A stretch of 64,000 nt of DNA from positions 30,255 to 94,254 of the forward strand of contig JAHFLF010000001.1 in NCBI GenBank assembly GCA_023255625.1. Reading direction: 5' to 3'. How positions within the stretch are numbered: the first letter of the stretch is position 1; each line of letters starts with the position of its first letter. Source of the DNA: Candidatus Harrisonbacteria bacterium (GTDB taxonomy: Bacteria > Patescibacteriota > Minisyncoccia > UBA6257 > 1-14-0-10-44-23). Positions 1-64,000 of the stretch are shown one piece after another. Made by a program: the position numbers and the translations under genes. Below the pieces are notes generated by a model, which saw nothing but the letters and a program-made list of their open reading frames with translations, was not told where the DNA came from and did not search any database.

Positions 1-1123
1 CCGTAGAATATTCAGCGTCATTGCAGGTGCGCAGCATTACAGAAAATTTTACATTTTGACTGTGCGATAGACCTGAAACCTCATATGCCATTGATGAACC
101 GGTTGAGCCGAACAAATCCATGATGGTATCAATATGGTCAACATGTTCTACATATTTCAAATTCTCGCCGGTCATAATCTGAAAACAATGCTTTGCATTT
201 TTCGTATGACGAAGCACATTGCCAGACGATGTTTCGGTATGCAGCGCGTCAATCGCTTTCCGAATTGCCTTTCCGCGGAGCTCCTCAAACTGCTGCTGAT
301 ACTGGCGCAAAATTGTATGATCGCCCGTATTAATTTCGGCAAGACGCTTCATATACTCTTCCCGCGTCAGCTGCTCGTTAAACCAACAGTATTTTTTATT
401 ACGCAAATTCGTGCAGCCAAAGCAGTTCGTGCAATTCTTGCAGTCAAATAAAAACCAACTATCAACGCAGTTTTGTGAGTCGGTGCAAAAATTGCAGTTA
501 TACGACTCCTCTACTAAGGTGCACTGGTAACACCGGTCGCTATTTAATAACCAATTTGTGTCTATTGAGTTTTTAGATCTGTCAGGAATGTAACTATACT
601 GAATATCTTCGGATAAAAACGGAATTGAACAATAATAGCAATTTTTTGCCTGCACGCCACTAACTACATACTCACAATTAACACTCTTTGGATCCTTGCC
701 AAGTGCCTGCCGAGGAGCGCGATGCGCAAGGGTATCAAATTGTTCAAAAAATGGTTTTGCGGGCTCATGCTCCTGTGCAAATTGGCCTCCTTCCCATCCG
801 TCACCGTAATAAAATGAATCGTCGTACACAACAAGCGAATTAGAAGGGCTATAAAAACTCAAAATCTGCTCGGAGTGCCCCGGTGCATTGCACTGCCGGC
901 GATAAAAAACGGGCAAAAATGTAGCGCGCCAAGCCATCCGGCGCTGCATCCGGCAGGTCGGGCATAGTGTTGGTGGTGGTACCCGAAACAACTTGTACCA
1001 ATCAATATCGTCCGGCTCAACCGGAAAACTTTTCTGACATTGACGACACACCCGCTCGTGCGGCGTTAACTCGCCAAGAATTTTCTCAATTGCTGCATCA
1101 AATTGTGGTGTTTTTGAGCTCAT
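1..1123 (-). CDS. Cys-rich multi-zinc-ribbon family paralog, 5' part only; the gene runs off the window start. Reads MSSKTPQFDAAIEKILGELTPHERVCRQCQKSFPVEPDDIDWYKLFRVPPPTLCPTCRMQRR...
   Basis: Minus-strand reading frame open from the ATG at ~1121-1123 to position 1. It has the same N-terminal CxxC..(F/W)YKxxxVPPPTxCPxCRxQRR zinc ribbon and the CxxCxxCxGCxNLRNKKYCxxNEQLTxEEY module as the nine full-length paralogs. It is missing from the ORF track because no stop lies inside the window. Confidence 0.7.
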   Translation of the reverse strand, partial: MSSKTPQFDAAIEKILGELTPHERVCRQCQKSFPVEPDDIDWYKLFRVPPPTLCPTCRMQRRMAWRATFLPVFYRRQCNAPGHSEQILSFYSPSNSLVVYDDSFYYGDGWEGGQFAQEHEPAKPFFEQFDTLAHRAPRQALGKDPKSVNCEYVVSGVQAKNCYYCSIPFLSEDIQYSYIPDRSKNSIDTNWLLNSDRCYQCTLVEESYNCNFCTDSQNCVDSWFLFDCKNCTNCFGCTNLRNKKYCWFNEQLTREEYMKRLAEINTGDHTILRQYQQQFEELRGKAIRKAIDALHTETSSGNVLRHTKNAKHCFQIMTGENLKYVEHVDHIDTIMDLFGSTGSSMAYEVSGLSHSQNVKFSVMLRTCNDAEYST

Positions 1124-1126
1124 ACA

Positions 1127-1155
1127 ACTAGTCGCTTATTCGCGCGAATTAGAGA
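1127..1155 (-). promoter_or_regulatory. Operator-like site ACTAGTCGCTTATTCGCGCGAATTAGAGA immediately upstream of the partial paralog start
   Basis: A 26/29 match to the ArsR-promoter palindrome's left arm plus the inner palindrome ATTCGCGCGAAT. It is nearly identical to the 22829..22857 copy. Confidence 0.5.
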
Positions 1156-1162
1156 GTAGTAA

Positions 1163-1230
1163 TTATACGACTTCGGCATTATAGCAAGATTCGCAGTAAA
1201 CCCCGGTACTAGAACCTGCTGGTTCAGTAC
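1163..1230 (-). pseudogene. Remnant 3' end of a family paralog (encodes ...GSSTGVYCESCYNAEVV*). Its codons TGC-TAT-AAT form an extended -10 (TGCTATAAT).
   Basis: The 80-aa ORF at 1163..1405 ends with the family C-terminal signature YCESCYNAEVV but lacks the rest of the protein. It lies between the stop of the 1257..2984 paralog and the operator/start of the partial paralog. Confidence 0.4.
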
Positions 1231-1256
1231 GGGGCAAGTTTTTTCTTAGTTTGTTA

Positions 1257-2984
1257 TTACACAACTTCTGCATTGTAACATTGTTCGCAATATACCATCT
1301 CTCGTCTTCCAGGCGCATAGCTCGTCTCAAACTCGTTTGAGCATCCTGGGCGCATACACTGCCGGTGCCACAACTTCCACGGATTGCGCCACGCCAGACG
1401 AGCATAATGCCGACAGTTCGGACACTGCCGCGGGATAGGCAACTTAGCTCTCTTATAGAATACTAACTCCTGCGGCGTTAAACGAAAAGCTGCGGTGCAC
1501 TGATGCACGCATCCACCTGCCGACGGACCTGCGTGCTCACAGCCGATTGTTTTCTTAAGGATATCGTCGCTAATCAAAGCACTATCATCAGGCAGGTCGG
1601 CTGGCTTTATATCAATATTCGGATGCTTCTCCTCGGGCTCTTGATAGTTATACCCACGCGTAAGTAACTCATCTTTACTGAATGGGTAATACTCCTGTGC
1701 CACGCTACCGTTATACGCAAACGGCGAAAGTTCAATTGGGAAAAATTCACCGTATTTATACACGCGGCCACCCTTTCCTTGATACGGCATCGCGTCCATG
1801 TGTGCAATAATTTTCGGCACCATCTTTTCATACTCCTCCTTCGTATACTGCTTATTCAAAATACAATACTGCTTATTACGAACACCAAAACATCCGAATA
1901 GATTAGAGCTACTCTTGCACCAGCCAGTGTATGTGCAGTCCAAGAGCGCCCCATTAGAGGCAACGGAAAGTTTTAAATTACGATCGGCATCTCCCCCGCT
2001 AATATATTCATAAATAAGTTCTGCGCCGGCAATATTATTTGTGTCCATGCAGTCCTTAAGATTCAGACTGCGTCCCACATAGCGCACATCCTCACTGTCA
2101 AAAACTTCAAAGCAGCTCTTACCATTCTTTATCCCGCTTAGAGCATGACCAGTTGAATTAACTGATTTAATGATATTTGCGTACTTATGCAGTGCGCCCG
2201 TATACAGCTTGATAAAATCTTGCGTAAGCCCCTGGAATGTTTTGTAACTGCCCGTGTTTATTTTGCCCATCTCATCCTGATACTGCTCTTTTGTGAGCTG
2301 CCTACCATAAAAAACGTATTCGCGATTACGCAAGTTCGCCGACATAAAACAGTGCTGGCAGTTTACGCAATCAAAAAGAAATGCTGAATTTAAGGACGAA
2401 CGAACATAGACAGAACAGTAGACATCATAATTGAGTGTTCCAAAGGTGCTCCCATAACATCGTTCGCACTCCATCATATTCAGACAATCAAACACCTGCC
2501 GCGACTTGTCTACATTTTTGCAATAAAATGCCTCCTCGCTTCCGACGATAGAATATGAAAGATAGCAGTCCTTCGCGTCTTTTGTGACATTTGAATACGG
2601 CGAATTAACGGAATTCATGTGCCACAGGTTCGGCTGCGGAACGGCGCGGAGTAGTTCGTCTGCCTGCTCAAAAAATGGCCGGCTAAAATCATAGTCGCGA
2701 CCATAGCTTAGTGCATCCCATGAATCAGAGTAATAACACTCGTGGCAGAACACCGTCAGCTTCCCGTCTCCGGGATATACCGAAAAAATGCTTTTCTTGC
2801 AATTACCGCAAGCCGCCTTATATAGTGTCCGCTCATTTCGCCACGCGTACCGCCGCATGAGCCGACACTCCGGACACCAAGTTGGCGGCGGGACGTCAAT
2901 TTTCTTGTAAAAATCAAAATCCGAAGCGTCTATAATAAAAGATTCCTTGCAGTTCTGGCAGACCTTTGTTTCAGTAGAAGCCAT
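1257..2984 (-). CDS. Cys-rich multi-zinc-ribbon family protein (575 aa)
   Basis: ORF track. N-terminus MASTETKVCQNCKESF..FYKKIDVPPPTWCPECR, C-terminus ...LWHRQCMRPGCSNEFETSYAPGRREMVYCEQCYNAEVV. Internal NLRNREYVF..LTKEQY and CILNKQYTKEEYE repeats. Confidence 0.85.
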   Translation of the reverse strand: MASTETKVCQNCKESFIIDASDFDFYKKIDVPPPTWCPECRLMRRYAWRNERTLYKAACGNCKKSIFSVYPGDGKLTVFCHECYYSDSWDALSYGRDYDFSRPFFEQADELLRAVPQPNLWHMNSVNSPYSNVTKDAKDCYLSYSIVGSEEAFYCKNVDKSRQVFDCLNMMECERCYGSTFGTLNYDVYCSVYVRSSLNSAFLFDCVNCQHCFMSANLRNREYVFYGRQLTKEQYQDEMGKINTGSYKTFQGLTQDFIKLYTGALHKYANIIKSVNSTGHALSGIKNGKSCFEVFDSEDVRYVGRSLNLKDCMDTNNIAGAELIYEYISGGDADRNLKLSVASNGALLDCTYTGWCKSSSNLFGCFGVRNKQYCILNKQYTKEEYEKMVPKIIAHMDAMPYQGKGGRVYKYGEFFPIELSPFAYNGSVAQEYYPFSKDELLTRGYNYQEPEEKHPNIDIKPADLPDDSALISDDILKKTIGCEHAGPSAGGCVHQCTAAFRLTPQELVFYKRAKLPIPRQCPNCRHYARLAWRNPWKLWHRQCMRPGCSNEFETSYAPGRREMVYCEQCYNAEVV

Positions 2985-2989
2985 AGATA

Positions 2990-3095
2990 GTTAGAGTATA
3001 GAGCGGAGCCCCGCACCGTGCCAGCAGGCTCTGGTGCGTGGGAGCCGGTTCAACTCCGACGCCCAGTAGGGGTCGGAGCCCCGACCGGAGCGTCG
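2990..3095 (-). repeat. GC-rich structured 5'-leader element (copy 1) upstream of paralog 1257..2984
   Basis: ~105-nt GC-rich block with three hairpins (for example CCCCGAC-N6-GTCGGGG). Embedded in a ~200-bp block identical to 4797..4996. Confidence 0.6.
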
Positions 3096-3136
3096 GGGTC
3101 GTGAAATTCTGTTTGCAGTTCTGACAATTTTTAGTT
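3093..3136 (-). pseudogene. Remnant paralog N-terminus (MEAETKNCQNCKQNF) upstream of the GC-rich leader element
   Basis: An ATG plus family CQNCKxxF codons directly flank the element. The frame reads through the element to a stop just past the real ATG. The analogous remnant MMRDTRACQNCKQDF lies at ~4996..5034. Confidence 0.35.
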
Positions 3137-3194
3137 TCAGCTTCCATATTTTTTACTACATTATGACATTAGCAATAATGTCATAATGTTGTTA

Positions 3195-4862
3195 CTAAAG
3201 CATCTCCTTTTGATAACACGCTTCGCAATAAATCTTATACTCTTTTTGCTGCTGCGGCGAATACGAAGTCTCAAAATTGGCGGAGCAGTTCGCGCACGCC
3301 CCTGGCCAAAGCTCTCGGCGGTTACGCATATTCATACGACGCTGATGACGACAATTAAAACATTGCTTAGGAAGGGCTACGCCAAGTCGCCTGTACACTG
3401 AAATCTCGTGTGCGATAAATTTATAGTTCCTGCCACACTCTGTACATTTGAGAACATGCTTTAATAATTCATCGGAATACTCTGAGGGAATCTGGGGCAG
3501 ATCCTCGTGGCTGATGGTTTCTTTACCAACAGTACTTGGAATGTCATCCTGCCAACGAAAACCTTGAGCAAGCGCCTCCTCTTTAGTCAGGGGCATATAT
3601 TCGTTGACAATCGCTTCATTATAGGCAAACGGCGAAAGTGAGGCGGGAAAAAATTGCCCCCATTCCCCTGTTTTTCTCATGTGTCCGACAATTTCAGGGA
3701 CCAGTTCTTCGTACTGCTCTTTAGTGTACTGCTTATTTAAAATACAATATTCCGCATTACGCATCCCGGCACACCCGAATAAATTTTTAGAAGCGAAAAT
3801 GAAATCTGAATAGTAAATATCGTGTGAGGCATGACAATAGTGATTGCCGATGATATGACTACTCGCCCCAATCGCCGTCACTATCTCATAGGATTGATCG
3901 GGTTCAAGCGAGAAAGAGGCGTCATATACCTGCACCGCCCGCCGGCCCGTGAATACAAACTTTGAGTCCTCGCCTGCACGCAGATCAAAACAATACTGTA
4001 AATTTTTACCATTATAGATATGATTGCCGGAAACTTCGGTATTGTGACTACCAAAGTAATGATGCTGCGGTAATTCTCTCCGAAGTTTCAACTGCTCGGC
4101 TAAAATCATTTTAATCGTCTCCGGATCATGCAGCGGATGCTCCTTCAGGAACTGCTCGTACTGCTCTTTAGTTACCTGCTGATTGAAAATATGGTAACTC
4201 TTCTGGATAAGACCGACGCATCCAATAGAATTACTCACGCTGCGACAGTCATACAAACCAATACTGTCGTTGCAGTTTTCGCACTCCTCTGAGTACAAAA
4301 TCTGGTAACAATTTACGCAATCAACGCACTCATAGCATGAGTCTGATTTATGAACATAGAGGCCATCAACACAATTTTTTGAGTCCCAGACTATATGGCC
4401 ATATGAGCAGTCTTCGCTTTCAGGACAACCAAAAACTAAGTAACAATTTTTGCTGTTGAGAATAAAATTTGAATACTCGCATCCCTGACAGTTAACAGCA
4501 TTGGTTGCAAAACGCGGCACAACCTTCAGTAGGTCATTGAATTGATCAAAAAATGGGCGGTTAAAATCAAAATCGCGGCCATACGATTTAGAATCCCAGC
4601 CATCACTCCACCATTCGTCGTTCGCATAAATCGCGTAGGGTGATTTTGGATGATACATTGAGACCACCATCTTGCCCGACTTATCCGACGGCCTCTTATA
4701 TAATGTCTTAAAATTCCGGAAAAGCATCCGCCTTTGATTACGACACTGCGGACACCAGGTCGGCGGCGGTACCGCCATTTTTTTGTAGAACTCAAAGTCC
4801 GAAGCGTCTATAACAAAAGATTCCTTGCAGTTCTGGCAGACCTTTGTTTCAGTAGAAGCCAT
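3195..4862 (-). CDS. Cys-rich multi-zinc-ribbon family protein (555 aa)
   Basis: ORF track. The N-terminal 15 aa are identical to the 1257..2984 paralog, and ~200 nt of DNA (5' leader plus start) are identical. Confidence 0.85.
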   Translation of the reverse strand: MASTETKVCQNCKESFVIDASDFEFYKKMAVPPPTWCPQCRNQRRMLFRNFKTLYKRPSDKSGKMVVSMYHPKSPYAIYANDEWWSDGWDSKSYGRDFDFNRPFFDQFNDLLKVVPRFATNAVNCQGCEYSNFILNSKNCYLVFGCPESEDCSYGHIVWDSKNCVDGLYVHKSDSCYECVDCVNCYQILYSEECENCNDSIGLYDCRSVSNSIGCVGLIQKSYHIFNQQVTKEQYEQFLKEHPLHDPETIKMILAEQLKLRRELPQHHYFGSHNTEVSGNHIYNGKNLQYCFDLRAGEDSKFVFTGRRAVQVYDASFSLEPDQSYEIVTAIGASSHIIGNHYCHASHDIYYSDFIFASKNLFGCAGMRNAEYCILNKQYTKEQYEELVPEIVGHMRKTGEWGQFFPASLSPFAYNEAIVNEYMPLTKEEALAQGFRWQDDIPSTVGKETISHEDLPQIPSEYSDELLKHVLKCTECGRNYKFIAHEISVYRRLGVALPKQCFNCRHQRRMNMRNRRELWPGACANCSANFETSYSPQQQKEYKIYCEACYQKEML

Positions 4863-4867
4863 AGATA

Positions 4868-4973
4868 GTTAGAGTATAGAGCGGAGCCCCGCACCGTGCC
4901 AGCAGGCTCTGGTGCGTGGGAGCCGGTTCAACTCCGACGCCCAGTAGGGGTCGGAGCCCCGACCGGAGCGTCG
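4868..4973 (-). repeat. GC-rich structured 5'-leader element (copy 2) upstream of paralog 3195..4862
   Basis: Identical to copy 1. Confidence 0.6.
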
Positions 4974-5078
4974 GGGTCGTGAAATCCTGTTTACAGTTTT
5001 GGCACGCTCGTGTATCGCGCATCATGTATCGTATATCGTAATGCTTCTATCCCCACGTTACAAGTTATACGTTATGCG

Positions 5079-6782
5079 CTACACGACTTCGGCGTTATAG
5101 CAGGCTTCACAATATATTTTTTCTTTGCGCTCTGGCGCATACGGCGTTTCAAATTCGTTTACACAACCCTGCTTCATACACCTCCGGTGCCAGAGTTTAC
5201 GGGGCGGACGCAGGCCAATGCGGCGCAGGTAGCGGCACTCCGGGCAGAGACGCGGGATTGGCAAATTCAGACGACGAAGCAGCTGCAATTCGGGCACAAC
5301 AATATTGTAATTCTTGGCACACTTTGTGCAGGTCAGCGCCTCTTTGGTAATCGTCTCCGGCGCGTCTTTAATATCATCAGGCAATTCAGACATCACGAGC
5401 GTCCCCTTGCCAAAGGTGCCAGGCACGAGCTCTTCCCACTTGAATCCCTTAGTCATCGCCTCCTCTTTGGTCATTGGCATATAAATCTGACCCTGCGTCT
5501 CATTGTAGCCAAATGGCGAAAGCTGCACCGGGAAAAACTCGCCGTATTCACCAGCTGTGCGCATATGGGCGATAATTTTTGCACGCAGTTCTTTATACTC
5601 CTCTGGTGTATATTGTTTATTAAAAATACAGTATTTTTTCTTTCGCATGCCAACGCAACCAAACAAATTTTCACTATTGTGGCAGCTGTCGCAGTACGAA
5701 ATAAAGGCATTGTCGTAACTCAAATGAGTGAAAAAGGTATTGTTATCGCGCACGAGCGCATGGCACTCGTAAATCAATGAACAACTGAATCCAAAGTGAT
5801 ACGAATCCATTGAATCTTTAACATCCGGGCAGACAAGGCAGTAGGTTGAGTCCTCGGTCTTTTCGGCATCAAATACATGGCGACAATTTTTTGAGGACGA
5901 AATTTCGTTGCCCGAGACCTGGACCGAGCGGTCAATAACGGCAAATTTGTGAATCGCCTTCTCGCGCATGATTTCAAGAAACTGATTGTACAACTGTTGT
6001 CGCGCCTCATGCGAACCTAGTTTTCCGCCGGAGGCGGATCCGCCTTGGGCGGAAAATTCAGCAACCCGTTTCTCGTAGGCCTCTTTTGATAATTGCTCGT
6101 TAAGAAATACATACTGCTTGTTGCGCAGATTCACGGAAAGAAAACAATTTGACGCGCCGCGGCAGTCATAACAGTAGCTGCAATTAGTACAATCGCGCAG
6201 CAGAATACTATACTGACAGTTGTAACACTTAGAACAGTTAATACTCTCGTACATCAGATCATTGCCCTGCGAAAGCCAGTAACAATCAGCCGAGTCGCGG
6301 GCTCCATTAAAAGTATTGGTTGAATACAATACATTCTCTGACTCAAATAATCCGAAGCAGAGATAACAATTTTTATTGTCGCTTGAATGATTTGTATACT
6401 CTGAATTAACACTATTTTTTGAAAGGAGCGCGATACGCGGAACCTCTAGCTGCATCTCCTGCCACTGCGGGAAAAATGGTCGCGAAAAATCAAAATCACG
6501 CGCATAACTCGTCGCGTCCCACCCATCACCCCACCAACAGTTTGGACAGTACACCTTAAACGGCTTGTTCGGCGAATAAATCGTGACAATACTCTTTTGA
6601 CACAAATCACAATTACGACGGTAGAGCACTCGCTCATTTCGCCAGGCATAGCGACGACGCTGACGACAATCCGGGCAGTGCGTCGGCGGCGGAACATTAA
6701 TCTTTTTGTAAAAATCAAAGTCTGCCGGTTCAATTTGGAAATTCTGTTTACAATTTTGGCAGACTTTTATTTCTGAATTCAT
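5079..6782 (-). CDS. Cys-rich multi-zinc-ribbon family protein (567 aa, about 36 Cys)
   Basis: ORF track. Family N- and C-terminal motifs (..YCEACYNAEVV). The start lies 5 nt downstream of the murB stop, so co-transcription is likely. Confidence 0.85.
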   Translation of the reverse strand: MNSEIKVCQNCKQNFQIEPADFDFYKKINVPPPTHCPDCRQRRRYAWRNERVLYRRNCDLCQKSIVTIYSPNKPFKVYCPNCWWGDGWDATSYARDFDFSRPFFPQWQEMQLEVPRIALLSKNSVNSEYTNHSSDNKNCYLCFGLFESENVLYSTNTFNGARDSADCYWLSQGNDLMYESINCSKCYNCQYSILLRDCTNCSYCYDCRGASNCFLSVNLRNKQYVFLNEQLSKEAYEKRVAEFSAQGGSASGGKLGSHEARQQLYNQFLEIMREKAIHKFAVIDRSVQVSGNEISSSKNCRHVFDAEKTEDSTYCLVCPDVKDSMDSYHFGFSCSLIYECHALVRDNNTFFTHLSYDNAFISYCDSCHNSENLFGCVGMRKKKYCIFNKQYTPEEYKELRAKIIAHMRTAGEYGEFFPVQLSPFGYNETQGQIYMPMTKEEAMTKGFKWEELVPGTFGKGTLVMSELPDDIKDAPETITKEALTCTKCAKNYNIVVPELQLLRRLNLPIPRLCPECRYLRRIGLRPPRKLWHRRCMKQGCVNEFETPYAPERKEKIYCEACYNAEVV

Positions 6783-6787
6783 ACTCG

Positions 6788-7729
6788 TTATTCAACAAAA
6801 ATAACCTCCTGCTCCAATTCCACTCCAAATTTTTCGCGAAGTGCCTCTTTCACATGCGCCATTACTGCTTTCACATCTACGGCCGTTGCCTGACCCATGT
6901 TCACGATAAAATTCGGATGCTTTGGCGAGACCATAGCATCACCGATCCGAAATCCTTTAAGACCAGCGGCGCTTGAAAGTGCGGCAACCGGCACCACCGG
7001 AAAAGGATCATTTTTTATCATGGCGCGAAACTCATCCAGCGTCTGCTTCGAGACCTTATCAATCCGAATATTTTTGAAAATACTACCAATATTCGGGTAT
7101 TCAAGTGGCTGCCGCGCAATTCGATAATTGACACGATCTGTAATCGTACTCTCTATCTCTGCCCGCAAGCCGGGCCGTAGCTGAAATTTTGCACCAATAA
7201 TAACCTCTTTAACGCCCTGCTGCTCCTGTTCTTTAAAAATACTGGTTCGATAATCGAATTCGCACTTAGCCCGATTTCTGACTTTTGTCTCTAAAGTTTC
7301 TAGTGCTAAACTGGTTACCTCGACAACCGTATCTTTTGTCTCTCCGCCAAATGCTCCGGCATTACCCCAGATAGCTCCGCCAATCGTCCCGGGTAGTCCG
7401 CCCGCCCACTCCCAACCAGAGAGAGATTGCAGTAAAGTAAAGCGCAGCAAATCACTCACGAGTGCCCCGGCACCGATAGTTAAAACATGTTTTTCATCAA
7501 GCCCGCTCCCAGCAATGGAAATTTTAATCACAGCTCCACTAAAGCCCGCATCACTGATCAATAAATTATTGCCGCCGCCCAAAATAAAAATCCGCTCCTG
7601 GAGCTGTTTCGCCCGCGCTAGAGCATCGACTAATTCATCCTTGGTTTTAACCTCAACAAATAGCTTGGCGGGCCCGCCGATTTTATAGTTACTATACTGC
7701 GCCAACGGGATATTTTGTTGAAAAATCAT
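6788..7729 (-). CDS. murB: UDP-N-acetylenolpyruvoylglucosamine reductase
   Basis: 313 aa with FAD-binding motifs ILGGGNNLL and GLPGTIGGAIWGNAGAFG typical of MurB. Confidence 0.8.
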   Translation of the reverse strand: MIFQQNIPLAQYSNYKIGGPAKLFVEVKTKDELVDALARAKQLQERIFILGGGNNLLISDAGFSGAVIKISIAGSGLDEKHVLTIGAGALVSDLLRFTLLQSLSGWEWAGGLPGTIGGAIWGNAGAFGGETKDTVVEVTSLALETLETKVRNRAKCEFDYRTSIFKEQEQQGVKEVIIGAKFQLRPGLRAEIESTITDRVNYRIARQPLEYPNIGSIFKNIRIDKVSKQTLDEFRAMIKNDPFPVVPVAALSSAAGLKGFRIGDAMVSPKHPNFIVNMGQATAVDVKAVMAHVKEALREKFGVELEQEVIFVE

Positions 7730-7879
7730 GTGATGATAATGATAGCGCCAATCATCTAGCCAGACAAATCCGCTATGCTATAATGGCTCGTATAAGTTTG
7801 TTGGGTTTGAGGGGTCATCGTTGACGTATACTCATTCAATACAAGTTGCATTTGAGTCGTATCCGATGGCCCCTCCAAC

Positions 7880-7925
7880 TCCGTAAAAACAAAAAACCCG
7901 ATCCGCCAACTGGCAGATACGGGCC
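7880..7925 (-). terminator. Stem-loop followed by TTTTTTGTTTTT on the minus strand (terminator of a transcript running from the lepA / hairpin-element region)
   Basis: Minus strand cccgtatctgccagttggcggatcgggttttttgttttt. Confidence 0.4.
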
Positions 7926-8049
7926 CTTTGTACAAGTTGCATTTGCGAGCAAGGCCTAGTTTAAAGTAGTCTTGCTCTTCCACTCATTCTGCAGGGAGTA
8001 TAGCAGAGTTGATGCAGTCTGTCAAGCAAATTTGATAGCAAATGTGGTG

Positions 8050-8125
8050 GGGCGCAGGGTTTATGTTTTGCGGCCATCCCGTAGGGTGAGCCCGGCCGCA
8101 AAACATAAACCCTGATCCCGCTTGT
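8050..8125. repeat. Long hairpin element (21-bp perfect stem cagggtttatgttttgcggcc / ggccgcaaaacataaaccctg, loop atcccgtagggtgagccc)
   Basis: Read from the sequence. The loop is shared, inverted and with one mismatch, with the 44797..44860 hairpin. Confidence 0.65.
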
Positions 8126-8129
8126 AAAC

Positions 8130-8260
8130 TTGTAAATAGCCCACACGGTGCTGTGCAGATCGGCACCGGCTATCTGCGCGTGGTCGCGCAGCGCCTGCTC
8201 TCGGCCCCTTTGGGCCTGCGAGAGTGCCGCCTAGCACAGCACCGTGTGGGCTATTTCTTC
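8130..8260. repeat. Nested palindromic element, copy 1 (outer arms aaatagcccacacggtgctgtgc / gcacagcaccgtgtgggctattt; conserved core GGCACCGGCTATCT..GCGCCTGCTCTCGGCC..GGCCTGCGAGAGTGCCGCCTAGC)
   Basis: The core is shared with 50110..50260. It overlaps the 3' end of lepA. Confidence 0.6.
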
Positions 8261-10284
8261 AAAAGTTCCTTAAACACGCTCGCCGGGATGCGCACCGCAC
8301 TTTGCGTCCCGCGCTCCTCAAGTCGTTCCTTGCCGCGCGCCTGCTTTTTCCAGAGCTTCATTTTGCGCGTTCTGTCGCCGCCGTTTTTACCAAAATTACC
8401 CAGCTCTTTTGCTTCAGCCGGAATAGTTTCACGGGCAATCACGCGGCCGCGATGACTCGCCTGAATCGCCTGCTTAAACTGCAGTTTTGGCAGTAAATCC
8501 TTGAGCTTTGCGCAGGTGGCTCGTGCCTCGTGCTCAATTTCTGATTTCGGTAAAATGCGCGTGAGCCCGGGCACCACAGTTTCTGCCACCAAAATCTCCA
8601 TCTTATCAACATCGCCTTTTTCATAGCCCACGACTTCGTAGCTTAACGAACCATACCCCTGCGATACTGATTTTAGCTTGTCATCAAAGTCGGCGATCAA
8701 ATCAGAAAGTGGCAGCGCCGCCTTGATGAGCATCCTGCCGGAGGAGGCGGCACCAATAGTCTCTGTCGTGACGCCGGAAATACGATACAAATCTTTCAGC
8801 TGCAAAATCGGGCCAAGATACTGCATCGGCGTTAGAATTTCAATCCTGGTCATCGGCTCATACACCTGCAGCGGGTCATTTGGAAAATCTTTCGGATTCT
8901 TAATCCAAAACCAGCCATTTTCGCCATCAACCGGATCCAAGTTGTCGGTCTTCTCGTGCGAGCGTCCTTTGTCGCTGAACATTTGCACCTTATATGCCAC
9001 CGACGGAAAAGAACTCACGACCGGCACATCAAATTCTCTGTCCAGTCGCTCGGCCGCAATCTCAAAATGCAGCTTACCTAAAAATCCGCCCTTAAATCCG
9101 CGCCCTAACACTTCACTGGCATCCGGCTCAAAACGAATAGCCGAGTCAGAAAGGCGCAGTTTTGCCAGAGCCTTTTTAAATTCATCATAATCTTCGGGAT
9201 GTTCCGGGTAAAATGAAACAAAGACAACCGGCCGCGGCTCACGATATCCGGGTAGGGCTAATTCCAGTTGATCGGTTGCAGTCACTGCACGAACATCGCT
9301 GATCGTGTCGCCAATCTTCACCTGGCCTGGATCTTTAATACCGGTTGCGATGTAGCCCGTCTCACCATTTTTAATTGACTGCCCCGGAACTAGATTCGGC
9401 TTAAGGTAGCCGATGTCTTTTGTTTTCACCTCTGCACCCGTTGCCACCATGTGATAGGTCGTGTTGAGTTTAAACTCTCCGCTAAACACACGGATGTAGG
9501 CGATCACGCCGCGGTGTTCGTCGTACTGGGAATCAAAGATAAGGGCGCGCGCGGCTTCTCCCTTTCCTAAAGGGAGGGGACCGCTTGCGGTGAGGGATTT
9601 AGATTCAAAATCCCTCCCTCCTGCTGGAGTACTCCCTTTAGGAAAGGGAGAAGGGGGCGGGATGCGCTCAACAACAGCCACAAGAAGTTCGGGCACTCCT
9701 TCGCCGGTCTTGCCGGAAACTTTTAGAATTTCATTGGTTTCAATGCCAAGCAAAATACTGATCTCCTCCATCGCCTGCTCAACCTGTTCCGGGGTCGCCA
9801 CATCAACTTTGTTGACGGCGCCGATGATTGTGAGCCCGGCACGCTTTGCCATCTCATAGTTATACAAAGTCTGCGCCTGCACCCCCTGCGTTGCGTCCAC
9901 CAGCAAAATTGCTCCTTCAACGGCTGCGAGCGCCCGACTGACCTCGTAACCAAAATCGCTGTGACCGGGCGTATCTATCAAATTCAAGACATACTCGTCT
10001 GAATTTGATAACTTAGGACTTAGGACTAAGGACTTAGGACTTTCTGTTCCGTCTCCGTTCTTAGTTCTAAGTTCTAAGTTCTTAGTCGGCAAATGGTACA
10101 CCATCCGCACCGGTGTCATCTTAATCGTAATCCCCCGCTCCCGCTCCAAATCCATTGAATCCAAAAACTGCGCCTGCATGTTGCGCTTCTCAATCGTCTT
10201 AGTGATTTCCAGCATTCTATCGGCCAAGGTTGATTTCCCGTGGTCGATGTGCGCGGTGATGACAAAGTTGCGGATGTTCTGCAT
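8251..10284 (-). CDS. lepA: Elongation factor 4 (LepA), carrying two in-frame palindromic insertions
   Basis: N-terminus NIRNFVITAHIDHGKSTLADRMLE. Motifs DSMDLERERGITIK, LIDTPGH and the LepA C-terminal domain. 677 aa is longer than the typical ~600 aa because of two insertions. Confidence 0.9.
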   Translation of the reverse strand: MQNIRNFVITAHIDHGKSTLADRMLEITKTIEKRNMQAQFLDSMDLERERGITIKMTPVRMVYHLPTKNLELRTKNGDGTESPKSLVLSPKLSNSDEYVLNLIDTPGHSDFGYEVSRALAAVEGAILLVDATQGVQAQTLYNYEMAKRAGLTIIGAVNKVDVATPEQVEQAMEEISILLGIETNEILKVSGKTGEGVPELLVAVVERIPPPSPFPKGSTPAGGRDFESKSLTASGPLPLGKGEAARALIFDSQYDEHRGVIAYIRVFSGEFKLNTTYHMVATGAEVKTKDIGYLKPNLVPGQSIKNGETGYIATGIKDPGQVKIGDTISDVRAVTATDQLELALPGYREPRPVVFVSFYPEHPEDYDEFKKALAKLRLSDSAIRFEPDASEVLGRGFKGGFLGKLHFEIAAERLDREFDVPVVSSFPSVAYKVQMFSDKGRSHEKTDNLDPVDGENGWFWIKNPKDFPNDPLQVYEPMTRIEILTPMQYLGPILQLKDLYRISGVTTETIGAASSGRMLIKAALPLSDLIADFDDKLKSVSQGYGSLSYEVVGYEKGDVDKMEILVAETVVPGLTRILPKSEIEHEARATCAKLKDLLPKLQFKQAIQASHRGRVIARETIPAEAKELGNFGKNGGDRTRKMKLWKKQARGKERLEERGTQSAVRIPASVFKELLKK
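9556..9653. repeat. Nested perfect palindrome inserted in frame within lepA
   Basis: cttctccctttcctaaagggag ... gggatttagattcaaaatccc ... ctccctttaggaaagggagaag. Encodes a PFPKGSTPAGGRDFESKSLTASGPLPLGKGE-type insertion in a conserved LepA loop. Confidence 0.7.
10010..10090. repeat. Inverted arrays of 7-mer tandem repeats ([TTAGGAC]x4 ... [GTTCTAA]x4) inserted in frame within lepA
   Basis: Read from the sequence. Encodes an extra PKSLVLSPKLSNSDEY segment between the G1 and DTPGH motifs. Confidence 0.7.
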
Positions 10285-10317
10285 CTGGATACTCTACCTG
10301 AAAAAGCAGGAAACGAA

Positions 10318-10347
10318 CAGCGCGGCGGCCTTTCGGCCGCCGCGCAT
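10318..10347 (-). terminator. Hairpin CGCGGCGGCC-gaaa-GGCCGCCGCG downstream of hypothetical 10372..11124
   Basis: A 10-bp GC stem followed by a moderately T-rich tract. Confidence 0.4.
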
Positions 10348-10371
10348 CAACCAAAACAAATTTAATCGGCA

Positions 10372-11124
10372 CTATGGGATCGCCTTAATTTCCTCCATCT
10401 TTTTTGTAAATGCGTCTAACTCTTCCTTATCCTTTTCCATTCCATTCGTTGTACCCCAGAAAAAAGCTTCCGTGTCACCTCTCGGTGCAAGCAGAACGCG
10501 AACATCGTAGGGAAGATCCTTGAGAGATTCCGAATAAGCTTTTGCTAGTTCCTTGCCTTTTTCCAAACCCGCAAGCTTTTCCTGCGCTTTTTCTACTTTG
10601 AATTGTAATGCTCTGATTCGCTCTTGAACCATTGCGATTGCCTTCTCCTTTGGAATTTCTTGAAACGACGCCTCTTCAGATCCACTGATCAGTTTGTTGG
10701 TTATACTATTTTCGTGTCCGGGCAAACTACGGAAAGATTTCCCGTGACCTTGATATACAGCTCCGGGTATGCCCACGACCTCCTCTTTCAATACTTTCCC
10801 ATCTTTGTCACGAACGATTCCCTCCGCTATAGTCCCAGCCCTGTCCACCAATACCAAACCAACCCTGCCGTCACTAGTAATTTCTATCATATCCGGACTG
10901 ATACTCTTCATTTGCGCTTCGCGCTCCCTAGACAAATCCTCCATGCCGGGCCCAAAAGCCGGCTCAACGTTGTCCCATATTCGTTGTGCACGTAATGCGT
11001 CTCTTTTAGCGTCCGTCTCGTCAGAAACAGTCTCATACATTTTCGCGTCTTCAGCTTCCATCATCTTCCTTGCGTCATCTTCGGTATTGCCCGTCGGTTT
11101 CATCTTAAATTCCTCTGCACCCAT
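10372..11124 (-). CDS. hypothetical acidic protein (250 aa)
   Basis: Long ORF with coherent low-complexity charged composition, downstream of a strong G-tract promoter. No recognisable domain. Confidence 0.55.
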   Translation of the reverse strand: MGAEEFKMKPTGNTEDDARKMMEAEDAKMYETVSDETDAKRDALRAQRIWDNVEPAFGPGMEDLSREREAQMKSISPDMIEITSDGRVGLVLVDRAGTIAEGIVRDKDGKVLKEEVVGIPGAVYQGHGKSFRSLPGHENSITNKLISGSEEASFQEIPKEKAIAMVQERIRALQFKVEKAQEKLAGLEKGKELAKAYSESLKDLPYDVRVLLAPRGDTEAFFWGTTNGMEKDKEELDAFTKKMEEIKAIP

Positions 11125-11217
11125 AAAATTTATTTAGTTAAATTAATTTTTCTAATCCTTTTAATTCAACCTTTGGAAAGTTTTTAGGAGCTTATCAATC
11201 TCCGTAGACAATACTCC

Positions 11218-11252
11218 AAATAATACCCCCCCCAGCACGGTTTTGGCAAATA
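11218..11252 (-). promoter_or_regulatory. Promoter TTGCCA-N18 (contains G8 tract)-TATTAT upstream of hypothetical 10372..11124
   Basis: Minus-strand tatttgccaaaaccgtgctggggggggtattat. A near-identical copy lies at 61596..61628. Confidence 0.5.
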
Positions 11253-11281
11253 CCGGTTATCCACTTATTCAATTTACCATT

Positions 11282-11305
11282 TAACAATTTCGCGAAATTG
11301 TTAAA
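11282..11305. promoter_or_regulatory. Perfect 24-bp palindrome TTAACAATTTCGCGAAATTGTTAA (TTCGCGAA core as in the ArsR operator)
   Basis: Read from the sequence. Intergenic, ~160 nt upstream of the 10372..11124 start. Confidence 0.45.
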
Positions 11306-11359
11306 TGCCCTTATTCTCTATTTCTGCAGAATATTGGTATAAGCAATTTTGAAAAATTC

Positions 11360-11390
11360 AAACGGGGCGCGAGTACGCGCCCCGAAAAAA
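11360..11390 (-). terminator. Hairpin GGGGCGCG-agta-CGCGCCCC flanked by T/A runs (possible bidirectional intrinsic terminator downstream of the AbiEii gene)
   Basis: Read from the sequence; an 8-bp GC stem followed on the minus strand by a T-rich tract. Confidence 0.45.
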
Positions 11391-11409
11391 CAATTTCCGG
11401 TTTCTCGCA

Positions 11410-12063
11410 CTATCCGGCTATCTCCCCCTTCAATTTCTGCGCCTCCTCGCCAAAAAAATCTTTCCATACTCGTGGCTCAAGCGGAGCAATCAAGCGGGGA
11501 TAATCTTTCGCATCAGCAGCCCGCAAAAACTGACTCGCTAATTGAAGCGGGTCAACATGCCAGTCAAACTTTACCTTTGCCTGCTTAACTAAATCCGCAA
11601 TACTATAGTTTTTCTCCTTGCACAAACAATATAAATCAATATAATCCCGCGCCTTCACGCGCTGATAGATAGTAAATAATTTGTTGACTGCGATATCAAA
11701 CACGCTATCAATACTCACGCCATTTTTCTGCAATCCCTTTTCAATGCGGGCAAATGGGAAGAACGTAAATTCAGTTTTTAAAACCTCGCTGTCGGAAAAT
11801 TTCAGAAAATACAGATTCCGATTAAAGCTCTGCTGACTATCAACACTCGTAAATCCAAGTTTTGGCCGCATCTGCGCCAGCATCGCCTGTACCGCTGATG
11901 GATCAAACTCCTGCTCTGAAAAAAAATCTAAATCCTCGGAATAGCGATAGGGCAGATAAAATCCCGCGAGTGCCGTTCCGCCCGTCAGATAAAACTGCTT
12001 TGATAGGTTACTCGCACCAAAATACTCCAAAAATGCAGTTTGGCGCTTCGTGAGAATTTCCAT
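11410..12063 (-). CDS. AbiEii/AbiGii-family nucleotidyltransferase (type IV toxin-antitoxin toxin-like)
   Basis: 217 aa with FYLTGGTALAGFYLPYRYSEDLDFF, the characteristic GGTAL...RxSEDxDF nucleotidyltransferase signature of AbiEii (DUF1814). Confidence 0.65.
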   Translation of the reverse strand: MEILTKRQTAFLEYFGASNLSKQFYLTGGTALAGFYLPYRYSEDLDFFSEQEFDPSAVQAMLAQMRPKLGFTSVDSQQSFNRNLYFLKFSDSEVLKTEFTFFPFARIEKGLQKNGVSIDSVFDIAVNKLFTIYQRVKARDYIDLYCLCKEKNYSIADLVKQAKVKFDWHVDPLQLASQFLRAADAKDYPRLIAPLEPRVWKDFFGEEAQKLKGEIAG

Positions 12064-12065
12064 TT

Positions 12066-12344
12066 TTAGAGAGTAAACAAAATTTGGAGAGCGCGCCGTT
12101 TTGCCGGATCCAAGACGAGCTTGTCCCAGTATTTTCGCAAATCGGCAATACTCAACCTCTCCCCCTGCAAACCAAAATTAATCAGTTGTTCCAACCGAAA
12201 AATAGCGTATGCACTGGGGTTTTTCTTCAATTCGGTTGTGTCCGTTGACCAATTGTACATGTGTTTATTATACCATATTTTACCGTGATATGGAAGCGGC
12301 GGCGCATAAAGAACATCGAGCAACTTAATAAAACTAAAAAACAC
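12066..12344 (-). CDS. small hypothetical protein immediately upstream of the AbiEii gene (possible cognate antitoxin or partner)
   Basis: 92-aa ORF whose stop lies 2 nt before the AbiEii start. No recognisable wHTH. Assignment is by position only. Confidence 0.3.
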   Translation of the reverse strand: MFFSFIKLLDVLYAPPLPYHGKIWYNKHMYNWSTDTTELKKNPSAYAIFRLEQLINFGLQGERLSIADLRKYWDKLVLDPAKRRALQILFTL

Positions 12345-12642
12345 CGCTTGCGCAGTGCTCTTTAGCGATCCCGTCGGCGGAACTCCTAGTAGTTACTAGG
12401 TGGGTCGGCGCAGTAGTGCGACCAAGGCCGCACACGATTTGCCATCCCTTGAGAAATTTAATAGGAAATCTTAGGACGGGATCACTGTTAGTATACCACA
12501 CTAGCTGCCTACTGGCAGCATACCTGTGGATACTAACAGAATTTCTAATTTTCAATTACTAATTTCTAATGAAGATGGCGGGTCGCCCGATCTTTTCTCC
12601 ATCGGCGCTCAATCGGCGTAGTAATCCGCGCTTAATCTGCGA

Positions 12643-13200
12643 CTATTGCAAGATATGCACATCGTGCACCGTTGGATATGTGTGAAGCTCCGCCTTACTA
12701 AACCAGAGCGGAACCTCGTGCGCGGCATCTTTCGCATCTGAAGAGGCGTGGATCAAATTCTTCACAACAATCTTCATTGCATCAGCGTATGCATAGCTCA
12801 CATGGGCAAAATCCCCGCGAATCGTCCCTGGAGCAGCGGACTTCGGTTCAGTTGATCCAACAATCTTACGAACATTCTCAATCGCATTAACGCCCTCAAC
12901 GCACAAGGCAAGAACTGGACCAACTTGTAAAAAATCAACCAATGCGTTGCGAACATGCTCGCCACGGCGAATTGTAATATCTTCAGTGTAATGCTTACGA
13001 GCAAACTCACGGTCTGCAAAAAACATCTTCATACCGATAATCTTAAATCCGGCATCTTCAAAACGAGTAATAATTTTACCCATGATGCCGCGCTGCACCG
13101 CATCCGGCTTTAAAAGAATCAGCGTCCGCTCAATCGGAGACTTTGAGACCTGCGCCGCTGACTCAATTTTTGCATTAACCTTTTTTGCTGTTTTCGCCAT
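12643..13200 (-). CDS. ndk: nucleoside diphosphate kinase with N-terminal extension
   Basis: IERTLILLKPDAVQRGIMGKIITRFEDAGFKIIGMK matches the NDK core. Confidence 0.85.
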   Translation of the reverse strand: MAKTAKKVNAKIESAAQVSKSPIERTLILLKPDAVQRGIMGKIITRFEDAGFKIIGMKMFFADREFARKHYTEDITIRRGEHVRNALVDFLQVGPVLALCVEGVNAIENVRKIVGSTEPKSAAPGTIRGDFAHVSYAYADAMKIVVKNLIHASSDAKDAAHEVPLWFSKAELHTYPTVHDVHILQ

Positions 13201-13226
13201 AATGTTTAATATATTAAATTGCTATT

Positions 13227-14624
13227 TTACTTCTTAATCTGTTTCTCGTCCAGCTTCAAACCGAATTCACGCAGCCGCTCCGGTGAAATCAGTGTTGGCG
13301 CGTTCATCACTGATGGATGACCTTTGGCCGTCTGCGGGAAGGCCTGCACCTCGCGCAGGTACTGCTCGCCGGTCAGGATCATGATCATGCGCTCCACGCC
13401 TGAGCCAATACCTCCGTGCGGCGGCGCGCCGAAACTAAAGGCTTCGAGCATGTGACCAAACTCTTTTTGAATCTGCTCCTCGCCGTAACCCATCGTTTTG
13501 AAAGTGGCCTTAAGCACGTCCGGACGATGCGCGCGGATACTGCCGCCACCAACCTCAAAACCGTTACAGACTAAATCGTACTGCTGCGTCGTGATCTCTT
13601 CGATATGCTCGCCTTTCAAATGCCACTCTAGGTGTTCCGGTGCGGGCATCGAGAACGGGTTGTGCGTGAAAGTCCAGTTGCCCTCTTTGTCTTTCTCAAA
13701 GAACGGAAAGTCGGTAACCCAGGCAAAGGCCAAAACGCCAGCGGCTTTTTCCGCTTCGCTGCGCATATCAAATTTATCAGCACCATATTTCGCCACCGCC
13801 TCCTTGAAAGTGAAATGTGGAAATGGCTTTTGCTTGATAGTCTTGCCCATCGCTTCGACAACCGTGATCATCAGTCCCTCGACAAGTTGCATCACCTCTT
13901 CACGCGTCACAAAGCTCATCTCGATATCCACCTGCGTATGTTCAAAACCGCGGTCGGCACGCAGATCTTCGTCGCGGAAACAGCGCGCGATCTGAAAATA
14001 CCGCTCAAAACCGGCTACCTGAAGCAGCTGTTTGTACTGCTGCGGACTTTGCGGAAGTGCAAAAAACTGTCCGGGATACATGCGGGACGGCACAACGAAG
14101 TCGCGCGATCCCTCTGGCGTCGTGCTCGTAAGATATGGCGTTTCAATTTCGGTGAACCCCTGCGCAAACAGATACTCACGCACTCGTTGCACATATTCGC
14201 TACGAATCTGAATATTTTTATGCACGCGCGGACGGCGCAGGTCAAGATAACGATATTTCAAACGGTTTTCTTCCCCAATGTCGTGGCCGTCGGTATCAAT
14301 GGGAAACGGCGGAGTCTGCGCCTCGTTTAACACCTCTAACTCTGCAACACCAAGCTCAACAGTGCCGGTCGGAATGTCTTTGTTGATCATTCCCTCTGGC
14401 CGCCCCTTGACCTCGCCCTTCACACGAATGACCCACTCCGGACGCAATTTGCCCGCAGTCTCATACGCGGCACTCTTAGGCGTTACCACCATTTGAATAA
14501 TCCCGCCGCGGTCGCGTAGATCCAAAAAAATCAGCTTACCGTGGTCGCGACGGTTTGCCACCCAGCCGGCTAATTCTACTGTCTCACCAATTTTAGAAAC
14601 TGTTTCAGTTGTAAGAATACGCAT
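13227..14624 (-). CDS. aspS: aspartate--tRNA ligase (short form, class II)
   Basis: Motif 2 FQIARCFRDEDLRADRGFEHTQVDIEMSF and motif 3 GAPPHGGIGSGVERMIMIL. N-terminal OB fold GWVANRRDHGKLIFLDLRDRGGIIQ. Confidence 0.8.
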   Translation of the reverse strand: MRILTTETVSKIGETVELAGWVANRRDHGKLIFLDLRDRGGIIQMVVTPKSAAYETAGKLRPEWVIRVKGEVKGRPEGMINKDIPTGTVELGVAELEVLNEAQTPPFPIDTDGHDIGEENRLKYRYLDLRRPRVHKNIQIRSEYVQRVREYLFAQGFTEIETPYLTSTTPEGSRDFVVPSRMYPGQFFALPQSPQQYKQLLQVAGFERYFQIARCFRDEDLRADRGFEHTQVDIEMSFVTREEVMQLVEGLMITVVEAMGKTIKQKPFPHFTFKEAVAKYGADKFDMRSEAEKAAGVLAFAWVTDFPFFEKDKEGNWTFTHNPFSMPAPEHLEWHLKGEHIEEITTQQYDLVCNGFEVGGGSIRAHRPDVLKATFKTMGYGEEQIQKEFGHMLEAFSFGAPPHGGIGSGVERMIMILTGEQYLREVQAFPQTAKGHPSVMNAPTLISPERLREFGLKLDEKQIKK

Positions 14625-14655
14625 AAATTGAAATAAGAAAGATTAAATAGAGATG

Positions 14656-14928
14656 CTAGGATGCCTGATCATTATTCTCTGGATCATTAACAGAGATGCC
14701 GCGCTGAGCGCGCATGCTATCCAGTATCTCTCTATCTTCAGGCGAAAGATCCGCAACCCGCTTTGGTGTCGCTAACGTTTTTTTAAGGCGACTGGCGACA
14801 TCAAAAACGCTGCCGACTACACCGCCAAGCACTTTCTTGCCGCCTTCAAGGGCCTTGTCAGCCTTTTCTTTCGCAGCATCCTCGTTGAGCGTCAAATCAG
14901 GATGAAAATATTTCTCTAAAAATCCCAT
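14656..14928 (-). CDS. small hypothetical protein (90 aa)
   Basis: ORF track only; no motifs. Confidence 0.35.
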   Translation of the reverse strand: MGFLEKYFHPDLTLNEDAAKEKADKALEGGKKVLGGVVGSVFDVASRLKKTLATPKRVADLSPEDREILDSMRAQRGISVNDPENNDQAS

Positions 14929-14956
14929 GGATTCAACTATATCACGCAGATTACGC

Positions 14957-15856
14957 TTACTGCAAATGAAAAACTTGCAGCGTATTTGCCGTCGGAATTA
15001 CCTCAATAATCCCGTCTTGATCGGCTCGCGTAATTTTTTGCGCAAATTTCCCTAACCGCTGGAGCGCCGACTGCGTCGGATGACCATACGTATTTTTACC
15101 AACCTCAATTGCGGCTAAGGCCGGCGTAACCTCGGCTAAGAAATTCTCGCCCGACGAAAATCGCGAACCGTGATGCCCCACCTTCAGCACATCAACATCA
15201 AGATTATATTTTTTAACAAGCTCCTCCTCCACATTCATGCCGATATCGCCGGTATACAGCGCCTTGATCTGCGGCGAATCCAAGAGCACGACGACGCAGG
15301 TGTCATTGAGCTCGCCACTCACAATATCCTGTTTTGAGGGGCCGATAATTTTTAGCGTCGCGTCCCCAATTTTAATCGCGTCTCCTTCAGTTGCCTGAAT
15401 ATATGGCACTGAATGCTGCTTCAACTGCTTAATAAGCTCTGGATATTCAGCAATTGGAGCTTTCCGCCCATTGCCGATGAACGCGCCAACCTCATATTTC
15501 TTTAAGAGATCAATAAACCCGCCAAAATGATCCAGCTGGGGATGCGTCATAACGAGCAGATCAATATACCGATCTTGCGGCGGTAAAATTTTTTCCAAAT
15601 TTGCCAGCAACTTTTTCCCGTCCGGCCCGCCGTCAATAACAACATGCACTCCGCCTGGAAGTTCAATCAGCGAGCTGTCGCCCTGACCAATATTTAAAAA
15701 ATAAAGTTTTGGAACCGTACTGGCGATAGCTGCGTGACCGGAAAATAACCACAGCCATAATACGGCGTCGGCAATCACCGCGACAACGAGACCGAGCATG
15801 ATAACGCTAGTTTTCTTTTCGTGAAAAATCATAATGCGGCTTTTTTCCTCCTCCAT
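14957..15856 (-). CDS. comEC: ComEC/Rec2 C-terminal metallo-beta-lactamase domain protein
   Basis: LYFLNIGQGDSSLIELPGGVHVVIDGGPDG ... LLVMTHPQLDHFGGF ... VGHHGSRFSS is the MBL fold of ComEC. It overlaps the upstream ComEC membrane ORF by 28 nt in another frame. Confidence 0.75.
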   Translation of the reverse strand: MEEEKSRIMIFHEKKTSVIMLGLVVAVIADAVLWLWLFSGHAAIASTVPKLYFLNIGQGDSSLIELPGGVHVVIDGGPDGKKLLANLEKILPPQDRYIDLLVMTHPQLDHFGGFIDLLKKYEVGAFIGNGRKAPIAEYPELIKQLKQHSVPYIQATEGDAIKIGDATLKIIGPSKQDIVSGELNDTCVVVLLDSPQIKALYTGDIGMNVEEELVKKYNLDVDVLKVGHHGSRFSSGENFLAEVTPALAAIEVGKNTYGHPTQSALQRLGKFAQKITRADQDGIIEVIPTANTLQVFHLQ

Positions 15857-17463
15857 AGTATAAACCCGGTAAGCGCACCGTAGTAGATAAGCGCCAGAAC
15901 AACCGAAAAATTTTCAGTTGTAAAACCAAAATTGATTTTAGAAAAAATGTTGATAACGCCAAGCTCGTAACCCAAAAAAATCCGCGCCGGTAGTGCGGTA
16001 AAAAATGCCACATGTGATCCAAGCAGACTCGCGCCAAGAACAATGACGCCGAGCACCATCGTCGCCGGGATGAAACTAAGCAGTAAAACATTGGTCAGGA
16101 TACTGATTGGGGTGATAAAACCAAAATTCATCATCAGAATCGGCAAAACTGCAATCTGCGCAGAGAAAGTAGTGATTAGATTCTCGCGCCATTTCAGCAC
16201 GCCTGGCTTTTTCTTTAAATCAAGACGCAGGAGCGCAGCCAGCGCCGGTGCGACATAGACAATGCCAATGAGTGCGGCGAAAGAAAGCTGAAAACCAATA
16301 TCAAAGGCGAGCAGACGCGGATTGATAAGAATCATCAGTAGCGCCGTAAACACAATGGCATTACGGGCAACATAGACGCGCTCTGATCGCTCGGCAACAA
16401 CCATAATCGTCGCCATAATCGCGGCGCGCACCACCGAGGCCTCGGCACCGGTCATGAGCACAAATGCGATAACCGCAGCGATTGAAAACCAGAGAGCTCG
16501 CTTGCGGAGCAAAAAGAAGCCGAAAAGCGCCGTAAACCAGTTAAGCACCGTGGAGATGTTGTAGCCCGAAAGCGCAACCAAGTGCGTCGTGCCGGTTATT
16601 TTTAATTTCTCGCTAAACTCTTTTGAAAATCCGCTGCTTTTGCCAATCACGAGTCCGGTCATGAGCGTCGCCTGTTCGCCCGGCAAGATTTGCTCAAAAG
16701 TATGCCGGACATAATCCCGAGCTTTATATAATACTGCAAAAAACCGCGAACCCTGGTCATGCGCGGTTATTTCTAATTTTTTAGGAAACGACATCACCGC
16801 GCCAATGCCTTCTTTGGCGTAATAGCCAGAACTCGGACCCTCAATCGGCTTAAGTACGCCGGAAACCGAAACAACATCGCCATATTTTAATTCCGGAAAC
16901 GGTTTTGCGTACAGCCGAAAAGTACTACTTAACAATTCGTCAGAATTGTTAAGTGAAGAAATCTTGATATCCACCTGTTGCCCGCTATCAATTTGTGAAA
17001 CGCGCTTAACCATTCCCGTCAGCTCAATCTGCTGGCCAATAGGCGCGGTAAACTGCCCGGCAAGGTGCTGGTCGTAAAAAACATAATACGAGCCGCCAAG
17101 TGCCGCGGCGAAGATAAGCAGTGCCGCGGTTTTTTTCAGGTTCGGGCGGCGAGGATTACTTTTGCCACTTTGCCCCGCTTTCTGGGCGGAGTCTTGTCGC
17201 ACAAATTTACTAGACCCTGCGGGTATTACTAAATTTGCTTGACTGCGATCCGCCTCAGAATTCGTGCCAGATTGCCTTAAAGTATCCTCGCCGCCCGAAC
17301 CGAGCAAAAACAAAAAAACCGACCCCAATCCGCAAACTAACCAACTCGCCAACAACCAATTCCCAGTACCGCCCAACGCGCCCGCCTCGGCGGGTAAACT
17401 AGCACACAGCACCCCCACCAGAAACAAGCTCATCGCCCAGAATGCCGCATTGTAAAATTTCAT
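15829..17463 (-). CDS. comEC: ComEC/Rec2 competence membrane channel domain protein (N-terminal and competence domains)
   Basis: 544 aa, multi-TM, with LVALSGYNISTV...RAAIMATIMVVAERSERV competence-domain motifs. Confidence 0.75.
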   Translation of the reverse strand: MKFYNAAFWAMSLFLVGVLCASLPAEAGALGGTGNWLLASWLVCGLGSVFLFLLGSGGEDTLRQSGTNSEADRSQANLVIPAGSSKFVRQDSAQKAGQSGKSNPRRPNLKKTAALLIFAAALGGSYYVFYDQHLAGQFTAPIGQQIELTGMVKRVSQIDSGQQVDIKISSLNNSDELLSSTFRLYAKPFPELKYGDVVSVSGVLKPIEGPSSGYYAKEGIGAVMSFPKKLEITAHDQGSRFFAVLYKARDYVRHTFEQILPGEQATLMTGLVIGKSSGFSKEFSEKLKITGTTHLVALSGYNISTVLNWFTALFGFFLLRKRALWFSIAAVIAFVLMTGAEASVVRAAIMATIMVVAERSERVYVARNAIVFTALLMILINPRLLAFDIGFQLSFAALIGIVYVAPALAALLRLDLKKKPGVLKWRENLITTFSAQIAVLPILMMNFGFITPISILTNVLLLSFIPATMVLGVIVLGASLLGSHVAFFTALPARIFLGYELGVINIFSKINFGFTTENFSVVLALIYYGALTGFILWRRKKAAL

Positions 17464-17567
17464 AGGAATTCCCTAGCGCGTAAATAATCCACGGATACGA
17501 AGTCCGACAACGCTAAGCACTCGCGCAAGCATTAATTTATACAACCGAAATTTGAAGAGTATTCTAC

Positions 17568-19349
17568 TCATGCAATTACTTCTTGGTTATAACATCTCTC
17601 GCAATATAAAAGTTCAGGACGCCCTGGTTCATATGCAGTCTCAAACTCATTCTTACAGTGCACACCACCATGATCGTGCAACCGCGTATTTTTATATGTT
17701 GACTCTGGGGCATGACACATACATCGCCTATGCCATAGCTTATAGGAGGTAAAATATTTTGAATGAACCCTGAAACGACACGCTGGACATGACCGAGGCA
17801 GTGCAATATTGAATTTCTTATAGAACTCAAGCTCTTTTAGAATTATTCTAAATACTCCTGGACACGAGCGTTCGTCCCCGCTCTCTCGAGCACACTCCAA
17901 AATCTCTTCGCATATAGACATCGGTACATCTTTAATATGGTCTGGAACATCGCTAGAAGGAACCGTAACTGCGTGATGACTGACAGGCGCATCGTACCAC
18001 CAATATCCCTTAGCCAACGCAGATTCTTTTGACTCGACAAAGTGCTCCTGCATTGCCCAGGAACTGTTATAAGGAAATAATGAATGACCTCCTGGCGGAA
18101 ACTCACCGTATCTATAGAGCCTTCCTTTGTCGTCCTTATACGGCATCATATTCATCTGCTCAATAATTTTTGCGCGGAGCTTCTCATACTCCACTTTTCC
18201 ATACTGCTTATTGAAAATGCAATATTTTTTACTCCGGAGACCCGCACAGGCAAATAAATATTCACTATCAATACATTCCCGTGCATATCTAATATCGCGT
18301 GAATTACGGATTCTATACGAAAAAGCCACGTCCTGAGAAGCAACTATAGATGCTGCATCGTACAGAAGCTGCGACTTAAGCCCGGCGCCAGCAATATCTT
18401 GAGAATCTTTTGTACCGTAGCCGACCACAAAACTGTAATGGCAATTTTCAATATCATTAAGAGCCTGGAATGTATGTCTGCAATTTTTAGAATTTATAAG
18501 ATTATCACCCGTACAGCTTGGTGCATTCCGAATGACCGCATACTTACGCGGATGCCCAAGAACGATTGAGTCGTAGCGCATCCGTACTGCGTCCCGGACA
18601 GCACGACTACCTAAATCATATTTCGCGCGCTCCTTTTTATACTCTTCTTTTGCATACTCTACATTAAATATGCAATATTTTTTGTTGCGCAAACCCACAC
18701 ATCCGAGACAGTCGGTACAGCCGCGACAATCATACATAAAATCACAATTAACTAGTTCGTCGCTATATGCAGAGCTGGTCACCTGAAACGACTTGTCTAC
18801 GGAAATAACATCATACGCTTGCTGTACAAATGTACTTAGTGTTGCGTCAACAGACTCCTTACTAAACACCGCGGTATGGCCATATATACAATTTTCACTC
18901 CCAAATGTACCGCTACACAAGTAACAATTCTTTGAATCTGTAGCGCCAAGACAGTATTCGCAATCTACGCTATTCACAATTTCCGTACTCCGCACAGGCA
19001 CCGCGCTCAACAGTTCTTTGTACTGCGCAAAAAATGGACGCGAAAAATCATAATCTCTACCATACGACATCCCATCCCAACCATCTGAAACCCAAAATTT
19101 GTAGTCGTACACCGGTGATTGGACGACCTCCGGATAGATTGAGACAATGCGCTCATTGTGCCCAGGCGCCTGACAGACTCTCTGATACAATGTCGTAGAA
19201 TCAGCACACCAACTAAGTCGCCGCTGCATCCGACACTGCACACACCATGTCGGTGGCGGCACCTGCATTTTTTTGTAAAACTCAAAATCTTCCGGCTCAA
19301 TCGTGAACTGATTTTTACACTGCTGACAATTTTTAATCTCTGTCCCCAT
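17568..19349 (-). CDS. Cys-rich multi-zinc-ribbon family protein (593 aa)
   Basis: ORF track. MGTEIKNCQQCKNQFTIEPEDFEFYKKMQVPPPTWCVQCR ... LLYCERCYNQEVIA. Confidence 0.85.
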   Translation of the reverse strand: MGTEIKNCQQCKNQFTIEPEDFEFYKKMQVPPPTWCVQCRMQRRLSWCADSTTLYQRVCQAPGHNERIVSIYPEVVQSPVYDYKFWVSDGWDGMSYGRDYDFSRPFFAQYKELLSAVPVRSTEIVNSVDCEYCLGATDSKNCYLCSGTFGSENCIYGHTAVFSKESVDATLSTFVQQAYDVISVDKSFQVTSSAYSDELVNCDFMYDCRGCTDCLGCVGLRNKKYCIFNVEYAKEEYKKERAKYDLGSRAVRDAVRMRYDSIVLGHPRKYAVIRNAPSCTGDNLINSKNCRHTFQALNDIENCHYSFVVGYGTKDSQDIAGAGLKSQLLYDAASIVASQDVAFSYRIRNSRDIRYARECIDSEYLFACAGLRSKKYCIFNKQYGKVEYEKLRAKIIEQMNMMPYKDDKGRLYRYGEFPPGGHSLFPYNSSWAMQEHFVESKESALAKGYWWYDAPVSHHAVTVPSSDVPDHIKDVPMSICEEILECARESGDERSCPGVFRIILKELEFYKKFNIALPRSCPACRFRVHSKYFTSYKLWHRRCMCHAPESTYKNTRLHDHGGVHCKNEFETAYEPGRPELLYCERCYNQEVIA

Positions 19350-19384
19350 ATTCTCTATTTACCTATTCGTACGAATAAGACAAT
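19350..19384 (-). promoter_or_regulatory. Conserved 35-bp inter-paralog spacer containing the palindrome ATTCGTACGAAT (a variant of the TATTCG..CGAATA operator core)
   Basis: Identical 35-mer attctctatttacctattcgtacgaataagacaat at 19350..19384 and 36811..36845, each directly upstream of a paralog ATG. Confidence 0.5.
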
Positions 19385-19389
19385 AAGCA

Positions 19390-21081
19390 TTACTCAACTT
19401 CTTTTTGATAACAAATATCGCAATAAACAATCTCGGGACGGCCTGGAGCGTATGTTGTGCGAAACGGCACCTTACAGTTGGCGCAGGATCCATCATAAAA
19501 TACCGGCGGTTTAAGTAACGCTGCCCGTCTCGCGCGCCGACACGTCAAGCACTCGCGAGGTAACGGAATACTCTGCTGCCTCAAAAATTGTAGCTCATTA
19601 GGAATAATACGATATGCTTTTTTGCATTGAATACACGCAATAATCTCTTTGAGGATACCATCCTTCGTATCACTAATATCATCTGGCAATGCGTTAGCTG
19701 ACACAGTTGTTGCAAATTCTTTTGCCTCAATCGCCGCCCACGGCAAACCCTTCTCTTTTGCCTGGGCCTCTGTAAGGGGCAAAAGTGACTGCATTTGAGA
19801 CTCATTGTAGCCATATGGACACAGGTCAATCGGAAAAAACTCTCCATAGCCGTAACTGTTACCGCGACTGTCTTTGTATGGCATCTCCACCATCTGCTTT
19901 TTTATCTTTGCCACAAGCGCCTCGTACTCCTCTTTTGAATACTGCTTGTTAAAAATACAATACTGCTTTTTCTTAAGCCCCACACATGCAAAACAATCCG
20001 ACGAGGAGCGGCAGAAGAATGCGTACTCTAAACGCTCGCAGGAGGGCCAGCAGTCAAAACAAAATTTAAGGTTGTCGGCCTCATAGCCGCAGGTTTGGCA
20101 TTCATAAATCCGTGACGCCTTGTCACCCCAGGTACAGTAGTCATAGGAGTCTGTGACGCCGCGGTAGGTCATCTGGCAATATTTACAGTCCTGCATCTCA
20201 TTACCACCCCAACACTCTTTTGCATTTTTTGTATGAACTAAATTATCCCCGGTTGAATTTTGATTGTGCGTGCCGTTCATAAATCGTACCGGCCGCGTCT
20301 TTGCGAGCTCCTGCATCTTCTTCATAATGGCTCGTAGCCCGCTATATGTATTGAGTTTCAATTTTGCAACCTCAACAAAATACTCTTCTTTTGAATATGG
20401 TTGGTTAAAAATATAGTACGACTTTTTACGCAGGCCAACGCACCCTACGCAATCAGAGCAACCGAATAGATCCCTGGAGCACCAAATATTGCGTGACTCA
20501 AAGCAATTGTAGGAGAAAAATAATTTAAAACCCTCTTTGAAAAGAGTGGCATCGTAACACAACTCTCCATTGCCGCCATCAAGACAATCAACCGAATCCT
20601 TGGTATATCCAAGCCGAATACAGTACGAGCAGTTCTCGCACATATCACTATTAAAACAAAGATAACAATTTTTTAAATTACCTGCTTCTGCGCAGTAATC
20701 CGAGTTAACTAAATTCATCACTGACCGCGATGGCCAAGGCACCGAGTATAAGAATTCCTTGAATTGCTCAAAAAATGGCCGCGAAAAATCATAGTCCTGG
20801 CCATACTCCATGGCGTCCCAGGCATCTGATTTCCAATACTCAACATCATAAATCTTCGCTCGCGTCGTCCTCTGAAACTCAGAAAATATTTCCTTACCAG
20901 TGCGCACATCCGGAGCGCGATACAAATTGCTTTCGTTGCGCCATATAAGCCGCCTTATCATTCTGCACTGCGGACAAAAAGTCGGCGGCGGCACCTGCAT
21001 TTTTTCATAAAAACCAAAATCCTCCGAATCAATCGTAAAATCCTGTTTGCAGTTCTGGCAATTTTTTATTTCCGTTCCCAT
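19390..21081 (-). CDS. Cys-rich multi-zinc-ribbon family protein (563 aa)
   Basis: ORF track; family motifs (..IVYCDICYQKEVE). Confidence 0.85.
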   Translation of the reverse strand: MGTEIKNCQNCKQDFTIDSEDFGFYEKMQVPPPTFCPQCRMIRRLIWRNESNLYRAPDVRTGKEIFSEFQRTTRAKIYDVEYWKSDAWDAMEYGQDYDFSRPFFEQFKEFLYSVPWPSRSVMNLVNSDYCAEAGNLKNCYLCFNSDMCENCSYCIRLGYTKDSVDCLDGGNGELCYDATLFKEGFKLFFSYNCFESRNIWCSRDLFGCSDCVGCVGLRKKSYYIFNQPYSKEEYFVEVAKLKLNTYSGLRAIMKKMQELAKTRPVRFMNGTHNQNSTGDNLVHTKNAKECWGGNEMQDCKYCQMTYRGVTDSYDYCTWGDKASRIYECQTCGYEADNLKFCFDCWPSCERLEYAFFCRSSSDCFACVGLKKKQYCIFNKQYSKEEYEALVAKIKKQMVEMPYKDSRGNSYGYGEFFPIDLCPYGYNESQMQSLLPLTEAQAKEKGLPWAAIEAKEFATTVSANALPDDISDTKDGILKEIIACIQCKKAYRIIPNELQFLRQQSIPLPRECLTCRRARRAALLKPPVFYDGSCANCKVPFRTTYAPGRPEIVYCDICYQKEVE

Positions 21082-21123
21082 GTCTTTATACTACAACCTA
21101 CTCACTACAAACTACAACCTATC

Positions 21124-22827
21124 CTACACCACCTCTTTTTGGTAACACGACTCGCAATAAATAATCTCGGGCCGGTCGGGAGCATACGCCGTCTGGAATG
21201 CGGCGTTACATTTTGCACAATTCCTATCCCACAACTTTGGCGGGTTGAGCCGTGACAATCGTTCCATGTGCCGACAGTCTGGGCACAAACGCGGAATCGG
21301 AAACTCAAATCGACGAAGCAGGGCAAGTTCGGCCGGAATCATTTTGAACGGCTTGCTACATTTCGCACAGCCCAAAACTTCTTGCAAAATAGAATCCTGC
21401 AAATCGCGAATGCTGTCCGGTAGTTTTTCAGGTGGAAGAGTTACTTTATGCTGACTCGGGACCGGCTCACGCCACCGCCAACCTTTCTTCAGAATCTCTT
21501 CCTTCGTCAAAGGAAAATATTGCTGGGCCTGCGTCTCGTTATACGCCCACGGACTCAAGTCATACGGTAAAAATTCTCCGTACTTCCACACGCGGCCTGA
21601 CGAATCAACATACGGCCGATCATTCATGCTCTGAATAATTTCCGCGCGCATCTTTTTATACTCCTCCGGCGAATACTGTTTATTCAAAATGCGATACTCT
21701 TTGCCCTTTAGATTGATGCAGCCAAAATTATGCTTACACCGCAAGTTATACATGCAATATTCCATGTCTAATGTATCGCCCTGGCAGGCACAATTGCAGA
21801 ATCTGACCATACTCGTGCCCTCTCCGGCAGAAACACTGTCAACAACAAGCTCAATTCCGTTACCCCACTCCGTGACATCATAAATGTCTTTCGCCGGACC
21901 CATCGTAAGAAACTGACAGTAACGCGCATCCTCAATCCCCTTCGTCTGGTAGCAATTAATCGCATTCTTAGATTGGAATACATAATCTCCTGTCGCGTTC
22001 GCATTCATGAGGGCGTGCATATACTTGCGTGGATATTCGAGCCAAAAAGCACGTGCCTGCTCTCGGGCCCTCATAAGGCCAGAGTAAGTATTAATCTTGA
22101 ATTCCTTCAATTTGGCTACATATTCTTCCTTCGTATACGACTCATTGAAAATATGATACTGCTTGTTGCGCAAATTAACGCAACCATAACAATCACTGCA
22201 ATCCGTGCAAGATTTCAAAAAATATGAATCTCTACAATTACTGCTGTCTTCAGAAAAAAATAATCTAAATGACTTCCCGCTGCAGATATTTTCATAACAA
22301 AGCTCGCTTTCACTAAGCATTAAAGAATCCATGGAATCTTTATTGCGCACCACCACGGTAGAATAATGCACATTCTCATTGAAATCCGCATTAAAAATAA
22401 GGTAGCAATTTTTTAGACTACCTGCGTAATTAACATATTCGCTATTTACTAGGGTTGTATAATCGTGAATCATTGCAGAGTAAGGAGCTTTTTGGTGGAG
22501 CTCCATCATCTGCTCAAAAAAGTTACGTTTGGGGTCATAGTCGAGATAGAACGCCCCATCATCCCATTTATCTGAATACCAGCAATGACTACAGTAAACG
22601 ACCATTTTCGTATCGGGTGCATGAATAGAGACAACCTCTTTCTTGCAAAGATCGCATGATCTTTTATACAAGGTTCGTTCTTGCCGAAACATAATTCGCC
22701 GTTGAAAACGACACTCGGGACAAAATGTCGGCGGCGGCACCTGCATCTTTTCGTAAAATCCAAAATCCTCTGGTTCAACATTGAACTGATTTTTACAATT
22801 TTGACAGTTGCGAGTTTCGACATCCAT
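21124..22827 (-). CDS. Cys-rich multi-zinc-ribbon family protein (567 aa)
   Basis: ORF track. The start is directly preceded by an operator-like half-site and the stop of the ArsR-family gene. Confidence 0.85.
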   Translation of the reverse strand: MDVETRNCQNCKNQFNVEPEDFGFYEKMQVPPPTFCPECRFQRRIMFRQERTLYKRSCDLCKKEVVSIHAPDTKMVVYCSHCWYSDKWDDGAFYLDYDPKRNFFEQMMELHQKAPYSAMIHDYTTLVNSEYVNYAGSLKNCYLIFNADFNENVHYSTVVVRNKDSMDSLMLSESELCYENICSGKSFRLFFSEDSSNCRDSYFLKSCTDCSDCYGCVNLRNKQYHIFNESYTKEEYVAKLKEFKINTYSGLMRAREQARAFWLEYPRKYMHALMNANATGDYVFQSKNAINCYQTKGIEDARYCQFLTMGPAKDIYDVTEWGNGIELVVDSVSAGEGTSMVRFCNCACQGDTLDMEYCMYNLRCKHNFGCINLKGKEYRILNKQYSPEEYKKMRAEIIQSMNDRPYVDSSGRVWKYGEFLPYDLSPWAYNETQAQQYFPLTKEEILKKGWRWREPVPSQHKVTLPPEKLPDSIRDLQDSILQEVLGCAKCSKPFKMIPAELALLRRFEFPIPRLCPDCRHMERLSRLNPPKLWDRNCAKCNAAFQTAYAPDRPEIIYCESCYQKEVV

Positions 22828-22828
22828 A

Positions 22829-22857
22829 CTAGTCGCTTATTCGCGCGAATTAGAGAA
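22829..22857 (-). promoter_or_regulatory. Operator-like site ACTAGTCGCTTATTCGCGCGAATTAGAGA between the ArsR stop and the 21124..22827 paralog start
   Basis: Same motif as 1127..1155, directly abutting the ATG. Confidence 0.5.
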
Positions 22858-23110
22858 TAGAAATAATATGTTTTGCAGTCGCTGGCGGTGCGTCGCTCAA
22901 CCGATAAAACATATTCAAGCTCTGCTGATCCCGATCTAAAATTTCAGCGGCTCGCAAAATACCAAGATGCTTTGAAGTGGCTTTGAGCGAAAGGTTAAGC
23001 TCGTCGGCTATCGCGGAAACAGACGCGCGCCGAACGCGTTTTAAATATTTTAAAATTGCAAGCCGCCTTGCATTTGCTAGCGCTTTGAGAGTTTTCTCAA
23101 GCTGTCGCAT
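22850..23110 (-). CDS. ArsR/SmtB-family HTH transcriptional regulator (86 aa, no Cys, no obvious metal site)
   Basis: LKALANARRLAILKYL...VSAIADELNLSLKATSKHLGILRAAEIL is the ArsR-type wHTH. A perfect 32-bp palindrome lies in its promoter. Confidence 0.75.
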   Translation of the reverse strand: MRQLEKTLKALANARRLAILKYLKRVRRASVSAIADELNLSLKATSKHLGILRAAEILDRDQQSLNMFYRLSDAPPATAKHIISIL

Positions 23111-23145
23111 AGTACATTCACTATATCATACCGCCTCCAACCTGT

Positions 23146-23177
23146 ACTAGTCGCTTATTCGCGCGAATAAGCGACTA
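23146..23177. promoter_or_regulatory. Perfect 32-bp palindrome ACTAGTCGCTTATTCGCGAATAAGCGACTAGT in the promoter of the ArsR-family gene (putative autoregulatory operator)
   Basis: Read directly from the sequence. It is centred ~50 nt upstream of the ArsR ATG. Half-site copies occur directly upstream of two Cys-rich paralog start codons. Confidence 0.6.
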
Positions 23178-23183
23178 GTAGAA

Positions 23184-24326
23184 TTAAAGCGCAGATTTAA
23201 TGACTCCTCCGCCAAGCATCTTGCCAGCTTTGTCATAGAAGACAGCAGACTGGCCGGGGGCGACAAATTTTTGCGGTCGGTTAAAAACAATCTTGCAAGT
23301 TTTATCTGATGATTGATAGAGGGTCGCCGAAAAAAGCGGCTGTCGATACCTAACTCTAGTAAAAACCTTTACGCCACTATTCGCCCATTCGCTCGAATTA
23401 GAGATAAGTGGATTTATAAAATTAACAGTAGAGAGTTGAACCTCGTGCGAATATAATGAATCTTCATTTTCTGCGGCAAGTGTAACTGTATTTTTCTTTA
23501 TATCTTTTGAGGCGACATACAGCGGCACAGGAGAACCACCAACGCCTAGCCCTTTACGCTGGCCAATCGTAAAATGATGTGCGCCAGAGTGCTGGCCGAG
23601 TATCTTCCCGTGCATATCCAGCACCTTGCCCTTCTTTGGCGGCACAAATCTGTCCAAAAATTCCGGTAATTTTATCTGACCTAAAAAGCAGACGCCCTGC
23701 GAATCTTTTTTCTCGGCATTGGGGAGCTTATACTTTTTTGCGAGCCGACGAACATCAGTTTTTTTAATTAAATCTCCAAGCGGGAACAAACAATGCGCCA
23801 GCTGCTTTTGAGTCAGCATCCAGAGGAAGTAGGACTGGTCTTTACTGGAGTCTCGTGCAACATGTAACGTGTAGCGTGTAGCGCCGGAAGATTTATTCAT
23901 TCCCTTCTTTTTATCCAATGTTACATGTTTCGCGTTATACGCTACACGACGACGCACATAATGCCCGGTAGCCACAAAATCCGCGCCCAACTCCATCGCT
24001 CGTTCAAAAAACATCCCGAACTTAATTTCGTGATTGCACATCACATCCGGATTTGGCGTAATGCCCTTGCGGTACCCGTCAACCATATACTGCACCACCT
24101 TCTCGCGATACTCCTTTTCAAAATCAAATACATAAAATGGAATACCGAGCGTCTCCGCCGCCCGCCGGGCATCCTCGGCATCCTGCTCCGCGCATCCATC
24201 AACATTCCAGCAACGCAAATGAACGCCAACGACATTGTATCCTTGGTCTTTTAAAATCCCAGCGGTAACCGAGGAGTCCACGCCACCGCTCATGCCTACG
24301 AAGACTGTTTTATGATTTTTTTGCAT
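23184..24326 (-). CDS. mnmA: tRNA-specific 2-thiouridylase
   Basis: PP-loop VFVGMSGGVDSSV, then KDQSYFL and CFLGQ motifs. Contains a ~20-aa insertion relative to canonical MnmA. Confidence 0.85.
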   Translation of the reverse strand: MQKNHKTVFVGMSGGVDSSVTAGILKDQGYNVVGVHLRCWNVDGCAEQDAEDARRAAETLGIPFYVFDFEKEYREKVVQYMVDGYRKGITPNPDVMCNHEIKFGMFFERAMELGADFVATGHYVRRRVAYNAKHVTLDKKKGMNKSSGATRYTLHVARDSSKDQSYFLWMLTQKQLAHCLFPLGDLIKKTDVRRLAKKYKLPNAEKKDSQGVCFLGQIKLPEFLDRFVPPKKGKVLDMHGKILGQHSGAHHFTIGQRKGLGVGGSPVPLYVASKDIKKNTVTLAAENEDSLYSHEVQLSTVNFINPLISNSSEWANSGVKVFTRVRYRQPLFSATLYQSSDKTCKIVFNRPQKFVAPGQSAVFYDKAGKMLGGGVIKSAL

Positions 24327-24447
24327 ACCACTCTGTCATTCTGATGTACTCGGAAGAATCTCATTTATGAGATCCCTCGGCTTCGTGATGATCGAGAAAG
24401 TTTACGCAAGCTGGATCCTCGGGTCAAGCCCGAGGATGACAGACGAA

Positions 24448-24993
24448 TTAGGACGCGATAGTTTTCTGCAATGTCGCCAAAAGTCTTGCGACATACTCTT
24501 TTGTCTTTTCATCAATAAGATTGCCGTCTTTATCAAATATTCCAGGTGTAAAGCCATTCACATAAAATTCGGGCTGACCCAACACGCGCGCATCAAGATA
24601 AAGCAAAATTTCTTTAAGGTGACTTTGAGCAACTGCTGTCCCCACAGACCCACCTGCACCCATCAGCGCAACCGGTTTACCCGACCAGGCGTTGTCACCG
24701 TACGGCCGACTGGTCCAGTCAAACATATTTTTGAGCACGCCGGGAATGGAACGGTTGTATTCTGGCGTAGCAACGACAATACCGTCAGCTGCACGAATTT
24801 TTTCTTTGAGCGCTGCAACTTCAGTCGGAAACTGCGCCTCCATGTCCTGGTTGTAGAGTGGCAGGTCGCTAAAATCAACTTGAGTTATTGCCATCCCCTC
24901 CGGCGCAAGCGAAACTGCAGCGCGTACCAACCCGCTGTTAATGGATCCTTTCCGAAAACTGCCCGAGAATGCCAAAATATTTAATGGTTTCAT
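24448..24993 (-). CDS. NAD(P)H-dependent FMN reductase family protein
   Basis: ILAFSGSFRKGSINSGL...ATPEYNRSIPGVLKN matches flavodoxin-like FMN reductases (SsuE/ArsH/YieF type). Confidence 0.65.
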   Translation of the reverse strand: MKPLNILAFSGSFRKGSINSGLVRAAVSLAPEGMAITQVDFSDLPLYNQDMEAQFPTEVAALKEKIRAADGIVVATPEYNRSIPGVLKNMFDWTSRPYGDNAWSGKPVALMGAGGSVGTAVAQSHLKEILLYLDARVLGQPEFYVNGFTPGIFDKDGNLIDEKTKEYVARLLATLQKTIAS

Positions 24994-25031
24994 AAATTTT
25001 TACCTTATGTCTACGATAACGGACCGGAGCA

Positions 25032-25577
25032 TCAAATCTTACCTAAGTATTTGGCAGCTTTCAAGATGAGGGCGCAGCTCTGCGCGTTGATGACGCGCCC
25101 GTCCATGACCATGGCAACTGCCTCAGCAACTGGCATTTTCAGCACCTTAATAGTTTCATTTTTGTCTTCTTGTGGCGTTATAAAAGTGAGACCGCGAGCA
25201 ATAAAAAGATTTTCTTCGTGATGCATATACGTCGGTAGCCCCGCTACCATACCTAGAGAAATCCACTCTGTCGCCTGGATGCCAAGCTCCTCCTCAAGTT
25301 CACGCTTCGCCGCAACAGGTGGAGTTTCGTCACCGTCTATAGCACCGGCAATCGCGGCAATCGTCATATCTCCCCATCCATAATGGAACTGCTGCGCAAG
25401 ATATGCGTTGCCATGATCGTCAATCGGTAAAATACGCGAACCGTTTTTAACGGTCACAACTCCATAAATGCCATCCGTGCCATCCGGCTGAATCACCTGA
25501 TCCTCGCGGACAGAAAGCCACGGATTCTCATACTTCACCTCGGACGACTTAATTTTCCACGGCCCGTGATTTTTCAT
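25032..25577 (-). CDS. NUDIX hydrolase
   Basis: Nudix box GDETPPVAAKRELEEELG. Confidence 0.7.
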   Translation of the reverse strand: MKNHGPWKIKSSEVKYENPWLSVREDQVIQPDGTDGIYGVVTVKNGSRILPIDDHGNAYLAQQFHYGWGDMTIAAIAGAIDGDETPPVAAKRELEEELGIQATEWISLGMVAGLPTYMHHEENLFIARGLTFITPQEDKNETIKVLKMPVAEAVAMVMDGRVINAQSCALILKAAKYLGKI

Positions 25578-26959
25578 AGGTATGATTTTGAAAAATACTC
25601 TCGCACGACCTTAAGCTGCTCTGCAGTGTTGGTCGTCAGCCAATAATTGCCGGAGTGGCGACAAAGAAGTAATTTTTGCGAGGCGGCTAATTTTGGAAAG
25701 ATATCGTACTCAATAGAAAACTTCGCCGGCGTGCCATCAAAAACATCCGGCTGCAAATAATAATGACCGATGCTGACAAATCCTGGCTGCGGTTCGGGGC
25801 TCTTCTCCTTAAATTCGCAAATCCGTTTATGTTCGTCGCAGACGATTGTGCCGAATGTCCTCGCGTCGGTAATCTCTGCACCCGCAATAATATTGTGTGT
25901 ATCGCCCAAACTGTGGCGGATCAAAAGACGATAATTAATATCAGCCAGATCATCAACATTGAGTGCGATAAATGGAACCTTGATATCGCGCGCTGCTAAT
26001 TTAATAGCGCCACCAGTGCCAAGCGGTTCTTTTTCAATTGAATATTTTATGTCTGTATTGCCGGTTTGCCGGAGCCAGTCAACAACCATTTCAGCTTTAT
26101 ACCCAAGCGCCAACCGAATATCGTGTAATCCCTGCGCGCGGAGGTGCTCTAGCTGCCATAATAAAATCGGCTTACCTGCAACCTCAACAAGGCATTTTGG
26201 CTTGATTTGCTCTTCGGGTGGAAGCCGCGTCCCCTTACCGCCGGCCACAATCACAACCGGTGTAGCTAGCTTACCGTGCTTTGCGCCGAGCCGCTGCTCC
26301 GCAAGCGACAAATCTTCGGGCGTGCCGATTGGATGCCAAAAATCCGATGACTCGGCTATAAAATCATGTTCGCGCATCATCTTACGAATCTGATCAGTTG
26401 ACCAATATTCACCGCTTCGGCTGACCGCTTGCGGATATGAAAAAATCTTATCGTCTAATACAAATACGGCAAGAGAGACGAGGTTTGACTTTGGTTTCTC
26501 CGGCGTCTCTTCAAAACCAATCACTTTATTGCTCGCATCAACCTCAATGACACCGAACCGCTGCGGATTATTATGCTGGTGCACCAAGACACCATGCTTA
26601 TGTTTGATTAATTTTGCGAGCGCCTTTGGGCTATGCAAATCATCGCCGGCCATAAACAAAAACCGCTCGCCGGGCTTAATAAATTCGCGGCACAACATCA
26701 GCGCGTGCCCGGTGCCAAGCGGCTTGTCCTGCTGCACATATTCAATTTTTCTTCCCTGAAACTGCGTACCGAAATATTTCTTGATTTGCTCACCTTTATA
26801 CCCAATCACAATAATCAGCTCAGTAATTTCCGGCGGTAATGAGTCCATCAGATGATGCAAAATCGGCCGGCCTAAAACCTCCAGCATCGGCTTGGGCTGG
26901 ACAAGCGTCAGCGGCCGCATGCGCTTACCTTCACCGGCAGCAAGAATAATGGCTTTCAT
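25574..26959 (-). CDS. sugar-phosphate nucleotidyltransferase with two tandem NTP-transferase domains
   Basis: Two copies of the G-x-G-x-R nucleotidyltransferase signature: MKAIILAAGEGKRMRPLT..PKPML and VIVAGGKGTRLPPEEQIKPKCLV. Confidence 0.6.
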   Translation of the reverse strand: MKAIILAAGEGKRMRPLTLVQPKPMLEVLGRPILHHLMDSLPPEITELIIVIGYKGEQIKKYFGTQFQGRKIEYVQQDKPLGTGHALMLCREFIKPGERFLFMAGDDLHSPKALAKLIKHKHGVLVHQHNNPQRFGVIEVDASNKVIGFEETPEKPKSNLVSLAVFVLDDKIFSYPQAVSRSGEYWSTDQIRKMMREHDFIAESSDFWHPIGTPEDLSLAEQRLGAKHGKLATPVVIVAGGKGTRLPPEEQIKPKCLVEVAGKPILLWQLEHLRAQGLHDIRLALGYKAEMVVDWLRQTGNTDIKYSIEKEPLGTGGAIKLAARDIKVPFIALNVDDLADINYRLLIRHSLGDTHNIIAGAEITDARTFGTIVCDEHKRICEFKEKSPEPQPGFVSIGHYYLQPDVFDGTPAKFSIEYDIFPKLAASQKLLLCRHSGNYWLTTNTAEQLKVVREYFSKSYL

Positions 26960-27102
26960 GGGCAGTTTATAGGTTATAGTTTATAGGTTATAGTCTGGAA
27001 AAACAAGATGAAAAAGTTGACCAAAATCCCGAAATCTCTTACAATTCTCCCATGTTTATTTTTACACTATCCACTATAACCTATCAACTATAAACTTCTC
27101 CC

Positions 27103-27684
27103 ATGCTTGCATACAACGAACTCAACGAAGGTGTCATGTTTGTCTATGAAGGCGCTCCGTACCAGGTTATTTCGTTTGCCTTTTTGCGCATGCAGCAGCG
27201 TAAACCGGTGGCGCAGACCGACATTAAAAATTTGATCACGGGTAAATTACTCCAACGCAACTTTCATTCAAACGAGGTATTTGAGGAGGTTGAGATTGAT
27301 AAAGAAGAGTGTAAATATTTGTATAACACAAAAGGCCAGTATTGGTTTTCTTCAAAAAATGACCCGAGTAAGCGATTTTTCCTGACCGAAGAAGCCGCTG
27401 GCACACCGGCAAAATTTACCAAACCAAACACGATTGTGACGGCACTGCGCTGGAAGGGCGACATAATCAATGTTGTATGGCCAATCAAGGCAGATTTGAA
27501 AGTTACCGAAACTCCGCCTGGCGAAAAGGGTAACTCGGCCAGCAACACAACTAAAACCGCCAAACTTGAAACCGGTGCCGAGATTCAGGTACCCATGTTT
27601 GTAAATAACGGCGACATCGTCCGCATCAACACAGCAAACGGACAGTATACCGAGCGGATGGAAAAATCAGCCGTAGGACTGTAA
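27103..27684 (+). CDS. efp: elongation factor P
   Basis: 193 aa with EF-P domain architecture. KPVAQTDIKNLITGK and the C-terminal ETGAEIQVPMFVNNGDIVRINTANGQY match EF-P. Confidence 0.75.
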   Translation: MLAYNELNEGVMFVYEGAPYQVISFAFLRMQQRKPVAQTDIKNLITGKLLQRNFHSNEVFEEVEIDKEECKYLYNTKGQYWFSSKNDPSKRFFLTEEAAGTPAKFTKPNTIVTALRWKGDIINVVWPIKADLKVTETPPGEKGNSASNTTKTAKLETGAEIQVPMFVNNGDIVRINTANGQYTERMEKSAVGL

Positions 27685-27777
27685 CGGACTAGACTGGGTT
27701 GCAAAAAATATACCAAAAGGCGGCCGTAAAGAAGTCCTGGCCGGTCTTTGGTATATTTTTTGCAACCCACCAAAATT

Positions 27778-29622
27778 TTATCTCTGCGGAGACCGTTGCG
27801 GCGGTTGTCTCTGGCCTCCCCCGCCACCCGAAGGCCGATAGCCACCATCCGGCCTTCGCTGCCCGCCGCCCTGCCGCCCTGATTGCGGAAACGGAGGTCT
27901 TTGCTGTTGCGCTTGAGGCCGAGGCGGCTGGTTGTTTTGCTGCGCCGGGCGCGGTGTTTCTTGGCTACGAACTGGTGCTGGAGGGCGCGAGGGGCGGGGC
28001 GGTTCTTTTGTCTCTTCAAATTCAATACCCATTCCAGCCAGAACATCCTGCGCGCGGGCCTGCACTTCGGCTTTTGGCTGTTTAATAATTTTCGGCGCTT
28101 TAATATCGCCCTTCTTAACTTTTTCCAGACAATCCGAGCAATACACTGGACGATTTGGATTCGGCTTAAACGGCGTTTTGGCACTTTTACCGCAGACAGA
28201 ACAGACCGACATAAAGAGCTCATCCCCCTGCTTATTAATACCAACCATATCCGGACTCTGCTGCGAGGCCTCCTCTGGTGTCTCCGCCAGTGAACTGCTC
28301 CAGCGGGTGATCTCTTGCTCAACTTTCTCCCGAGATTGCGTATACATTCGACGCGAGTGCTCAACTATTACCTCCTCGCCCGGCGCATCCACATTTGATT
28401 TGAACGGCATCAAAGTATTCGCCGAAAACGGACGAGAGTTTGTGCCCGAGACCATCAGCCGAACATAAAAATTATAGTTTGGTAGATTAACAATGTCTGG
28501 AATCATAAATTCCGGCTCTAGTTCCGGCTCGAGAAATTCAGCGTCAGAGGCACCGACGCGGAAAATAATCATTGTGCCGCAGTTACCAAAAACAGCATCG
28601 CGAACTTTGGTCGACATATCACCGGAGACCAACTGGCCGATATATTGATGAGCAATCGTCAAATTTAAACGATATTTACGCGCTTCAGAGAGCACGCCGG
28701 CAAAAGAGTCGGTCGCAAAATTTTGAAACTCGTCGACATAAAGAAAAAAATCCTTGCGCTCATGTTCCGGAATACGCACCCGTTCCATGGCGGCCAGCTG
28801 AATCTTCGTGATGAGCATTGCGCCGAGCAGCGCAGAATTATCCTCACCGATGCGCCCCTTCGAAACATTGACCAGGAAAATCTTCCGCTCATTCATCATT
28901 TTGAAAATATCAATCGTGCTGCGCGTCTGGCCAACGGTATTACGGACTAGACCGGTTGATAAAAACTGACCAACTTTGTTTTGAATTGGCGCGATGGCCT
29001 CGCTGCGGAACTTATCCTGCCACTCCTCATATTCACTGATCCAAAAAGCCCGCACGACCGGATCTTTGACATTCGCAATAATCTTTTGGCGATAATCTTT
29101 GTCAACTAATAGGCGCGGAATACCCAGCAAGGTCGTCCCCGGCGTCTCCAGGAGCGCCAAGACGGCATTATTCATAATATATTCCATTCTGGCCGACCAG
29201 ACATTGCTCCAAATTTTGGTAAAAATACCCATTAGACCGGAGGCCACCAGGTGCTTATATTTCGGATCTGGCAATTCGAGCACATTAAAACCCATCGGAA
29301 AATCAACATCGGCCGGGTTAAAATACACGACATCGTTCAGCCGCTCCTTGGGAATCATTTTTAAAATTCCCTCGACTAACTCTCCATGCGGGTCAACTAC
29401 ACAAAGACCGTCCCCGTTCATAACATCCTGCGAAATTATATTGTGCAGCATTGAAGACTTGCCTGTGCCGGTTTTACCAATCACATACATATGCTGCCGC
29501 CGGTCTTTGCGGGCAATGCCAAAAAGCCGATCTTCACCGCGAAAGTTCGTTTTACCAAAATAAACAACATCGCTCCCGGCGGCGTGGCCCTCTGCTCCGC
29601 CTCTTTGAATTGTTTCTGCCAT
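27778..29622 (-). CDS. FtsK/HerA/T4SS-coupling-protein (TraD/VirD4)-like P-loop ATPase with C-terminal CxxC-x17-CxxC zinc ribbon and RGG/Q-rich tail
   Basis: Walker A RRQHMYVIGKTGTGKSSML, then VVDPHGE, Walker B FFLYVDEFQNF, and LTIAHQYIGQL. No N-terminal TM helices. The C-terminus CSVCGK..RPVYCSDCLEKV is followed by QQRPPFPQSGRQGGGQRRPDGGYRPSGGGGG. Confidence 0.65.
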   Translation of the reverse strand: MAETIQRGGAEGHAAGSDVVYFGKTNFRGEDRLFGIARKDRRQHMYVIGKTGTGKSSMLHNIISQDVMNGDGLCVVDPHGELVEGILKMIPKERLNDVVYFNPADVDFPMGFNVLELPDPKYKHLVASGLMGIFTKIWSNVWSARMEYIMNNAVLALLETPGTTLLGIPRLLVDKDYRQKIIANVKDPVVRAFWISEYEEWQDKFRSEAIAPIQNKVGQFLSTGLVRNTVGQTRSTIDIFKMMNERKIFLVNVSKGRIGEDNSALLGAMLITKIQLAAMERVRIPEHERKDFFLYVDEFQNFATDSFAGVLSEARKYRLNLTIAHQYIGQLVSGDMSTKVRDAVFGNCGTMIIFRVGASDAEFLEPELEPEFMIPDIVNLPNYNFYVRLMVSGTNSRPFSANTLMPFKSNVDAPGEEVIVEHSRRMYTQSREKVEQEITRWSSSLAETPEEASQQSPDMVGINKQGDELFMSVCSVCGKSAKTPFKPNPNRPVYCSDCLEKVKKGDIKAPKIIKQPKAEVQARAQDVLAGMGIEFEETKEPPRPSRPPAPVRSQETPRPAQQNNQPPRPQAQQQRPPFPQSGRQGGGQRRPDGGYRPSGGGGGQRQPPQRSPQR

Positions 29623-29633
29623 GCACCAGTTGG

Positions 29634-29680
29634 TTAGTTGGTTAGCTAGTTAGTTGGTTGTTGGTTAGCCGACAGTTGGT
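29634..29680 (-). repeat. 5'-UTR repeat CTAACCAAC..CCAACTAACTAGCTAACCAAC directly upstream of the ATPase 27778..29622 start
   Basis: The same 21-mer core occurs in sense orientation directly upstream of recR (60428..60470) and at 46750..46790. Confidence 0.5.
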
Positions 29681-29738
29681 CAGTAGAGATGCTTGCTTAT
29701 TTTACCGCCTAACCGGTTAACTGTCTAACTTGCCATAA

Positions 29739-31403
29739 TCAACTTATATTCTGTTGATAACAAGGAGTGCAAGAGATCTTCTTGAAGCCAAGTTCCGGGT
29801 CATAATAATGCTCAATTTCTTTTTTGCAATAATAACAGATACCGTGCTGTGGCATGAACATCAGGCACATAGGGCGGAAGCGTTCGAATGTGCGTTGGTC
29901 AAAATGCTTCTGGGGAAGCGGAATGCCGTGCTGGCGGTAGAATGCGAGTTCATGTGGAGCGATATTGTAACTCAATTTACTTTCAACACAGATGAGCCGT
30001 TGTTTAGTAATTTCATCTTTAACATCGTCAATCAAATCCGGCAACTTATCGCTCGCAATCGCATTTTCATAGCTCGGAATAGGAGTCTCTTCCCAGCGCG
30101 CCCCCATCGCCTCTGCCTCCTTCTTGCCCATATGCGGGAAGCTCCAGCGGGCTAAAGACATGTTAAACGGGCCATATGCCATCTCAAACGGAAAAAACTT
30201 CCCCCACTCTCCCCGTTTCACCATATCCTGCTTGATCCGCTCTCTAAGTTTTTCATACTCCTCCTTCGTGTACTGTTTATTTAAAATGCAGTGTTTCTTT
30301 TTCCGTAGGCCGACACTACCAAAACAATCTTGGCACTCTTCGCAGGAATCCAGATACATGCTGTACCGGCAATTGGTCACATACATCACGCACGAATTCC
30401 CATAACTCCACTGATCGAGCAACGTCCTCGTTGATCTTTCAGTGAGCCCGCAGGAAACGACTTCGATAGAATCTTTTGCCTCGTATCCCCTGATGAGTTG
30501 ACGGCAATTTTCAGATTTTTCTACGAAACTGCAATTAGTGCAATTCTTATTTTCGGTCATAAAATTACCCCGACACGCGGTAACCTGCGTGTTAAGATTC
30601 TCCCGATGCACCGCTTCGTCCCGCAAATGTCCCCAAAACTCTTCCTTAAGTTTCTGTACTGCTGAAAATGACCGTAGATTATATTGCTTCAGTTTTTCAA
30701 AGTATTCTTCTTTGGTGTATTGCTGATTTAAAATACAATAGCGTTTATTGCGGAGATTCCAACTCATGAAGCAGTTATTGCAATTCCTGCAATCGTACAA
30801 AAACGCGCTTTCAACAGAATCGTGGGTATTAAAACAATATTTCAAGCGCCATCCTTTATAGCAATATAAACAGTCGTACGACTGCTCAATATCAAAACAG
30901 TAGGCGCAATCAATACATTCTTTCGCGGTGCTGATCCGATATCCGTAACTGACGGTTTCGTTACGGTAACCAGATCGGCACAGGTACGAATCCTTGGACT
31001 CCCACCAATCATCGGTCCATTCGCAGGCAGTATTCAGGCGGCCAAGTTGGTGCGGATGAGGCACTTTATGCTGAAGCTCGGTAAGTTGCTCTAAAAATGG
31101 CCGGTTTGGATCGTAATCCTGTCCGTACGAAAGTGGATCCCACGCGTCTGAAAGGAATTCTTCATGTTCATAGATCGGAAATTTGACGCTTTCCGGCAGC
31201 ATCGTAATTATCTGCTTTCCGCTGAGCGCTGATTTGGTTACGCGAAACCTCCCTAATATCCAAAATCCCAAGAGGCGCTTCCAGGTGCAGCCCATGCAGT
31301 CCGCGGTCGGCGGAATCCCCGCCTGCTCATACATTACCAAATCTTCCGTAGTCAACGTGAATAGTTGCGTACAATTGGCACAGAATTTATTTTGACTACT
31401 CAT
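29739..31403 (-). CDS. Cys-rich multi-zinc-ribbon family protein (554 aa, divergent member)
   Basis: ORF track. NKRYCILNQQYTKEEYFEKL and KKKHCILNKQYTKEEYEKL modules. The start overlaps the pepA stop by 8 nt. Confidence 0.8.
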   Translation of the reverse strand: MSSQNKFCANCTQLFTLTTEDLVMYEQAGIPPTADCMGCTWKRLLGFWILGRFRVTKSALSGKQIITMLPESVKFPIYEHEEFLSDAWDPLSYGQDYDPNRPFLEQLTELQHKVPHPHQLGRLNTACEWTDDWWESKDSYLCRSGYRNETVSYGYRISTAKECIDCAYCFDIEQSYDCLYCYKGWRLKYCFNTHDSVESAFLYDCRNCNNCFMSWNLRNKRYCILNQQYTKEEYFEKLKQYNLRSFSAVQKLKEEFWGHLRDEAVHRENLNTQVTACRGNFMTENKNCTNCSFVEKSENCRQLIRGYEAKDSIEVVSCGLTERSTRTLLDQWSYGNSCVMYVTNCRYSMYLDSCEECQDCFGSVGLRKKKHCILNKQYTKEEYEKLRERIKQDMVKRGEWGKFFPFEMAYGPFNMSLARWSFPHMGKKEAEAMGARWEETPIPSYENAIASDKLPDLIDDVKDEITKQRLICVESKLSYNIAPHELAFYRQHGIPLPQKHFDQRTFERFRPMCLMFMPQHGICYYCKKEIEHYYDPELGFKKISCTPCYQQNIS

Positions 31404-33018
31404 TTTTTAGAGTCTTTTTGACTTCGCTCCACTGCATGGCCAGCTCAACAAACAATCGTACGCCGTACCCGGCGGCGCCTTTTGCCAACTGCTCCTCTTC
31501 GGGGTTGGTTGTCATGCGCGGTGCCATATCGATGTGGGCAAAATTTGCGCCTTTGGCGAAGTGAGACAAAAATGCAGCAGCCGACGATGCACCGCCATAT
31601 CGCGAATTGTTTTTGTGAGTATTGGTTACATCCGCCAGATTACCCTCAACATCTTTTTCAAAATCTTCATTGAGCGGTAAGGGCCAGAGCAGATCGCCGG
31701 AATTATTGCCAATCTCTTCAAGCGCATCTTGCAATTTTTTATTTCCTTTGACGAAGAGGCCGGAAAAACGAGTACCGAGCGCAACCACGGCCGCACCGGT
31801 TAAAGTAGCAATTGTTACGATCAATTCCGGCTTCTTTGTTTTTGCATACTCAATCGCATCAGCTAAAATCACGCGCCCCTCGGCATCAGTATTGCCAATC
31901 TCAATCGTCTTGCCACCATACGCCTTGATAATGTCTCCTTGCCGATAACTCAAACCGCTGGGCATATTTTCCACCGCCGGAATCAGCCCAAGAACATTCA
32001 CTGGCAATTTTAGTTTTGCGATTGCACTAATTGCATAAATAACGGCCGCGCCACCACTCATGTCCATATGCATATCCGCCATATGATCGCCCGGCTTTAA
32101 GTTAAGACCGCCGGAATCAAAAGTTACACCCTTTCCTACTAGTGCGATCGGATGCTCACCCTTTTTGCCCCCACTGTACTCCATGATGACCAGACGCGGC
32201 GGACTGACCGATCCGGCACCAACTGCCAAAATAGCATTCATCCCTTCCTGTTTGAGCCGCTTCTCGTCAAATATAGTGACCTTGATGCTCTTATTTTCAT
32301 TCGCGACAGTCCGCGCCGCCTCGGCCATACCCTCGGGCTTTAAATCACTCGGCGGATAATTTGCAAGCGTGCGGCACTCATTTATACTTGCGGCCATAAT
32401 CTCGCCCACCTTAACCATATCGGCGCACTTCTTTGCATCGTGATATGTAGCCAAAATAACAGTTTCAACTCTTTTCCAACCCTCCGGCGGAACCTGCTTA
32501 AACTGCTCACTAAAATCGTAATGAGCAAAAAGAGAATTACCAGAAATCAGCGCGCACATTCGTTCGGCGGAAATCTGCTGACTCTCGAAATCATCAGCAT
32601 AAATTGCTACTACCTTGAAACCCTCCTGCTTGGCAGTTCGTATAAAACGCCGCACGAGTAGCGCTAACTTCTTCTCATCAAAATCCGTTTCTAAAGCTAT
32701 AAAAACAAAAGCTGGCGCATCATTTAAGCGCAACAGCTTGCTTTCACCCGGTTTACGAGTCCGCGACGCGAGATAATTTTTAATCAATCGTTTATCGGCA
32801 ACGCTGAAATTCGCAAACATCTCACCAAGCATTGCTGGTTTACCCGCCTTTCCGATGGCGGGCTTTTCTTTTACATCCAACCAAACCGGCAAAAATAATA
32901 AATCAACCCTCTTTAATGACTGCTTCGTCGGCTTAGTGTCAATGTGGAATTTCATAGAGAGTAATCGCGAACAACGCGAATATAGGTAATAATGCAAATG
33001 ATACAAAGGAAAAGACAA
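31396..33018 (-). CDS. pepA: leucyl aminopeptidase (M17)
   Basis: NTDAEGRVILADAIEYA and the M17 catalytic region. Confidence 0.8.
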   Translation of the reverse strand: MSFPLYHLHYYLYSRCSRLLSMKFHIDTKPTKQSLKRVDLLFLPVWLDVKEKPAIGKAGKPAMLGEMFANFSVADKRLIKNYLASRTRKPGESKLLRLNDAPAFVFIALETDFDEKKLALLVRRFIRTAKQEGFKVVAIYADDFESQQISAERMCALISGNSLFAHYDFSEQFKQVPPEGWKRVETVILATYHDAKKCADMVKVGEIMAASINECRTLANYPPSDLKPEGMAEAARTVANENKSIKVTIFDEKRLKQEGMNAILAVGAGSVSPPRLVIMEYSGGKKGEHPIALVGKGVTFDSGGLNLKPGDHMADMHMDMSGGAAVIYAISAIAKLKLPVNVLGLIPAVENMPSGLSYRQGDIIKAYGGKTIEIGNTDAEGRVILADAIEYAKTKKPELIVTIATLTGAAVVALGTRFSGLFVKGNKKLQDALEEIGNNSGDLLWPLPLNEDFEKDVEGNLADVTNTHKNNSRYGGASSAAAFLSHFAKGANFAHIDMAPRMTTNPEEEQLAKGAAGYGVRLFVELAMQWSEVKKTLKNE

Positions 33019-33056
33019 AGAGTCCAGCCGTCGGCGCGATGGTGTATAATATCTAG

Positions 33057-33950
33057 ATGAAAACTACGGTTACTATCATCGGCGCCGGCAAAATTGGCCA
33101 GGCAATCGCCGCTATCTTAAAGAAAAAGCCAGATGTAGAAATAGCGCTCTGGGATACTGATCTGACGAAAGTCCAGAATCAGCAGCCACTTGAAAAAATC
33201 ATTCCTACCGCCGATATTATTTTTACCTGTACCCCGTTGGCGGCAACGCGGGCCGTACTCGTTGCGATCAAAAATTATCTTCCAAAAAAAGCCATCATTG
33301 TCTCGCCCTGCAAAGGAGTCGAGCAGGAAACTGGTCTCCGGATAGATGAAGTTATCGTTGATGTAGTCCCGGGCCAATGCTACGCTCTTCTGCTCGGCTC
33401 GATGCTGGCCGACGAGATGATGAGTGGTCAACCAGGAGTCGCGGCTCTCGCATGTTCAGATGAAACAGCAACTCGTTTGATCAAAGAACTTTTCAGCGGC
33501 ACGCTTTTATATCTAAAACCAACGGCTGACATCGTTGGCGCAGCTTACGCCGGCATACTCAAAAACATCTACGCAATTCTCTTTGGAGTTATCCACGGGC
33601 TGAATTATGGCGACAACGCAAAAGGATTTATCGCGGCAAAAATTATTAGCGAAATGCAGATGCTGATTTGCCTGCTCGGCGGACACGAGGACACCTGTCT
33701 TTCAGCGCCAGGCGCCGGAGACTTTTTAACTACCGGCTACAGCCCGCTCTCCCGCAACCGCCAAGTTGGAGAGGCCATCATTACCGGAAAACCATATCCG
33801 CAAACCTCTGAAGGACTGCTAGCCCTGCCAATGATTGTCAAAAAAATGGGAGCAAAAATGTCTAAATATCCCATCTTGACCGCTACTAACGCCATCGTAC
33901 TAGAACACGCAGACCCGCGCACTATCATCGAAAACCTGCTTGATCTATGA
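33057..33950 (+). CDS. gpsA: NAD(P)H-dependent glycerol-3-phosphate dehydrogenase (short)
   Basis: N-terminal Rossmann IIGAGKIGQAIAA and C-terminal GAAYAGILKNIYAILFGVIHGL resembling the GpsA GGAVKNVIAIGAG region. Confidence 0.55.
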   Translation: MKTTVTIIGAGKIGQAIAAILKKKPDVEIALWDTDLTKVQNQQPLEKIIPTADIIFTCTPLAATRAVLVAIKNYLPKKAIIVSPCKGVEQETGLRIDEVIVDVVPGQCYALLLGSMLADEMMSGQPGVAALACSDETATRLIKELFSGTLLYLKPTADIVGAAYAGILKNIYAILFGVIHGLNYGDNAKGFIAAKIISEMQMLICLLGGHEDTCLSAPGAGDFLTTGYSPLSRNRQVGEAIITGKPYPQTSEGLLALPMIVKKMGAKMSKYPILTATNAIVLEHADPRTIIENLLDL

Positions 33951-35110
33951 ATCAAAAACCGGCTGTTTTAATTCTTGATGTAGGCACAACAACAATTAAA
34001 GCATTTGTGTTTGATCAGGAACTCCATGTCCTTGGCCAAGCAAAACTAGAGCCAAAAAAAACTCGCCCGCAATCTGGCTTCGTTGAACAAGATCCGCTGG
34101 AGTTGCTCGCGCTAGCAAAGCAGGTGCTCGTACAAGCGGTGGCTATAGCAAAAATTGCGCCCGCCGAAATTTTATCTTTCGGAATCACAAATCAGAGGGA
34201 AACTGTTATCGCTTGGGATAGAGCCACCGGCGAGCCACTTTACCCGGCAATAGTCTGGGAAGATACGCGCACAGCAAAAACATGCGCTGCGTTAGAGCGC
34301 TTTACCGGCTTCGTCCGCGAAAAAACCGGCCTGCCAATTGATCCATATTTTTCTGCTACTAAAGTCAGCTGGTTATTACAACAACCGCCAGTTATCCATG
34401 CGCTGCGGGAGAAAACTCTTTGCGTCGGGACAGTTGACAGTTGGATTCTTTGGAACCTTTCAGCCGAGCATCTCCATGCCACTGATTACACCAACGCGAG
34501 CCGGACGCTTCTTTTCAATATAAAAACATTAAGCTGGGACAGCGAATTATTAAAACTCTTTGCTGTCCCGGCCGAAATTCTGCCGAAAGCGCAGCCGTCC
34601 GCCGCGAACTTCGGTTCGCTGAATACTGATATTGTCGGTGCACTAATTCCGATTCGTGCGCTTTGCGGAGATCAGCAGGCCAGCCAGTACGCCGCTGGCG
34701 TAAATGTCGGTGCAACAAAAGTAACACTAGGTACGGGAATTTTTATTTCTCAAATTATCGGAAGTAATTTCCAAATTCGACCTCCTTTTTTTACGACACT
34801 TGTGCCAAATGAAAAACAGCCCTGGTACGCGCTTGAGCAGAAAATAAATGAGTCTGGCTCGAGAATTCAGGAACTACTTGATAAAAAAATGGATCTGGCT
34901 CCGCTGCTCAAAGAGTTTTCAGAGGATGTAAATATATATTTGAAAAAACTACCGCGCCAACCGGCCGAACTTGTAATTGACGGCGGTATAACTCAAGCGC
35001 CGGCGCTCGCGGATATTCTCGCGGAGACAACTGGCTTGCCGGTGCGCCGCCAAATAATTCCAGATGGCACACCGCTTGGTATGGCAAAATTATTGTTTAG
35101 CCGCGATTAA
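33947..35110 (+). CDS. glpK: glycerol kinase-like FGGY carbohydrate kinase (truncated C-terminal domain)
   Basis: LILDVGTTTIKAFVFD...ITNQRETVIAWDRATGEPLYPAIVWEDTRT...DPYFSATKVSWLL are GlpK motifs. 387 aa against the typical ~500 aa. Confidence 0.65.
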   Translation: MNQKPAVLILDVGTTTIKAFVFDQELHVLGQAKLEPKKTRPQSGFVEQDPLELLALAKQVLVQAVAIAKIAPAEILSFGITNQRETVIAWDRATGEPLYPAIVWEDTRTAKTCAALERFTGFVREKTGLPIDPYFSATKVSWLLQQPPVIHALREKTLCVGTVDSWILWNLSAEHLHATDYTNASRTLLFNIKTLSWDSELLKLFAVPAEILPKAQPSAANFGSLNTDIVGALIPIRALCGDQQASQYAAGVNVGATKVTLGTGIFISQIIGSNFQIRPPFFTTLVPNEKQPWYALEQKINESGSRIQELLDKKMDLAPLLKEFSEDVNIYLKKLPRQPAELVIDGGITQAPALADILAETTGLPVRRQIIPDGTPLGMAKLLFSRD

Positions 35111-36810
35111 ACAACCTCGGCGTTGTAGCAAGTTTCGCAATAGACTATGTCGGGCCGGTCGGGCGCAAAACTAGTAATAAACTTATTGGCGCAGCCCGGC
35201 TTCATGCACTGGCGATCATAAAATATGGCTTTGTTGCGTTGAATAATTCGGGCGGAGTGGCGGCAATCTATGCATGTCCGTGGAAGAGGAATTTCGAACT
35301 GGCGCAAGAATTGTAACTCCGGACCAATAATGCGATACGCTTTTTTACACTCTGCACACTGAATGATCTGCTTCACGATATCATCCTGCGCATTACCAAT
35401 AGAATCCGGAAGCTGCGCAGCAGTCATCGTCGTTTGATACTCTGTTGGATTTGGTTCTTGCCACCGCGCACCAAATGCGAGCGCCTCCTCTTTAGAAAGC
35501 TTAAAATGCTCGGGGCTGATACTTTGATCGTACGCAAATGGAGAAAATTCCGGCGGAAAAAATTCACCGTATGCGTATGTCCTACCCTGTTTATCTACAT
35601 GCGGCATCGTATTCATCTGCTCAATAATTTTTTTGCGCAACGCAAAATAATCTTCTTTAGAGTATTGCTTATTCAAAATACAGTACTGCTTGTTTCTGAC
35701 TGACACGCAGCCAAATAAATTCATGGCAGTCCCGCCGCAGTGCATGCAATATTCAAAGTCTGAACCTCCGTCCCAACACTCCCAGCAGAACTTGAGGCGG
35801 GTTGCTCCCCATCCAGAGGTTGCAGATTCATAGACAAGCTCCGTGGCGCCAGTAACCGTAACATCCATAGAATCAGTAGTCGGCAGTGCCTGCGAATACT
35901 GGATATAGCGCAGATCCTGGCCCTCGGCAATCACATACCCATGGTGTACATTTTTTGAGAAGCTCACAAAATCGCCGCTGACATTTGCGTTCAACATTCC
36001 TTGCAAATTCTTGATAGGAAATGTAAGCCAAAATTCTTTTGCTTTTTGCCACGCTACTGTAAGCCCGCTCCAGGTATCAAGTTTGAGCGCTTCAAGCCGT
36101 TTAAAGTACTCCTCCTTAGTAAGCTGCTCATTATTAAAGCAATAACTCTTATTGCGCAAATTCACGCAGCCGAAACAGTCGGTGCAACCGCGACACTCCC
36201 GAGAAAACCAAATTGAAGCTGACTCGGCACAGAGCGAAGAGAAAAATGCCTTATTGCAAGAAAGCACCCAGAAACAGCCATAACAACTTTCTGACTTTTT
36301 CAGATTAGAATTATCATACGAATTTTTGCATTCATCAATCCCGTTGCCGTATCCGCAGTCTTCGTCATGATTTGCGTTGAAGACTAAATAACAATTTTTA
36401 AGCCCGTCGGCGTTACCAGAGTAATCGCTGTTAACCATATTGATAGCGGCCGAGCGATAACGCGGCACCTTTTGATTGAGCTCCTGCAGTTGCGCCAAAA
36501 ACGGCCGACTTGGATCAAAATCCTGGCCATAACTCATCGGGTCCCATCCTGTCTGCCCAAACCACTCCTTATCATCATAAATAGGAAACCCGCAATCAGC
36601 TGGATAGATACCAACCGTGTCTCTGCCGGTAGTCGCCTCCTTAATCCTAAACAACTTTCGCTCATTGCGAAACAACATTCGCCTGCGCATCCGGCACTGC
36701 GCACACCATGTAGGCGGCGGCACATCAATCTTTTTGTAAAAATCAAAATCCGCCTCTTCGATCACAAAATCTTTTTTACAGTTTTGGCAGTATCTAGTTT
36801 CCGGTCTCAT
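35107..36810 (-). CDS. Cys-rich multi-zinc-ribbon family protein (567 aa)
   Basis: ORF track; family motifs (..IVYCETCYNAEVV). Confidence 0.85.
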   Translation of the reverse strand: MRPETRYCQNCKKDFVIEEADFDFYKKIDVPPPTWCAQCRMRRRMLFRNERKLFRIKEATTGRDTVGIYPADCGFPIYDDKEWFGQTGWDPMSYGQDFDPSRPFLAQLQELNQKVPRYRSAAINMVNSDYSGNADGLKNCYLVFNANHDEDCGYGNGIDECKNSYDNSNLKKSESCYGCFWVLSCNKAFFSSLCAESASIWFSRECRGCTDCFGCVNLRNKSYCFNNEQLTKEEYFKRLEALKLDTWSGLTVAWQKAKEFWLTFPIKNLQGMLNANVSGDFVSFSKNVHHGYVIAEGQDLRYIQYSQALPTTDSMDVTVTGATELVYESATSGWGATRLKFCWECWDGGSDFEYCMHCGGTAMNLFGCVSVRNKQYCILNKQYSKEDYFALRKKIIEQMNTMPHVDKQGRTYAYGEFFPPEFSPFAYDQSISPEHFKLSKEEALAFGARWQEPNPTEYQTTMTAAQLPDSIGNAQDDIVKQIIQCAECKKAYRIIGPELQFLRQFEIPLPRTCIDCRHSARIIQRNKAIFYDRQCMKPGCANKFITSFAPDRPDIVYCETCYNAEVV

Positions 36811-36845
36811 ATTCTCTATTTACCTATTCGTACGAATAAGACAAT
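36811..36845 (-). promoter_or_regulatory. Second copy of the 35-bp spacer with the ATTCGTACGAAT palindrome
   Basis: Identical to 19350..19384. Confidence 0.5.
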
Positions 36846-36847
36846 GG

Positions 36848-38608
36848 CTATGAAACTTCTTGCTGATAACACTGCTCGCAATACACAATTTCGGGCCGGT
36901 CAGGGGCAAAAGGAGTCTCAAATACTGAAGGACAGGGCTTCTCGCCATGAAAATGCATTACGGCGTTTTGATACCCTACCTTCTGAGACTGCCGATTGCA
37001 ATCGCACACACAAGACCAGAGCTGGTGAGGATTCTTCGTAGCAATTCGTGCCTTATGGCGACAATAAAAACATTGTCGAGGAAGCGGAATTTTTAAGCGA
37101 CGATAGAATTTTAGCTCCGCCGGGACAACACGATAGTTTCTTTTACAATCAATGCAGGCAAAAATTTCCTTTGTGATTTCATCTTGTACATCCGCGATAC
37201 CGTCGGGAATCTCCTCGAGTGGCATCGTCTCTTTACCAACCGTCATCTGCAGCTGATCCTGCCACCGCAAACCCTTTGCATCAACCTCATTTCCTGAAAG
37301 TGGAAAATAATCCTGAGCAACACTTTCATTATACGCAAAATACGAAAGTTCTGATGGCAGAAATTCGCCGAAAGCATACGCGATCCCATTTTTATCCAGA
37401 TATGGATTCGCCTGCATATCTTCCTTTATTTTTGTAACTAACGATTCGTATTCCTCTTTAGAATACTGCTTATTCAAAATACAATACTGGGCCTTTTTGA
37501 GCCCAACGCAGCCAAATAAGTCTTTCGAGGAATGACATGCGTCCACGTAAGCAACATTTTCATTGCGCCACGAAAAAATCGCGAACATACTGCGATAGGA
37601 AAGGTCGGGCGTTACGCCTTCGTAGCACTGGTCAAGTTTTCCTCCAACGCTTAGATCATAGGAACCCCGGGGCGTATCTGCATTTTCTACCCATTTGCAA
37701 TCCTCTCCGCGTTGAACGTTAAAACACTGCTTTGAATTTTTACAATTCATTAAGCTATCGCCGGTACAATTCACGCAGTTTCTCTGCGTAGCAAATCTTC
37801 GAGGCGTGCTCAAAAAAATATCTTTAAATTCCTTTTTTGCTTTTTCTACACCGGTGTAGGTATCAAGTCGATAGTCTCGAAGGATCTTTTCGTACTCTTC
37901 TTTTGTATATTGTTTATTTTTAAAGCAATACCGTTTGTGACGTAGACCAACAGACATAAAACAATCAGCGCAGTCTCGACAGTCATAGCAAAAAGAACAA
38001 TCCGATAAGGAAACAGAATAATACACGTACCGACACTGAAAGCACTTTTCGGTGGCAACTGTTTCATATGTAAACTGACAATCCCCCATGCTATTTACTG
38101 CATCAACAATATCTTTGCCATTGATAAGATACGAGCTATAGAGGCACTCTTCGAGTTCCCAGGCGATAAAAACCATATAGCAGTTTTTACTGGAGGCAAA
38201 ATCCTGAGTATATTCACAGTTTACGCTTGTGATGCCGTCATCGTTGGCGGTAGTCCACATCGGCACGCGACGCTGGAGTTCCGCAAACTGCTCTAAGAAT
38301 GTTCGAGTAGGATCATACGTCTGCTCGTAGCTTTTTGGATCCCACTTGTCACTCCACCAACATTTAGGACAATACACAGTATTGATAGGTCCGTTTGGCG
38401 CGTACAGCGAAATAACCGACTTGTGGCACAGAGCACATGTTCGAGAATATAACATCGTATCGTTGCGCCACGAAAGACGGCGCTGCTTGCGACACTCCGG
38501 GCAAAACGTCGGCGGAGGTACCTCTAACTTTTTGTAGAATGCCAAATCTTCGTCTTCGACAATAAACTCTTTTTTGCAATTCTGACATGCGCGGATTTCC
38601 GAATTCAT
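36848..38608 (-). CDS. Cys-rich multi-zinc-ribbon family protein (586 aa)
   Basis: ORF track. The start abuts the stop of the RhuM-Fic/Doc gene. Confidence 0.85.
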   Translation of the reverse strand: MNSEIRACQNCKKEFIVEDEDLAFYKKLEVPPPTFCPECRKQRRLSWRNDTMLYSRTCALCHKSVISLYAPNGPINTVYCPKCWWSDKWDPKSYEQTYDPTRTFLEQFAELQRRVPMWTTANDDGITSVNCEYTQDFASSKNCYMVFIAWELEECLYSSYLINGKDIVDAVNSMGDCQFTYETVATEKCFQCRYVYYSVSLSDCSFCYDCRDCADCFMSVGLRHKRYCFKNKQYTKEEYEKILRDYRLDTYTGVEKAKKEFKDIFLSTPRRFATQRNCVNCTGDSLMNCKNSKQCFNVQRGEDCKWVENADTPRGSYDLSVGGKLDQCYEGVTPDLSYRSMFAIFSWRNENVAYVDACHSSKDLFGCVGLKKAQYCILNKQYSKEEYESLVTKIKEDMQANPYLDKNGIAYAFGEFLPSELSYFAYNESVAQDYFPLSGNEVDAKGLRWQDQLQMTVGKETMPLEEIPDGIADVQDEITKEIFACIDCKRNYRVVPAELKFYRRLKIPLPRQCFYCRHKARIATKNPHQLWSCVCDCNRQSQKVGYQNAVMHFHGEKPCPSVFETPFAPDRPEIVYCEQCYQQEVS

Positions 38609-38609
38609 G

Positions 38610-39611
38610 CTAGTTGGCGAGCAGATTAAGAATGAGTCTAATCATCACCTCTTTTTCTTTCGGATTACTCTCGGCGATAAGTAAAGCAAGCGCGACGAGC
38701 GCGTTGTCATTGATTTTCTTTTCGCCGCTCTTTTTAAGCAATTTATTATTGCGGCTCAAAAACAAGATAAACAAAAATGAGCCGATGCGTTTATTGCCAT
38801 CAGAGAAGGAATGATCTTTGATCACAAAGTAGAGTAAATGCGCAGCTTTTTCTTCAATACTTGGATACAGATGAATACCGCCGAAAGACTGGTAAAGTCC
38901 GGCGATAATACCCTGAAATGATTTATCGCGCTCACTGCCAAACAGGTCGCTCGCCTCGCCTTTGTTCATCAGAGCAATTTTTAGCTCGTCAATCGCACTA
39001 CGGGCATCTTCATAAAGTAGTAAACGACCGCCAGCTTTCTTAAGTATCGGGGTTTCAAGTCGCTGCTCATCGTATTTCTGCAACAACAACCATGCGTTAG
39101 CGTAACCGCTAATCACTTCAAGCAAACCGCTTGTCTCATCACTTGAAAGCATTTTCTGTTTTGCCCGTTCCAGCAAATCCAGCGTCTTTCTAAATTCAAT
39201 AAGCTGTTTGCCTTGCAGCTGTTTGAGACGTTGCTCATTTACCGTCACACCTTTCAAGATATGATCCTTGAGAACATTCGTTGCCCATCGACGAAACTCA
39301 ATGCCGCGTCGGGTATTTGTTCGGTAACCAACTGCGAGGATGATATCAAGATTATAAAAACTGACTGGTTTATCAGAATTTGGAATGTGCATTTTTTGCA
39401 CATTGCTTTTTGTATCAACCTCACCATCCTTGAGAATGTTGCGAATATGTTTGGTTACCACTGTCCGGTCAATACCGAATAAATCAGTAATTTGACCCTG
39501 GGTCAGCCACACCGTCTCGCCACTAAAACGCACTTCAACCGAAGCGTTACGCTTTTTATCTTGATAGATAATTATCTCACCTCTATCCTGCTGCTTTTTC
39601 GTCTTTGCCAT
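38610..39611 (-). CDS. RhuM-family virulence protein with C-terminal Fic/Doc domain
   Basis: N-terminal EIIIYQDKKRNASVEVRFSGETVWLTQGQITDLFG is RhuM-like. The C-terminal HSFSDGNKRIGSF is the Doc/Fic HxFx(D/E)GNKR motif. Confidence 0.7.
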   Translation of the reverse strand: MAKTKKQQDRGEIIIYQDKKRNASVEVRFSGETVWLTQGQITDLFGIDRTVVTKHIRNILKDGEVDTKSNVQKMHIPNSDKPVSFYNLDIILAVGYRTNTRRGIEFRRWATNVLKDHILKGVTVNEQRLKQLQGKQLIEFRKTLDLLERAKQKMLSSDETSGLLEVISGYANAWLLLQKYDEQRLETPILKKAGGRLLLYEDARSAIDELKIALMNKGEASDLFGSERDKSFQGIIAGLYQSFGGIHLYPSIEEKAAHLLYFVIKDHSFSDGNKRIGSFLFILFLSRNNKLLKKSGEKKINDNALVALALLIAESNPKEKEVMIRLILNLLAN

Positions 39612-39650
39612 GTATCTATACTACAACCTACCACCTACTCCCTACAACCT

Positions 39651-41177
39651 CTATATAAGCGGCTCCGGATTATCTATCGCGGGCTGGACGAGCTTGCTGC
39701 CGTCCGGATTTTTACCGCCGGTGATGATGGCCTTTTCTTGTGCAGAACGAATAATTGTTGACTCCTCTTCCTGAATCAATTTTTTAGCATCGCCGACGGG
39801 GATGGTGTACTTGCGGCGGCTCGCCTCAATAATCCGGTCTTTGTAACTCGGATGATTAGGCGGCATTATTTTGAGCGTGGCCGCTGAAAATGCATCGTAG
39901 GTCTCCCCGTCAATCGTCATCTTAATGTAAAATTCTCGCTTACCAAGGTTAATCATGTCTTTAACCTTAAACATCGGAGCAAACTCATCCTCCAAAATAA
40001 CGGCGTCGGCACCACCCACGCGGAAACTGACAATCGTACCGGTGTTACCAAGCACGGCAGCAAGAATCTTAGGCAGCAGCTGGCCCATGTACTGGTGCGC
40101 GATAATCAGGTTGATGCCGTATTTACGCGCCTCGGATAAAATGTTTTCAAAGGTCTCGGTAACAATGTTTTGAAACTCGTCAATGTAGAGATAAAAATCA
40201 AGGCGGTCTTTTTCGGGCATACGCGCGCGGGCCATACCCGCCTGCTTAATCTTGGTGAGAAACATTGCGCCAAAGAATGAAGAATTTTCTTCGCCCAGCC
40301 GACCCTTAGATAAATTGATGAGCACAATCTTCTGCTCGTTCATTAACTTTTCCAAATCAATCTTGTTGGTCTTCTGGCCAAAAATGTTGCGTAGGAGCGG
40401 GTCAGACAAAAACTGGCCGAGCTTATTAACCAGCGGGATAATCGCGTCGGTATCAAACTTTTCGCTCCAATCCGCAAATTCAATAGCCCAGAAGCGTTTG
40501 ACCATGTCGTCCTCAATGTACTCAATCACTTTTTGGCGGTAGTTACGGTCGGTCAGCATTGAGATCATACCGCGCATGGTGGCGTGCGGATAATCTAAAA
40601 GTGCCAGCGTGGTAAATCGGAATACGTGCTCAAGTCGCGGCGTCCAGTTTGCGCCAAACTGCTTTTCTAAGACCTCAATAAGTCCTTGGGTCAGCTGGTG
40701 CTTAAAGTCCATGTCAATGTTGGCGAGCGGGTTAAACGACGACGGGAATTGTGCGTCGCCCGGGTCAATAAGACACACATCCTCAATACGCCGTTCAGGA
40801 ATGGCATGCAAAATTTCTTCAACCACATCGCCGTGCGGATCCATCAGACAAAATCCCTTATTAAATTCAATATCCTGCCGGATGAGCAGCTCCAATAATT
40901 TTGTTTTACCGACGCCGCTTTTACCAATGACATACATGTGCCGCTGGCGGTCGGCGCGCTTAATACCAAACACAAATTTTTTCTCTTCAAGCGCGGCAAC
41001 ATAGTTGGTGCGGCCAAAAAAATTAATATCTTTGGGGTCAACTTTGCCGAGCATCGGTAGGTCTGGCGGAGGCGGCGCGTACTTAACAATCTGCACACGC
41101 GAAGAAACCGGCGGAAGAGGTTGCGCCGGAGCAGCAGATTGAGTTGGTTGTGGTTTTATGTTGTCAGCCATAAACAA
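39651..41177 (-). CDS. FtsK/HerA/TraD-VirD4-like P-loop ATPase, paralog of the 27778..29622 gene (508 aa)
   Basis: RQRHMYVIGKSGVGKTKLL, MDPHGD, FYLYIDEFQNI, LIIAHQYMGQL. The motif order and spacing match the other ATPase. Confidence 0.65.
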   Translation of the reverse strand: MFMADNIKPQPTQSAAPAQPLPPVSSRVQIVKYAPPPPDLPMLGKVDPKDINFFGRTNYVAALEEKKFVFGIKRADRQRHMYVIGKSGVGKTKLLELLIRQDIEFNKGFCLMDPHGDVVEEILHAIPERRIEDVCLIDPGDAQFPSSFNPLANIDMDFKHQLTQGLIEVLEKQFGANWTPRLEHVFRFTTLALLDYPHATMRGMISMLTDRNYRQKVIEYIEDDMVKRFWAIEFADWSEKFDTDAIIPLVNKLGQFLSDPLLRNIFGQKTNKIDLEKLMNEQKIVLINLSKGRLGEENSSFFGAMFLTKIKQAGMARARMPEKDRLDFYLYIDEFQNIVTETFENILSEARKYGINLIIAHQYMGQLLPKILAAVLGNTGTIVSFRVGGADAVILEDEFAPMFKVKDMINLGKREFYIKMTIDGETYDAFSAATLKIMPPNHPSYKDRIIEASRRKYTIPVGDAKKLIQEEESTIIRSAQEKAIITGGKNPDGSKLVQPAIDNPEPLI

Positions 41178-41280
41178 TAATCACTAACATGCTAATACGG
41201 ACAAATATGCGAATAGGAACTGCTTGTTTTCATTAGTATATTAGTATTGATTCGCGTGTTCGTGAATACTGCTAGAATTC
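41178..41280 (-). promoter_or_regulatory. Conserved ~100-nt leader/promoter region upstream of ATPase 39651..41177
   Basis: Homologous to 42061..42132 (shared tagcagtattcacgaacaYgcgaat ... catatttgt ... gttagYgattaYtgt before the ATG). Confidence 0.45.
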
Positions 41281-42060
41281 TTTGAGCTCCTTTAGAAAAT
41301 CTCGAAAGGCAAACAAGGCGCGTTCGGCCTGGTGCGTGGTGAGCGCGAACCCGGGCGTGTGCGCCAACTCGTTACGCAGCCGGTGCGCATCAAAAACTTT
41401 GTCGATCAATTTGCTGCCAGCCCAGCGCGCATTTTGCAGCCGCTCGGCCATACCCTCGCCGGCCACACCGCGCTGTTTAAGCACCATATCTACCAGCGCG
41501 TCGGCCTCCATCACCGCCCAGCGCAGATTTTCAACCGTGCCTGTGTTCGCCCGATGCACAATATTGGCCCAGTGCTTGAGAGTCGCTGGATTTCCCTGTG
41601 GTTGCGGCGTGTGCACAGTTGGAGCGGCGTGTGCGTGCGCCGGAGACGCCCCGTGGACAGCGCCATGATCAGCATGCGAATGTGGTTTAAGTCGAAAAAG
41701 TTTCATGTTTTGCTTATAGGGCTGCACCTTGATTGCCGCAAACACAAACATAAAAACCAAAAATATATCCAAGATGACAAAAATCGGCGTGATGTTATTA
41801 GTCCAAATTGTTACAAAAACAGACCATCCCTGGCTAAAAAACACAGTACCACCGAAGGTATCGAAAAGATGCTGCCGACTACCCTCGATGAAGAAAGAAA
41901 GCAAAAGATAAGCGAAGAATAAAATCCCGACTCCGGTTAAAACCCACTGCTCCTGCTGCAGCAGTCCTTCATGAAAGTGATGTCCTTTGTGTACTCCCAT
42001 AACAGTAATCGCTAATATTTTAATTTGAGCTAATCTACGAAGTACAGTAATCGCTAACAC
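41272..42060 (-). CDS. hypothetical membrane protein with His-rich linker and C-terminal helical domain
   Basis: ORF track with 2-3 predicted TM segments. Its upstream leader is homologous to the leader of ATPase 39651..41177. Confidence 0.5.
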   Translation of the reverse strand: MLAITVLRRLAQIKILAITVMGVHKGHHFHEGLLQQEQWVLTGVGILFFAYLLLSFFIEGSRQHLFDTFGGTVFFSQGWSVFVTIWTNNITPIFVILDIFLVFMFVFAAIKVQPYKQNMKLFRLKPHSHADHGAVHGASPAHAHAAPTVHTPQPQGNPATLKHWANIVHRANTGTVENLRWAVMEADALVDMVLKQRGVAGEGMAERLQNARWAGSKLIDKVFDAHRLRNELAHTPGFALTTHQAERALFAFRDFLKELKEF

Positions 42061-42132
42061 TCGAATGCAAACAAATATGCCAATGAATGTCTATTCGAAT
42101 ATTAGTCTTTATTCGCATGTTCGTGAATACTG
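42061..42132 (-). promoter_or_regulatory. Second copy of the conserved leader, upstream of membrane protein 41272..42060
   Basis: See 41178..41280. Confidence 0.45.
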
Positions 42133-43578
42133 CTACTTAAACTTATCCAGCACAGACTCATCGGCATAAATCGGCAGACCGGCCGGAGCACCCATCTTGC
42201 GGGATTCAACCCGTTGCGTGAGCGGCCCGGTAACAACGAGCGTGGTCGGTGGATGAAAAAGTGTCGCCAAAATTTCACTGGTCAAAATCGTGTTGGCCGA
42301 ATTCCACCAGTTAAATGTGTGCGAGGCGATAAATTGACCGGAAAATTCATGAATGCCCGGTTCACGCTCGCGCCACAAGTGTAGCATTCGATTCTTGCGA
42401 GCACGACGGCGAGTTCGCTTAAACACATAAGGCGGATCAAACCAGCCGGGCTTGGTGTTCATGCCGTCGTTAAAGACCATCGCATTTAAGTCGGCTGCAT
42501 TGTATTGGTTAAATGCACCCTTGATAGCCCGGCGAGGCACGCGGTCCGAGAAAAGATTTTTGGGTGAGATATAGAGCAGCTTAATGTTAGTGTCAAAAGC
42601 CGGTTTACTCAAATTCCGCTCAACCGCTTTCAATATATCTGTCTGTCCGGGTGATTTTTGCAGAAGCGATGTCTTTAAGGCCAGCGCTAGATCATCGCCG
42701 CTCGCGCCGTGCGCCGCCGAGCCCTTGGCAATTTTTGGCGTGCGCAGGTCATCAACAATATGCTGATACTGCTCGCCCCAACTTAAAAAAAGCGGAGAGA
42801 TAACATACTGCACGCCGATAAATTCCTCCGGTCGGATACTGGCCATTGCCTCCATAAATGCAGCCATCGGATCAACCTGATACTCCTCGGTGCTGCTCTC
42901 AAACTGCATATAAGTTTTAATCGGGAAGGCCGGATCTTTACTCAAGACAAAACCATTGGCATACAAATCCTTGCCCTGCAATTCCAGATCGAGGATGCTG
43001 TGTGGAACCCACTTTTCGGTATAATCCTCAACCACCGGCACGATCTCAACCTCCGGATAAGCGGCAAAAAGAGCCGCCTTGACAATCGGCACATACGGTT
43101 CATAAATTTGGGCGTAAAAATGAATCTCGCCGCCCAAACTAACAATCTCAAATGTAAACCAAATCGTCATTTCTCCGAGCAGATATTTTTCACCGAGATG
43201 CCCACGCCAGTTACCCATGCCGGCAATCGCATGAAAAAATTGATCCATACTGCGCGGGCTTCTGGTAATTTCCCGCGGCATCTTCAGTTCAAGCAGCTTA
43301 TATTTTAGCGAAGTCTCGAATGTCCGGTTCCGCCAATATATCCAAAGCGACCGCGTAATCGGCCAAGCAATCGCAAAAAAAATTATCGGCCAGTTTATCT
43401 TAAAAAATGGCGTGATCGCCGCGAAAACAGTTTGGACACCTTGAGCGATGGACATGGGGGAATTAGAAGGATTAGAAGTACTAGGGCAACTAGAAAGATT
43501 AGCGGGGCTAGTTAGTATTATACAACAATATTGGAGACAAAAAAATCTCCCCCTAACACATCTAGCATCCTCTAGCAT
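42133..43578 (-). CDS. hypothetical protein, N-terminally membrane-anchored. The true start is probably the Met at ~43455.
   Basis: The ORF-track start lies inside a 10-bp tandem repeat array. A TATAAT box and a hairpin lie just upstream of the internal Met (MSIAQGV...). Confidence 0.5.
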   Translation of the reverse strand: MLEDARCVRGRFFCLQYCCIILTSPANLSSCPSTSNPSNSPMSIAQGVQTVFAAITPFFKINWPIIFFAIAWPITRSLWIYWRNRTFETSLKYKLLELKMPREITRSPRSMDQFFHAIAGMGNWRGHLGEKYLLGEMTIWFTFEIVSLGGEIHFYAQIYEPYVPIVKAALFAAYPEVEIVPVVEDYTEKWVPHSILDLELQGKDLYANGFVLSKDPAFPIKTYMQFESSTEEYQVDPMAAFMEAMASIRPEEFIGVQYVISPLFLSWGEQYQHIVDDLRTPKIAKGSAAHGASGDDLALALKTSLLQKSPGQTDILKAVERNLSKPAFDTNIKLLYISPKNLFSDRVPRRAIKGAFNQYNAADLNAMVFNDGMNTKPGWFDPPYVFKRTRRRARKNRMLHLWREREPGIHEFSGQFIASHTFNWWNSANTILTSEILATLFHPPTTLVVTGPLTQRVESRKMGAPAGLPIYADESVLDKFK

Positions 43579-43645
43579 CCTCTAGTTGCCTCTAGCATCC
43601 TCTAGTTGCCTCTAGTTGCCTCTAGTTGCCTCTACTCCCGGCCTC
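43561..43645. repeat. Tandem array of 10-bp units (TCTAGCATCC / TCTAGTTGCC, about 8 units)
   Basis: Read from the sequence. It lies upstream of the probable true start and TATAAT box of gene 42133..43578. Confidence 0.7.
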
Positions 43646-43655
43646 TATCTCCCGG

Positions 43656-44708
43656 CTAAACCGCTGCGTATTCCCCGCTTGGCATCCGCTTAAAGTACTT
43701 CTTGTTCTGCAAATTAAAGAGAATCGTCGTCTCTTTAAATATCCGGTGTTTGAGAACTTTGGCAATCAAATCCTTTGGCTTGAGCGGGCCATCTTGTTTG
43801 AGAATGTGCAAAAGTATATCGCGAATCGTACCGGCTGGAAGTGCGTCGTGATCACGCAACGAGTAAATACCGCGGCCCACAAGCAGAAAGCGCTTGTCTT
43901 TAATGAGCTCGTTGTGAATCGTCTGCGTGTTGGTCTTTTTCTTCGGGCGCAGCGTGCGAATCTCGCCGGCAATATCGTCAAAGTGCAGCGGCTTAGTCGC
44001 CTTCTTTAAAATCAAATAAATCCAGTCACGGCTAACCTTTGGGCTGACCTCCGGCCACTCCGTCAAACCAAAATCACCGTACAGGTTGCTGCCGAACTTC
44101 TTGCTGATATTCAAATAGTGCCGGGCCACCTCGGTCTCCAGCTTGTGGAGCTGGCGCACCTCGTGGAAAAACTGCTCAAACTTTTTCTCGTTCAGAGTCT
44201 CATGTTTACGCGCGCGCAGATGCGCAACCAGCTCCTCCAAAAATTCAACGGCTTTTTGCTGATGGCTCTCGGAAAGATGCCAGTGGCTAGAAAGCTCCTC
44301 GTCATCTCGGTGATAAAGCACCTCACCGGAAATCTCTAAAAGAAAACGAACCTGATTGGCAAAATTAACCGGCAGATCCTTGCCGCCATCAGCAAACTGT
44401 TTAATATCAGAAAGCAGATGATCCTCGCGGCGCACGCCACCTGTTTTTGAAAGTTCGGCTTTTGCAGCAGCAACCAGGGCGGCCAAATCACTCTTACTGG
44501 CACGCTTACGAACTTCGGTAATCGCCGAGGCCTCAATCTGGCGAATGCGCTCGCGGGTAACATTAAAAGACTTGCCGAGTTCAGCAAGTGTCTGCTCCTC
44601 GCCGGTGTCCAGTCCATAGCGCTTGGTCAAAACCTTGCGCTGGCGCGCGTCCAGTCCGGAAAAAATTTGCTCAATAATTTGTGCGGTTGTTGGAGTTATC
44701 TGCGGCAT
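43656..44708 (-). CDS. sigma-70 region-4 HTH protein fused to a C-terminal HARE-HTH-like domain
   Basis: LDARQRKVLTKRYGLDTGEEQTLAELGKSFNVTRERIRQIEASAI is sigma70_r4. The C-terminal LHFDDIAGEI...GRGIYSL resembles the HARE-HTH of the RNAP delta subunit. Confidence 0.6.
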   Translation of the reverse strand: MPQITPTTAQIIEQIFSGLDARQRKVLTKRYGLDTGEEQTLAELGKSFNVTRERIRQIEASAITEVRKRASKSDLAALVAAAKAELSKTGGVRREDHLLSDIKQFADGGKDLPVNFANQVRFLLEISGEVLYHRDDEELSSHWHLSESHQQKAVEFLEELVAHLRARKHETLNEKKFEQFFHEVRQLHKLETEVARHYLNISKKFGSNLYGDFGLTEWPEVSPKVSRDWIYLILKKATKPLHFDDIAGEIRTLRPKKKTNTQTIHNELIKDKRFLLVGRGIYSLRDHDALPAGTIRDILLHILKQDGPLKPKDLIAKVLKHRIFKETTILFNLQNKKYFKRMPSGEYAAV

Positions 44709-44796
44709 GAGAAATTAAAATTTGATATTGTGTTATTGCTACTAAGTTATCATGATTATTGAATTCGGTCAACCGGGCAGTAGAAATGTGAATTTT

Positions 44797-44860
44797 ACCT
44801 TTCCGCGCGTTTCAGGTTTTCGGGCCGGGCTCACCCTTCGGGATGGCCCGAAAACCTGAA
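44797..44860. repeat. Long hairpin element (22-bp perfect stem gcgcgtttcaggttttcgggcc / ggcccgaaaacctgaaacgcgc) at the edge of high-GC island 1
   Basis: The loop gggctcacccttcgggat is the reverse complement of the 8050..8125 loop, with one mismatch. Confidence 0.65.
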
Positions 44861-45001
44861 ACGCGCGCAACCTTCTTCATGACTTACTATATAAAATATC
44901 AACCCCCGCGCTCGAGTGCGTCGATACGCGGGGGGACCGCGATTGTGTGTCTGTGGGTTGAGGTCCCGCACGAGGACACCTCCTTCCGCCGGGTTGACCG
45001 G

Positions 45002-45697
45002 CTACTTGGGCTGCTCGTCATCGGTCGCCGGGACAGACACTGCCAGCGTGCCGAGCTCGATGTGGTTGTGGACCTTGAGGAGTTCTTCGAATGTCATCTC
45101 CTCTTCGGGCCCGCCTTCTTCAGGTGTCATTCCGAAGATGATGGTCCACGGCCGCATGATCGGCAGGTGCCGGAGAATCGTCCGACATCCGTGGCAAGGC
45201 GGGAGCGTCTTCGACTCCACCTGGCTCACATCATCGATTTGCGGTTCTGCCGCAATGCCGAGAGCGACCGCGAGGTCGTACCTGGCACGGATAGCACTGC
45301 CGACTGCCATCGGCTCACCGCAAGCCTTCGGGGCGGTGGGTCCGGGCAACGGCTTGACGTTGAACCCGGTCCAGTACTTGTACGCCTTCTCCTTCTCGGG
45401 GTGGCCCTCTGGAAGGCTCCATCTCCAGCCGCTGAAGGCGTACACGACAATCCCGACTTGGTACTTCCGATGCGAGATGCCGTCCTCTCTCGCCTCACGT
45501 CCTCGCCGCTTGAATTCGGACTTGACCGCGCGCCAACGCGCGATGTGTTCTTCCCTTCTCGGAAAGACAAGGCCCGAACCGGCGTCAGCAACTGCAGCTT
45601 CGCTCATCTCGTCCTCCCCTAAGTCCTTGCCGCCAAAGTCTGGCACGCGAACACCGCGCACCGCCCGAAGTGTACAAAATCGCACTTCTTGGGTCAA
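45002..45697 (-). CDS. hypothetical protein in a high-GC island (possible zinc-dependent deaminase-like HxE...PCxxC)
   Basis: GC3-rich codons in this frame only. Contains EGHPEKE ... PPCHGCRTIL. Driven by a perfect TTGACA-N18-TATAAT promoter. Confidence 0.45.
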   Translation of the reverse strand: MTQEVRFCTLRAVRGVRVPDFGGKDLGEDEMSEAAVADAGSGLVFPRREEHIARWRAVKSEFKRRGREAREDGISHRKYQVGIVVYAFSGWRWSLPEGHPEKEKAYKYWTGFNVKPLPGPTAPKACGEPMAVGSAIRARYDLAVALGIAAEPQIDDVSQVESKTLPPCHGCRTILRHLPIMRPWTIIFGMTPEEGGPEEEMTFEELLKVHNHIELGTLAVSVPATDDEQPK

Positions 45698-45702
45698 TGT
45701 AT

Positions 45703-45732
45703 ATTATAGCACACTTTATGCTATTTTGTCAA
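45703..45732 (-). promoter_or_regulatory. Consensus sigma70-type promoter TTGACA-N18-TATAAT driving the high-GC ORF 45002..45697 (leaderless or very short leader)
   Basis: On the minus strand, ttgacaaaatagcataaagtgtgctataat ends ~6 nt before the ATG. Confidence 0.55.
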
Positions 45733-45806
45733 ATGACTGCAAAAAGCCGCGCGCATATTGCAAAAAATCGACAGAAATGTAGACTTTACTATGGAACAAT
45801 AATCTC

Positions 45807-46682
45807 ATGCTCACGCCGCAAAAACGCTGGCCAACCTTTGCCGGATTTTTAATCCGGACTATGCATTTTGTTTTAACGATCTGGCGAAAGTGGCGTATTC
45901 TAACTCGTCCCAATTCCCAAACTAGATACCGCGATATCGTCGGCGAGGCAGGAGGAGAAAATTCAATTTTCCACGACGAGCTTCTTCTGGAAGCATTAAC
46001 TCGCGCCGCTTCGTCTCCGGATACGATCCATATAATTAATAAAATACGCGAAATTCTGACAAATACGACAAACCAACTAGCCCGCACAAATTTACCGCTG
46101 ACCATGCTAGTCATTGGTATCGGCTCCGGTAATATGATTCGGATGTTAGCTCGGGAATTCCCGGGCATTTTTATTACCGCCACTGATATCGCCCCTGAAC
46201 CAACGCAAAAATTAAAACATAATCCGGGCGGGTTGAATGTTCTTGTGAATCCGGAAACCACAACTCAAAAATTACAAGCAAAATCATTTTCCATGATCGT
46301 GCTGCCAGCCGGCATTGCCCGCTATCTGAATGATGCCGAGCGATCCGATCTAGTAACCGAGATTCAACGCTTACTGCGACCGGATGGAATTTTTCTTCTA
46401 TCAGAGTTTGCCCATGTGTCGGAATTTTCTAATATGGTTCAAGTTCTTGAAAAAAATAACTTCATCTGCAAAATCTCCAAAAAACATATTCATGGCGTCT
46501 TTCGAAATTCGCTCTATTACCTAACCTGGCATCTTTACTCTCGCTTTTCACTCTGGCGTTTGACAACATGCTGGCTGGCCAAAAAAGAAAAGGTTGATTC
46601 GTTAGATATTTTGATTCGTACTGCCGGTTACCGTTCGGGTAACTTTTACAGTGTAGCAGCGACATATCCGGCTAAGGCCTGA
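45807..46682 (+). CDS. class I SAM-dependent methyltransferase
   Basis: Motif I VIGIGSGNM and post-I LRPDGIFLLSEF. Confidence 0.6.
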   Translation: MLTPQKRWPTFAGFLIRTMHFVLTIWRKWRILTRPNSQTRYRDIVGEAGGENSIFHDELLLEALTRAASSPDTIHIINKIREILTNTTNQLARTNLPLTMLVIGIGSGNMIRMLAREFPGIFITATDIAPEPTQKLKHNPGGLNVLVNPETTTQKLQAKSFSMIVLPAGIARYLNDAERSDLVTEIQRLLRPDGIFLLSEFAHVSEFSNMVQVLEKNNFICKISKKHIHGVFRNSLYYLTWHLYSRFSLWRLTTCWLAKKEKVDSLDILIRTAGYRSGNFYSVAATYPAKA

Positions 46683-46749
46683 AAATATTCCGGGCGGCCT
46701 ACTGGCCGCCCGGAAATTGATCTTCTCTCTTACTATCTATTTTCTTTTT

Positions 46750-46790
46750 CTTACCAACTAACCAACAACTAGCTAACCACCTAACTCTTC
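46750..46790 (+). repeat. CCAACTAACCAACAACTAGCTAACCACCTAAC copy overlapping the 3' end of secF
   Basis: Read from the sequence. Confidence 0.4.
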
Positions 46791-47701
46791 CTCTTGCCCG
46801 CCTGCCACACCACCAAGAGCGGCGATGCCACAAAAATTGACGAATATGTGCCGGCCATAACACCAACTAAAATTGTCAAAATAAACCACTGCAATGTTAG
46901 CGCACCAAGCAAATACATCGTTACCAGTACAATGATTAAAGTCAGCGAGGTGTTCACGGAACGAGCAAAAGTTTCGTTGATTGAACGGTTGACCAGTGCG
47001 CCGAATTCCTCCTTACCATTACTAATCCGAAGATTTTCGCGGATGCGATCGAAGACGACAATCGTATCGTGCACAGAAAATCCAACCACAACTAGAATAG
47101 CAACAATAAAATTTATATCTATCTCCACGCCCCTGAAATATCCTAAAAATGAAAATAGGCCAACCGGAATAATCGCATCGTGAAACAGGGTGATGAGTGT
47201 TATGAGCGCGTACTTCCAGGAGGAAACCGGCTGGCTAACCTTTCGGAAAGCATAGGCAACATACAGCGCTATTGCCAGCAAAGTGATAGCGAAAGCCCAG
47301 AGACCCTTCCTGGTGAGCTCAGCACCAATTGTCGCGCCAATCGACTCAAAGGAAAGATCCGAAAAAGCACCAAACTTTGCAGATAACTGCTTAGTAAACT
47401 CCTGATGCTGAACTTCAGTTAGCTCCTTCATCTTAATGATGTACGAGCCAGTTCCCTCCTGTTCAGTTACTGCCGCATCAGTAACGCCCTTATCTTTCAA
47501 AAAATCAAGGATGCCGGAACGAGTTGGAGCGACAAAGGCGGCGGTACTGGTTGCCACTGGAGAAAATTGAATCTGCCAAAGCGTCCCACCGGTATAATCA
47601 ACGCCACGCTGTAAACCAAAAACGAATAAACCATAAATACTCGCGATAACCAGAAGCGATGAGAAACCTAGAAAAATCCATTTATTTTTGATGATATTCA
47701 T
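46781..47701 (-). CDS. secF: protein translocase subunit SecF
   Basis: 306 aa with 6 TM and a SecF-like periplasmic loop, adjacent to secD. Confidence 0.8.
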   Translation of the reverse strand: MNIIKNKWIFLGFSSLLVIASIYGLFVFGLQRGVDYTGGTLWQIQFSPVATSTAAFVAPTRSGILDFLKDKGVTDAAVTEQEGTGSYIIKMKELTEVQHQEFTKQLSAKFGAFSDLSFESIGATIGAELTRKGLWAFAITLLAIALYVAYAFRKVSQPVSSWKYALITLITLFHDAIIPVGLFSFLGYFRGVEIDINFIVAILVVVGFSVHDTIVVFDRIRENLRISNGKEEFGALVNRSINETFARSVNTSLTLIIVLVTMYLLGALTLQWFILTILVGVMAGTYSSIFVASPLLVVWQAGKRKS

Positions 47702-47805
47702 AAAGAGTAATTTTTAATTTCTAATTTTCAATTTTCAAACAATGATTTAATTTCGAAATTTCTAAATTGAAAATTGTTTAGAAATTAGAAATTGAGAATT
47801 AGAAA
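47702..47805. repeat. AT-rich palindromic intergenic repeat (secD-secF spacer)
   Basis: aatttctaattttcaattttcaaacaat ... attgtttagaaattagaaattgagaattagaaatt; homologous to 54545..54642. Confidence 0.65.
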
Positions 47806-49092
47806 TTATTTTGCAACTTTTTTCTCGTGCACAAAAATCTCCAGCAATGTGCGCGTAACGGTAATCGCTGTAAACATTGAAACGATGACTCCGAGAAGCA
47901 GCGAAAGTGCGAAGCCACGAATAAAACTCGAAGTGAAGCTGTACAGCACAAGCGAGGTAATCATCGTGGTTATGTTGCTGTCGCGGATGCTTGGCCAGGC
48001 GCGGCGGAATCCTTCGATAATCGCCGTGGTCTTGTTAACCCCCTTCTTCATCTCTTCACGGCTGCGTTCAAAAATTAGAATGTTCGCGTCAACCGCCATG
48101 CCGATAGACAAAATAATTCCGGCGATACCGGCCAAGGTCATCGTGATGCCAAACAATTTAAAGATGCCGAGTAGAAGCAGTGTGTAGATGACTAGCGCGA
48201 TCGCAGCAAAGAAACCCAGCCAATGGTAATAGATGATCATGAAAAGAATCACAATCAAGGCGCCAATCAGACCGGCAAAAAGCGTGCGCTGCAAACTGTC
48301 TGCGCCGAGCGTTGCGCCAATCGTCTGTTGGCTTAGGAGCTTGAGCGGAGCGGCTAGGGCGCCATCCTTAAAACGATTGACTAAAGTGCGCGCCTCCTCC
48401 AATGTGAACTGCCCCGTAATCTGTGCGCGGCCGCCGCTGATGCGCTCGTTCACTGTCGGCGCGGTTAAAAGTTCATTGTCCACAAAAACACCCAGCCGTT
48501 TACCGACATTGGCTGCGGTTAAATCCTCAAAAAGTTTCGCGCCCTCGCTGTCAAACTCTAGAAAAATTTCCGGACGATTTGAAACACTGTTAAAATTTAA
48601 CGAGGCGCTCTTCACATAACGGCCGGTCAAGCTGGTCGGCACGAAAGCCGGCTGATCAGATTGTAATTCAATCTCCTTGCCATCTGCGGTAGTTGCTTTA
48701 ACCGGCTGCTTGGTCGTCCCCTCCTGTGAAAAAACTAAAAACGGCGTCTGGCCAATTTGCGCGATGGCCTCGCTGGTATCTTTAATACCGGCGATATCCA
48801 CAATCAAACGATATGAATCCCCCTGCTTGGCGGTCAATACCTGCGGCTCGCGTACGCCGCTAGAATTCACGCGCGCTTCAATGCGTCCGCGGATTCCGTC
48901 TAAAACCGACGCCCGATCTGAATCAACCACATTGCTCATGTCAATTTCATAGACCAGGTGGCTGCCACCGACTAAATCCAGGCCAAGCCGCCATGGCCGG
49001 GTACTACCCCAAAAATCAGGGTGAATAAAAAAAGCCGAAAGCACGGAGCCGACTACCACGAGACCGATTAGTAAGAGAGATCCTTTGCGCAT
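47806..49092 (-). CDS. secD: protein translocase subunit SecD
   Basis: 428 aa with SecD TM core LGATLGADSLQ...GIAGIILSIGMAVDANILIFERSREE. Confidence 0.8.
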   Translation of the reverse strand: MRKGSLLLIGLVVVGSVLSAFFIHPDFWGSTRPWRLGLDLVGGSHLVYEIDMSNVVDSDRASVLDGIRGRIEARVNSSGVREPQVLTAKQGDSYRLIVDIAGIKDTSEAIAQIGQTPFLVFSQEGTTKQPVKATTADGKEIELQSDQPAFVPTSLTGRYVKSASLNFNSVSNRPEIFLEFDSEGAKLFEDLTAANVGKRLGVFVDNELLTAPTVNERISGGRAQITGQFTLEEARTLVNRFKDGALAAPLKLLSQQTIGATLGADSLQRTLFAGLIGALIVILFMIIYYHWLGFFAAIALVIYTLLLLGIFKLFGITMTLAGIAGIILSIGMAVDANILIFERSREEMKKGVNKTTAIIEGFRRAWPSIRDSNITTMITSLVLYSFTSSFIRGFALSLLLGVIVSMFTAITVTRTLLEIFVHEKKVAK

Positions 49093-49191
49093 AGAGCTAC
49101 GAATTACGAATTTATTACGAAAGTACGAATGAAATACAATAGAAAGGAGTGTAATGGAAAAAAAACTTTAAGGCAAGTTCTTGTGTGCTTT

Positions 49192-49265
49192 TGGTGCCCC
49201 CAGATGGAATCGAACCATCATCAGCGGATTAAAAGTCCGTTGCTCTACCACTGAGCTATAGGGGC
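49192..49265 (-). tRNA. tRNA-Lys (anticodon UUU)
   Basis: Minus-strand sequence GCCCCTATAGCTCAGTGGTAGAGCAACGGACTTTTAATCCGCTGATGATGGTTCGATTCCATCTGGGGGCACCA. 7-bp acceptor stem, D-loop AGCTCAGTGGTAGAGC, anticodon loop CTTTTAA, T-loop GGTTCGATTCC, encoded CCA. Confidence 0.85.
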
Positions 49266-49344
49266 ATCAAAAGCACGCAATTATTTGCACCCGCTATAAC
49301 AATGCATAGGATTGTACACAAAAAAGCGTAATGCGTAAAGTTCG

Positions 49345-49372
49345 TTTGACTTTTTAAACAAAAATGCTATCT
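49345..49372 (+). promoter_or_regulatory. Promoter-like TTGACT-N16-TATCTT upstream of the high-GC ORF 49392..50045
   Basis: Read from the sequence; AT-rich host-like context. Confidence 0.4.
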
Positions 49373-49391
49373 TCTAACTCGCGGTGAGCTG

Positions 49392-50045
49392 ATGACTTTC
49401 GGCACAACGCCGGAGGATCAGCTTACCCGAGACAGAGGAGATTGCGAGATGAGAATTCTTCGACAGTTCCCGCCGTTCCTGGAGCCCGGCTCACACGGAG
49501 CGGCTGTGCGCGACATGCAGATCGCGCTCAAGGCCTTCGTGGCTTCGTGGGCGACCGGAGAAGAAGTGGCGGCTCCGGTCATCCCCGACGGCGACTTCAC
49601 GATCGACGGCAAGACCGTGCGTCTGGTCGCCTGGGTCCAGACCATGAAGCTGGAGGTCGAGGGTGACGCAAAGCTCGGGCAGAATTCCCGAGCAAGCTGG
49701 CGAACGAAGTTCCGCGCCACCGTGGACTTCGACACCCTCCCCTACACGGGCCCCACGACCTGGGTGCACGACGGGGTCACGCGGGAGTGGACGGGATGGG
49801 ACGCGGACGATCCGCGCCATCTCTGCAGTTCGTGCAGCGGACGCCGCGACGAACACGACGCTGGGCGGGGCTGCGCCTCGTTCGTGGACAGCGAGGGCGA
49901 GGGCAAACCTGCTCCGGAGGTGCCCGAGCGTGTCTCGCATGCCGCGCCGCCGCTCTCCGGGCCGGACATCCCGGCCTCCGCGGTGTCTGTGGGCGGCTTC
50001 TCCGAGGCGGCCGTGCACGAGATGGGTGACACTCGCCGGATGTGA
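49392..50045 (+). CDS. hypothetical protein in a high-GC (>65%) island
   Basis: Strong GC3 bias in this frame. An AT-rich host-like promoter (TTGACT-N16-TATCTT) lies immediately upstream. Confidence 0.45.
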   Translation: MTFGTTPEDQLTRDRGDCEMRILRQFPPFLEPGSHGAAVRDMQIALKAFVASWATGEEVAAPVIPDGDFTIDGKTVRLVAWVQTMKLEVEGDAKLGQNSRASWRTKFRATVDFDTLPYTGPTTWVHDGVTREWTGWDADDPRHLCSSCSGRRDEHDAGRGCASFVDSEGEGKPAPEVPERVSHAAPPLSGPDIPASAVSVGGFSEAAVHEMGDTRRM

Positions 50046-50109
50046 CGGCGGCTGACCGGGCAGTTCCCGGACGACTGCGCCGCGCGACCTCCGGGTCGCG
50101 CGGCGCTCA

Positions 50110-50260
50110 ACATTTTCTATAAAAATGTAACCTGTAAATTTCTCCGCAGAGCGGCACCGGCTATCTCTTTCTGCTGAAAAAGCGCCTGCTCTCGGCCTCT
50201 TCGGCCTGCGAGAGTGCCGCCTAGCGGAGAAATTTACAGGTTACATTTTTATATTACCCT
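50110..50260. repeat. Nested palindromic element, copy 2 (30-bp perfect outer arms tataaaaatgtaacctgtaaatttctccgc / gcggagaaatttacaggttacatttttata; same conserved core as copy 1) bounding high-GC island 2
   Basis: Read from the sequence. The inner stem shows a compensatory change (GCCC..GGGC in copy 1 against GGCC..GGCC here). Confidence 0.6.
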
Positions 50261-50426
50261 ACACCCACACAGAATTTTTATTTGAAATGGCGGGTTCGCA
50301 GCAGGATGTGCTGCTAGCGGCGGCTCTCGGACGGCGACGGCCGGAGAGCGCAGGGCAATTTTTTAGCAAAAAAATATGCCCGACGCCGTCTGCAGCACAT
50401 CCTGCTGCAAACAGCGGAAAATACAA

Positions 50427-51539
50427 CTAACTTACCTCACCGCCAAACTCTTCAAGAACTTTTTTCAACTTCCCGCTTACCTTCTTCGGCGCCCTTACCT
50501 CAAATTCAATAAACAAATCGCCGCGTCCATGTCCGCCAAACTTTGGCATGCCTTTGCCACTCACCCGTAGCCGCTCATTAAAACTAAAGCCGCCAGGAAT
50601 CTCAACCTCGGTTGCGCCGCCGGAAATAACCGGAATGCTAATTTTTTTGCCGACCAAAATATCAATCACGCCAATTTCTTTTTTGACCAGTAAATCGCTT
50701 TCAACTCGTTCAAAAACTTTATGCGGCAAAACTCGCACTTGCACATATAAATCCCCGCTCTTTGCGCCACTCTCGCCCGCCTCGCCGCCGCCGGCAACCT
50801 TAATTAATTGCCCGTCAGAGACGCCAGGGAAAATTTCAATCGTAAGCGTGCGGGTCGCTCCTACGCGCCCGACACCCTTACACTGTGCACAAATTATGTT
50901 CGGAATTTCACCGCGCCCGGCACACTTGGTACATTGCTTGGACTGGGCAAAGGTACCAAAGACCGTCCGCCGTGATTCGCGCACCTCGCCGGCACCTTTA
51001 CAGACATCGCACTGCTTAACTCCGGCCTGCTTATCATAACCAAGACCGGTACAGCTCTCACAAACATTAAAAGTTTTAAACTTTAATTCTTTAGCAGCGC
51101 CGGCATACGCCTCCTCTAAAGTAATCTCCTGGTTAATCTGCAAGTCACTGCCAGAACGGTCGCGGCCCCGTTGCCGCCCGGCAGAACCCCGACGGCCGCC
51201 CCCGAAGAAAGTTTCGAAAATATCCCCCATGTCGCCAAGGTCTTCAAAATTAATCCCGCCGGCATCAAACCCAAATCCGCCGAAAGGATTGCCGCCGGAA
51301 AAACCGGACTGCCCGCCACCACCCGGCCCGGCTCCGGAGAAATTTTTGCCAAAGCGATCGTACTGCGCGCGCTTTTCCGCATTGCCGAGCACCTGATAGG
51401 CCTCGTTGATTTCTTTAAATTTTTTCTCATCGCCGCCACCCTTATCCGGATGGTGCTGATGCGCCAGTTTGCGATAGGCCTTTTTTATCTCCTCCTCACT
51501 GGAATTTTTGTTAACGCCAAGTAGTTCGTAGTAATCCAT
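50427..51539 (-). CDS. dnaJ: chaperone DnaJ
   Basis: J domain DYYELLGV...HPDK, a G/F region, and four CxxCxGxG repeats. Confidence 0.9.
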   Translation of the reverse strand: MDYYELLGVNKNSSEEEIKKAYRKLAHQHHPDKGGGDEKKFKEINEAYQVLGNAEKRAQYDRFGKNFSGAGPGGGGQSGFSGGNPFGGFGFDAGGINFEDLGDMGDIFETFFGGGRRGSAGRQRGRDRSGSDLQINQEITLEEAYAGAAKELKFKTFNVCESCTGLGYDKQAGVKQCDVCKGAGEVRESRRTVFGTFAQSKQCTKCAGRGEIPNIICAQCKGVGRVGATRTLTIEIFPGVSDGQLIKVAGGGEAGESGAKSGDLYVQVRVLPHKVFERVESDLLVKKEIGVIDILVGKKISIPVISGGATEVEIPGGFSFNERLRVSGKGMPKFGGHGRGDLFIEFEVRAPKKVSGKLKKVLEEFGGEVS

Positions 51540-51599
51540 AGGAGTCTGATATTAGTATAACAATCACGCTAAAGCAACTAAAAAAAGCCGCTGGCTAAT

Positions 51600-52619
51600 T
51601 TACCGAGCGGCAATAACCTCTCTCTGACATGGTTCAGAGTCAATACGAATTATACCGATCGCTTTTAACAGCAAATATATTATCTGTGCAATTAAAAGCA
51701 CTGGAATTTTAACAAAAATTAGAAAGCTGCGCACAAAAAGTACGCCGAGCAGTAGGATACCAAAACCAATCAGCGGGCCCAGGTGCAATGCCTGAATGTG
51801 GGCAATCCCCTTTAGCAGCAAACGATAGCAATAGCCGCCGATGGTCTCCTTTGGCAAAAATGGCGTGCTCAATTGATCGCCGGCCTGCACGAGCGCTGCC
51901 TGCGCCATCTGTTTAATCGCCTCATGCCGTTGCGATTCAGATAGTTGCATAATTTCTCCGCTACTAAAATGTTTCTGGACATATTTTTCGAAAATCTCCT
52001 CGGCTGGCATCGATCCGCTTACAGTTACCCCGAGTGAATATGAAAGCGGAGTTTCCAAACCGCGGAAAAGCACCATAAAACCGTTTTCCGTAATACCGCC
52101 CGCGTGTTGATATAAGCCGACGATCATGACGGCGCAAAAAAGCGTCAGAGCAGTAAAAAATGCAGAATCAAATTTACTGGCATAACCGTGAAACCGAATC
52201 TTAATTGCCTCCTTGAGCGCGGTGTGCGTATGGAGCGATGCACGAATTACTAAAACACAAAAGATAAGAGCGGCGGCGACAAGCCAGGCAGAGATAATAT
52301 TGTAAAAAGAACCGAGTAGCGCTACCGATTCAAGCAAAATCAGTAAGCAGTTCCAGGGGCGGCTAGCGACCAAGACTGCTTGAAAAAGTAGAACAATCGC
52401 CAGAACCACAGCGCTCCCACCAAGCCAAATAGCAGACGCGCCAGCGAATGTTACTGAAAAAAGTTTCGCATTGTAACTAAGCCAAAGAGCCGTGCCGATA
52501 CCTAAAATGCCAAATGCGAAAAGATAGAAATAAATATGGTCAATTCCAGAATGACTATGATCAACTGAAGATTGAACTATTTGACGCTCTTTACGCAGGT
52601 TCAGAAGAGGATTTTCCAT
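51600..52619 (-). CDS. hypothetical membrane protein between dnaK and dnaJ
   Basis: 339 aa, multi-TM; no motif recognised. Confidence 0.5.
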   Translation of the reverse strand: MENPLLNLRKERQIVQSSVDHSHSGIDHIYFYLFAFGILGIGTALWLSYNAKLFSVTFAGASAIWLGGSAVVLAIVLLFQAVLVASRPWNCLLILLESVALLGSFYNIISAWLVAAALIFCVLVIRASLHTHTALKEAIKIRFHGYASKFDSAFFTALTLFCAVMIVGLYQHAGGITENGFMVLFRGLETPLSYSLGVTVSGSMPAEEIFEKYVQKHFSSGEIMQLSESQRHEAIKQMAQAALVQAGDQLSTPFLPKETIGGYCYRLLLKGIAHIQALHLGPLIGFGILLLGVLFVRSFLIFVKIPVLLIAQIIYLLLKAIGIIRIDSEPCQREVIAAR

Positions 52620-52672
52620 GGGCTATGCTTTGTCCAGTAAGTATAACCCATAAATGAATTCCTGACTGCCAG

Positions 52673-54544
52673 CTATTTCTTTTCCTCGGCGGCTGGCCCG
52701 GGCTGTGGCTCACCCGCAGGCGGCTCCTGTCCACCTTTGCCATACATCGCCTGGCCGATTTTTTGCATCTCGGCGGAGAGCTGCTCAACCTCTTTCTTGA
52801 TTCCCTCCGCAGTACCGGTTTCTTTCGCGGTTTTCAAATCAGCAATTCTTTTTGTTACGGCATCCTTAATATCTGCCGGCACTTTATCACCGCCATCTTT
52901 GAGCGCCTTCTCGGCTGTATAAATGAGCTGTTCAGCCATATTCCGACTCTCGACTAATTCTTTTTTCTTCAAATCTTCGGTGCGATTCGCCTCGGCGTCG
53001 CGTTTTAATTTCTCAATTTCTTCTTTTGATAAAGCCGTCGAGGCCTCTATGCGCACCGACTGGCTCTTGCCGCTGGCTTTGTCCTTCGCGCTGACGCTGA
53101 CAATGCCGTTAGCATCAATGTCAAAAGTAACCTCAACCTGCGGCATGCCGCGCGGCGAGGGCGGAATCCCGTCCAAAATAAAACGCGCCAGCGTCTTGTT
53201 GTCGGCCGCCATCTCCCGCTCGCCCTGAAGCACATGAATCTCCACCGAAGTCTGATTGTCAGCCGCGGTTGAAAATACCTGGCTTTTGGTTGTAGGCACG
53301 GTCGTATTCTTTTCAATCAGCTTAGTGGAAACACCGCCAAGAGTCTCAATGCCAAGTGAGAGCGGCGTAACATCGAGCAGCAAAACATCCTTGACATCGC
53401 CCTGCAAAATTCCGGCCTGAACTGCAGCGCCGGCGGCCACTACCTCGTCCGGGTTAATACCCAGATGCGGCTCCTTTCCAAAAAACTTCTTGACCGCTTC
53501 TTGCATCGCTGGCATGCGAGTCTGACCACCAACCAAAATAACTTCATTAATATCGGCTACTGAAAATCCGGAATCCTTCAAAACCTTCTCAACGATTGTA
53601 ATCGAACGCCGAATCTCCTCGCCAACCAGCTCCTCGAGCTTGGCCCGGGTCATCTTCATCAGCAGATGTTTCGGCCCGGAGACGTCCGAAGTAATGTACG
53701 GAATATTAATCTCTGCCTCAATCGAGGTCGATAGTTCGTGCTTCGCCCGCTCGGCGGCCTCCTTCAGCCGCTGCACTGCGAGTGGATCTTTGCTAACATC
53801 AATTCCGTCCTGCTTCTTATATTCAGCTGCAATATATTCCTGAATCTTCTTGTCAAAATCATCGCCGCCCAGGTGCGTGTCTCCGCCCGTGGATTTAACC
53901 TCAACAACATCATCACCAACTTCTAGAACCGAGACATCAAAAGTGCCACCGCCAAAATCATAAACAACTATTTTCTCATTTTTCTTTTTATTAAAGCCGT
54001 AGGCCAGCGCAGCGGCCGTCGGCTCGTTAATGATGCGCTTGACGGTCAGCCCGGCAATCTCTCCGGCATTTTTAGTTGCCTGGCGCTGGCTGTCGTCAAA
54101 GTAGGCCGGCACGGTGATAACCGCTTCAGTAACCGGCTCGCCCAGACGCGCCTCTGCATCTTGTTTGAGTTTGCCGAGCACCATGGCGGAGATCTCCTCC
54201 GGCTTTTTCCAATCCGCGCCAATTTTTACCTCTACTCCGCCGGTTGCCGAACCGCGAATCTCATATGGCAGCCACTTCGCATCTCGAGCCACCTCCGGAT
54301 CGCTAAACTTGCGACCGATCAGGCGCTTCACCGAAAAAATCGTGTTCTTTGGATTTGTCACCGATTGCCGCTTAGCCAAAAGACCGACAACGCGCTCATT
54401 ATTTTTACTCATCGCCACAATTGATGGCGTCGTCCGATTACCTTCAGCATTTTCCAAAATTTTTGGCGCACCGCCCTCCATGACCGCCACCGCCGAGTTA
54501 GTAGTGCCCAAATCTATACCGATTATTTTTGACATAATTTTCAA
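52673..54544 (-). CDS. dnaK: chaperone DnaK (Hsp70)
   Basis: [26 protein letters not shown], and the full Hsp70 architecture. Confidence 0.95.
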
Positions 54545-54642
54545 TTTTTAATTTCTAATTTTTAAACAATAATTTAATTTCTTAATTTCAAAATTCTAAA
54601 ATTGAAAATTGTTTAGAAATTGAAAATTTGAAATTAGAAATT
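54545..54642. repeat. AT-rich palindromic intergenic repeat (dnaK-grpE spacer), homolog of 47702..47805
   Basis: Shares ttgaaaattgtttagaaatt and the overall hairpin architecture. A half-copy lies at ~12540..12572. Confidence 0.65.
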
Positions 54643-55221
54643 TCATCTCGCCAGCTTCACCTTAGCCGCTCGAATAACTCTTCCATTACTACTATAACCG
54701 GGGACTAACTCTTCTAAAATCTTGCCGGAGAGTTTCTCGCGTTCCGGATCATCCGGAGGAAGCTCCACCTCCAGCATTGCCTCATGAAATTCCGGATTAA
54801 ACCGGTCGCCACGAGCTACTACAATCCGCTCGATGCCTTTCTTGCGTAAGACCTCCTGCAGCTGCCCACTGATCATGAGCATTCCTTTATATTCTTGACT
54901 CTCTTTATCAACCGCATTCATGCCCAGATTAAAACTGTCTAGAACCGGTAAAAGGTCTTTTGCGAAATCAATAGCCGCGTAGCCGGCAAATTGCTCAAGT
55001 CGCTTACTCTCTTCTTTTTTGTAATTAATAAAATCAGCTGCAGCCCGTTTCCAGGAATTTAAATACTCATCGCGCTGCTTCTCGCACTCGGCGAGTTTGC
55101 CCGCCCCTGAATTGGCGGGCAAGTCCGCCGACCCGGCGTCAGGTTTGTTTTTTCCGGTTTCGGCCGGGCCGGCCGAAACCGGCTGATTGTCATTTTGCTT
55201 CGCTTCGTCGCTCATACTCAT
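54643..55221 (-). CDS. grpE: nucleotide exchange factor GrpE
   Basis: 192 aa with DFINYKKE and LLPVLDSF GrpE motifs, upstream of dnaK in the same orientation. Confidence 0.8.
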   Translation of the reverse strand: MSMSDEAKQNDNQPVSAGPAETGKNKPDAGSADLPANSGAGKLAECEKQRDEYLNSWKRAAADFINYKKEESKRLEQFAGYAAIDFAKDLLPVLDSFNLGMNAVDKESQEYKGMLMISGQLQEVLRKKGIERIVVARGDRFNPEFHEAMLEVELPPDDPEREKLSGKILEELVPGYSSNGRVIRAAKVKLAR

Positions 55222-55291
55222 AGTAGTGTAGCTATTTTAATGCATTTTCAGTAGGTGTCAACAATCAATTTATTTGTAGTATACTTATATC

Positions 55292-56203
55292 ATGCGCTCC
55301 ATCAAAGGCAAAAAGGTAACTTGGATCGATCTCTTCAAGCCAACCATCGAAGATCTTGACGCGATCAAAAAAATCCACAAATTTCACCCGATTATATTAG
55401 ACGAACTGCTGCACTCTTCCGTACGCACGCGTAGCGAACGCTACGGTGAATATCTTTTTTTGGTTTACCACTTTGCAGAGTACGATCAAGTTAGCAAAAC
55501 CAGCCGCAGGACGGAGATAGATTTTTTAATCACAAAGAACACGATTATTACAGCGCACTACGAAAACCTGGAGCAGCTTAACCAGCTTTTTGACTTGTTT
55601 TCAAAAAATCAAAAAGAAAGGGACCGTGTTTTAAATGGCGACACGCTTCTCGCAACCTACGCGGCCTTCGAAAAAGCCATTTCCTTTTCACTGCGACAGC
55701 TGCATCATATTGAAGAACAAGTTACTAGAATTGCCGAAGATATCTTTGCCGACAAAGAAGAGGAGCTTCTGCGAACTATTTCAGAGGTGAAGCGCAATAT
55801 TCTTGATTATCGTCTGATTACCAGGCATCAGGAAAAATTTTTCCAAAATATTCACGATCTCGGCCTGTCTTTCTGGGGCGAAAAAAGCCGTGTCTATCTG
55901 ACCGACCTGATGAACGATAACATTCCGGTTCAGCGCAATCTGGAAAGTTACTTTGAAACTATTGAGTCGCTGGAAAATACCAATGCCCAGCTGCTCGAAG
56001 CGCGCACCAACCGCGTCATCAAGCGCTTTACCGTCGGCGCATTTTTATCCTCAATTCCGCTTTACTTTGTCTTCTTTTCAGAATTTACTTATATTCACGA
56101 AATCTTCGCCGCAAGCCCAACTCGTTTTTGGATCTCCTTTTTTGTCATCCACGGCACAGTCATCGGACTTTGGCTGATTTTCAAGCATAAAAAGATTGTG
56201 TAA
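55292..56203 (+). CDS. CorA-like divalent cation transporter family protein (divergent, no canonical GMN motif)
   Basis: The N-terminus VTWIDLFKPTIEDLDAIKKIHKFHPIILDELL resembles CorA. There are two C-terminal TM helices, but YGMN is replaced by FSEFTYIHE. Confidence 0.5.
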   Translation: MRSIKGKKVTWIDLFKPTIEDLDAIKKIHKFHPIILDELLHSSVRTRSERYGEYLFLVYHFAEYDQVSKTSRRTEIDFLITKNTIITAHYENLEQLNQLFDLFSKNQKERDRVLNGDTLLATYAAFEKAISFSLRQLHHIEEQVTRIAEDIFADKEEELLRTISEVKRNILDYRLITRHQEKFFQNIHDLGLSFWGEKSRVYLTDLMNDNIPVQRNLESYFETIESLENTNAQLLEARTNRVIKRFTVGAFLSSIPLYFVFFSEFTYIHEIFAASPTRFWISFFVIHGTVIGLWLIFKHKKIV

Positions 56204-56242
56204 TTGCCCAAATATATAAATTCCTAGTAGAATGAAAGGATT

Positions 56243-57697
56243 ATGCGTATTTTTGATACCCTGTCGGGCGAGAAAAAGGAACTGAAGCAACCAATCGGCG
56301 AGGACGGCAAACCGCGGCCGATAAAAATGTTTGTCTGCGGCCCGACCGTCTACGACTACCCGCACATTGGTAATGCGCGGACATTTGTCTTCTTTGACAT
56401 GTTCGTGCGGTATCTACGAAGCCAAGGCATGCAGGTCAAGTATCTCCAGAACATCACTGACATTGACGACAAAATAATTCAGAGGGCAAAAGAAACAGGA
56501 ACAACCTGGCAAGAGGTCAGTAAGACATACGAAGAGATTTATTTTGAAAATCTAAAGGCGCTCGGCGTAGACACCGCGGGCATGCAGTTTGCACGAGCGA
56601 CAGAACATATTCCGGAAATCATTGCACAGGTACAGCGTCTGCAAGAAACAGGCCATGTCTATAAGATAGAGGGCGACCCCGACGCTACGGCCGGGGCAGG
56701 TGGTTGGTATTTTGACATCACAAAATATGCTGGATATGGCGAACTTGCTCGCCGCACAGTGCAACAGGCCGAGGACGGTGTTACTCGCTTAGACAACAGC
56801 GAAAAAAAACGAAATGCCGGTGATTTTTGCTTGTGGAAGTTAAAATCAGTCGCGAGTAGCGAGTCGCGAGTAGCGAGTGAGCCGAGCTGGGAGTCAGAAC
56901 TGGGAACGGGCAGGCCGGGTTGGCATATTGAAGACACGGCGATTACCGAGCACTTCTTCGGCCCGCAGTACGACATCCATGGCGGGGCACTGGATTTAAA
57001 GTTCCCACATCACGAGGCCGAACGAGCCCTGCAGGAAAGTGCTTCTGGCAAAACACCCTTTGTAAACTTCTGGATGCACACCGGTTTCTTAACCGTGAAT
57101 GGCACGAAGATGAGCAAGTCGCTCGGGAATTTCATGACGGTTGATGATGTTCTGAAAAAAATGACTGCGGATGAGTTTCGGATGATGCTGCTCATTCATC
57201 ACTACCGCCAGCCGCTGGATTACATTCCGGATTACATAGATGTAGTTAAAAAACATCTTATTGAAATGCGCGCCGTTCTTTCAAAAATTGATTTGCAGAT
57301 AGCGAGCAATAATACTGCAAAATTGAGCGACTTTAATCTGGCTGCATTCGAGGAAAAATTTCACGATGCGATAGCGGATGACTTCAATACTCCCCTCGCC
57401 CTTGGCATCATATTCCAGATAATCAATCAGCTAAATAAAGAAATATGGAGCTTGAATTCAGAGTTCATCAAAAAATTCAAAGTATTCTTTGTGAACGCTT
57501 TTGCAAGTTTCGGAATCACGCTGGACGCCCCGAAAATTCCCGCCGAAATCCAAAAACTCGCACAAGAACGCGAGTTATCCAGAGCTTCTAAACAGTTTGC
57601 TAAATCCGACGGCTTGCGCGTGCAGATAGAACAGTTAGGATATGTGGTAGAAGATACACCGGCTGGTCCGCTCGTTTTGCCAAAAACGAGCGAGTAG
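56243..57697 (+). CDS. cysS: cysteine--tRNA ligase
   Basis: FVCGPTVYDYPHIGNART (HIGH), KMSKSLGN, and GRPGWHIEDTAI. Confidence 0.9.
   Translation: MRIFDTLSGEKKELKQPIGEDGKPRPIKMFVCGPTVYDYPHIGNARTFVFFDMFVRYLRSQGMQVKYLQNITDIDDKIIQRAKETGTTWQEVSKTYEEIYFENLKALGVDTAGMQFARATEHIPEIIAQVQRLQETGHVYKIEGDPDATAGAGGWYFDITKYAGYGELARRTVQQAEDGVTRLDNSEKKRNAGDFCLWKLKSVASSESRVASEPSWESELGTGRPGWHIEDTAITEHFFGPQYDIHGGALDLKFPHHEAERALQESASGKTPFVNFWMHTGFLTVNGTKMSKSLGNFMTVDDVLKKMTADEFRMMLLIHHYRQPLDYIPDYIDVVKKHLIEMRAVLSKIDLQIASNNTAKLSDFNLAAFEEKFHDAIADDFNTPLALGIIFQIINQLNKEIWSLNSEFIKKFKVFFVNAFASFGITLDAPKIPAEIQKLAQERELSRASKQFAKSDGLRVQIEQLGYVVEDTPAGPLVLPKTSE
56843..56872 (+). repeat. 14-bp direct duplication (gtcgcgagtagcga x2) creating an in-frame insertion in cysS
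   Basis: Encodes the extra SVASSESRVAS before the conserved EPSW..GRPGWHIE segment. Confidence 0.55.
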
Positions 57698-57702
57698 AAA
57701 GT

Positions 57703-60417
57703 TTGTCAAGTTGCAAGTTTATCAAGATAAAACGGGATTTGAAATCCCACTTGATGAACTTGATGAACTTGATGAACTTGATGAACTTTCCTATGCCCAA
57801 ACTCCCTCCTCAAAATATAGACGCCGAAGAATCAGTCCTCGGCGGACTGATGATCGACAAAAATGCAATCATCCGCGTTGCCGATGTTTTGCGTCCGGGT
57901 GATTTTTACAAACCGATTCATAATATTATTTATGGTGCGATTTTAAAGTTGTTTGAAAAAAGTCAGCCAATCGATATCTTAACGATTACGGGCGTACTCA
58001 AAGATGCCGGCGAACTGGAAACTATCGGCGGCGCGACTTATATCACCTCGCTGACCGACAAAGTGCCGACTGCCAGCCATATCGAGCACTATGCCAAGCT
58101 CGTTAAAGAAAAGAAGGTTCTGCGCGACCTGATCAACACCTCGGCGGAAATCAGCGAAAGCGTTTTTGCCTCGCCGGAAGACATCGAGCAACTACTTGAC
58201 CAGATCGAAAGTAAAATTTTTGCAATTTCGCAGGGCTCGATTAACCAAAAGTTTATTCCGGTGCGCGACGAGCTCAAGGCGGCGTTTGAACGCATGGAAA
58301 AACTGCACAACGGCGAGGGTGGGTTACGCGGAATACCGACCGGCTTTAATCAACTCGACAATTTGCTTTCCGGATTTCAAAAATCAGATTTGGTCGTGAT
58401 CGGCGCTCGCCCATCAGTTGGTAAAACCTCGCTGGTTTTAGGCATGATGGCCCATGCCGCGATCAAACACAATGTTCCAGTCGGTATTTTCAGTATCGAA
58501 ATGAGCCGCGAACAAGTCATCGACAGAATCATTGCCGCCGAAGCCGGCGTTGCCCTTTGGAAACTGCGGACTGGTAAACTGCGCGATGAACATGATTTTG
58601 AACTTATTCAGCACTCCTTGGATACACTTTCGCGCGCACCGATTTATGTTGACGACACGCCCAGCCCGACTATTCTCCAGATGCGTGCCATGGCTCGGCG
58701 GCTTCAAGCAGAACATGGTCTGGCGATGATCGTGGTTGACTACCTGCAACTGATTCAGCCGCGCACAAACAGCGACAACATCGTCAGCCAAATTACGGAG
58801 ATTAGCCGCGGGCTCAAGGCCCTGGCCCGTGAACTAAATGTGCCGGTCATTGCCCTCTCGCAGCTTTCGCGCGCTACAGAACAGCGCGACTCCGGCATCC
58901 CACGGCTCTCTGACCTGCGCGACTCCGGTTGCTTAACGGGAGACACAAGAATTGTGCGGGCAGACACCGGCGAATTAGTTACTATGCAATCGCTTGCCGA
59001 GCGTAAAAAACAACTACCAATTCCCGTTTTTTCACTCGATGAAAATTGGAATATTGTTATCCGTCCGATGACGAAAGTATTCCGCAGCGGCATCAAGGAA
59101 ACTTTTGAACTCAGACTACGCTCGGGCCGCACAATAAAAGCCTCTGCAAATCATCCCTTCCGGACACCAACCGGCTGGAGCCGACTTGATGCGCTGAAAA
59201 CTGGCGATCGTCTCGCGATACCGCAATCAATGGCCACCACACCGACACAAGAGCCACTCACCGCAGACGAACTACTACTGCATGCACATCTACTCGGCGA
59301 TGGCTGCGTCTTGCCAAAACAGCCCTATCATTACACTTCAGCTGATCCGGTTAATCTTAATATCGTGGAAAACGCTGCAAAAAATCTCTTCGGTGTCACT
59401 GCCCGGCGCGTACAACAAAAAAATTGGTGGCACAGTTATTTGCCATCTCCCTACCGACTGACTCATGGACGCACTCACCCGATTACTCAGTGGTACCAAA
59501 AACTAAACATCGAGCGTGTTCGCGCGCCGCAAAAGCAAATCTCACCGCTCGTGTTCCAATGCTCTCCGGATGCGATTGCACTTTTCCTGCGCCACCTCTG
59601 GGCAACCGACGGCAACATTTCATGGAAAAAATTAGCCGGCAGAAAACCAGCGGCGGCTATCTATTACGCATCAACAAGTGCGGTGCTCGCCGGACAAGTG
59701 CAGCATCTTCTCACGCGCCTTGGTATCCAGAGCGTCATTAAAACCGTTCCGCAGGGCACACACCGACCCTGCTACAACGTTACCATCAATGGCAAAGATC
59801 AACAGATGAGTTTTCTCGAAATTGTCGGCTGCGTTGGCGAGCGCGCGGCAATCATCCGACAATTAAGTGCAGCTCTTGAGCAGATTACAGCGAATCCAAA
59901 TACCGGAACACTACCGGCTTCACTTTGGCAATCAATGATTAACACAGAAAGAGTGAAGCAAAATATGAGCTGGCGTGATGTTGCCGGCGCACTCGGCACA
60001 GCATATAACGGGAGCGCGCTCTTCAAAGCAAGTATTAGTCCGGCACGACTTGACCGCGTTGCAACTGCGCTTGCTTCACCAGTACTCCGGCAACTTGCAC
60101 AGGCAAAGGTAGTTTGGGATGAAATTGCCGCAATCACCCCTCTCGGCCGGGCAGAAACCTTTGACGCAACTGTGCCCGGAACGCACAATTTTGTTGCCAA
60201 CGATATCATCGTCCACAACTCGATTGAGCAGGACGCAGATGTGGTTATATTTATTTACCGCAAAGACCGAAATAAAGTTGGCCTGGATCCCCTTGATGAA
60301 AATATGGCCGAGCTAATTATCGCCAAACATCGCAACGGCCCGCTCGGCACAGTACAAGTTAAGTTTGATCCGGATACGGTTACATTTCGGAATCTCGACA
60401 CTCGTCATCAGAGTTAG
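57703..60417 (+). CDS. dnaB: replicative DNA helicase DnaB interrupted by a 430-aa intein. The true start is probably the internal Met MPKLPPQNIDAEESVLG.
   Basis: DnaB N-domain and Walker A GARPSVGKTS. The helicase motif ...LSDLRDSG|C...HN|SIEQDADVV is split by an intein with a Cys start and a His-Asn end. Confidence 0.9.
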   Translation: MSSCKFIKIKRDLKSHLMNLMNLMNLMNFPMPKLPPQNIDAEESVLGGLMIDKNAIIRVADVLRPGDFYKPIHNIIYGAILKLFEKSQPIDILTITGVLKDAGELETIGGATYITSLTDKVPTASHIEHYAKLVKEKKVLRDLINTSAEISESVFASPEDIEQLLDQIESKIFAISQGSINQKFIPVRDELKAAFERMEKLHNGEGGLRGIPTGFNQLDNLLSGFQKSDLVVIGARPSVGKTSLVLGMMAHAAIKHNVPVGIFSIEMSREQVIDRIIAAEAGVALWKLRTGKLRDEHDFELIQHSLDTLSRAPIYVDDTPSPTILQMRAMARRLQAEHGLAMIVVDYLQLIQPRTNSDNIVSQITEISRGLKALARELNVPVIALSQLSRATEQRDSGIPRLSDLRDSGCLTGDTRIVRADTGELVTMQSLAERKKQLPIPVFSLDENWNIVIRPMTKVFRSGIKETFELRLRSGRTIKASANHPFRTPTGWSRLDALKTGDRLAIPQSMATTPTQEPLTADELLLHAHLLGDGCVLPKQPYHYTSADPVNLNIVENAAKNLFGVTARRVQQKNWWHSYLPSPYRLTHGRTHPITQWYQKLNIERVRAPQKQISPLVFQCSPDAIALFLRHLWATDGNISWKKLAGRKPAAAIYYASTSAVLAGQVQHLLTRLGIQSVIKTVPQGTHRPCYNVTINGKDQQMSFLEIVGCVGERAAIIRQLSAALEQITANPNTGTLPASLWQSMINTERVKQNMSWRDVAGALGTAYNGSALFKASISPARLDRVATALASPVLRQLAQAKVVWDEIAAITPLGRAETFDATVPGTHNFVANDIIVHNSIEQDADVVIFIYRKDRNKVGLDPLDENMAELIIAKHRNGPLGTVQVKFDPDTVTFRNLDTRHQS
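57749..57786 (+). repeat. Tandem 9-mer CTTGATGAA x4 just upstream of the probable dnaB start
   Basis: Read from the sequence. The related motif cacttgatgaactt lies upstream of rplU at ~62085..62125. Confidence 0.6.
58930..60219 (+). mobile_element. DnaB intein with LAGLIDADG homing endonuclease domain
   Basis: Block A CLTGDTRIV, two LAGLIDADG-like motifs (LLGDGCV, LWATDGNI), and a terminal block G ...IVHN followed by extein Ser. Confidence 0.8.
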
Positions 60418-60427
60418 TTAATTTAAA

Positions 60428-60470
60428 TCCCCGCCAACTAACTAGCTAACCAACGACTAACTAACCTGCC
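60428..60470 (+). repeat. CCAACTAACTAGCTAACCAAC motif in the recR 5' region
   Basis: Read from the sequence. Confidence 0.5.
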
Positions 60471-60472
60471 CA

Positions 60473-61072
60473 ATGACTCCAGACTCTATCAAAAAACTGG
60501 TTGCACTTCTTTCGCAACTTCCATCACTTGGCCCGCGCCAGGCAACTCGCGTTGCTTTTCATATCGCCGGCATGCCAACAAGTGAGGTTACCGAACTTGC
60601 GCGAGTGATTAACGAAACCGCTCGGCTCAAACGCTGCACGCAGTGTTTTCGGATTGACGAGCTAACGACTGGTCGATGCACTATCTGCGCAAATCCGCGT
60701 CGCGATCAAGCCAGCATCATCATTGTTGAAAAAGAAACCGATGTGCTGACATTGGAAAAAACAAAAGCCATCAAGGGCCGTTACCTTGTGCTTGGCGATC
60801 TGCCCAAAGATGGTGTCTTAACTACGCAACAGCGGACACGACTTGCAGCGCTCAAAAAATCTATTGCCGATCTACCGGGCGGCATCGCCAGTGAAATTAT
60901 CATTGGCTTCTCCCCCACAACCTACGGAGACCTGAATGCCGAAATCGTTGCGGGCCAGATCAAAGGAATAACGCAAAAAATATCCCGGCTCGGGCGAGGC
61001 ATCCCAACCGGCGGCGAGATTGAGTTTGCGGATGAGCAAACGCTGGACGCCGCGATTAAAAACAGAAATTAA
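60473..61072 (+). CDS. recR: recombination protein RecR
   Basis: HhH LPSLGPRQATRVAFHI, a C4 zinc finger CTQCFRID...CTICAN, and a Toprim domain. Confidence 0.85.
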   Translation: MTPDSIKKLVALLSQLPSLGPRQATRVAFHIAGMPTSEVTELARVINETARLKRCTQCFRIDELTTGRCTICANPRRDQASIIIVEKETDVLTLEKTKAIKGRYLVLGDLPKDGVLTTQQRTRLAALKKSIADLPGGIASEIIIGFSPTTYGDLNAEIVAGQIKGITQKISRLGRGIPTGGEIEFADEQTLDAAIKNRN

Positions 61073-61566
61073 AGCTGCTTAGCAACCACATCTTCTCTTA
61101 ATTTACTTAATCTCTCCTTCGCTGTCTTCGCTAAATTAAAAACCCGCCCATATGCGTCCCACAATGGTTCCGTCCAACCCCTCTTCTCTGCATCAACTCT
61201 TGATTCATGATAAGCCAGACGGCGACTATCGCTAGAATCAGTTACCGACGAAAGAGCTCCTCCAAATTGCAAAAAAACGCTTGCAGCCAAAACTGGTATA
61301 GCGCCAATGCAAGCTGCGATCTTTGCCGCGACTTTAGCGGCTTGATCTTGAGATGTAACACTCTCCGCTTGCGCGAGAAGATCGTCCAGCTTGCTACTGA
61401 TCGCATCGTACTCACTCTCCGGTATATCTCGCCACTGCTGCTTCTCCATCTCCTCTTTTAACGCCACGAAAAGGGCGGCCTCTGTTTCAGCTGCTTCCGG
61501 TGAAAGTAACTTTTCGTCATTTTTCAGTCCCGCCTCCTGCATAAATTCAGCTTTTTCCATTCCCAT
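61069..61566 (-). CDS. hypothetical acidic protein (165 aa)
   Basis: ORF track. Its N-terminus MGMEKAEFMQEAG resembles MGAEEFKMKPTG of 10372..11124, and it sits behind the same G8-tract promoter type. Confidence 0.5.
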   Translation of the reverse strand: MGMEKAEFMQEAGLKNDEKLLSPEAAETEAALFVALKEEMEKQQWRDIPESEYDAISSKLDDLLAQAESVTSQDQAAKVAAKIAACIGAIPVLAASVFLQFGGALSSVTDSSDSRRLAYHESRVDAEKRGWTEPLWDAYGRVFNLAKTAKERLSKLREDVVAKQL

Positions 61567-61595
61567 AAAAATTTGATTTAGTGATTAATAATTTC

Positions 61596-61628
61596 TACTG
61601 CTATAATACCCCCCCCAGCGGGCTTTTA
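61596..61628 (-). promoter_or_regulatory. Promoter TTGCTA-N18 (G8 tract)-TATTAT upstream of hypothetical 61069..61566
   Basis: Minus-strand tatttgctaaaagcccgctggggggggtattat. Confidence 0.5.
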
Positions 61629-61710
61629 GCAAATATGAAAAGGTGGATGAAAACATTCCGGGCGCCGAGTCTAACTCGGCGCCCGGAACTTGTTACTTGT
61701 TTACTCGTAT

Positions 61711-62019
61711 CTACTTTATCCCCGTTACTTCAATCTCCGTAAACGGCTGGCGGTGCGTGTTCTTGGTACGGCGGCGAGTCTTGCTCTTAAACTTAAAGAC
61801 AATCACTTTGTCGTGGCGGCCCTGCTGCACTACCTTTGCTGTTACGGCTGAACCGGCAACGAGCGGGGTGCCCAGTCTCATCGTCTCACCGTCAACCACC
61901 AAAAGAACCTGGTCAAAGGTAATCTCGTCCCCCTCTTTAACCTCCAATTTTTCAATTTTCAGCTTATCGCCTGCGTTCACGCGATACTGCTTGCCACCGG
62001 TTTTGATTACTGCGAACAT
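61711..62019 (-). CDS. rplU: 50S ribosomal protein L21
   Basis: MFAVIKTGGKQYRVNAGDKLKIEKL. Confidence 0.9.
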   Translation of the reverse strand: MFAVIKTGGKQYRVNAGDKLKIEKLEVKEGDEITFDQVLLVVDGETMRLGTPLVAGSAVTAKVVQQGRHDKVIVFKFKSKTRRRTKNTHRQPFTEIEVTGIK

Positions 62020-62133
62020 AAATCTAAGTTTATCAAGTTTTAAAGTTTAAAGTTATCAAGCAAAAATTCGTAAAATTCAATCGGTGGCTCCCCACTTGAT
62101 GAACTTTACGAACTTGATAACCTGATAACTCAC

Positions 62134-62481
62134 CTATTGGTTGTTTATGACAATAACAAATACCGCTGCGAAAAGCAAGAGGGAAACCAAAAGTCCGGTT
62201 ATGCTTAGCGCAATGCTGAAAAACTCCTCCCGAATCCGTAGCGCTCTGGACAAAACATAATTCAGTAAGACAACAACCCCGCCGGTAACAAGTGCGCCAA
62301 AGACATCAACTAGAGAACCCGTATAATCCGGTTGTCCGCCGGGGGTGAAATGCAAAATCAGTTCATTCGTCGGCGAGAGCTTGGTGTACAGAAGCCCCGT
62401 AGCTGCAAGAAGCAGCACGACTGATACCAAAAAAAGAATATTAACTAATTTCATAGAACTCATAGAACTAAGAATGATCAA
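62134..62481 (-). CDS. small hypothetical membrane protein
   Basis: 115 aa with 3 hydrophobic segments. Confidence 0.4.
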   Translation of the reverse strand: MIILSSMSSMKLVNILFLVSVVLLLAATGLLYTKLSPTNELILHFTPGGQPDYTGSLVDVFGALVTGGVVVLLNYVLSRALRIREEFFSIALSITGLLVSLLLFAAVFVIVINNQ

Positions 62482-62893
62482 TAAAATTTTGTTGTGCTAA
62501 GAAGGCGTCTATCTGTGGAAGATGCACCCAGAGTATCTCGTTTCGCGGCATGCTCGTCAAATCAAACCACCGCCACTCCTCGCATTTATCCGGCTCGCAG
62601 ACGCGCGGCTCGCCCTCTGGATCAAGTGCGAGCATACCAACATGAATGTAATGCTCCTCCCGACTGTTGTTATTATACAAAACGATGAATTGAAAATCTC
62701 GAGCACTCATCCCCGTCTCTTCCTGCAACTCACGCGCAGCCCCCTGCGCAAATGTCTCCTTGAACTCCAAATGTCCGCCGGGTAATCCCCAAAAACCTTC
62801 GCCAAAGGTATTTTTGCGTTTGCCGAGCAATAATTTTCCGTTTCGTATAACAAATACATCAGCCGTTACACAAAATTTTGCGTGTTCAGTCAT
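62468..62893 (-). CDS. NUDIX hydrolase (MutT-like)
   Basis: GLPGGHLEFKETFAQGAARELQEETG. Confidence 0.7.
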   Translation of the reverse strand: MTEHAKFCVTADVFVIRNGKLLLGKRKNTFGEGFWGLPGGHLEFKETFAQGAARELQEETGMSARDFQFIVLYNNNSREEHYIHVGMLALDPEGEPRVCEPDKCEEWRWFDLTSMPRNEILWVHLPQIDAFLAQQNFIDHS

Positions 62894-62942
62894 AATTGAC
62901 TTGTTTCCAACTTGTTACTTGTCTACTTGTGCCTACTCGTGC

Positions 62943-63539
62943 CTACTTGATCCCCTCCACCCACCTCATAAATTCATCAAAGGAAGTATAGTGGTTTGCC
63001 TGCATTCCGTGAAGACGGGCCGCAGCCACATTTTCCGGATCATCATCCCAGAATGCAATCTCGCTCGGCTTAAGTTGGAGTGCCTCGGAAACATGCGCAA
63101 AAAATCCTTGATCCGGCTTTTTCTTGCCCACATAGCCGGAAGAAAATACATGATGTTTTTTAAACCATTTAGCTAATCCCTTGTTATGCAACAAATCATC
63201 AGTCCGATATTTTTCATTATTCGTTCCAAGCGCACAGATAATCCCCCGACTTTTTAAATCAGCAATGACCGACCCAAACCGAGCATCAATCCGATTCGCA
63301 TCCTCTGCAAACCAAAGTGCCAGCAGTGAATCTACATCGCCGTCCCATTTCCATATCGGCCAAGCCCTAGTGATCTCCTCTCTTAAATCTGCCTTACCGA
63401 TGAGGCAGTTCTGAAACGGCCCCGCAAAAAACTTATCAAAATGCTCCTTCTGCGCACCTCGATCTTTGATAAGCCGTGTACTCAAAAATTCACTCTTCAC
63501 AAGTACCCCGTCCGCGTCAAAAATAATGGCTTTGATCAT
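62943..63539 (-). CDS. HAD-family hydrolase
   Basis: Motif I MIKAIIFDADGVLV. Confidence 0.65.
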   Translation of the reverse strand: MIKAIIFDADGVLVKSEFLSTRLIKDRGAQKEHFDKFFAGPFQNCLIGKADLREEITRAWPIWKWDGDVDSLLALWFAEDANRIDARFGSVIADLKSRGIICALGTNNEKYRTDDLLHNKGLAKWFKKHHVFSSGYVGKKKPDQGFFAHVSEALQLKPSEIAFWDDDPENVAAARLHGMQANHYTSFDEFMRWVEGIK

Positions 63540-64000
63540 ACCTTCAAAATTGTCAGCTCCTCCTGAGGCTCAGGCACCTCTAAATTTGAAACAATTTTTT
63601 CTGCAACTCTCGCCGCAGGCATAAACCTGTCATAATCTTTCGGAACCTGACCCTGATGAAAGTTCGTTTTGAGTCCGCCCGGGAAAATACTTATTACTTT
63701 AATTCCGGCATCTCTCGCTTCATTTCTTAAAAATTTAGTAAATCCGATCGCAGCCATTTTACTGGCGCCGTACGCTGATGCAGTCGGCTTTCCTTCGGAC
63801 GCAGAAGTTGAAAGTATATTCACTATAGTTCCCGCTTTTTGCTTTCTCATCTGCTTGAGTGCCTCACGACTCCCGTAGAAAGTCCCGAACAAATTTATCT
63901 CAACCATTTCATGAAACTTTTTGATATCTACCTCCTCAATCGGCGTTCTCTTGATTCTGACTCCAGCATTGTTTATCCAAATGTCTATTTTCCCAAATTT
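63536..64000 (-). CDS. short-chain dehydrogenase/reductase (partial; continues past the window end)
   Basis: YGASKMAAIGFTKFL (YxxxK). The reading frame stays open upstream of the annotated Met to position 64000 (..DIWINNAGV..). Confidence 0.65.
   Translation of the reverse strand, partial: KFGKIDIWINNAGVRIKRTPIEEVDIKKFHEMVEINLFGTFYGSREALKQMRKQKAGTIVNILSTSASEGKPTASAYGASKMAAIGFTKFLRNEARDAGIKVISIFPGGLKTNFHQGQVPKDYDRFMPAARVAEKIVSNLEVPEPQEELTILKV

Follow-up and report, generated by a model that had tools for sequence, protein, structure and literature searches.

A family of cysteine-rich proteins with duplicated predicted zinc-binding ends, widely shared among Patescibacteria and in part encoded beside VirD4-type ATPases

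The window analysed here, i.e., the whole 64-kb stretch of DNA, carries on its minus strand ten ORFs, nine of them complete and one truncated, of a cysteine-rich protein of approx. 560 residues, which are co-linear from end to end in alignment. As judged by sequence relationships, these copies belong to old orthogroups that are widely shared among Patescibacteria. The family is undescribed, as the searches made returned no database name, structural likeness, or paper. It is conceivable, and at present the tentatively preferred reading, that the copies serve as interchangeable partners or cargo of an orphan split VirB4/VirD4-type ATPase module encoded in the same window.

Gene copies and distribution of the family

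All ten ORFs were found exactly where the original prediction had placed them. Copy 1 (1..1123) is partial and runs off the window start, its N-terminal 374 residues matching positions 4-351 of the family HMM with 341 bits. Beside it lie copy 2 (1257..2984, 575 aa, 851 bits), copy 3 (3195..4862, 555 aa), and copy 4 (5079..6782, 567 aa), which starts 5 nt past murB and whose orthologues show 60-78% identity. Copies 5 (17568..19349, 593 aa), 6 (19390..21081, 563 aa), and 7 (21124..22827, 567 aa) are next, the last with an ArsR/SmtB-like gene directly upstream. Copy 8 (29739..31403, 554 aa), the most divergent, has lost the cysteines of its Zn3 module in the alignment; it overlaps the pepA stop by 8 nt and lies 116 nt upstream of the gene for a long ATPase. 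Copies 9 (35107..36810, 567 aa) and 10 (36848..38608, 586 aa) belong to a co-directional run (short ATPase, Fic/RhuM, copy 10, copy 9) in which copy 10 begins 1 nt after the Fic/RhuM gene, and the three operon junctions proposed earlier (after murB, over the pepA stop, and abutting Fic/Doc) are therefore borne out. The nine complete copies all have an intact reading frame and reach 736-857 bits against the family HMM; a sensitive HMM scan of the window detected no further copies, only three short remnants. Together, the copies account for 25.8% of the window rather than approx. 27%, and their pairwise identity is 25-43%, lower than the 35-60% first estimated. Their Cys content of 5.3-6.9% (30-39 Cys per protein) agrees with the approx. 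6% predicted. Over 13.6 kb of the region, assemblies made independently from other samples match it with 100% identity, so that the copies are not assembly duplications, which the earlier view had already held to be unlikely. Contigs from other samples tend to stop at or near the repeat block.

The three remnants, all on the minus strand, comprise a C-terminal piece between copies 2 and 1 (1166..1256; HMM positions 512-562, E 3e-4), which ends in YCESCYNAEVV before a stop, and two decayed N-terminal pieces matching HMM positions 1-16, one upstream of copy 2 (MEAETKNCQNCKQNFT; 3100..3147, E 1e-3) and one upstream of copy 3 (MMRDTRACQNCKQDFT; 4978..5025, E 0.014). At their 5' ends, copies 2 and 3 share a stretch of 171 nt (2937..3107 and 4815..4985, minus strand) that is perfectly identical and sits within a 264-nt block at 94% identity. 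The identity noted earlier for a block of approx. 200 bp (2921-3120 and 4797-4996) is real, but its perfect part is shorter, and the proposed gene conversion between adjacent copies can be upheld as a local event between these two 5' ends. The stretch contains a GC-rich structured element of approx. 115 nt and the first approx. 16 codons of copy 2. The element folds with -62 kcal/mol (z -4.0) and is absent from 160 fetched loci; since an Rfam scan of the whole window returned one tRNA only, it is not a known RNA. The GC-rich insert is not regarded as an intron, since the N-terminus begins anew in the sequence downstream of it and is not continued there.

The original prediction spoke of a tandemly amplified family. 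In the sense of a recent, lineage-specific amplification, this part did not hold: every window copy has its closest relative in another genome (44-62% identity), compared with at most 43% within the window, and the copies thus do not stem from recent amplification. What remains of the prediction is that the copies are true paralogs of one family, in which both the Zn-binding end and the Cys-rich core are duplicated. Its members form 2,384 clusters (50% identity, E<=1e-30) across Patescibacteria, and orthogroups are conserved across distant lineages. No member was found outside Patescibacteria, to which the family appears to be confined. At least two copies are present in 58 of 79 loci, with a maximum of 11 (up to 11 per 20 kb). 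Among viral contigs, one marginal fragment was detected, which indicates that the family is not phage-borne. Of 209 family genes, 190 point the same way as the gene preceding them, the median gap being 23 nt.

Predicted architecture of the proteins

Each protein consists of a Zn cap, two successive solenoids, an acidic linker, and a second Zn cap. Within each cap, a zf_Tbcl treble clef precedes a CxxC-x17-CxxC ribbon; these predicted modules would bind zinc. Homology links the N-terminal Zn module to the C-terminal one (hhalign 99.1%, E 6e-19) and the first Cys-rich solenoid module to the second (hhalign 99.9%, E 8.5e-32), so that both the mirrored terminal ribbon and the doubled Cys-cluster module proposed earlier are substantiated, and all motifs quoted in the original prediction recur in the alignment consensus. 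Its term "zinc ribbon" lacks precision where Zn1 and Zn3 are concerned, because these two match zf_Tbcl, a treble-clef model. Among 299 members, Zn-site cysteines are 81-98% conserved, whereas those of Zn2 are kept in only 54-78%; the Zn1 cysteines C8/C11/C36/C39 reach 94-98%, and all copies align across this module. As foreseen, the termini are conserved and the centre varies (mean column entropy 1.5-1.7 vs. 2.3-2.6 bits in 299 sequences).

Within the solenoid modules, Cys spacings are almost exclusively multiples of three, the unit is nonapeptide-like, and Cys columns swap freely with Ser (299 sequences). Modelling suggests two tightly wound beta-solenoids in which Cys/Ser recur at every third residue; the AF2 model of copy 4 has a pLDDT of 84.8 and a pTM of 0.87, with moderate values (pLDDT 60-77) in the solenoid part. 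A conserved CxxCxxCxxC cluster is also present, its fourth Cys being 73% conserved. Conservation extends to 63 non-Cys columns at 85% or more, and invariant or near-invariant polar and aromatic residues outside the Zn sites include D21, D86, W88, D98, Q106, K137, E149, D166, N228, N388, N427, E498, and R517. Net charge is about neutral to acidic for the whole protein (+4 to -10) and strongly basic for Zn3 (+2 to +10). The proteins are made in the cytoplasm; no hydrophobic segment was found in the copies (maximum Kyte-Doolittle 19-residue mean <=1.03), in agreement with the predicted lack of a signal peptide.

Database matches are confined to the ends. Copy 3 passes the gathering score of zf_Tbcl (PF13451; 31.8 vs. 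24 bits, residues 6-45), copies 2 and 9 remain below it (19.3 and 15.9 bits), and the other copies go undetected; a PF13451 match is precomputed for some homologues. At the C-terminus, zf_Tbcl_2 (PF23477) and TIGR04272 score 15-20 bits, with cutoffs of 27 and 36 bits, respectively. No named family covers the protein, and for the core Pfam, NCBIfam, PADLOC, and PDB have no match; Pfam, NCBIfam, PADLOC, and PHROGs together yielded only the weak terminal Zn-module matches and one weak PHROG of unknown function. A PDB sequence-profile search returned only chance-level LIM matches, and Foldseek found no match for the model in the PDB. Nor is there a Pfam match to Fer4, whose 4Fe-4S ferredoxin motif CxxCxxCxxxCP differs from the CxxCxxCxxC seen here, or to the Hexapep, pentapeptide, and YadA models.

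The neighbouring ATPase module and regulator

Two soluble VirD4/TrwB-like ATPases are encoded on the minus strand, a long one (27778..29622; zf_Tbcl_2 46.3 bits, TIGR04272 49.2) and a short one (39651..41177), for which TrwB is the only PDB sequence match; TrwB_AAD_bind scores 45.4 and 29.4 bits, respectively (cutoff 20.5). Their conserved neighbours, also on the minus strand, are a 2-TM protein with a C-terminal Rx4H motif and a weak HEPN-like match (41272..42060), a protein with an N-terminal TM helix and a fold like the VirB4 N-terminal domain without a P-loop (42133..43455), which also resembles EccE, and a sigma-70 region 4 + HARE-HTH protein (43656..44708). The conserved gene block reads secDF - sigma/HARE - VirB4-N-like protein (c2) - 2TM - ATPase - ATPase. 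The two ATPases and the VirB4-N-like membrane protein form a module of the T4SS VirB4/VirD4 class; no other T4SS/T7SS Pfam families or channel components (VirB6, VirB8, and the like) were found in the window. Patescibacterial genomes have about two T4CP homologues each, most of which lie away from virB4 and may have been exapted to serve another function (PMC12102498). The long ATPase bears a CxxC-x17-CxxC Zn ribbon (aa 469-502) followed by a disordered P/Q/R/G-rich tail. This ribbon resembles Zn2 (hhalign 93.8%, E 1.7e-7) and Zn4 (85%, E 6e-6) of the family, which bears out the likeness to an ATPase zinc ribbon suspected at the outset.

The ATPase is the top non-family neighbour of the family (44 genes in 27 of 79 loci). 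Immediate family-ATPase adjacencies number 27, all co-directional and with gaps of -8 to 260 nt, against approx. 1-1.5 expected on the assumption of about two T4CP homologues per genome (PMC12102498); adjacency is thus approx. 20 times the chance level, and the link holds in both search directions, the counts being inflated by shared synteny because many sampled loci come from related genomes. Starting from the ATPase, the family is present in 25 of 32 loci (>=15 kb) and less than 300 nt from the ATPase in 33 loci. The adjacent members represent several orthogroups, and the idea that one paralog lineage is the dedicated ATPase partner was therefore rejected. Only a minority of family genes adjoin an ATPase; the remainder lie among housekeeping genes (murB, pepA, comEC, grpE/dnaK/dnaJ, and ribosomal protein genes). 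Among distant ATPase orthologues (<=60% identity), the module persists with no family gene close by, which indicates that the ATPase does not need the family.

The gene directly upstream of copy 7 (22850..23110, minus strand) encodes an 86-aa regulator of the ArsR/SmtB family (NF033788, 64.3 bits, cutoff 55; HTH_20/HTH_5) that has no Cys and, by its sequence, no obvious alpha3N or alpha5 metal-site residues. Upstream of it lies the perfect dyad TTATTCGCGCGAATAA (23155..23170), the core of a 34-nt palindrome. Related dyads occur 10 nt ahead of the start of copy 7 (22837..22852), upstream of the copy 1 start (1136..1151), and, as variants, upstream of the starts of copy 5 (CTATTCGTACGAATAA; 19363..19378) and copy 9 (36824..36839). 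Thus, five sites were found against 0.04 expected, and 4 of the 10 copies bear one. The ArsR - dyad - family arrangement recurs in another locus (L004). It appears that an ArsR/SmtB-type repressor controls a subset of the copies via this candidate operator.

Possible functions and known systems

If the copies are partners or cargo of the module, the VirB4-N-domain membrane protein, the 2-TM protein, and the short and long ATPases would constitute an orphan membrane-anchored machine, of which the copies would most likely be cargo or cargo-selecting adaptors. The conserved caps might act as a common docking handle, the long ATPase bearing the same type of ribbon, and the more variable solenoid surfaces could give each paralog its own specificity. 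The small ArsR/SmtB-type repressor would act on a subset of the copies through the dyad operator. We infer from gene order and the common ribbon that family proteins and ATPases may interact physically, with a translocation or adaptor role. Against this stands the fact that the Zn-stabilised ends reach to the last residues, unlike the usual unstructured C-terminal secretion signals; the small share of family genes adjoining an ATPase, the distant ATPase orthologues that have no family neighbour, and the lack of channel components in the window count against it as well. The original guess of metal- or nucleic-acid-binding adaptors is so far neither borne out nor contradicted, the strongest new evidence being the association with the ATPase module, an idea that the original prediction did not contain. 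One could go further and regard the family as the exported cargo of an unrecognised Patescibacterial secretion pathway, in which the split VirB4/VirD4-type ATPase beside SecDF delivers a diversified set of zinc-capped solenoids to the surface of the cell or into its host as an interface of episymbiosis, in analogy to mycobacterial PE/PPE-ESX. This is unlikely; if true, it would explain the role of the approx. two orphan T4CP homologues per Patescibacterial genome.

It might be asked whether the copies are mere artefacts, either duplicated in assembly or functionless and decaying, as selfish elements or pseudogenes would be. The remnants and the conversion tract do reveal local turnover, and the repeat block is where contigs of other samples often break off, at or close to it, but with nine complete copies intact (736-857 bits), a mutual identity of only 25-43%, independent assemblies 100% identical across the region, and orthogroups conserved across distant lineages, this explanation is effectively refuted. 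It is somewhat unlikely that the copies are stand-alone cytoplasmic nucleic-acid-binding proteins, such as regulators or binders specific for a DNA or RNA sequence or structure, whose four Zn modules touch nucleic acid; the proximity to ATPases would then reflect a gene order passed on by descent or a nucleic-acid substrate common to both. Four treble-clef/ribbon modules per protein, the strongly basic Zn3 (+2 to +10), the R/G/P/Q-rich disordered tail after the long ATPase ribbon, which is typical of nucleic-acid binders, and the location of most copies among housekeeping genes instead of beside ATPases would suit such a role. However, the charge of the whole protein (+4 to -10), a large solenoid core without parallel among known DNA- or RNA-binding folds, and an ATPase adjacency that is approx. 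20 times the chance level and holds in both directions argue against it.

With 30-39 Cys per protein, at least four conserved tetra-Cys sites, and the CxxCxxCxxC cluster, the copies could also be imagined as metallothionein-like proteins for metal/thiol buffering and storage under an ArsR/SmtB-type repressor, as in cyanobacterial SmtB-SmtA. The ArsR/SmtB-family gene directly upstream of copy 7, the operator-like dyads before copies 1, 5, 7, and 9 and the regulator (5 vs. 0.04 expected), and the same order in L004 are consistent with this. Metallothioneins, however, are small and very Cys-rich (roughly 30%), with few conserved non-Cys residues, whereas the complete copies have 554-593 aa, 5.3-6.9% Cys, and 63 non-Cys columns conserved at 85% or more. 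The interchange of Cys and Ser in the solenoids suits packing residues better than ligands, the regulator lacks Cys and obvious alpha3N/alpha5 metal-site residues, the dyad precedes only 4 of 10 copies, and ten diverged, long-maintained orthogroups would be unexpected for a bulk buffer, all of which makes storage improbable. Finally, the conserved polar and aromatic residues outside the Zn sites could form an active site, and the location within housekeeping operons (190 of 209 genes co-directional with the upstream gene, median gap 23 nt) would fit an enzyme or a different housekeeping factor, catalytic or structural in nature, with sub-functionalised paralogs. This is improbable, as no enzyme family or fold matches, at least ten paralogs per small genome are unusual for a housekeeping enzyme, and the family is absent outside Patescibacteria.

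Returning to the preferred partner or cargo role, its closest parallels are the PE/PPE/Esx proteins of ESX type VII systems (EccC/EccE) and T4SS effector families, which likewise comprise many diverged paralogs with conserved ends and a variable middle, encoded both beside an FtsK/VirD4-class ATPase and dispersed; the resemblance of the VirB4-N-fold membrane partner to EccE adds a further point of contact with ESX. As in T4SS/T7SS substrates, the genes lie beside the ATPase (27 adjacencies vs. approx. 1 expected; 25 of 32 anchored loci). However, the likeness is by analogy only, as the family shares no sequence or fold with PE/PPE/Esx or known effectors, its ends are Zn-stabilised, unlike helical or unstructured signals, and no full channel for translocation (VirB3/6/8 or EccB/C/D) is encoded in the family locus. 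All four terminal modules belong to the zf_Tbcl (PF13451) and zf_Tbcl_2 (PF23477)/TIGR04272 types, domains without established function whose models span approx. 40 residues each and leave approx. 75% of the protein unmodelled. A literature search for PF13451, zf-trcl, TIGR04272, PF26449, and DUF8128 found no papers, the main text of the Meheust preprint on CPR protein families is silent about this one, and a 2026 "Knotted Solenoid" paper concerns an unrelated small family. As in SmtB-SmtA, an ArsR/SmtB-family gene adjoins a Cys-rich gene with dyads upstream of both, but the family proteins are ten times the size of metallothionein and far poorer in Cys, the regulator has no recognisable metal ligands, and the site is found at only some copies.

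Patescibacteria (CPR) have very small genomes, yet approx. one quarter of this 64-kb stretch is devoted to ten old paralogs. The published census of Patescibacterial T4SS left the role of orphan VirD4-like ATPases open (PMC12102498). To this can now be added that such ATPases are part of a conserved module that also includes a VirB4-N-domain membrane protein and that, among their variable neighbours, the solenoid family predominates, a zinc ribbon being common to family and ATPases. ATPase binding, membrane transit, and paralog-specific targets thus become testable questions. With regard to structure, the Tenebrio molitor antifreeze protein (TmAFP, 1ezg), the UspA1/YadA head, and the GlmU left-handed beta-helix match only very weakly (3-13% identity). 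Cys-ladder beta-helices such as TmAFP, in which Cys recurs every 6 residues, also carry Cys in fixed register along the coils; the family differs from these and other tight solenoids in its three-residue, nonapeptide-like period, its cytoplasmic origin, and its zinc caps, and a solenoid with Cys in a three-residue register may represent a new repeat type of structural interest.

Family copies, architecture and age

On the minus strand, a mechanical ORF listing contains nine complete ORFs (554-593 aa) and one that leaves the window at its start. These match exactly the ten coordinates of the original prediction (copies 1-10: 1..1123, 1257..2984, 3195..4862, 5079..6782, 17568..19349, 19390..21081, 21124..22827, 29739..31403, 35107..36810 and 36848..38608). 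The copies occupy 16,531 nt, i.e., 25.8% of the window, close to the predicted ~27%, and their cysteine content of 5.3-6.9% agrees with the expected ~6%; the identity of 35-60% between paralogs was, however, an overestimate, as pairwise BLASTP gives 25-43%. The motifs quoted earlier are all present in the alignment consensus, the copies co-align over their full length, and the operon junctions are as described (murB gap 5 nt, pepA overlap 8 nt, Fic/RhuM gap 1 nt). The Kyte-Doolittle mean over any 19-residue stretch does not exceed 1.03; thus, the copies have neither a membrane segment nor, as already noted, a signal peptide. A six-frame HMM scan at maximum sensitivity found no further copy in the window, and it picked out a C-terminal family remnant (1166-1256) and two 16-codon N-terminal remnants (3100-3147 and 4978-5025).

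In profile-profile comparisons, the N-terminal ~85 residues are homologous to the C-terminal ~85 (99.1%, E 6e-19), and the first Cys-rich module is homologous to the second (99.9%, E 8.5e-32). These two internal duplications give the layout cap (modules Zn1+Zn2), solenoid 1, helices, solenoid 2, helix, acidic linker domain and cap (Zn3+Zn4). Zn1 and Zn3 belong to the zf_Tbcl type of Pfam ("probable treble clef"), for which copy 3 passes the gathering score, whereas the CxxC-x17-CxxC type (zf_Tbcl_2/TIGR04272) is represented by Zn2 and Zn4, with sub-threshold HMM scores and support from hhalign. Among 299 members, Cys conservation is 94-98% in Zn1, 81-98% in Zn3, 97-98% in Zn4 and 73-98% in the CxxCxxCxxC that closes solenoid 1; in Zn2 it is 54-78%, i.e., the cysteines are kept in only about half of the members. 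Judging from these motifs, the caps probably bind zinc. The linker (residues 411-477 of copy 4) has an acidic composition and Zn3 a strongly basic one. Conserved termini and a variable centre, as originally proposed, are borne out by column entropy (1.5-1.7 vs. 2.3-2.6 bits).

For copy 4, AlphaFold2 gives a model of good overall confidence (pLDDT 84.8, pTM 0.87), with pLDDT above 90 in the caps and 60-77 in the solenoids, and Foldseek returned no structural neighbour of the family. Up to 30 residues, Cys-Cys spacings in the solenoids are 3-4 fold enriched wherever they are a multiple of three, in a nonapeptide-like register ([Y/F]-x-C-x-x-C-x-x-C), and other spacings are almost absent from solenoid 1. 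Cysteine is often replaced by serine in these columns of the 299-member alignment, which points to packing positions more than to ligands.

Each copy in the window has its best relative elsewhere (44-62% identity, among 290 relatives, a modest sample) rather than inside the window (at most 43%), and orthologues of copy 4 with 60-78% identity occur in Ryanbacteria, Staskawiczbacteria and Liptonbacteria, among other groups. The copies thus represent old orthogroups maintained by selection, and lineage-specific amplification, if meant as a recent event, does not hold. With clustering at 50% identity, an exhaustive profile search returned 5,766 clusters with E<=1e-3, of which 2,384 reach E<=1e-30, and at least 581 stretches match in species-representative genomes; the viral contigs searched are essentially free of the family. 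Of the 79 retained loci, nearly all are labelled Patescibacteria (Paceibacteria/Minisyncoccia lineages, Peregrinibacteria and Gracilibacteria), and the remainder bear only a generic "bacterium" label, apart from two with proteobacterial MAG labels, which are probably mis-binned. Two or more copies lie within about 20 kb in 58 of the 79 loci, with a maximum of eleven. This is a large, old multigene family with a new architecture, seemingly confined to Patescibacteria.

Two-way linkage to VirD4/TrwB/HerA-like ATPases

When neighbours were clustered across all 79 family-anchored loci, a VirD4/TrwB/HerA-like ATPase was by far the top non-family neighbour (44 genes in 27 loci), and it immediately adjoined a family gene 27 times, always on the same strand and with gaps of -8 to 260 nt. 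Patescibacterial genomes carry about two such ATPase genes each (5,713 in 2,918 genomes; PMC12102498), so about one adjacency would be expected by chance. Only 148 of these genes lie near virB4, and it has been suggested that the ATPases may have been "exapted for other functions" (PMC12102498). Reciprocally, the family occurs in 53 of 80 ATPase-anchored metagenome loci, including 25 of the 32 that are at least 15 kb long, and lies less than 300 nt away in 33, although the sampled loci are partly related and linkage counts are thus inflated. Within this set, ATPases at most 60% identical to those of the window have no family gene in their loci. The ATPase-adjacent family members are spread over several orthogroups.

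The window encodes a long ATPase (27778-29622), with a disordered P/Q/R/G tail and a CxxC-x17-CxxC ribbon that scores above the Pfam and NCBIfam cutoffs, and a short one (39651-41177) with neither. The ribbon is homologous to Zn2/Zn4 of the family and not to Zn1/Zn3. The family and an orphan VirB4/VirD4-class ATPase module are thus tightly linked in both directions and have a ribbon type in common.

Gene-order maps define a conserved block, which the window reproduces exactly: secD-secF, a sigma-70-region-4/HARE-HTH protein, a ~440-aa protein, a 2-TM protein, the short ATPase, family genes and the long ATPase. The ~440-aa protein (model pLDDT 85.2) has an N-terminal TM helix, and its homologues are all Patescibacterial hypotheticals; since it lacks a P-loop, its likeness is only to the N-terminal domain of VirB4. 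Taken with the soluble TrwB-like ATPases, it looks like a split, membrane-anchored VirB4/VirD4-class motor. The 2-TM neighbour (41272-42060, minus strand) has an Rx4H motif (RNELAH) in its C-terminal soluble domain, which also gives a weak match to HEPN_Swt1 (E 0.048), and may, very tentatively, carry a membrane-tethered HEPN-like domain. Between the short ATPase and copy 10 lies a RhuM + Fic/Doc gene (38610-39611, minus strand; PADLOC candidate defence family PDC-S23, E 3e-125), which is not at this position in other loci and is thus probably a strain-specific insertion.

In many related genomes, the ATPase/family cluster is located within the Hsp70 chaperone operon. The order dnaK, long ATPase, family gene(s), short ATPase, dnaJ, grpE is seen in loci L085, L090, L094, L097, L105, L109 and others, and the dnaK-dnaJ genes of the window (50427-54544) are on the same strand, about 10 kb off. 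This setting could be either inherited gene order or a functional hint. Elsewhere in the window, lepA and ndk flank the gene for a type IV toxin-antitoxin toxin, a nucleotidyltransferase of the AbiEii type (11410-12063, minus strand); other assemblies of this organism have a small ORF annotated immediately upstream of this gene (4523-4717 of locus L162).

A candidate regulator and local turnover

Directly upstream of copy 7 lies an 86-aa ArsR/SmtB-family gene (22850-23110, above the NCBIfam cutoff). There are five occurrences of the dyad TTATTCG-NN-CGAATAA in the window, vs. 0.04 expected. The sole perfect dyad (23155-23170), upstream of the regulator gene, is embedded in a perfect 34-nt palindrome, with TTATTCGCGCGAATAA as candidate operator; the other four (1136-1151, 19363-19378, 22837-22852 and 36824-36839) are near-identical and precede the starts of copies 1, 5, 7 and 9 by 10-30 nt. 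The core dyad also precedes family genes in four other loci, and the order regulator, dyad, family gene recurs in another genome (L004, about 17958-18784). The protein looks like a candidate autoregulated repressor with four family genes as its regulon. Its sequence contains no cysteine and no obvious metal site, so a metal signal should not be assumed.

Copies 2 and 3 share 171 identical nt (2937-3107 = 4815-4985), somewhat less than the ~200 bp reported originally. Gene conversion, as had been proposed, is supported for these two 5' ends and at no other site. The shared 171 nt consist of a GC-rich element of ~115 nt and the initial ~16 codons, and identity fades further into the gene. The elements (2985-3099 and 4863-4977, minus strand; starting ACCCCGACGCTCCGGTCGGGG and ending GGGGCTCCGCTC) lie directly upstream of the two start codons in a genome of 46% GC, with a predicted fold of -62 kcal/mol (z -4.0). 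They have no Rfam match, occur only twice in the window and are absent from 160 related loci. Upstream of each is a decayed, older N-terminal gene fragment, and the element may be a small mobile or regulatory one that ousted the original 5' ends. A 46-nt direct repeat (TACTACAACCTAC..., 80% identity) is also present just upstream of copy 6 and of the Fic/RhuM gene (21075-21120 and 39605-39650).

Possible functions and comparison with known systems

Given the linkage, the copies may be partners, either cargo or adaptor, of the orphan ATPase module, a reading that we favour tentatively. The conserved caps would then serve as a common handle toward the module and the solenoids as specificity surfaces of individual copies. 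However, the majority of copies do not adjoin an ATPase, the family is missing from distant ATPase modules, and no channel genes lie nearby. Stand-alone nucleic-acid binding is a less probable role for the copies. It is rather improbable that they are metal or thiol buffers controlled by the ArsR-like repressor, and an unrecognised enzyme is just as doubtful. An artefact is effectively excluded: the window and independently assembled contigs of other samples agree at 100% identity for as much as 13.6 kb, which upholds the earlier view that assembly duplication is unlikely, and the tendency of these contigs to stop at or near the repeat block is expected of a true genomic repeat. The remaining probability is assigned to functions outside these readings.

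The original prediction could not place the family in Pfam, and indeed only the end modules fall in named domains, which are functionally uncharacterised; for the core, no named family, structural neighbour or literature was found. The family is therefore rated as outside known kinds, with building blocks (zinc knuckles, solenoid) of familiar fold classes and a putative function. Known systems offer analogies rather than membership: the partner reading would resemble the multigene substrate families of secretion ATPases (PE/PPE-ESX, T4SS effectors) functionally, the solenoids may be likened to Cys-ladder beta-helices such as beetle antifreeze protein, and the ArsR-like gene with the family could be compared with the SmtB-SmtA regulatory pair.

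Follow-up and report, generated by a model that had tools for sequence, protein, structure and literature searches.

A dispersed double-hairpin element probably underlies the duplicated GC-rich leader of paralogous genes in Candidatus Harrisonbacteria

REP/BIME sequences with RAYT, and the hairpin MITEs derived from IS200/IS605 (PATEs), are hairpins that sit beside a short specific sequence without duplicating their target and whose trans-acting enzyme is encoded separately; REPs are extragenic and species-specific. The Correia elements of Neisseria are small repeats that can donate promoters and are co-transcribed with their neighbours. Rickettsia palindromic elements (RPE) are in-frame translated inserts in conserved genes, found also in RNA genes and spacers of a reduced genome, and have no internal transposase. 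The RPE were reportedly described by Ogata et al. in 2000; PMC1779305 mentions them. Replacement of a gene end by a free-standing homing-endonuclease gene is said to have been found by Paquin et al. in 1994 in the mitochondrial atp6 gene of Allomyces. Finally, double-hairpin elements occur in fungal mitochondria (Paquin, Laforest and Lang, 2000, cited in PMC3787672) and mobile GC clusters in yeast (PMC4478555).

The window analysed here, a 64,000-nt stretch of a Candidatus Harrisonbacteria contig (JAHFLF010000001.1), contains at least 10 paralogs of one protein family, arranged in tandem. In two of them the start of the gene is preceded, on the minus strand, by an old start (16 codons), a 45-nt element that we call E, 11 nt of old gene, an E-like hairpin, the sequence CTGGCA-18-TATACT, 10 nt, and the ATG with a new N-terminus. 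The features concerned are as follows.

1257-2984, minus strand: paralog 1, 575 aa, belonging to a Cys-rich CPR family whose N-terminus is a treble-clef zinc finger
2937-2984, minus strand: new start of paralog 1 (MASTETKVCQNCKESF), within the shared block
2985-3024, minus strand: promoter-like site CTGGCA-18-TATACT (9/12 consensus matches), 10 nt to the ATG, with no Shine-Dalgarno (SD) sequence
3001-3042, minus strand: hp3, a second, diverged E-like module (stem CCC(A)CGCACC/GGTGCGGGG, an inner hairpin, then CTCCGCTC)
3043-3053, minus strand: 11 nt of the old gene past E, (A)TT GAA CCG GCT, reading I E P A
3054-3098, minus strand: element E, copy 1, 45 nt (hairpin 1 CCCCGAC-GCTCCG-GTCGGGG, hairpin 2 CTCCGAC-CCCTACTGGGC-GTCGGAG), keeping the frame of the old gene
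3099-3147, minus strand: displaced old start of paralog 1, ATG..MEAETKNCQNCKQNFT, interrupted by E after TTCACGA; peptide MEAETKNCQNCKQNF(T)
2971-3147, minus strand: ORF of 58 codons that opens at the old ATG, crosses E and hp3 and meets TGA 13 nt past the new ATG; its twin lies at 4849-5025
3158-3189, no strand: AT-rich palindrome, a perfect 14-4-14, which follows the stop of paralog 2 by 4 nt and precedes the old ATG of paralog 1 by 10 nt
3195-4862, minus strand: paralog 2, 555 aa, of the same Cys-rich family
4815-4931, minus strand: second copy of the patch (11 nt of old gene, hp3, TATACT at 4873-4878, ATG at 4862, 16 new codons)
4932-4976, minus strand: sequence of element E, copy 2
4977-5025, minus strand: displaced old start of paralog 2, MMRDTRACQNCKQDFT; peptide MMRDTRACQNCKQDF(T)
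1163-1234, minus strand: analogue of the layout at the 3' end of paralog 1, consisting of the C-terminus ..YCEQCYNAEVV* (stop 1257), a 22-nt spacer, a GC-rich hairpin (1201-1234) that differs from E, and the orphan (V)YCESCYNAEVV* (1163-1200)

The initial annotation of this DNA had described an identical block of about 200 bp covering the first 15 codons of both genes. The identity is real and includes the start codons, but the longest exact run is 171 nt (2937-3107 = 4815-4985), within a shared block of 188 nt with 1 mismatch, or of 264 nt at 94%. It takes in 16 codons (4815-4862 in paralog 2), the spacer ctctatactctaactatct and a GC-rich part reaching 74% GC against a background of 46%. Along the identity profile the block stands at 1.0 (about 100%) and the bodies of three paralogs at 0.3-0.55 (30-55%), with graded decay on both flanks. 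Some positions given earlier had to be shifted, by about 10 nt: the remnant starts, placed at ~3093-3136 and ~4996-5034, are present at 3099-3147 and 4977-5025, and the palindrome, indeed perfect, does not lie at ~3150-3182. The hairpins are present as well (-60.4 kcal/mol for a 126-nt stretch, z = -4.95 against shuffles), the two that were named representing one of two alternative folds.

The junctions of both copies also appear in a second assembly, made independently from the same population (ENA ERZ27297344; loci L001 and L002), which differs from the window at only 3 of 3136 + 9506 compared bases. All three (3072, 3043 and 2990) fall within copy 1 of the block, so that its perfect identity is due either to conversion in the very recent past or to the assembler having collapsed a repeat; under either reading the copies are at least 98% identical. 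A third copy of the block was found outside the window, at 4090-4340 of L001. It has its own old start (MANLETKNCQNCKQNF) and its own variant of E (hairpin-2 loop CCCCGAAGGGC), yet the same patch, with a 36-nt nested hairpin inside the loop of hp3. The distinct variant argues that E was already present in that paralog before the patch arrived.

The displaced starts are genuine remains of the family. That of paralog 1 fits the N-terminus M-x3-5-K-x-CQNCKxxF-T-I-E-P of 120 homologues, and joining 3043-3053 to 3099-3102 restores the uninterrupted site TTCACGA|TTGAACC. The empty site is present as TTCACGATTGAGCC at 19294-19307 in a naive paralog (17568-19349), and the gene at 5079-6782 is likewise uninterrupted there (..NFQIEPADF). 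In at least three anciently diverged paralogs E separates the two zinc knuckles of the N-terminal treble-clef finger while keeping the frame (F-T|E|I-E-P-A), and the new N-terminus supplied by the patch is MASTETKVCQNCKESFIIDASDF.

A search for further copies revealed the core of E in six CPR MAGs (Uhr-, Doudna- and Saccharibacteria) and at no fewer than 126 unique sites on at least 120 metagenome stretches. Two to six copies were present on several of the contigs, and a single 64-kb contig had up to six or more. The metagenome pattern fixed 21 bases, and the sample is therefore skewed towards near-consensus copies; the right arm GTCGGAG was left out of the pattern and was nevertheless found, as such or as a near variant, at 119 of the 126 listed sites. 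E is 38-70 nt long and consists of two abutting hairpins formed by two inverted pairs of one 7-mer, with the core CCGAC/GTCGG invariant across CPR classes. Compensatory variants occur both in the loop (GCTTCG/CGAAGC to GCCTCG/CGAGGC and GCTACG/CGTAGC) and in the stems (TCCCGAC/GTCGGGA, AGCCGAC/GTCGGCT, CACCGAC/GTCGGTG). The flanks give the logo tCAn|TnG, i.e., short CAN|TNG-like sites, without target duplication. Copies lie in both orientations within coding sequences, tRNA stubs and spacers, and only 2-3 of the 126 listed sites are near the protein family studied here, which makes the link between family and element statistically weak. In the initial annotation, generic scatter unrelated to the paralogs had been named as a refuting outcome; such scatter is what we found, and it speaks against the regulatory reading. 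The other reading offered there, that a mobile GC-rich insertion had pushed the 5' end aside, was essentially right, since the core is dispersed in many CPR genomes and the old starts are real.

Insertion of E into genes could be followed elsewhere. E is open in all six reading frames, and 15 of 119 listed sites were in frame inside long ORFs, including GTPase and ATPase genes; the Pfam domains interrupted are those of PheS, Tgt, Dus, SpoU, DEAD helicase, SMC, P-type ATPase and EF-Tu domain 2. The PheS relatives closest in sequence (81% identity) are missing precisely the 15 inserted residues. The layout of stub, E and intact gene recurs at tRNA genes (Thr, Tyr three times, Val, Arg, Lys), where the stub flanks of E form contiguous tRNA sequence (L017, L050). 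A functional tRNA with an intervening sequence was considered and rejected: ARAGORN predicted no tRNA across any junction from which E had been excised, and intact tRNAs adjoin the E-bearing stubs. In another genome, a member of the same protein family shows the stub MNSVVKICQN, E and MTQKTHQCQNCKTDF (L022), and a C-terminal version of the layout, with E itself, occurs at L108.

On the side towards the intact gene, the stubs stop at a distance of 5-15 nt from E, as would be expected if a hairpin protected an incoming end. Together with the invariant core of the two inverted 7-mer pairs and with the ComEC encoded in the genome, this would suit a reading in which E is a DNA-uptake or recombination signal and the stubs are scars of E-bearing fragments joined illegitimately at one end. 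We regard it as extremely improbable: three copies of E in ~75 kb are a density far below that of known uptake signals, PheS shows that the entire unit was inserted at once, and the common sequence at our locus is on the side of the intact gene, not of the stub.

Taken together, the best explanation, which we consider probable, is that E is a selfish dispersed DNA element and not a riboswitch or attenuator, that the GC-rich leader was built on a copy of it, and that a patch then spread by gene conversion among the paralogs hit by E. The patch would have arisen once, in a reconstructed fusion that joined the stub of one E-hit paralog to the start of a different paralog together with its upstream region. 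Homologous gene conversion would then have carried it into the other paralogs hit by E, with E as the left anchor and the conserved coding region for the N-terminus as the right one. It would restore an intact zinc finger and orphan the old starts; with a promoter-like site and a fresh start behind E, these would become dead stubs. Expression would now begin at the new ATG, either through a near-leaderless mRNA made from an internal promoter, or by ribosomes re-initiating after the remnant ORF of 58 codons, whose end lies 13 nt past this ATG, or in both ways. The site CTGGCA-18-TATACT is termed a putative promoter; a match of 9/12 is weak on its own, such matches being common, and a near-leaderless transcript is predicted from it. 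Other genes of this genome have a -10-like hexamer 5-15 nt ahead of the ATG and no SD, and most genes here lack an SD. Other paralogs have upstream modules in common, in pairs, so that exchange of 5' modules appears to be usual in this genome. No paralog carrying E without the patch, the postulated intermediate, was observed.

All three copies share one breakpoint, 11 nt past E. This fits a single origin followed by conversion, and is compatible too with a unit that moves whole. In the latter case the entire ~166-nt block would have been placed at TTCACGA|TT by the machinery of E, as one-ended or 'transducing' transposition in which a flank of E was captured once and travels along. E does have a preferred target without duplication, the identical target sequence is present in naive paralogs, and the left junction with its 11-nt piece of old gene is alike in the three copies. 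We nevertheless find this origin rather unlikely. The right border varies, identity extending for 0 to ~35 nt and then decaying gradually to ~+100 nt, and gradual decay without a fixed right border is a signature of homologous conversion; the left side is graded too between copies 1 and 3. Moreover, the third copy combines a different variant of E with the same patch, and the composite (E, 11 nt, hp3, promoter and new start) had no other occurrence in a peptide search or, for hp3, in BLAST against 131 loci.

The stubs could also be what is left of whole paralogs that once stood between the present genes, their bodies having been deleted from E to an upstream E-like sequence, with the identical blocks due to ordinary concerted evolution of upstream regions. 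A tandem array is a suitable setting, orphan N- and C-termini are both present, and the E-like hp3 closes, some 17 nt ahead of the ATG, with part of a hairpin-2 arm (CTCCGCTC resembles the left arm of hairpin 2 of E), as does the sequence at L022. Such deletion is, in our view, unlikely. It requires three events with the same end point 11 nt past E, unless conversion is added anyway, and both E and hp3 are kept with old-gene sequence between them, which is not the product of a simple E x E crossover.

We next consider regulation, beginning with the leader-peptide or attenuator arrangement proposed in the initial annotation. As described there, the frame of the remnant start reads through the element and terminates inside the real gene, and the upstream ORF (58-71 codons) overlaps the real ATG (ATGGCTTCTACTGA). 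If translated, it might melt the hairpins and feed ribosomes to an ATG without SD, and expression would depend on upstream translation. The ORF is open in three copies, even through the 36-nt (12-codon) nested insert. Such coupling as the reason for the arrangement is very unlikely, however. Stops are rare in GC-rich DNA (the probability of no stop in 39 codons at ~70% GC is ~0.5), and E is open in every frame in any case; the stop of the ORF comes from the conserved T-E codons of the new N-terminus; and absence of an SD is the rule here. The peptides are three different old N-termini without regulatory codon runs, and the only database relative of the 58-codon ORF is the 71-aa equivalent from the third copy. 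Translational coupling could still be a by-product of the arrangement.

An attenuator or a curated cis-regulatory RNA (riboswitch, leader) was rejected. At the gathering threshold, Rfam returned a single tRNA in the whole window, and with E-values up to 10 the best match in 2900-3200 was rpfG, which scored 15 bits where 76 are needed to reach its gathering score. No terminator or antiterminator with a U tract was found in 2900-3200 or 4780-5080, and E is fixed neither in position nor in orientation. Only four perfect AT-rich palindromes in the 64 kb have arms of 11 nt or more, and that at 3158-3189 is one of them. Comparable palindromes stand directly before the ATG of other paralogs, the usual position in this family, and flank an HTH gene in L001; a role as a putative operator is plausible.

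Comparison with the known systems was used to place E among them. Integron attC sites were rejected, as E is conserved nearly base for base between sites and the window yielded no integrase; just some of the right flanks of E agree with GTTRRRY (e.g., GTTGAAC in the window), and in L022 there is no right arm beyond the gene. REP/BIME sequences were rejected as well: intragenic copies of E are common, and no RAYT/Y1 transposase was detected in the window or, by tblastn, in ~0.96 Mb of E-bearing DNA. Hairpin MITEs of the IS200/IS605 type are similar in that E lies beside a short specific sequence without target duplication, but the hairpins of E abut and are not placed at the two ends of a longer element. 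Neither TnpA (HUH/Y1) nor another enzyme for mobility was found in the window or in ~0.96 Mb of E-bearing DNA, genome fragments searched by tblastn with approximate queries and BLAST-level sensitivity. Correia elements are bounded by terminal inverted repeats and show a TA duplication, whereas the promoter-like site here belongs to the co-converted flank and not to E.

The fungal mitochondrial elements resemble E in having two adjacent GC-rich hairpins of tens of nucleotides in a genome of lower GC content, in lying in spacers and genes, in being nested, and in a mobility inferred from presence and absence. They are organellar and have no known sequence relation to E, which differs from them in its CAN|TNG-like target and in standing in frame in housekeeping proteins of free bacterial genomes. 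The events at Allomyces atp6 are matched in outcome: a substitute terminus is supplied, the gene is intact, and the resident terminus is an untranslated stub. In our case, however, the ~166-nt block has no endonuclease ORF (its only ORF is the remnant read-through), the end replaced is the 5' end with a promoter-like site, and the spread is among paralogs of one genome.

Together with these fungal elements, RPE are the closest known systems. Like RPE, E is a short dispersed multi-copy palindrome (at least 126 sites) and stands in conserved genes with the frame kept, as the PheS orthologues without the insert illustrate. It is shorter (38-70 nt against ~100-150 nt), GC-rich and made of two tandem hairpins, and it is nearly base-for-base alike across CPR classes and, at the loci described here, tied to stubs beside restored genes. 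Since its hosts are Patescibacteria, we regard E as an analogue of RPE, likened to them by behaviour, and not as a member of that group.

The window has a GC content of about 46% and belongs to a contig of Patescibacteria (CPR). It contains a tandem array of Cys-rich proteins of about 560 aa, encoded on the minus strand, each with zinc fingers at its ends: a treble clef (PF13451) at the N-terminus and a further finger at the C-terminus. Within 64 kb there are at least 10 paralogs of this family, which has thousands of members in CPR, and more lie past the window edge on L001, a contig of the assembly ENA ERZ27297344. The array represents a very large investment for a small genome. Two neighbouring paralogs (paralog 1, 1257-2984; paralog 2, 3195-4862) share a run of 171 nt with exact identity (2937-3107 = 4815-4985), which consists of a GC-rich stretch, the spacer ctctatactctaactatct, an ATG and 16 codons (MASTETKVCQNCKESF). 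The main features of the region are as follows.

Features of the array and of the identical block (window coordinates)
1-38608, minus strand: array of the uncharacterised Cys-rich family, about 555-590 aa each, with zinc-finger ends and antifreeze-like Cys repeats
3099-3147: old family-type start of paralog 1, MEAETKNCQNCKQNFT, directly upstream of the run
4977-5025: old family-type start of paralog 2, MMRDTRACQNCKQDFT, directly upstream of the run and different from MEAETKNCQNCKQNFT
3054-3098 and 4932-4976: two copies of a 45-nt double-hairpin element (E), in frame in the zinc finger, with the CxxC knuckle on one side and CPxC on the other
3009-3042: second, diverged E-like hairpin, ending in CTCCGCTC
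3158-3189: perfect 14-4-14 palindrome; 4 nt separate it from the preceding stop of paralog 2 and 10 nt from the following old ATG of paralog 1

The identical run, the old starts and the palindrome had been reported in the initial annotation, and all were present, some 10 nt away from the positions given there. On the coding strand the insertion reads TTC ACG A-(45 nt)-TT GAA CCG GCT, that is, F-T-[15 residues]-(I)-E-P-A. Since the family consensus at this site is F-T-I-E-P and a naive paralog in the same window carries the uninterrupted site (TTCACGATTGAGCC, 19294-19307), we recognize E as a 45-nt unit lying in frame in the zinc finger. The old gene ends 11 bases past E. It is followed by the E-like hairpin, a promoter-like CTGGCA-18-TATACT and, 10 nt further, the new ATG, which lacks a Shine-Dalgarno sequence. 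Genes of this genome generally have no Shine-Dalgarno sequence and carry a -10-like hexamer 5-15 nt 5' of the ATG, so a near-leaderless transcript from the new ATG is plausible. Both old-start frames form 58-codon ORFs with a TGA 13 nt inside the real gene; the T-E codons that give rise to this stop are conserved and belong to the new start.

Two contigs of ENA ERZ27297344 (L001 and L002) reproduce both block junctions, which excludes an assembly artefact as the origin of the block. Because all three positions that differ from the window in 12.6 kb fall within copy 1 of the block, the perfect identity of the window copies reflects either a very fresh conversion or a repeat collapsed by the assembler. 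A third copy of the block was revealed in L001 (4090-4340), past the window edge, before another paralog. It has the old start MANLETKNCQNCKQNF, the same junction, the same TATACT..ATG and the same new N-terminus, while its E has a different hairpin-2 loop and a 36-nt hairpin is nested in its next hairpin. A search with the 58-aa peptide of the remnant ORF matched only this third copy, in the same genome. The block has consequences for annotation: affected genes are mis-started, as paralog 2, called from an internal Met (L002 8001-9464) with 487 instead of 555 aa, i.e., 68 residues short; stubs are called as small proteins, as the remnant read-through annotated as the 71-aa protein P0121 (L001 4090-4305); and assemblies break at the repeat, L001 itself beginning inside it.

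Within the window, BLAST and regular expressions gave only the two copies of E. A weak solo stretch in cysS (56674-56697, plus strand; CCCCGAC-GCTACG-GCCGGGG) corresponds almost perfectly to hairpin 1, and to no other part, of E. The reading frame of cysteinyl-tRNA synthetase continues through it (..GDPDATAGAGG..), at a place where the E. coli CysS is about 8 residues shorter; it may be a decayed half-element.

To determine the distribution of E, contigs from one genome per species were searched with a 20-mer from it. Six of the eight matches came from CPR MAGs, including Uhrbacteria, two Doudnabacteria and Saccharibacteria, and all six contained the whole motif, CCCCGAC-GCTCCG-GTCGGGG followed by CTCCGAC-loop-GTCGGAG. 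The other two (Eubacteriales, Chthoniobacterales) matched the 20-mer only, in GC-rich coding sequence without the hairpin partners, and were taken as chance. A scan of metagenomes with the first loop left free gave at least 120 stretches and at least 126 unique sites, a collection biased by the fixed search pattern; the right arm GTCGGAG, which lay outside that pattern, or a near variant of it was present in 119 of 126 listed sites. No match was found in the viral contigs scanned. Among the matches listed, E is 38-70 nt long (mode 40 nt) and some contigs carry 3-6 copies. The loops of the 40-nt form complement each other (GCTTCG/CGAAGC) and co-vary as GCCTCG/CGAGGC and GCTACG/CGTAGC. Stem variants are likewise compensated (TCCCGAC/GTCGGGA, AGCCGAC/GTCGGCT, CACCGAC/GTCGGTG), and CCGAC/GTCGG is invariant among the listed copies. 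In one lineage (Ga0209542_* contigs; loci L023, L054, L057, L083, L089 and related ones) E lies inside longer, repeat-rich spacers with ATTCGTAT-type short repeats and other recurring modules, at most reaching at least 6 copies per 64-kb contig.

The flanks of E follow the pattern tCAn/TnG, the slash marking the element (C at -3, 73%; A at -2, 67%; T at +1, 60%; G at +3, 56%; n = 94 unique flanks), and no target duplication was seen at them. We dropped the idea that E targets the loops of longer hairpins: pairing exceeds chance at -3/+3 and -2/+2 only, and we therefore claim no more than a short palindromic target. As for an enzyme of mobility, no transposase or integrase was found among the 10 unannotated ORFs of the window, and tblastn with approximate query sequences (IS608/IS200 TnpA, RAYT-like) gave no match in about 0.96 Mb of E-bearing DNA, which is weak evidence.

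Among the matches listed, E lies in long open frames at 15 of 119 sites. In-frame copies were found inside the Pfam domains of EF-Tu-type GTPases (domain 2), PheS, SpoU methylases, a DEAD helicase, Tgt, SMC, a P-type ATPase and Dus. The PheS proteins with E (P0122 and P0132) read CIFC-SDADKVGSEPRPERRG-G(R/K)GC; their nearest relatives (81% identity) without the insert read CIFC(D/N)Q-KGC, with a 15-residue gap, and a more distant homologue has a decayed insert at the same spot. An intact tRNA is located within 100 nt of E at about 9% of the listed sites. Here the flanks of E looked at first like tRNA D-loops; E actually lies in a stub adjoining an intact copy of the same tRNA. An intron-like insert in a working tRNA is excluded, as excision never yields a tRNA. 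The layouts at tRNA genes and at the Cys-rich family in E-bearing loci are listed below.

Layouts of E beside intact genes
L017, tRNA-Thr: positions 1-15, E, positions 16-23, spacer, complete tRNA-Thr
L050, L055 and L087, tRNA-Tyr, and L125, tRNA-Val: same plan as L017
L015, tRNA-Arg: intact tRNA, 16 nt, E, 3' part of a second copy
L038, tRNA-Lys, and L076, tRNA-Val: full-length copy with two elements beside an intact one
L022, Cys-rich family: stub MNSVVKICQN, truncated E, 18 nt, MTQKTHQCQNCKTDF...
L108, Cys-rich family: ...VYCESCYNAEVV and stop, 18 nt, E, orphan CEDCYNAEIV and stop
Window 1163-1234: same 3'-end layout as L108, with a hairpin other than E

Two simple explanations of these layouts were rejected. 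The gene is not a cassette inside hairpin 2, since no GTCGGAG occurs within 4 kb downstream in L022. Nor is a simple tandem duplication involved: the sequence past the end of the stub does not recur in the spacer by the intact copy (L017, window), and in L076 these two stretches are only loosely similar.

The bodies of the three paralogs sharing the block are only 30-55% identical in DNA, vs 100% in the block. To the right, identity decays through 0.97, 0.85, 0.72 and 0.58 until a shared unusual segment, IIDASDF(D/E)FYKK, is reached; it decays leftward too between copies 1 and 3. Identity that fades in both directions is characteristic of homologous gene conversion, and not of a unit with fixed ends; such conversion would have spread the block. 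The third copy retains a distinct E variant and yet has the same patch (the E-like hairpin, promoter-like site and new N-terminus), which suggests a separate E in each paralog and a conversion tract that began inside or just past it. Neither this hairpin nor the patch was found in 131 fetched loci. Exchange of 5' modules is normal in this genome, since other paralogs also share upstream modules pairwise (1122 with 22827; 19349 with 36810).

These data are consistent with the following order of events. As read from the sequence, E first entered the zinc finger of several paralogs, in frame and at the same preferred site. One gene hit by E presumably then lost its body, so that the stub, E and 11 nt came to abut the upstream region and start of another paralog. 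Judging from the identity profile, this fused arrangement was probably copied into the other E-hit paralogs, restoring an intact finger at their N-terminus. The orphaning of the old starts is again read from the sequence. The model expects three kinds of allele in sister arrays: one in which the old start (MEAETKNCQNCKQNFTIEPA...) is uninterrupted, one with E alone, in frame, and one with both E and the patch. Several members of the family from other genomes (P0007, P0014, P0067, P0105) are 8-10 residues longer in the stretch that separates the initial M..ETK from CQNC (e.g., ..LRHGSGQAP.., ..NTSAGSVRV..). Insertion at the N-terminus seems to be recurrent in this family.

The GC-rich leader had alternatively been read as a leader-peptide or attenuator-like arrangement. 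Rfam gave no family for it, either in a search of the whole window at the gathering threshold or in one of the region at E-values up to 10. The leader is not a classical attenuator, since a U-tract terminator is missing and each of the three "leader peptides" is a different old N-terminus. Moreover, E is a generic repeat that touches the Cys-rich family at only 2-3 of 126 listed sites, an outcome which the initial annotation had itself named as refuting a dedicated leader. The open frame through E carries little weight, because E is open in all six frames and 39 GC-rich codons are stop-free about half the time. Re-initiation after the remnant ORF may add to expression. The GC-rich leader is probably explained by selfish DNA and repair, in place of a candidate riboswitch or attenuator.

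Other members of the array carry palindromes right before the ATG, CTTATTCGTACGAATAGG plus 12 nt in two genes and TAATTCGCGCGAATAAGCGACTAGT in two others; the palindrome at 3158-3189 is therefore most simply the putative promoter/operator region of the old gene. AT-rich palindromes common to pairs of otherwise diverged paralogs were also noted.

AT-rich palindrome families before start codons of Cys-rich paralogs
Window: 1127-1160, 23145-23180, and upstream of the ATGs at 19349 and 36810
L001: 3751-3790 and 4052-4085

An 88-aa HTH gene inside the array (L001) is flanked by CTTATTC..GAATAAG palindromes, and their resemblance to the start-site palindromes suggests a common repressor for the array, judging by sequence.

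Several further structures were also detected.

Other structures in the window
8134-8256 and 50118-50253, minus strand: second structured-element family, shared core CTAGGCGGCACTCTCGCAGGCC-N5-GGCCGAGAGCAGGCGCT-N15-GATAGCCGGTGCCG
50294-50412: hairpin noted together with this family
8025-7997, minus strand, lepA-murB spacer: TTGACA-17-TATACT with TG (11/12), the region's best promoter match
7918-7901, minus strand: terminator-like hairpin with T run, about 80 nt downstream of this promoter match

The outer stems of the second family (23-30 bp) are complementary within a copy and unrelated between copies. Both copies lie just past gene ends, with the lepA stop inside the stem. The family had no Rfam match and was absent from 131 other loci; it may be a functional RNA or an element inserting into the centre of terminator palindromes. 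The lepA-murB spacer (500 nt) is wholly non-coding, and 7895-8025 is a candidate small RNA, with no match in Rfam. A GC island of up to 78%, vs 46% in the genome (49392-50125), adjoins the only tRNA of the window (49195-49265) and contains a 217-aa ORF without a match in Pfam; it has the appearance of foreign DNA or of a chimeric join. LepA (8251-10284) has 677 aa, about 75 more than usual; it contains additional segments of low complexity (..TKNGDGTESPKSLVLSPKLSNSDE.., ..PSPFPKGSTPAGGRDFESKSLTASGPLPLGKGEAARA..), which resemble in-frame insertions of a different type.

The small, streamlined genomes of CPR are usually considered to contain little mobile DNA. Here, an element of 40-50 nt keeps a nearly identical sequence across class-level lineages, has in-frame copies in PheS, Tgt, Dus, ATPases and translation GTPases, and is found repeatedly beside stubs and restored copies. 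These three features would offer specialists in mobile elements and CPR a new testable system. As a tentative and rather doubtful proposal, E could be the visible part of an undescribed mobile-DNA system present throughout Patescibacteria, in which a trans-acting nuclease or recombinase would read the invariant CCGAC/GTCGG hairpins and insert E at short palindromic CAN/TNG sites, breaks adjacent to E being routinely repaired from a second gene copy. Its targets would, on this proposal, include tRNA-arm loops and zinc-knuckle coding regions. If this were true, E would recurrently drive the replacement of gene ends, the donation of promoters and the homogenisation of paralogs in these tiny genomes.

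No published description of such an element in CPR was found in the literature searched, which does not prove that it is unpublished. E differs from REP/BIME in being intragenic and from integron attC sites in having much the same sequence at its different sites and no neighbouring integrase; it resembles IS200/IS605-type MITEs only in the absent target duplication and the short target. The layout of a substitute end and an orphan end recalls gene-end replacement by free-standing homing-endonuclease genes, and also tRNA-targeting integrative elements; unlike in those systems, the insert here is without an enzyme gene. Closest to E in behaviour are the Rickettsia palindromic elements, translated, in-frame selfish repeats, and the double-hairpin elements and GC clusters of fungal mitochondria.

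Follow-up and report, generated by a model that had tools for sequence, protein, structure and literature searches.

The window, by which we mean the whole 64-kb stretch of DNA that was analysed, belongs to a Patescibacteria bacterium (Harrisonbacteria/Paceibacteria-like) and carries lepA on its minus strand (8251-10284). The gene encodes the elongation factor EF4 (677 aa), identified by its Pfam domains (GTP_EFTU, EFG_C and LepA_C) and by a match to EF4 in the PDB (E=1e-129). The Pfam search of LepA returned EF4 domains only and no intein splicing domain. The alignment to solved EF4 in the PDB does not cover residues 65-93 and 217-244, and two insertions lie in these regions of the protein. 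Further inserts are present in mnmA (23184-24326, minus strand, 380 aa) and cysS (56243-57697, plus strand, 484 aa), and in the ComEC gene (15829-17463, minus strand). A first-pass annotation of the sequence had described the lepA, mnmA and cysS segments as in-frame insertions within essential genes. The lepA reading frame is intact with both inserts inside, and all inserts are in frame and open. In E. coli, neither lepA nor mnmA is an essential gene.

Insert 1 of lepA (10000-10092, minus strand), delimited by the alignment of relatives and by codon alignment, adds ~29 aa (residues ~65-95) to the β2-β3 turn, with VRMxY on one side and YxLNLIDTPGH on the other. It is composed, in order, of a left mirror, a heptamer array, a spacer, an inverted array and a right mirror. 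Array arm 1 (10057-10086, minus strand) was detected by TRF as 4.3 copies of GTTCTAA, the sense units being ACTAAGA, ACTTAGA, ACTTAGA, ACTAAGA and AC. Arm 2 (10011-10040, minus strand) was detected, at 10011-10042, as 4.6 copies of ACTTAGG, with the sense units GTCCTAA, GTCCTTA, GTCCTAA, GTCCTAA and GT. The 16-nt spacer between the arrays (10041-10056, minus strand) reads GGAGACGGAACAGAAA in the sense direction. The arms are 74-88% complementary to each other, in agreement with the inverted pair of 7-mer arrays proposed at first pass, and six matches to the heptamer-array pattern were observed in the window where 0.14 were expected. In arm 2, the in-frame unit is precisely the variant in which TAA has become TTA, and one of the two arms shows a G-to-A change common to all four units. 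Residues 72-94 have pLDDT<50 in the structure prediction. Peptides encoded across the inserts include SPFPKGSTPAGGR and TKNLELR.

The edges of insert 1 mirror the adjoining host sequence. At the right junction (9976-10010, minus strand), a palindrome with an 11-nt mirror and a 13-nt loop is formed, the insert edge at 10000-10010 being the exact reverse complement of the host LNLI codons at 9976-9986. The left junction palindrome (10087-10107, minus strand) is weaker: ACCAT[TTG]CCG mirrors CGGATGGT, the RM codons of the host, an 8/8 match only if a bulge of one codon (3 nt) is allowed. In the lepA genes of the relatives L246-L250, palindromes mirroring the host are found at both insert edges and constitute two of only 3-5 such repeats per gene. 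Their arms reproduce the neighbouring host codons exactly in reverse complement and track synonymous differences of the host. At the protein level, the signature RM.[YW]H is present in 13/47 insert-bearing and 1/72 insert-free LepA sequences, and a further protein-level signature gave 13/47 versus 0/68. In L004 and L124, the host-mirroring palindromes are eroded or missing. Among the sites examined, host-mirroring was seen at lepA site 1 only; a search for arms of 8 nt or more around loops of at most 24 nt did not find it at lepA site 2, mnmA, cysS or the cysS of L125.

Insert 2 of lepA (9555-9653, minus strand, residues ~213-244) is a palindromic element of five hairpins, recognized by its repeats, its fold and a covariance model. 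It is located in the linker between the G domain and domain II, after IPPP. The earlier placement of both inserts in loops between GTPase motifs does not apply to site 2, which follows the G domain. In sense order, the hairpins are H1 (9632-9650), H2, the inner hairpin H3 (9592-9616), H4 and H5 (9558-9576). The outer arms (9555-9576 and 9632-9653) consist of CTTCTCCCTTTCCTAAAGGGAG and its reverse complement, 22 nt with 100% complementarity. The fold reaches -64 kcal/mol, with z of -6.5 and -8.4 versus shuffles, and the nested palindrome of ~100 bp noticed at first pass is thus confirmed. Residues 215-242 have pLDDT<50, and the structure prediction thus shows each of the two lepA inserts as a loop without structure.

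This palindrome belongs to a dispersed family. A covariance model of the family was built from 11 CPR copies, across which H2 covaries, and the hairpins of the family are kept by covariation; the lepA insert scores 78.8 bits with covariance model R1. The 19-mer core, for which 0.01 occurrences are expected per window, matched at least 117 genome loci, and a second module, GAGGGATT, lies within 45 nt in 92/127 core matches. The family is spread over CPR and other phyla, with several copies per genome in several other genomes. In-frame copies occur in lepA (in the window and in L002), MurB, PriA, a glycosyltransferase, a CN-hydrolase and Dus; outside these genes most copies are intergenic. L002, a lineage of 69% identity, harbors its family member at the identical lepA site. 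Within the 64-kb window, neither 3-mismatch patterns nor the covariance model detected any copy beyond that of lepA. Rfam searches at gathering and permissive thresholds returned no family, only generic miRNA-like hairpin noise. The hairpin arm at the 3′ side, AAAGGAGGA, resembles a Shine-Dalgarno site before an ATG in a few of the CPR copies. The idea of a mobile ribosome-binding-site cassette was dropped because an ORF of at least 80 aa starts within 45 nt in only 4/22 full copies.

The mnmA insert (23856-23947, minus strand, 23 aa), delimited by its repeats and by alignment to L006, comprises a heptamer arm (23919-23947), a 34-nt spacer (23885-23918) and an inverted arm (23856-23884), with units of the form TGTARCR. 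An inverted repeat pairs 23868-23884 with 23932-23948, and TRF reports an array of period 7 or 14 at 23863. This inverted-repeat segment, listed at first pass, is a genuine insert, without counterpart in the syntenic closest relative L006. The duplication reported in cysS is a direct heptamer array, (AGTCGCG AGTAGCG)x2 AGTG (56848-56879, plus strand), detected by TRF at 56848-56878 as a 14-mer repeated 2.2 times with 100% identity. It adds 7 aa relative to the nearest insert-free relatives; lacking an inverted partner, it is not hairpin-forming as had been supposed. The AGTAGCG array, with similar flanks, recurs in the lepA gene of the relative L124. A fifth site, which the first-pass annotation did not list, is found in ComEC: a 54-aa in-frame insert (17137-17301, minus strand), which consists of a long inverted repeat of nested type with arms at 17129-17184 and 17256-17311, is missing from the aligned ComEC of L006.

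The heptamer arrays typically contain about four units with a stop-codon core (TAA/TAG). The array of cysS stands by itself, whereas those of lepA site 1 and mnmA form inverted pairs. Their units differ between loci and include ACTTAGG, TGTAGCG, AGTAGCG, TTATAGG, TAATTTT and others; GTAG is contained in some heptamers (AGTAGCG, TGTAGCG) and not in others. Besides those at 10011, 10057, 23863 and 56848, TRF reports numerous arrays of period 7 or 14 between genes. Arrays of this kind make up many of the intergenic leaders in this genome, and they adjoin start codons at 21090, 26964/27067, 29628, 39621 and 60436. The two arrays at 26964-26994 and 27067-27096 belong to a pair of divergent genes, each array being the leader of one gene on its sense strand, and L006 retains the two. 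The intergenic arrays upstream of efp are more conserved than the intervening spacer. In addition, an intergenic AT-rich palindromic element of 4+4 heptamers is found at 47708-47808, with a second copy at 54535-54643.

In the coding arrays, units whose core is in frame have lost the stop in 9/9 cases, whereas units out of frame retain TAA, TAG or TGA in 17/20. This mutation of stop-core heptamers only where they are in frame argues that ribosomes read through the inserts, which would make them translated segments. The antisense strand of the heptamer inserts folds better than the mRNA strand (-36.7 versus -24.6 and -32.6 versus -25.9 kcal/mol).

All five inserts are missing from the closest relatives. 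Neither lepA insert is present in P0002-P0007, the closest relatives with LepA 80-89% identical, and the lepA inserts are mostly missing among 26 aligned relatives. The comparison with orthologs suggested at first pass, in which the mnmA insert is likewise missing from L006, supports the description of the segments as insertions, since the relatives do not all share the same loops encoded by non-repetitive DNA. In the LepA tree, the query groups within sequences that have no insert, and other carriers fall in other clades, the exact placement having low bootstrap. Given this distribution, independent gains of the lepA inserts appear more parsimonious, and vertical inheritance followed by loss is disfavoured. 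In many Patescibacteria lineages the identical loops hold other repeat-derived inserts. A long site-1 loop is present in 47/120 LepA homologs and a long site-2 loop in 26/120. The MnmA hairpin loop has 14 aa in 18/121 homologs and is expanded to at least 24 aa in 85/121, and 8/23 aligned CysS proteins, the window's included, have differing inserts in one loop.

In 9/120 LepA homologs, a complete PDDEXK_3/GxxExxY nuclease is encoded in frame at site 1. These nuclease inserts (156-171 aa) are open and flanked by similar repeat arms, and the identities of the inserts and of their hosts are incongruent. PDDEXK_3/GxxExxY is a family of unknown function (PMC3424549), and a search on GxxExxY/PF13366 found nothing in the literature available. 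The window inserts measure only 69-93 nt, and no PDDEXK_3 gene was found by Pfam among the 40 window ORFs scanned. Insert 1 nevertheless shares with the nuclease element the β2-β3 turn of lepA, inverted arms made of short repeats (10011-10040 and 10057-10086) and mirrored junctions. As a complete nuclease occupies this site between similar arms, the short array-spacer-array inserts of the window may be ORF-less relatives of the nuclease-bearing element, a proposal based on common site and architecture, not on sequence similarity. The relatives with a whole in-frame nuclease fit the ‘intein-less selfish insertion’ considered at first pass. A true intein is detected by Pfam in the DnaB of the window.

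Neither a transposase in general nor a Y1 transposase in particular was found by the scan of the 40 ORFs, and no consistent direct repeat that could represent a target-site duplication flanks the palindrome copies or the window inserts. The proposal of an active MITE-like element class is therefore retained only in part: repeat families are indeed dispersed across genomes, as seen for the palindrome and for the AGTAGCG array of cysS and L124 lepA, but each insert element is single-copy within the 64-kb window, which lends no support to activity, and a MITE in the strict sense is not supported either, neither a target-site duplication nor, among the 40 ORFs scanned, a transposase having been found. 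A search for such insertions in CPR/Patescibacteria found nothing in the literature available.

Taken together, the inserts are, in our judgment probably, real and lineage-specific pieces of translated, non-coding-type repeat DNA in permissive surface loops of conserved proteins, with two repeat kinds, recurrent entry into the same loops and a mode of entry that is likely other than cut-and-paste. The loops are hit repeatedly in related lineages, and the survivors are insertions with a length that is a multiple of three. In coding copies, a heptamer unit with a would-be in-frame stop is mutated, and the inserts are then carried as disordered loop extensions, as with the Rickettsia palindromic elements. 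Entry is probably not by classical cut-and-paste: the inverted copies of host codons at the edges of lepA site 1 point to a DNA break at which a hairpin or folded-back strand forms, or to template switching. A more specific model can be offered only tentatively, and we would sooner doubt than accept it. The lepA site-1 insert, and possibly that of mnmA, would represent, in a form without ORF, a hitherto undescribed class of Patescibacteria elements that insert in frame. Autonomous members would encode the PDDEXK_3/GxxExxY nuclease, expressed as an internal part of the host protein. The elements would home to specific sites in conserved genes where loops are encoded and integrate via a hairpin or fold-back, leaving inverted flank copies of 8-14 nt at each junction in place of direct target duplications, and their arms would consist of short stop-containing tandem repeats.

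Several observations can also be explained by endogenous mutation alone, with slippage building the arrays and template switching building the hairpins in loop-coding DNA, without any mobile element or nuclease. Perfect hairpins are documented to arise in a single step by template switching (bioRxiv 10.1101/2023.04.19.537475), and the exact mirroring of host codons by the junction arms, down to synonymous differences, is in line with this explanation. The G-to-A change shared by four units of one lepA arm indicates that arrays evolve in concert, the 14-mer of the cysS array is duplicated without mismatch, the variation of units between loci also fits a local de novo origin, and the window offered neither transposase nor target-site duplication. 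We nevertheless consider an origin by mutation alone unlikely: it does not account for a five-hairpin element of ~100 nt with conserved modules at 117 or more unrelated loci, for the AGTAGCG block with similar flanks in two genes of two genomes, or for whole foreign nuclease ORFs at lepA site 1 with a phylogeny incongruent with that of the host. Selection for a function, either as mRNA or antisense hairpins that tune how lepA and mnmA are translated or how stable their messages are, or as useful loop extensions, is improbable. The covariation that keeps the palindrome hairpins, the conservation of the arrays upstream of efp relative to their spacer and the much better folding of the antisense strand of both heptamer inserts would be in line with it, but the inserts are patchily present among close relatives, unrelated sequences occupy the identical loop in different lineages, disorder is predicted for the inserted peptides and no Rfam family was found.

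Two further explanations are hardly tenable. That the segments are ancient lineage-specific loops merely looking repetitive, or assembly artefacts, could be argued from the occurrence of exactly these sequences in one genome only. However, the nearest relatives are without the segments and the repeat statistics are far beyond chance. Identical proteins are moreover found on three contigs (NCBI and ENA; the examined contig L001 represents a single ENA sample), and the related inserts of P0008 and P0023 were each recovered in two independent data sets. Equally implausible is that the inserts escape translation by removal from the RNA or by ribosomal bypass. The hairpins across both lepA site 1 junctions superficially recall exon-intron pairing, but all inserts, including the nuclease inserts of 156-171 aa, are in frame and open, and mutation of the stop core is confined to those heptamers in which it would interrupt the reading frame.

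Extra segments with unexplained origin are a well-known peculiarity of CPR proteins. The preferred reading, repeat DNA carried in permissive loops, provides one concrete source of such insertions: non-coding repeat DNA that repeatedly enters identical loops. A simple filter, a length multiple of three and the mutation of an in-frame stop unit, makes repeat DNA into protein sequence. This has consequences for genome annotation, alignment, phylogenomics and structure prediction. Furthermore, the mirrored junctions and the in-frame nucleases suggest an integration mechanism that is possibly undescribed in bacteria, as well as a possible biological role for the uncharacterised and widespread GxxExxY/PDDEXK_3 family.

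Bacterial MITEs are known inside ORFs, for example QMITE of Coxiella, ERIC and BOX (PMC5896051, PMC10969869). Like the window inserts, they are small, structured and non-autonomous repeats for which in-frame fusion with host ORFs is possible (PMC5896051, PMC10969869). Their terminal inverted repeats are matched by the outer arms of the palindrome and by the array arms of lepA site 1 and mnmA. However, the definition of MITEs also includes target-site duplications and a parent insertion sequence, and here neither a duplication nor a parent transposase was found; the flanks of lepA site 1 reappear as inverted rather than direct copies. REP/REPIN elements are GC-rich hairpins of 20-40 bp with a GTAG or CGTC tag, a high copy number and an associated RAYT (TnpA-like) gene. 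The lepA palindrome, in contrast, has ~100 nt, five hairpins and no terminal GTAG tag.

Coding palindromes have been described in mitochondrial genes of Nematomorpha (PMC6649704). As in the window, long inverted repeats lie inside genes and both arms are translated, but they belong to animal mitochondria, are far longer, perfect and without a dispersed repeat family (PMC6649704). Inteins and homing-endonuclease genes share with the inserts the character of selfish in-frame DNA in housekeeping genes, with conserved sites re-invaded across lineages, and homing-endonuclease genes resemble the lepA inserts of relatives in that a nuclease is encoded within the host ORF. The window inserts (23-32 aa) differ from inteins by having no splicing motifs and by remaining in the mature protein, and the nuclease of the relatives belongs instead to the PDDEXK_3/GxxExxY family. 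Fold-back repair leaves footprints such as the P nucleotides that follow hAT/RAG cleavage and the snap-back templated insertions of alternative end joining. P nucleotides usually comprise 1-4 nt, and hairpin-end or fold-back footprints are described in eukaryotes. Such footprints resemble lepA site 1 in placing inverted flank copies directly at the junction, but the lepA arms measure 8-14 nt, occur on both sides and are bacterial.

The closest known cases are the heptamer repeats of the STRR/TAACTGA type and the Rickettsia palindromic elements (RPE). Cyanobacterial STRR are heptanucleotide tandem repeats, and a copy lies inside the RNase P RNA gene. The source for STRR is Vioque 1997, as cited in PMC2858038; other heptanucleotide repeats are TAACTGA (PMC4679880) and GGGNATC (PMC4692102). 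Repeats of the STRR/TAACTGA type and the window arrays have in common the tandem 7-nt units, a mostly intergenic location in leaders near start codons, a preference for about four units, stops in three frames in the forward orientation and an occasional occurrence within genes. The window arrays depart from this type in that forward stop-core arrays lie mid-ORF with the in-frame unit ‘detoxified’ and in that they often form inverted pairs around a spacer; their unit sequences match none of CCCCAGT, TTGGTCA, CAACAGT, TAACTGA and GGGNATC. RPE (Ogata et al. 2000) are, according to the summary in PMC10969869, palindromes of ~100-150 bp found between genes and in frame within unrelated housekeeping genes. 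The lepA palindrome agrees with them in size, in its stable hairpin and in being both intergenic and in frame in unrelated genes. RPE and the window inserts are further alike in that they are translated, in that the protein surface tolerates them and in that neither has a known transposase. The host, however, is Rickettsia in one case and Patescibacteria in the other, the likeness is one of description, and, compared with RPE, the lepA palindrome is a string of five small hairpins present in many phyla. Because the host is a Patescibacteria genome, membership of the lepA palindrome in RPE-1 to RPE-10 is very unlikely; our claim is that it works like an RPE, not that it is one.

The window host belongs to the Patescibacteria (CPR), and the best named relatives of its LepA and CysS come from Candidatus Harrisonbacteria, Paceibacterota and the 'Patescibacteria group'. 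LepA (EF4; P0001 among the P-numbered homologs compared) is encoded on the minus strand at 8251-10284 as an ORF of 677 aa. It aligns with solved EF4 structures in three blocks which leave residues 65-93 and 217-244 unaligned. Site 1, the β2-β3 turn loop, carries the inverted pair of 7-mer arrays reported in the first-pass annotation: ACTTAGG x4.6 (10011-10042) and GTTCTAA x4.3 (10057-10086), separated by a 16-nt spacer. Site 2, the linker between the G domain and domain II, carries the perfect palindrome of ~100 bp also reported there (9555-9653), with perfectly complementary outer arms of 22 nt and smaller hairpins within. Both segments are far above chance (pattern expectations 0.01 and 0.14 per window), with folding z-scores of -5.7 to -8.4.

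Three further genes bear such segments. In mnmA (23184-24326, minus) the inverted-repeat segment stands, at 23 aa rather than ~20, and its DNA consists of two inverted four-unit TGTARCR heptamer blocks with a 34-nt spacer between them. The 14-bp direct duplication of cysS (56243-57697, plus) is a perfect 14-mer x2.2 equal to four AGTMGCG heptamers (56848-56879), but the array has no inverted partner, and its description as hairpin-forming is dropped. An in-frame ComEC insert missing from the earlier list (54 aa, 17137-17301; gene 15829-17463, minus) is encoded by a long, nested inverted repeat whose core of 18 bp is perfect. CysS also has a second private insert of 8 aa, PDATAGAG, at residues ~146-153 (56678-56701), present in none of 22 aligned relatives.

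Ortholog alignment bore out that these segments are insertions, and they are located in hot-spot loops. Among 27 aligned LepA proteins, both lepA segments are missing in 80-89%-identical relatives (P0002-P0007, P0009, P0011) and in others. The codon alignment with L006, the stretch syntenic with the window in its closest relative, shows clean gaps at the insert positions, and neither the mnmA nor the ComEC segment is present in L006. The CysS loop is 7 aa shorter in the nearest insert-free relatives, and differing inserts occupy it in 8 of 23 aligned sequences, window CysS counted. Long LepA loops occur in 47 of 120 homologs at site 1 (median 8 aa) and in 26 of 120 at site 2, while the MnmA hairpin is minimal (14 aa) in only 18 of 121 homologs and reaches at least 24 aa in 85. 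The inserts are not an assembly artefact: P0001 was found on three contigs from NCBI and ENA (the one examined, L001, is a single ENA sample), P0008 in one ENA and one JGI data set, and P0023 in two NCBI assemblies. MurB of other CPR genomes (e.g. L065:1794-3408, Saccharibacteria) has several repeat-derived in-frame inserts (PPQAGGEE.., SPFPKGST..), and L006 MurB (L006:13177-14292) is extended at its N-terminus and bears an insert of 20 aa, neither of which is found in the window.

In a neighbour-joining tree the window LepA is nested among insert-free sequences, with low bootstrap for its exact sister. Other carriers lie elsewhere: P0008, in the sister clade, has the same ACTTAGG/CCTAAGT heptamers at site 1, and the distant P0023, adjoining the insert-free P0025, has the same five-hairpin element at site 2. 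This distribution makes independent gains more parsimonious than many precise losses.

Sequence comparison shows that two kinds of dispersed repeat make up the window inserts. The heptamer arrays are intergenic-type DNA: the window has many arrays of period 7 or 14, mostly in intergenic leaders directly adjoining start codons. A stop codon, TAA or TAG, is present in nearly every heptamer unit, so that a run of three blocks every reading frame. The TAACTGA repeats of Beggiatoaceae, cyanobacteria and Bacteroidetes have likewise been described as carrying stops in three frames (PMC4679880), and GGGNATC repeats have a preferred size of about four units, which matches the window arrays (PMC4692102). 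At 26964-27096, each of two inverted ACTATAA/CCTATAA arrays is the leader, on the sense strand, of one gene of a divergent pair (an NTP-transferase and efp). These arrays are conserved better than the intervening spacer in L006 (L006:1214-1349), and the spacer contains TTGACC-17 nt-TACAAT. Two copies of an AT-rich palindromic element with 4+4 TAATTTT-type heptamers (47708-47808 and 54535-54643) each occupy the entire gap between co-directional genes (secD/secF and grpE/dnaK).

Beyond the window, at least 120 metagenome contigs, most of them high-GC and apparently non-CPR, have ACTNAGG arrays with three or more units. On contigs L126-L245 they often form inverted pairs with long hairpins (e.g. 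L135, L154, L176, L219), and a few are in frame, such as PQSSVLSPQS in a MutS2-like ORF (L219). The AGTAGCG array of window cysS recurs at lepA site 1 of a relative, L124, with similar flanks (CAGTCG..AGTAGCGAGT..AGTG.AGCC); such blocks are therefore common to different genes and genomes. In L124 an ORF with a weak LAGLIDADG_3 match (219-1058) overlaps the start of this lepA.

Further short-period arrays lie at gene boundaries of the window (43561-43656, 29628-29668, 46753-46785, 60436-60465). They include the 10-mers CCTCTAGTTG/TCTAGCATCC and the 8-mers AGTTGGTT/ACCAACTA, which in sense orientation are CA-rich AACTAAC-type leaders. A palindromic motif, ACTAGTCGCTTATTCGCGCGAAT.., is repeated at 1127-1160, 22829-22860 and 23145-23180, adjoining gene starts and also directly 3' of mnmA. 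A structured element without Rfam match is present in two copies, at 8134-8256, where it overlaps the lepA stop codon, and at 50118-50253 (also 50294-50412). It has a conserved Y-shaped core of ~75 nt (GGCACCGGCTATCT...CTCTCGGCC..GGCCTGCGAGAGTGCCGCCTAGC) and, closing it, an outer stem of 25-32 bp that is wholly different in sequence between copies yet complementary (z -10 to -15).

The palindrome at lepA site 2 belongs to a five-hairpin family. Its 19-nt core CTCCCTTTYCTAAAGGGAG matched at least 117 stretches in a species-representative genome collection, against a chance expectation of roughly nine by our own estimate. Hosts among the matches listed include Saccharibacteria, Taylor-, Nomura-, Moran- and Parcubacteria, Dehalococcoidia, Syntrophia, Betaproteobacteria and others, several genomes having copies on separate contigs. 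A second conserved module, GAGGGATT, lies within 45 nt of the core in 92 of the 127 matches listed. CPR copies share a common architecture in which two variable hairpins, the first of them small, separate H1 (CTCCCTTT..AAAGGGAG), H3 (GGAGGGATTT..AAATCCTCC) and H5 (CCTCCTTTA..AAAGGAGG). RNAalifold recovered H1, H2, H3 and H5, and H2 shows compensatory changes; no Rfam family matched. About 25 of the 127 listed core matches fall within long open frames, with clear in-frame copies in MurB, PriA, a glycosyltransferase, a CN-hydrolase and Dus that encode SPF(P/S)KGS or PL(G/E)KGE, by orientation. The palindrome family is thus dispersed over other genomes; within the 64-kb window a covariance model matched the lepA copy only.

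How stop-rich arrays become coding was followed in seven coding arrays with 29 units (both window lepA arms and cysS, two arrays of L004, one each of L124 and L125). The stop is lost in all nine units with an in-frame core (TAA to TTA, TAG to TCG/GAG, TAA to CAA/CAG), and TAA, TAG or TGA is retained in 17 of 20 out-of-frame units; openness is true by construction here, the informative part being that deviant units coincide with in-frame positions. This coincidence shows that the coding arrays began as stop-rich non-coding-type repeats, and indicates at sequence level that ribosomes traverse the heptamer inserts, which have been kept open by minimal changes. A change common to all four units of one lepA arm is taken to indicate concerted evolution. 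In an AlphaFold2 model from the 27-sequence alignment, modest overall (mean pLDDT 68.7), LepA residues 72-94 and 215-242 have pLDDT below 50 and lack secondary structure. The antisense RNA strand of both heptamer inserts folds much better than the mRNA strand (-36.7 vs -24.6 kcal/mol at 10005-10095; -32.6 vs -25.9 kcal/mol at 23855-23955); C.A mismatches on one strand correspond to G.U on the opposite one.

At lepA site 1 the junctions mirror the host. The right insert edge (10000-10010) is the exact reverse complement of the host LNLI codons (9976-9986; loop 13 nt), and on the left side host CGGATGGT reappears, mirrored, as ACCAT[TTG]CCG. Much cleaner mirrors occur in all other site-1 inserts whose available DNA had intact palindromes, with arms of 8-12 nt in L246, L247 and L248, and of 13/12 and 10/14 nt in the ORF-less inserts of L249 and L250. 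The arms track each host's synonymous codons: V-R-M is written GTCAGA, GTCAGG or GTGCGT, each mirrored. The lepA genes of L246-L250 have only 3-5 perfect inverted repeats of mirror size per gene, two exactly on both junctions; the insert-free L006 lepA has one, elsewhere in the gene, and those of L004 and L124 have none. His after RM.Y (CAT mirrors ATG) is found in 13 of 47 insert-bearing versus 1 of 72 insert-free LepA, and [DN]SE before Y[IV]LNL in 13 of 47 versus 0 of 68. The host-mirroring signature was not found at lepA site 2, mnmA or cysS.

The same site accommodates a nuclease in relatives. In nine of 120 LepA homologs, site 1 is longer by 156-171 residues, and this addition, joined in frame at either end, is a complete PDDEXK_3 (PF13366, E=1e-33)/GxxExxY (TIGR04256) domain (e.g. 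L246:6001-8256, P0076; L247:1001-3382, P0061; L248:1001-3439, P0038). Inverted arrays of short CGCAGA-type repeats and mirrored junctions flank the ORF, and P0024 has a version that lacks the ORF but has the same arm peptides. The identity between inserts does not follow that between hosts (81% host/54% insert in one pair, 68%/78% in another; r=0.35), which argues for horizontal movement of the nuclease insert. In a published listing, PF13366 has the entries unknown function and 'multiple transfers' (PMC3424549). The transposase expected of a MITE-like element did not turn up: a Pfam scan of 40 window ORFs found no transposase, no PDDEXK_3 and no homing endonuclease except the LAGLIDADG domain of the DnaB intein. 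Window DnaB (57703-60417) has 904 aa because of this true intein (445 aa in its L125 relative), and a perfect 9-mer x4.4 repeat lies at 57749-57788 in its annotated 5' end.

We infer that integration starts at a DNA break, with the flanks copied by way of a hairpin or fold-back, and that the nuclease-bearing elements have ORF-less relatives in the short array-spacer-array inserts. Tentatively, the lepA site-1 insert, and possibly that of mnmA, could be an ORF-less member of a class of nuclease-encoding, in-frame, flank-mirroring insertion elements; we regard this as possible rather than probable. The main rival holds that the inserts arose by mutation alone, through slippage and template switching; template switching is documented to yield perfect hairpins in one step (bioRxiv 10.1101/2023.04.19.537475). 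This rival, which we consider less likely, accounts for the junctions and for the locus-specific heptamer units. It leaves unexplained the 100-nt family with its conservation, the AGTAGCG block found in two genes, and the foreign ORFs at lepA site 1.

Strict MITE, REP or intein membership of the window inserts was rejected, each failing on at least one defining feature. The literature searched contained no description of in-frame repeat insertions of this sort in CPR, or of in-frame insertion of the PDDEXK_3/GxxExxY family. Rickettsia palindromic elements, ~150-bp palindromes of ten families with nearly half of the copies in frame within ORFs (PMC10969869), are functionally alike, although the window case comes from another phylum. 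STRR/TAACTGA-like heptamer repeats are of the same repeat type, here combined with palindromic elements.
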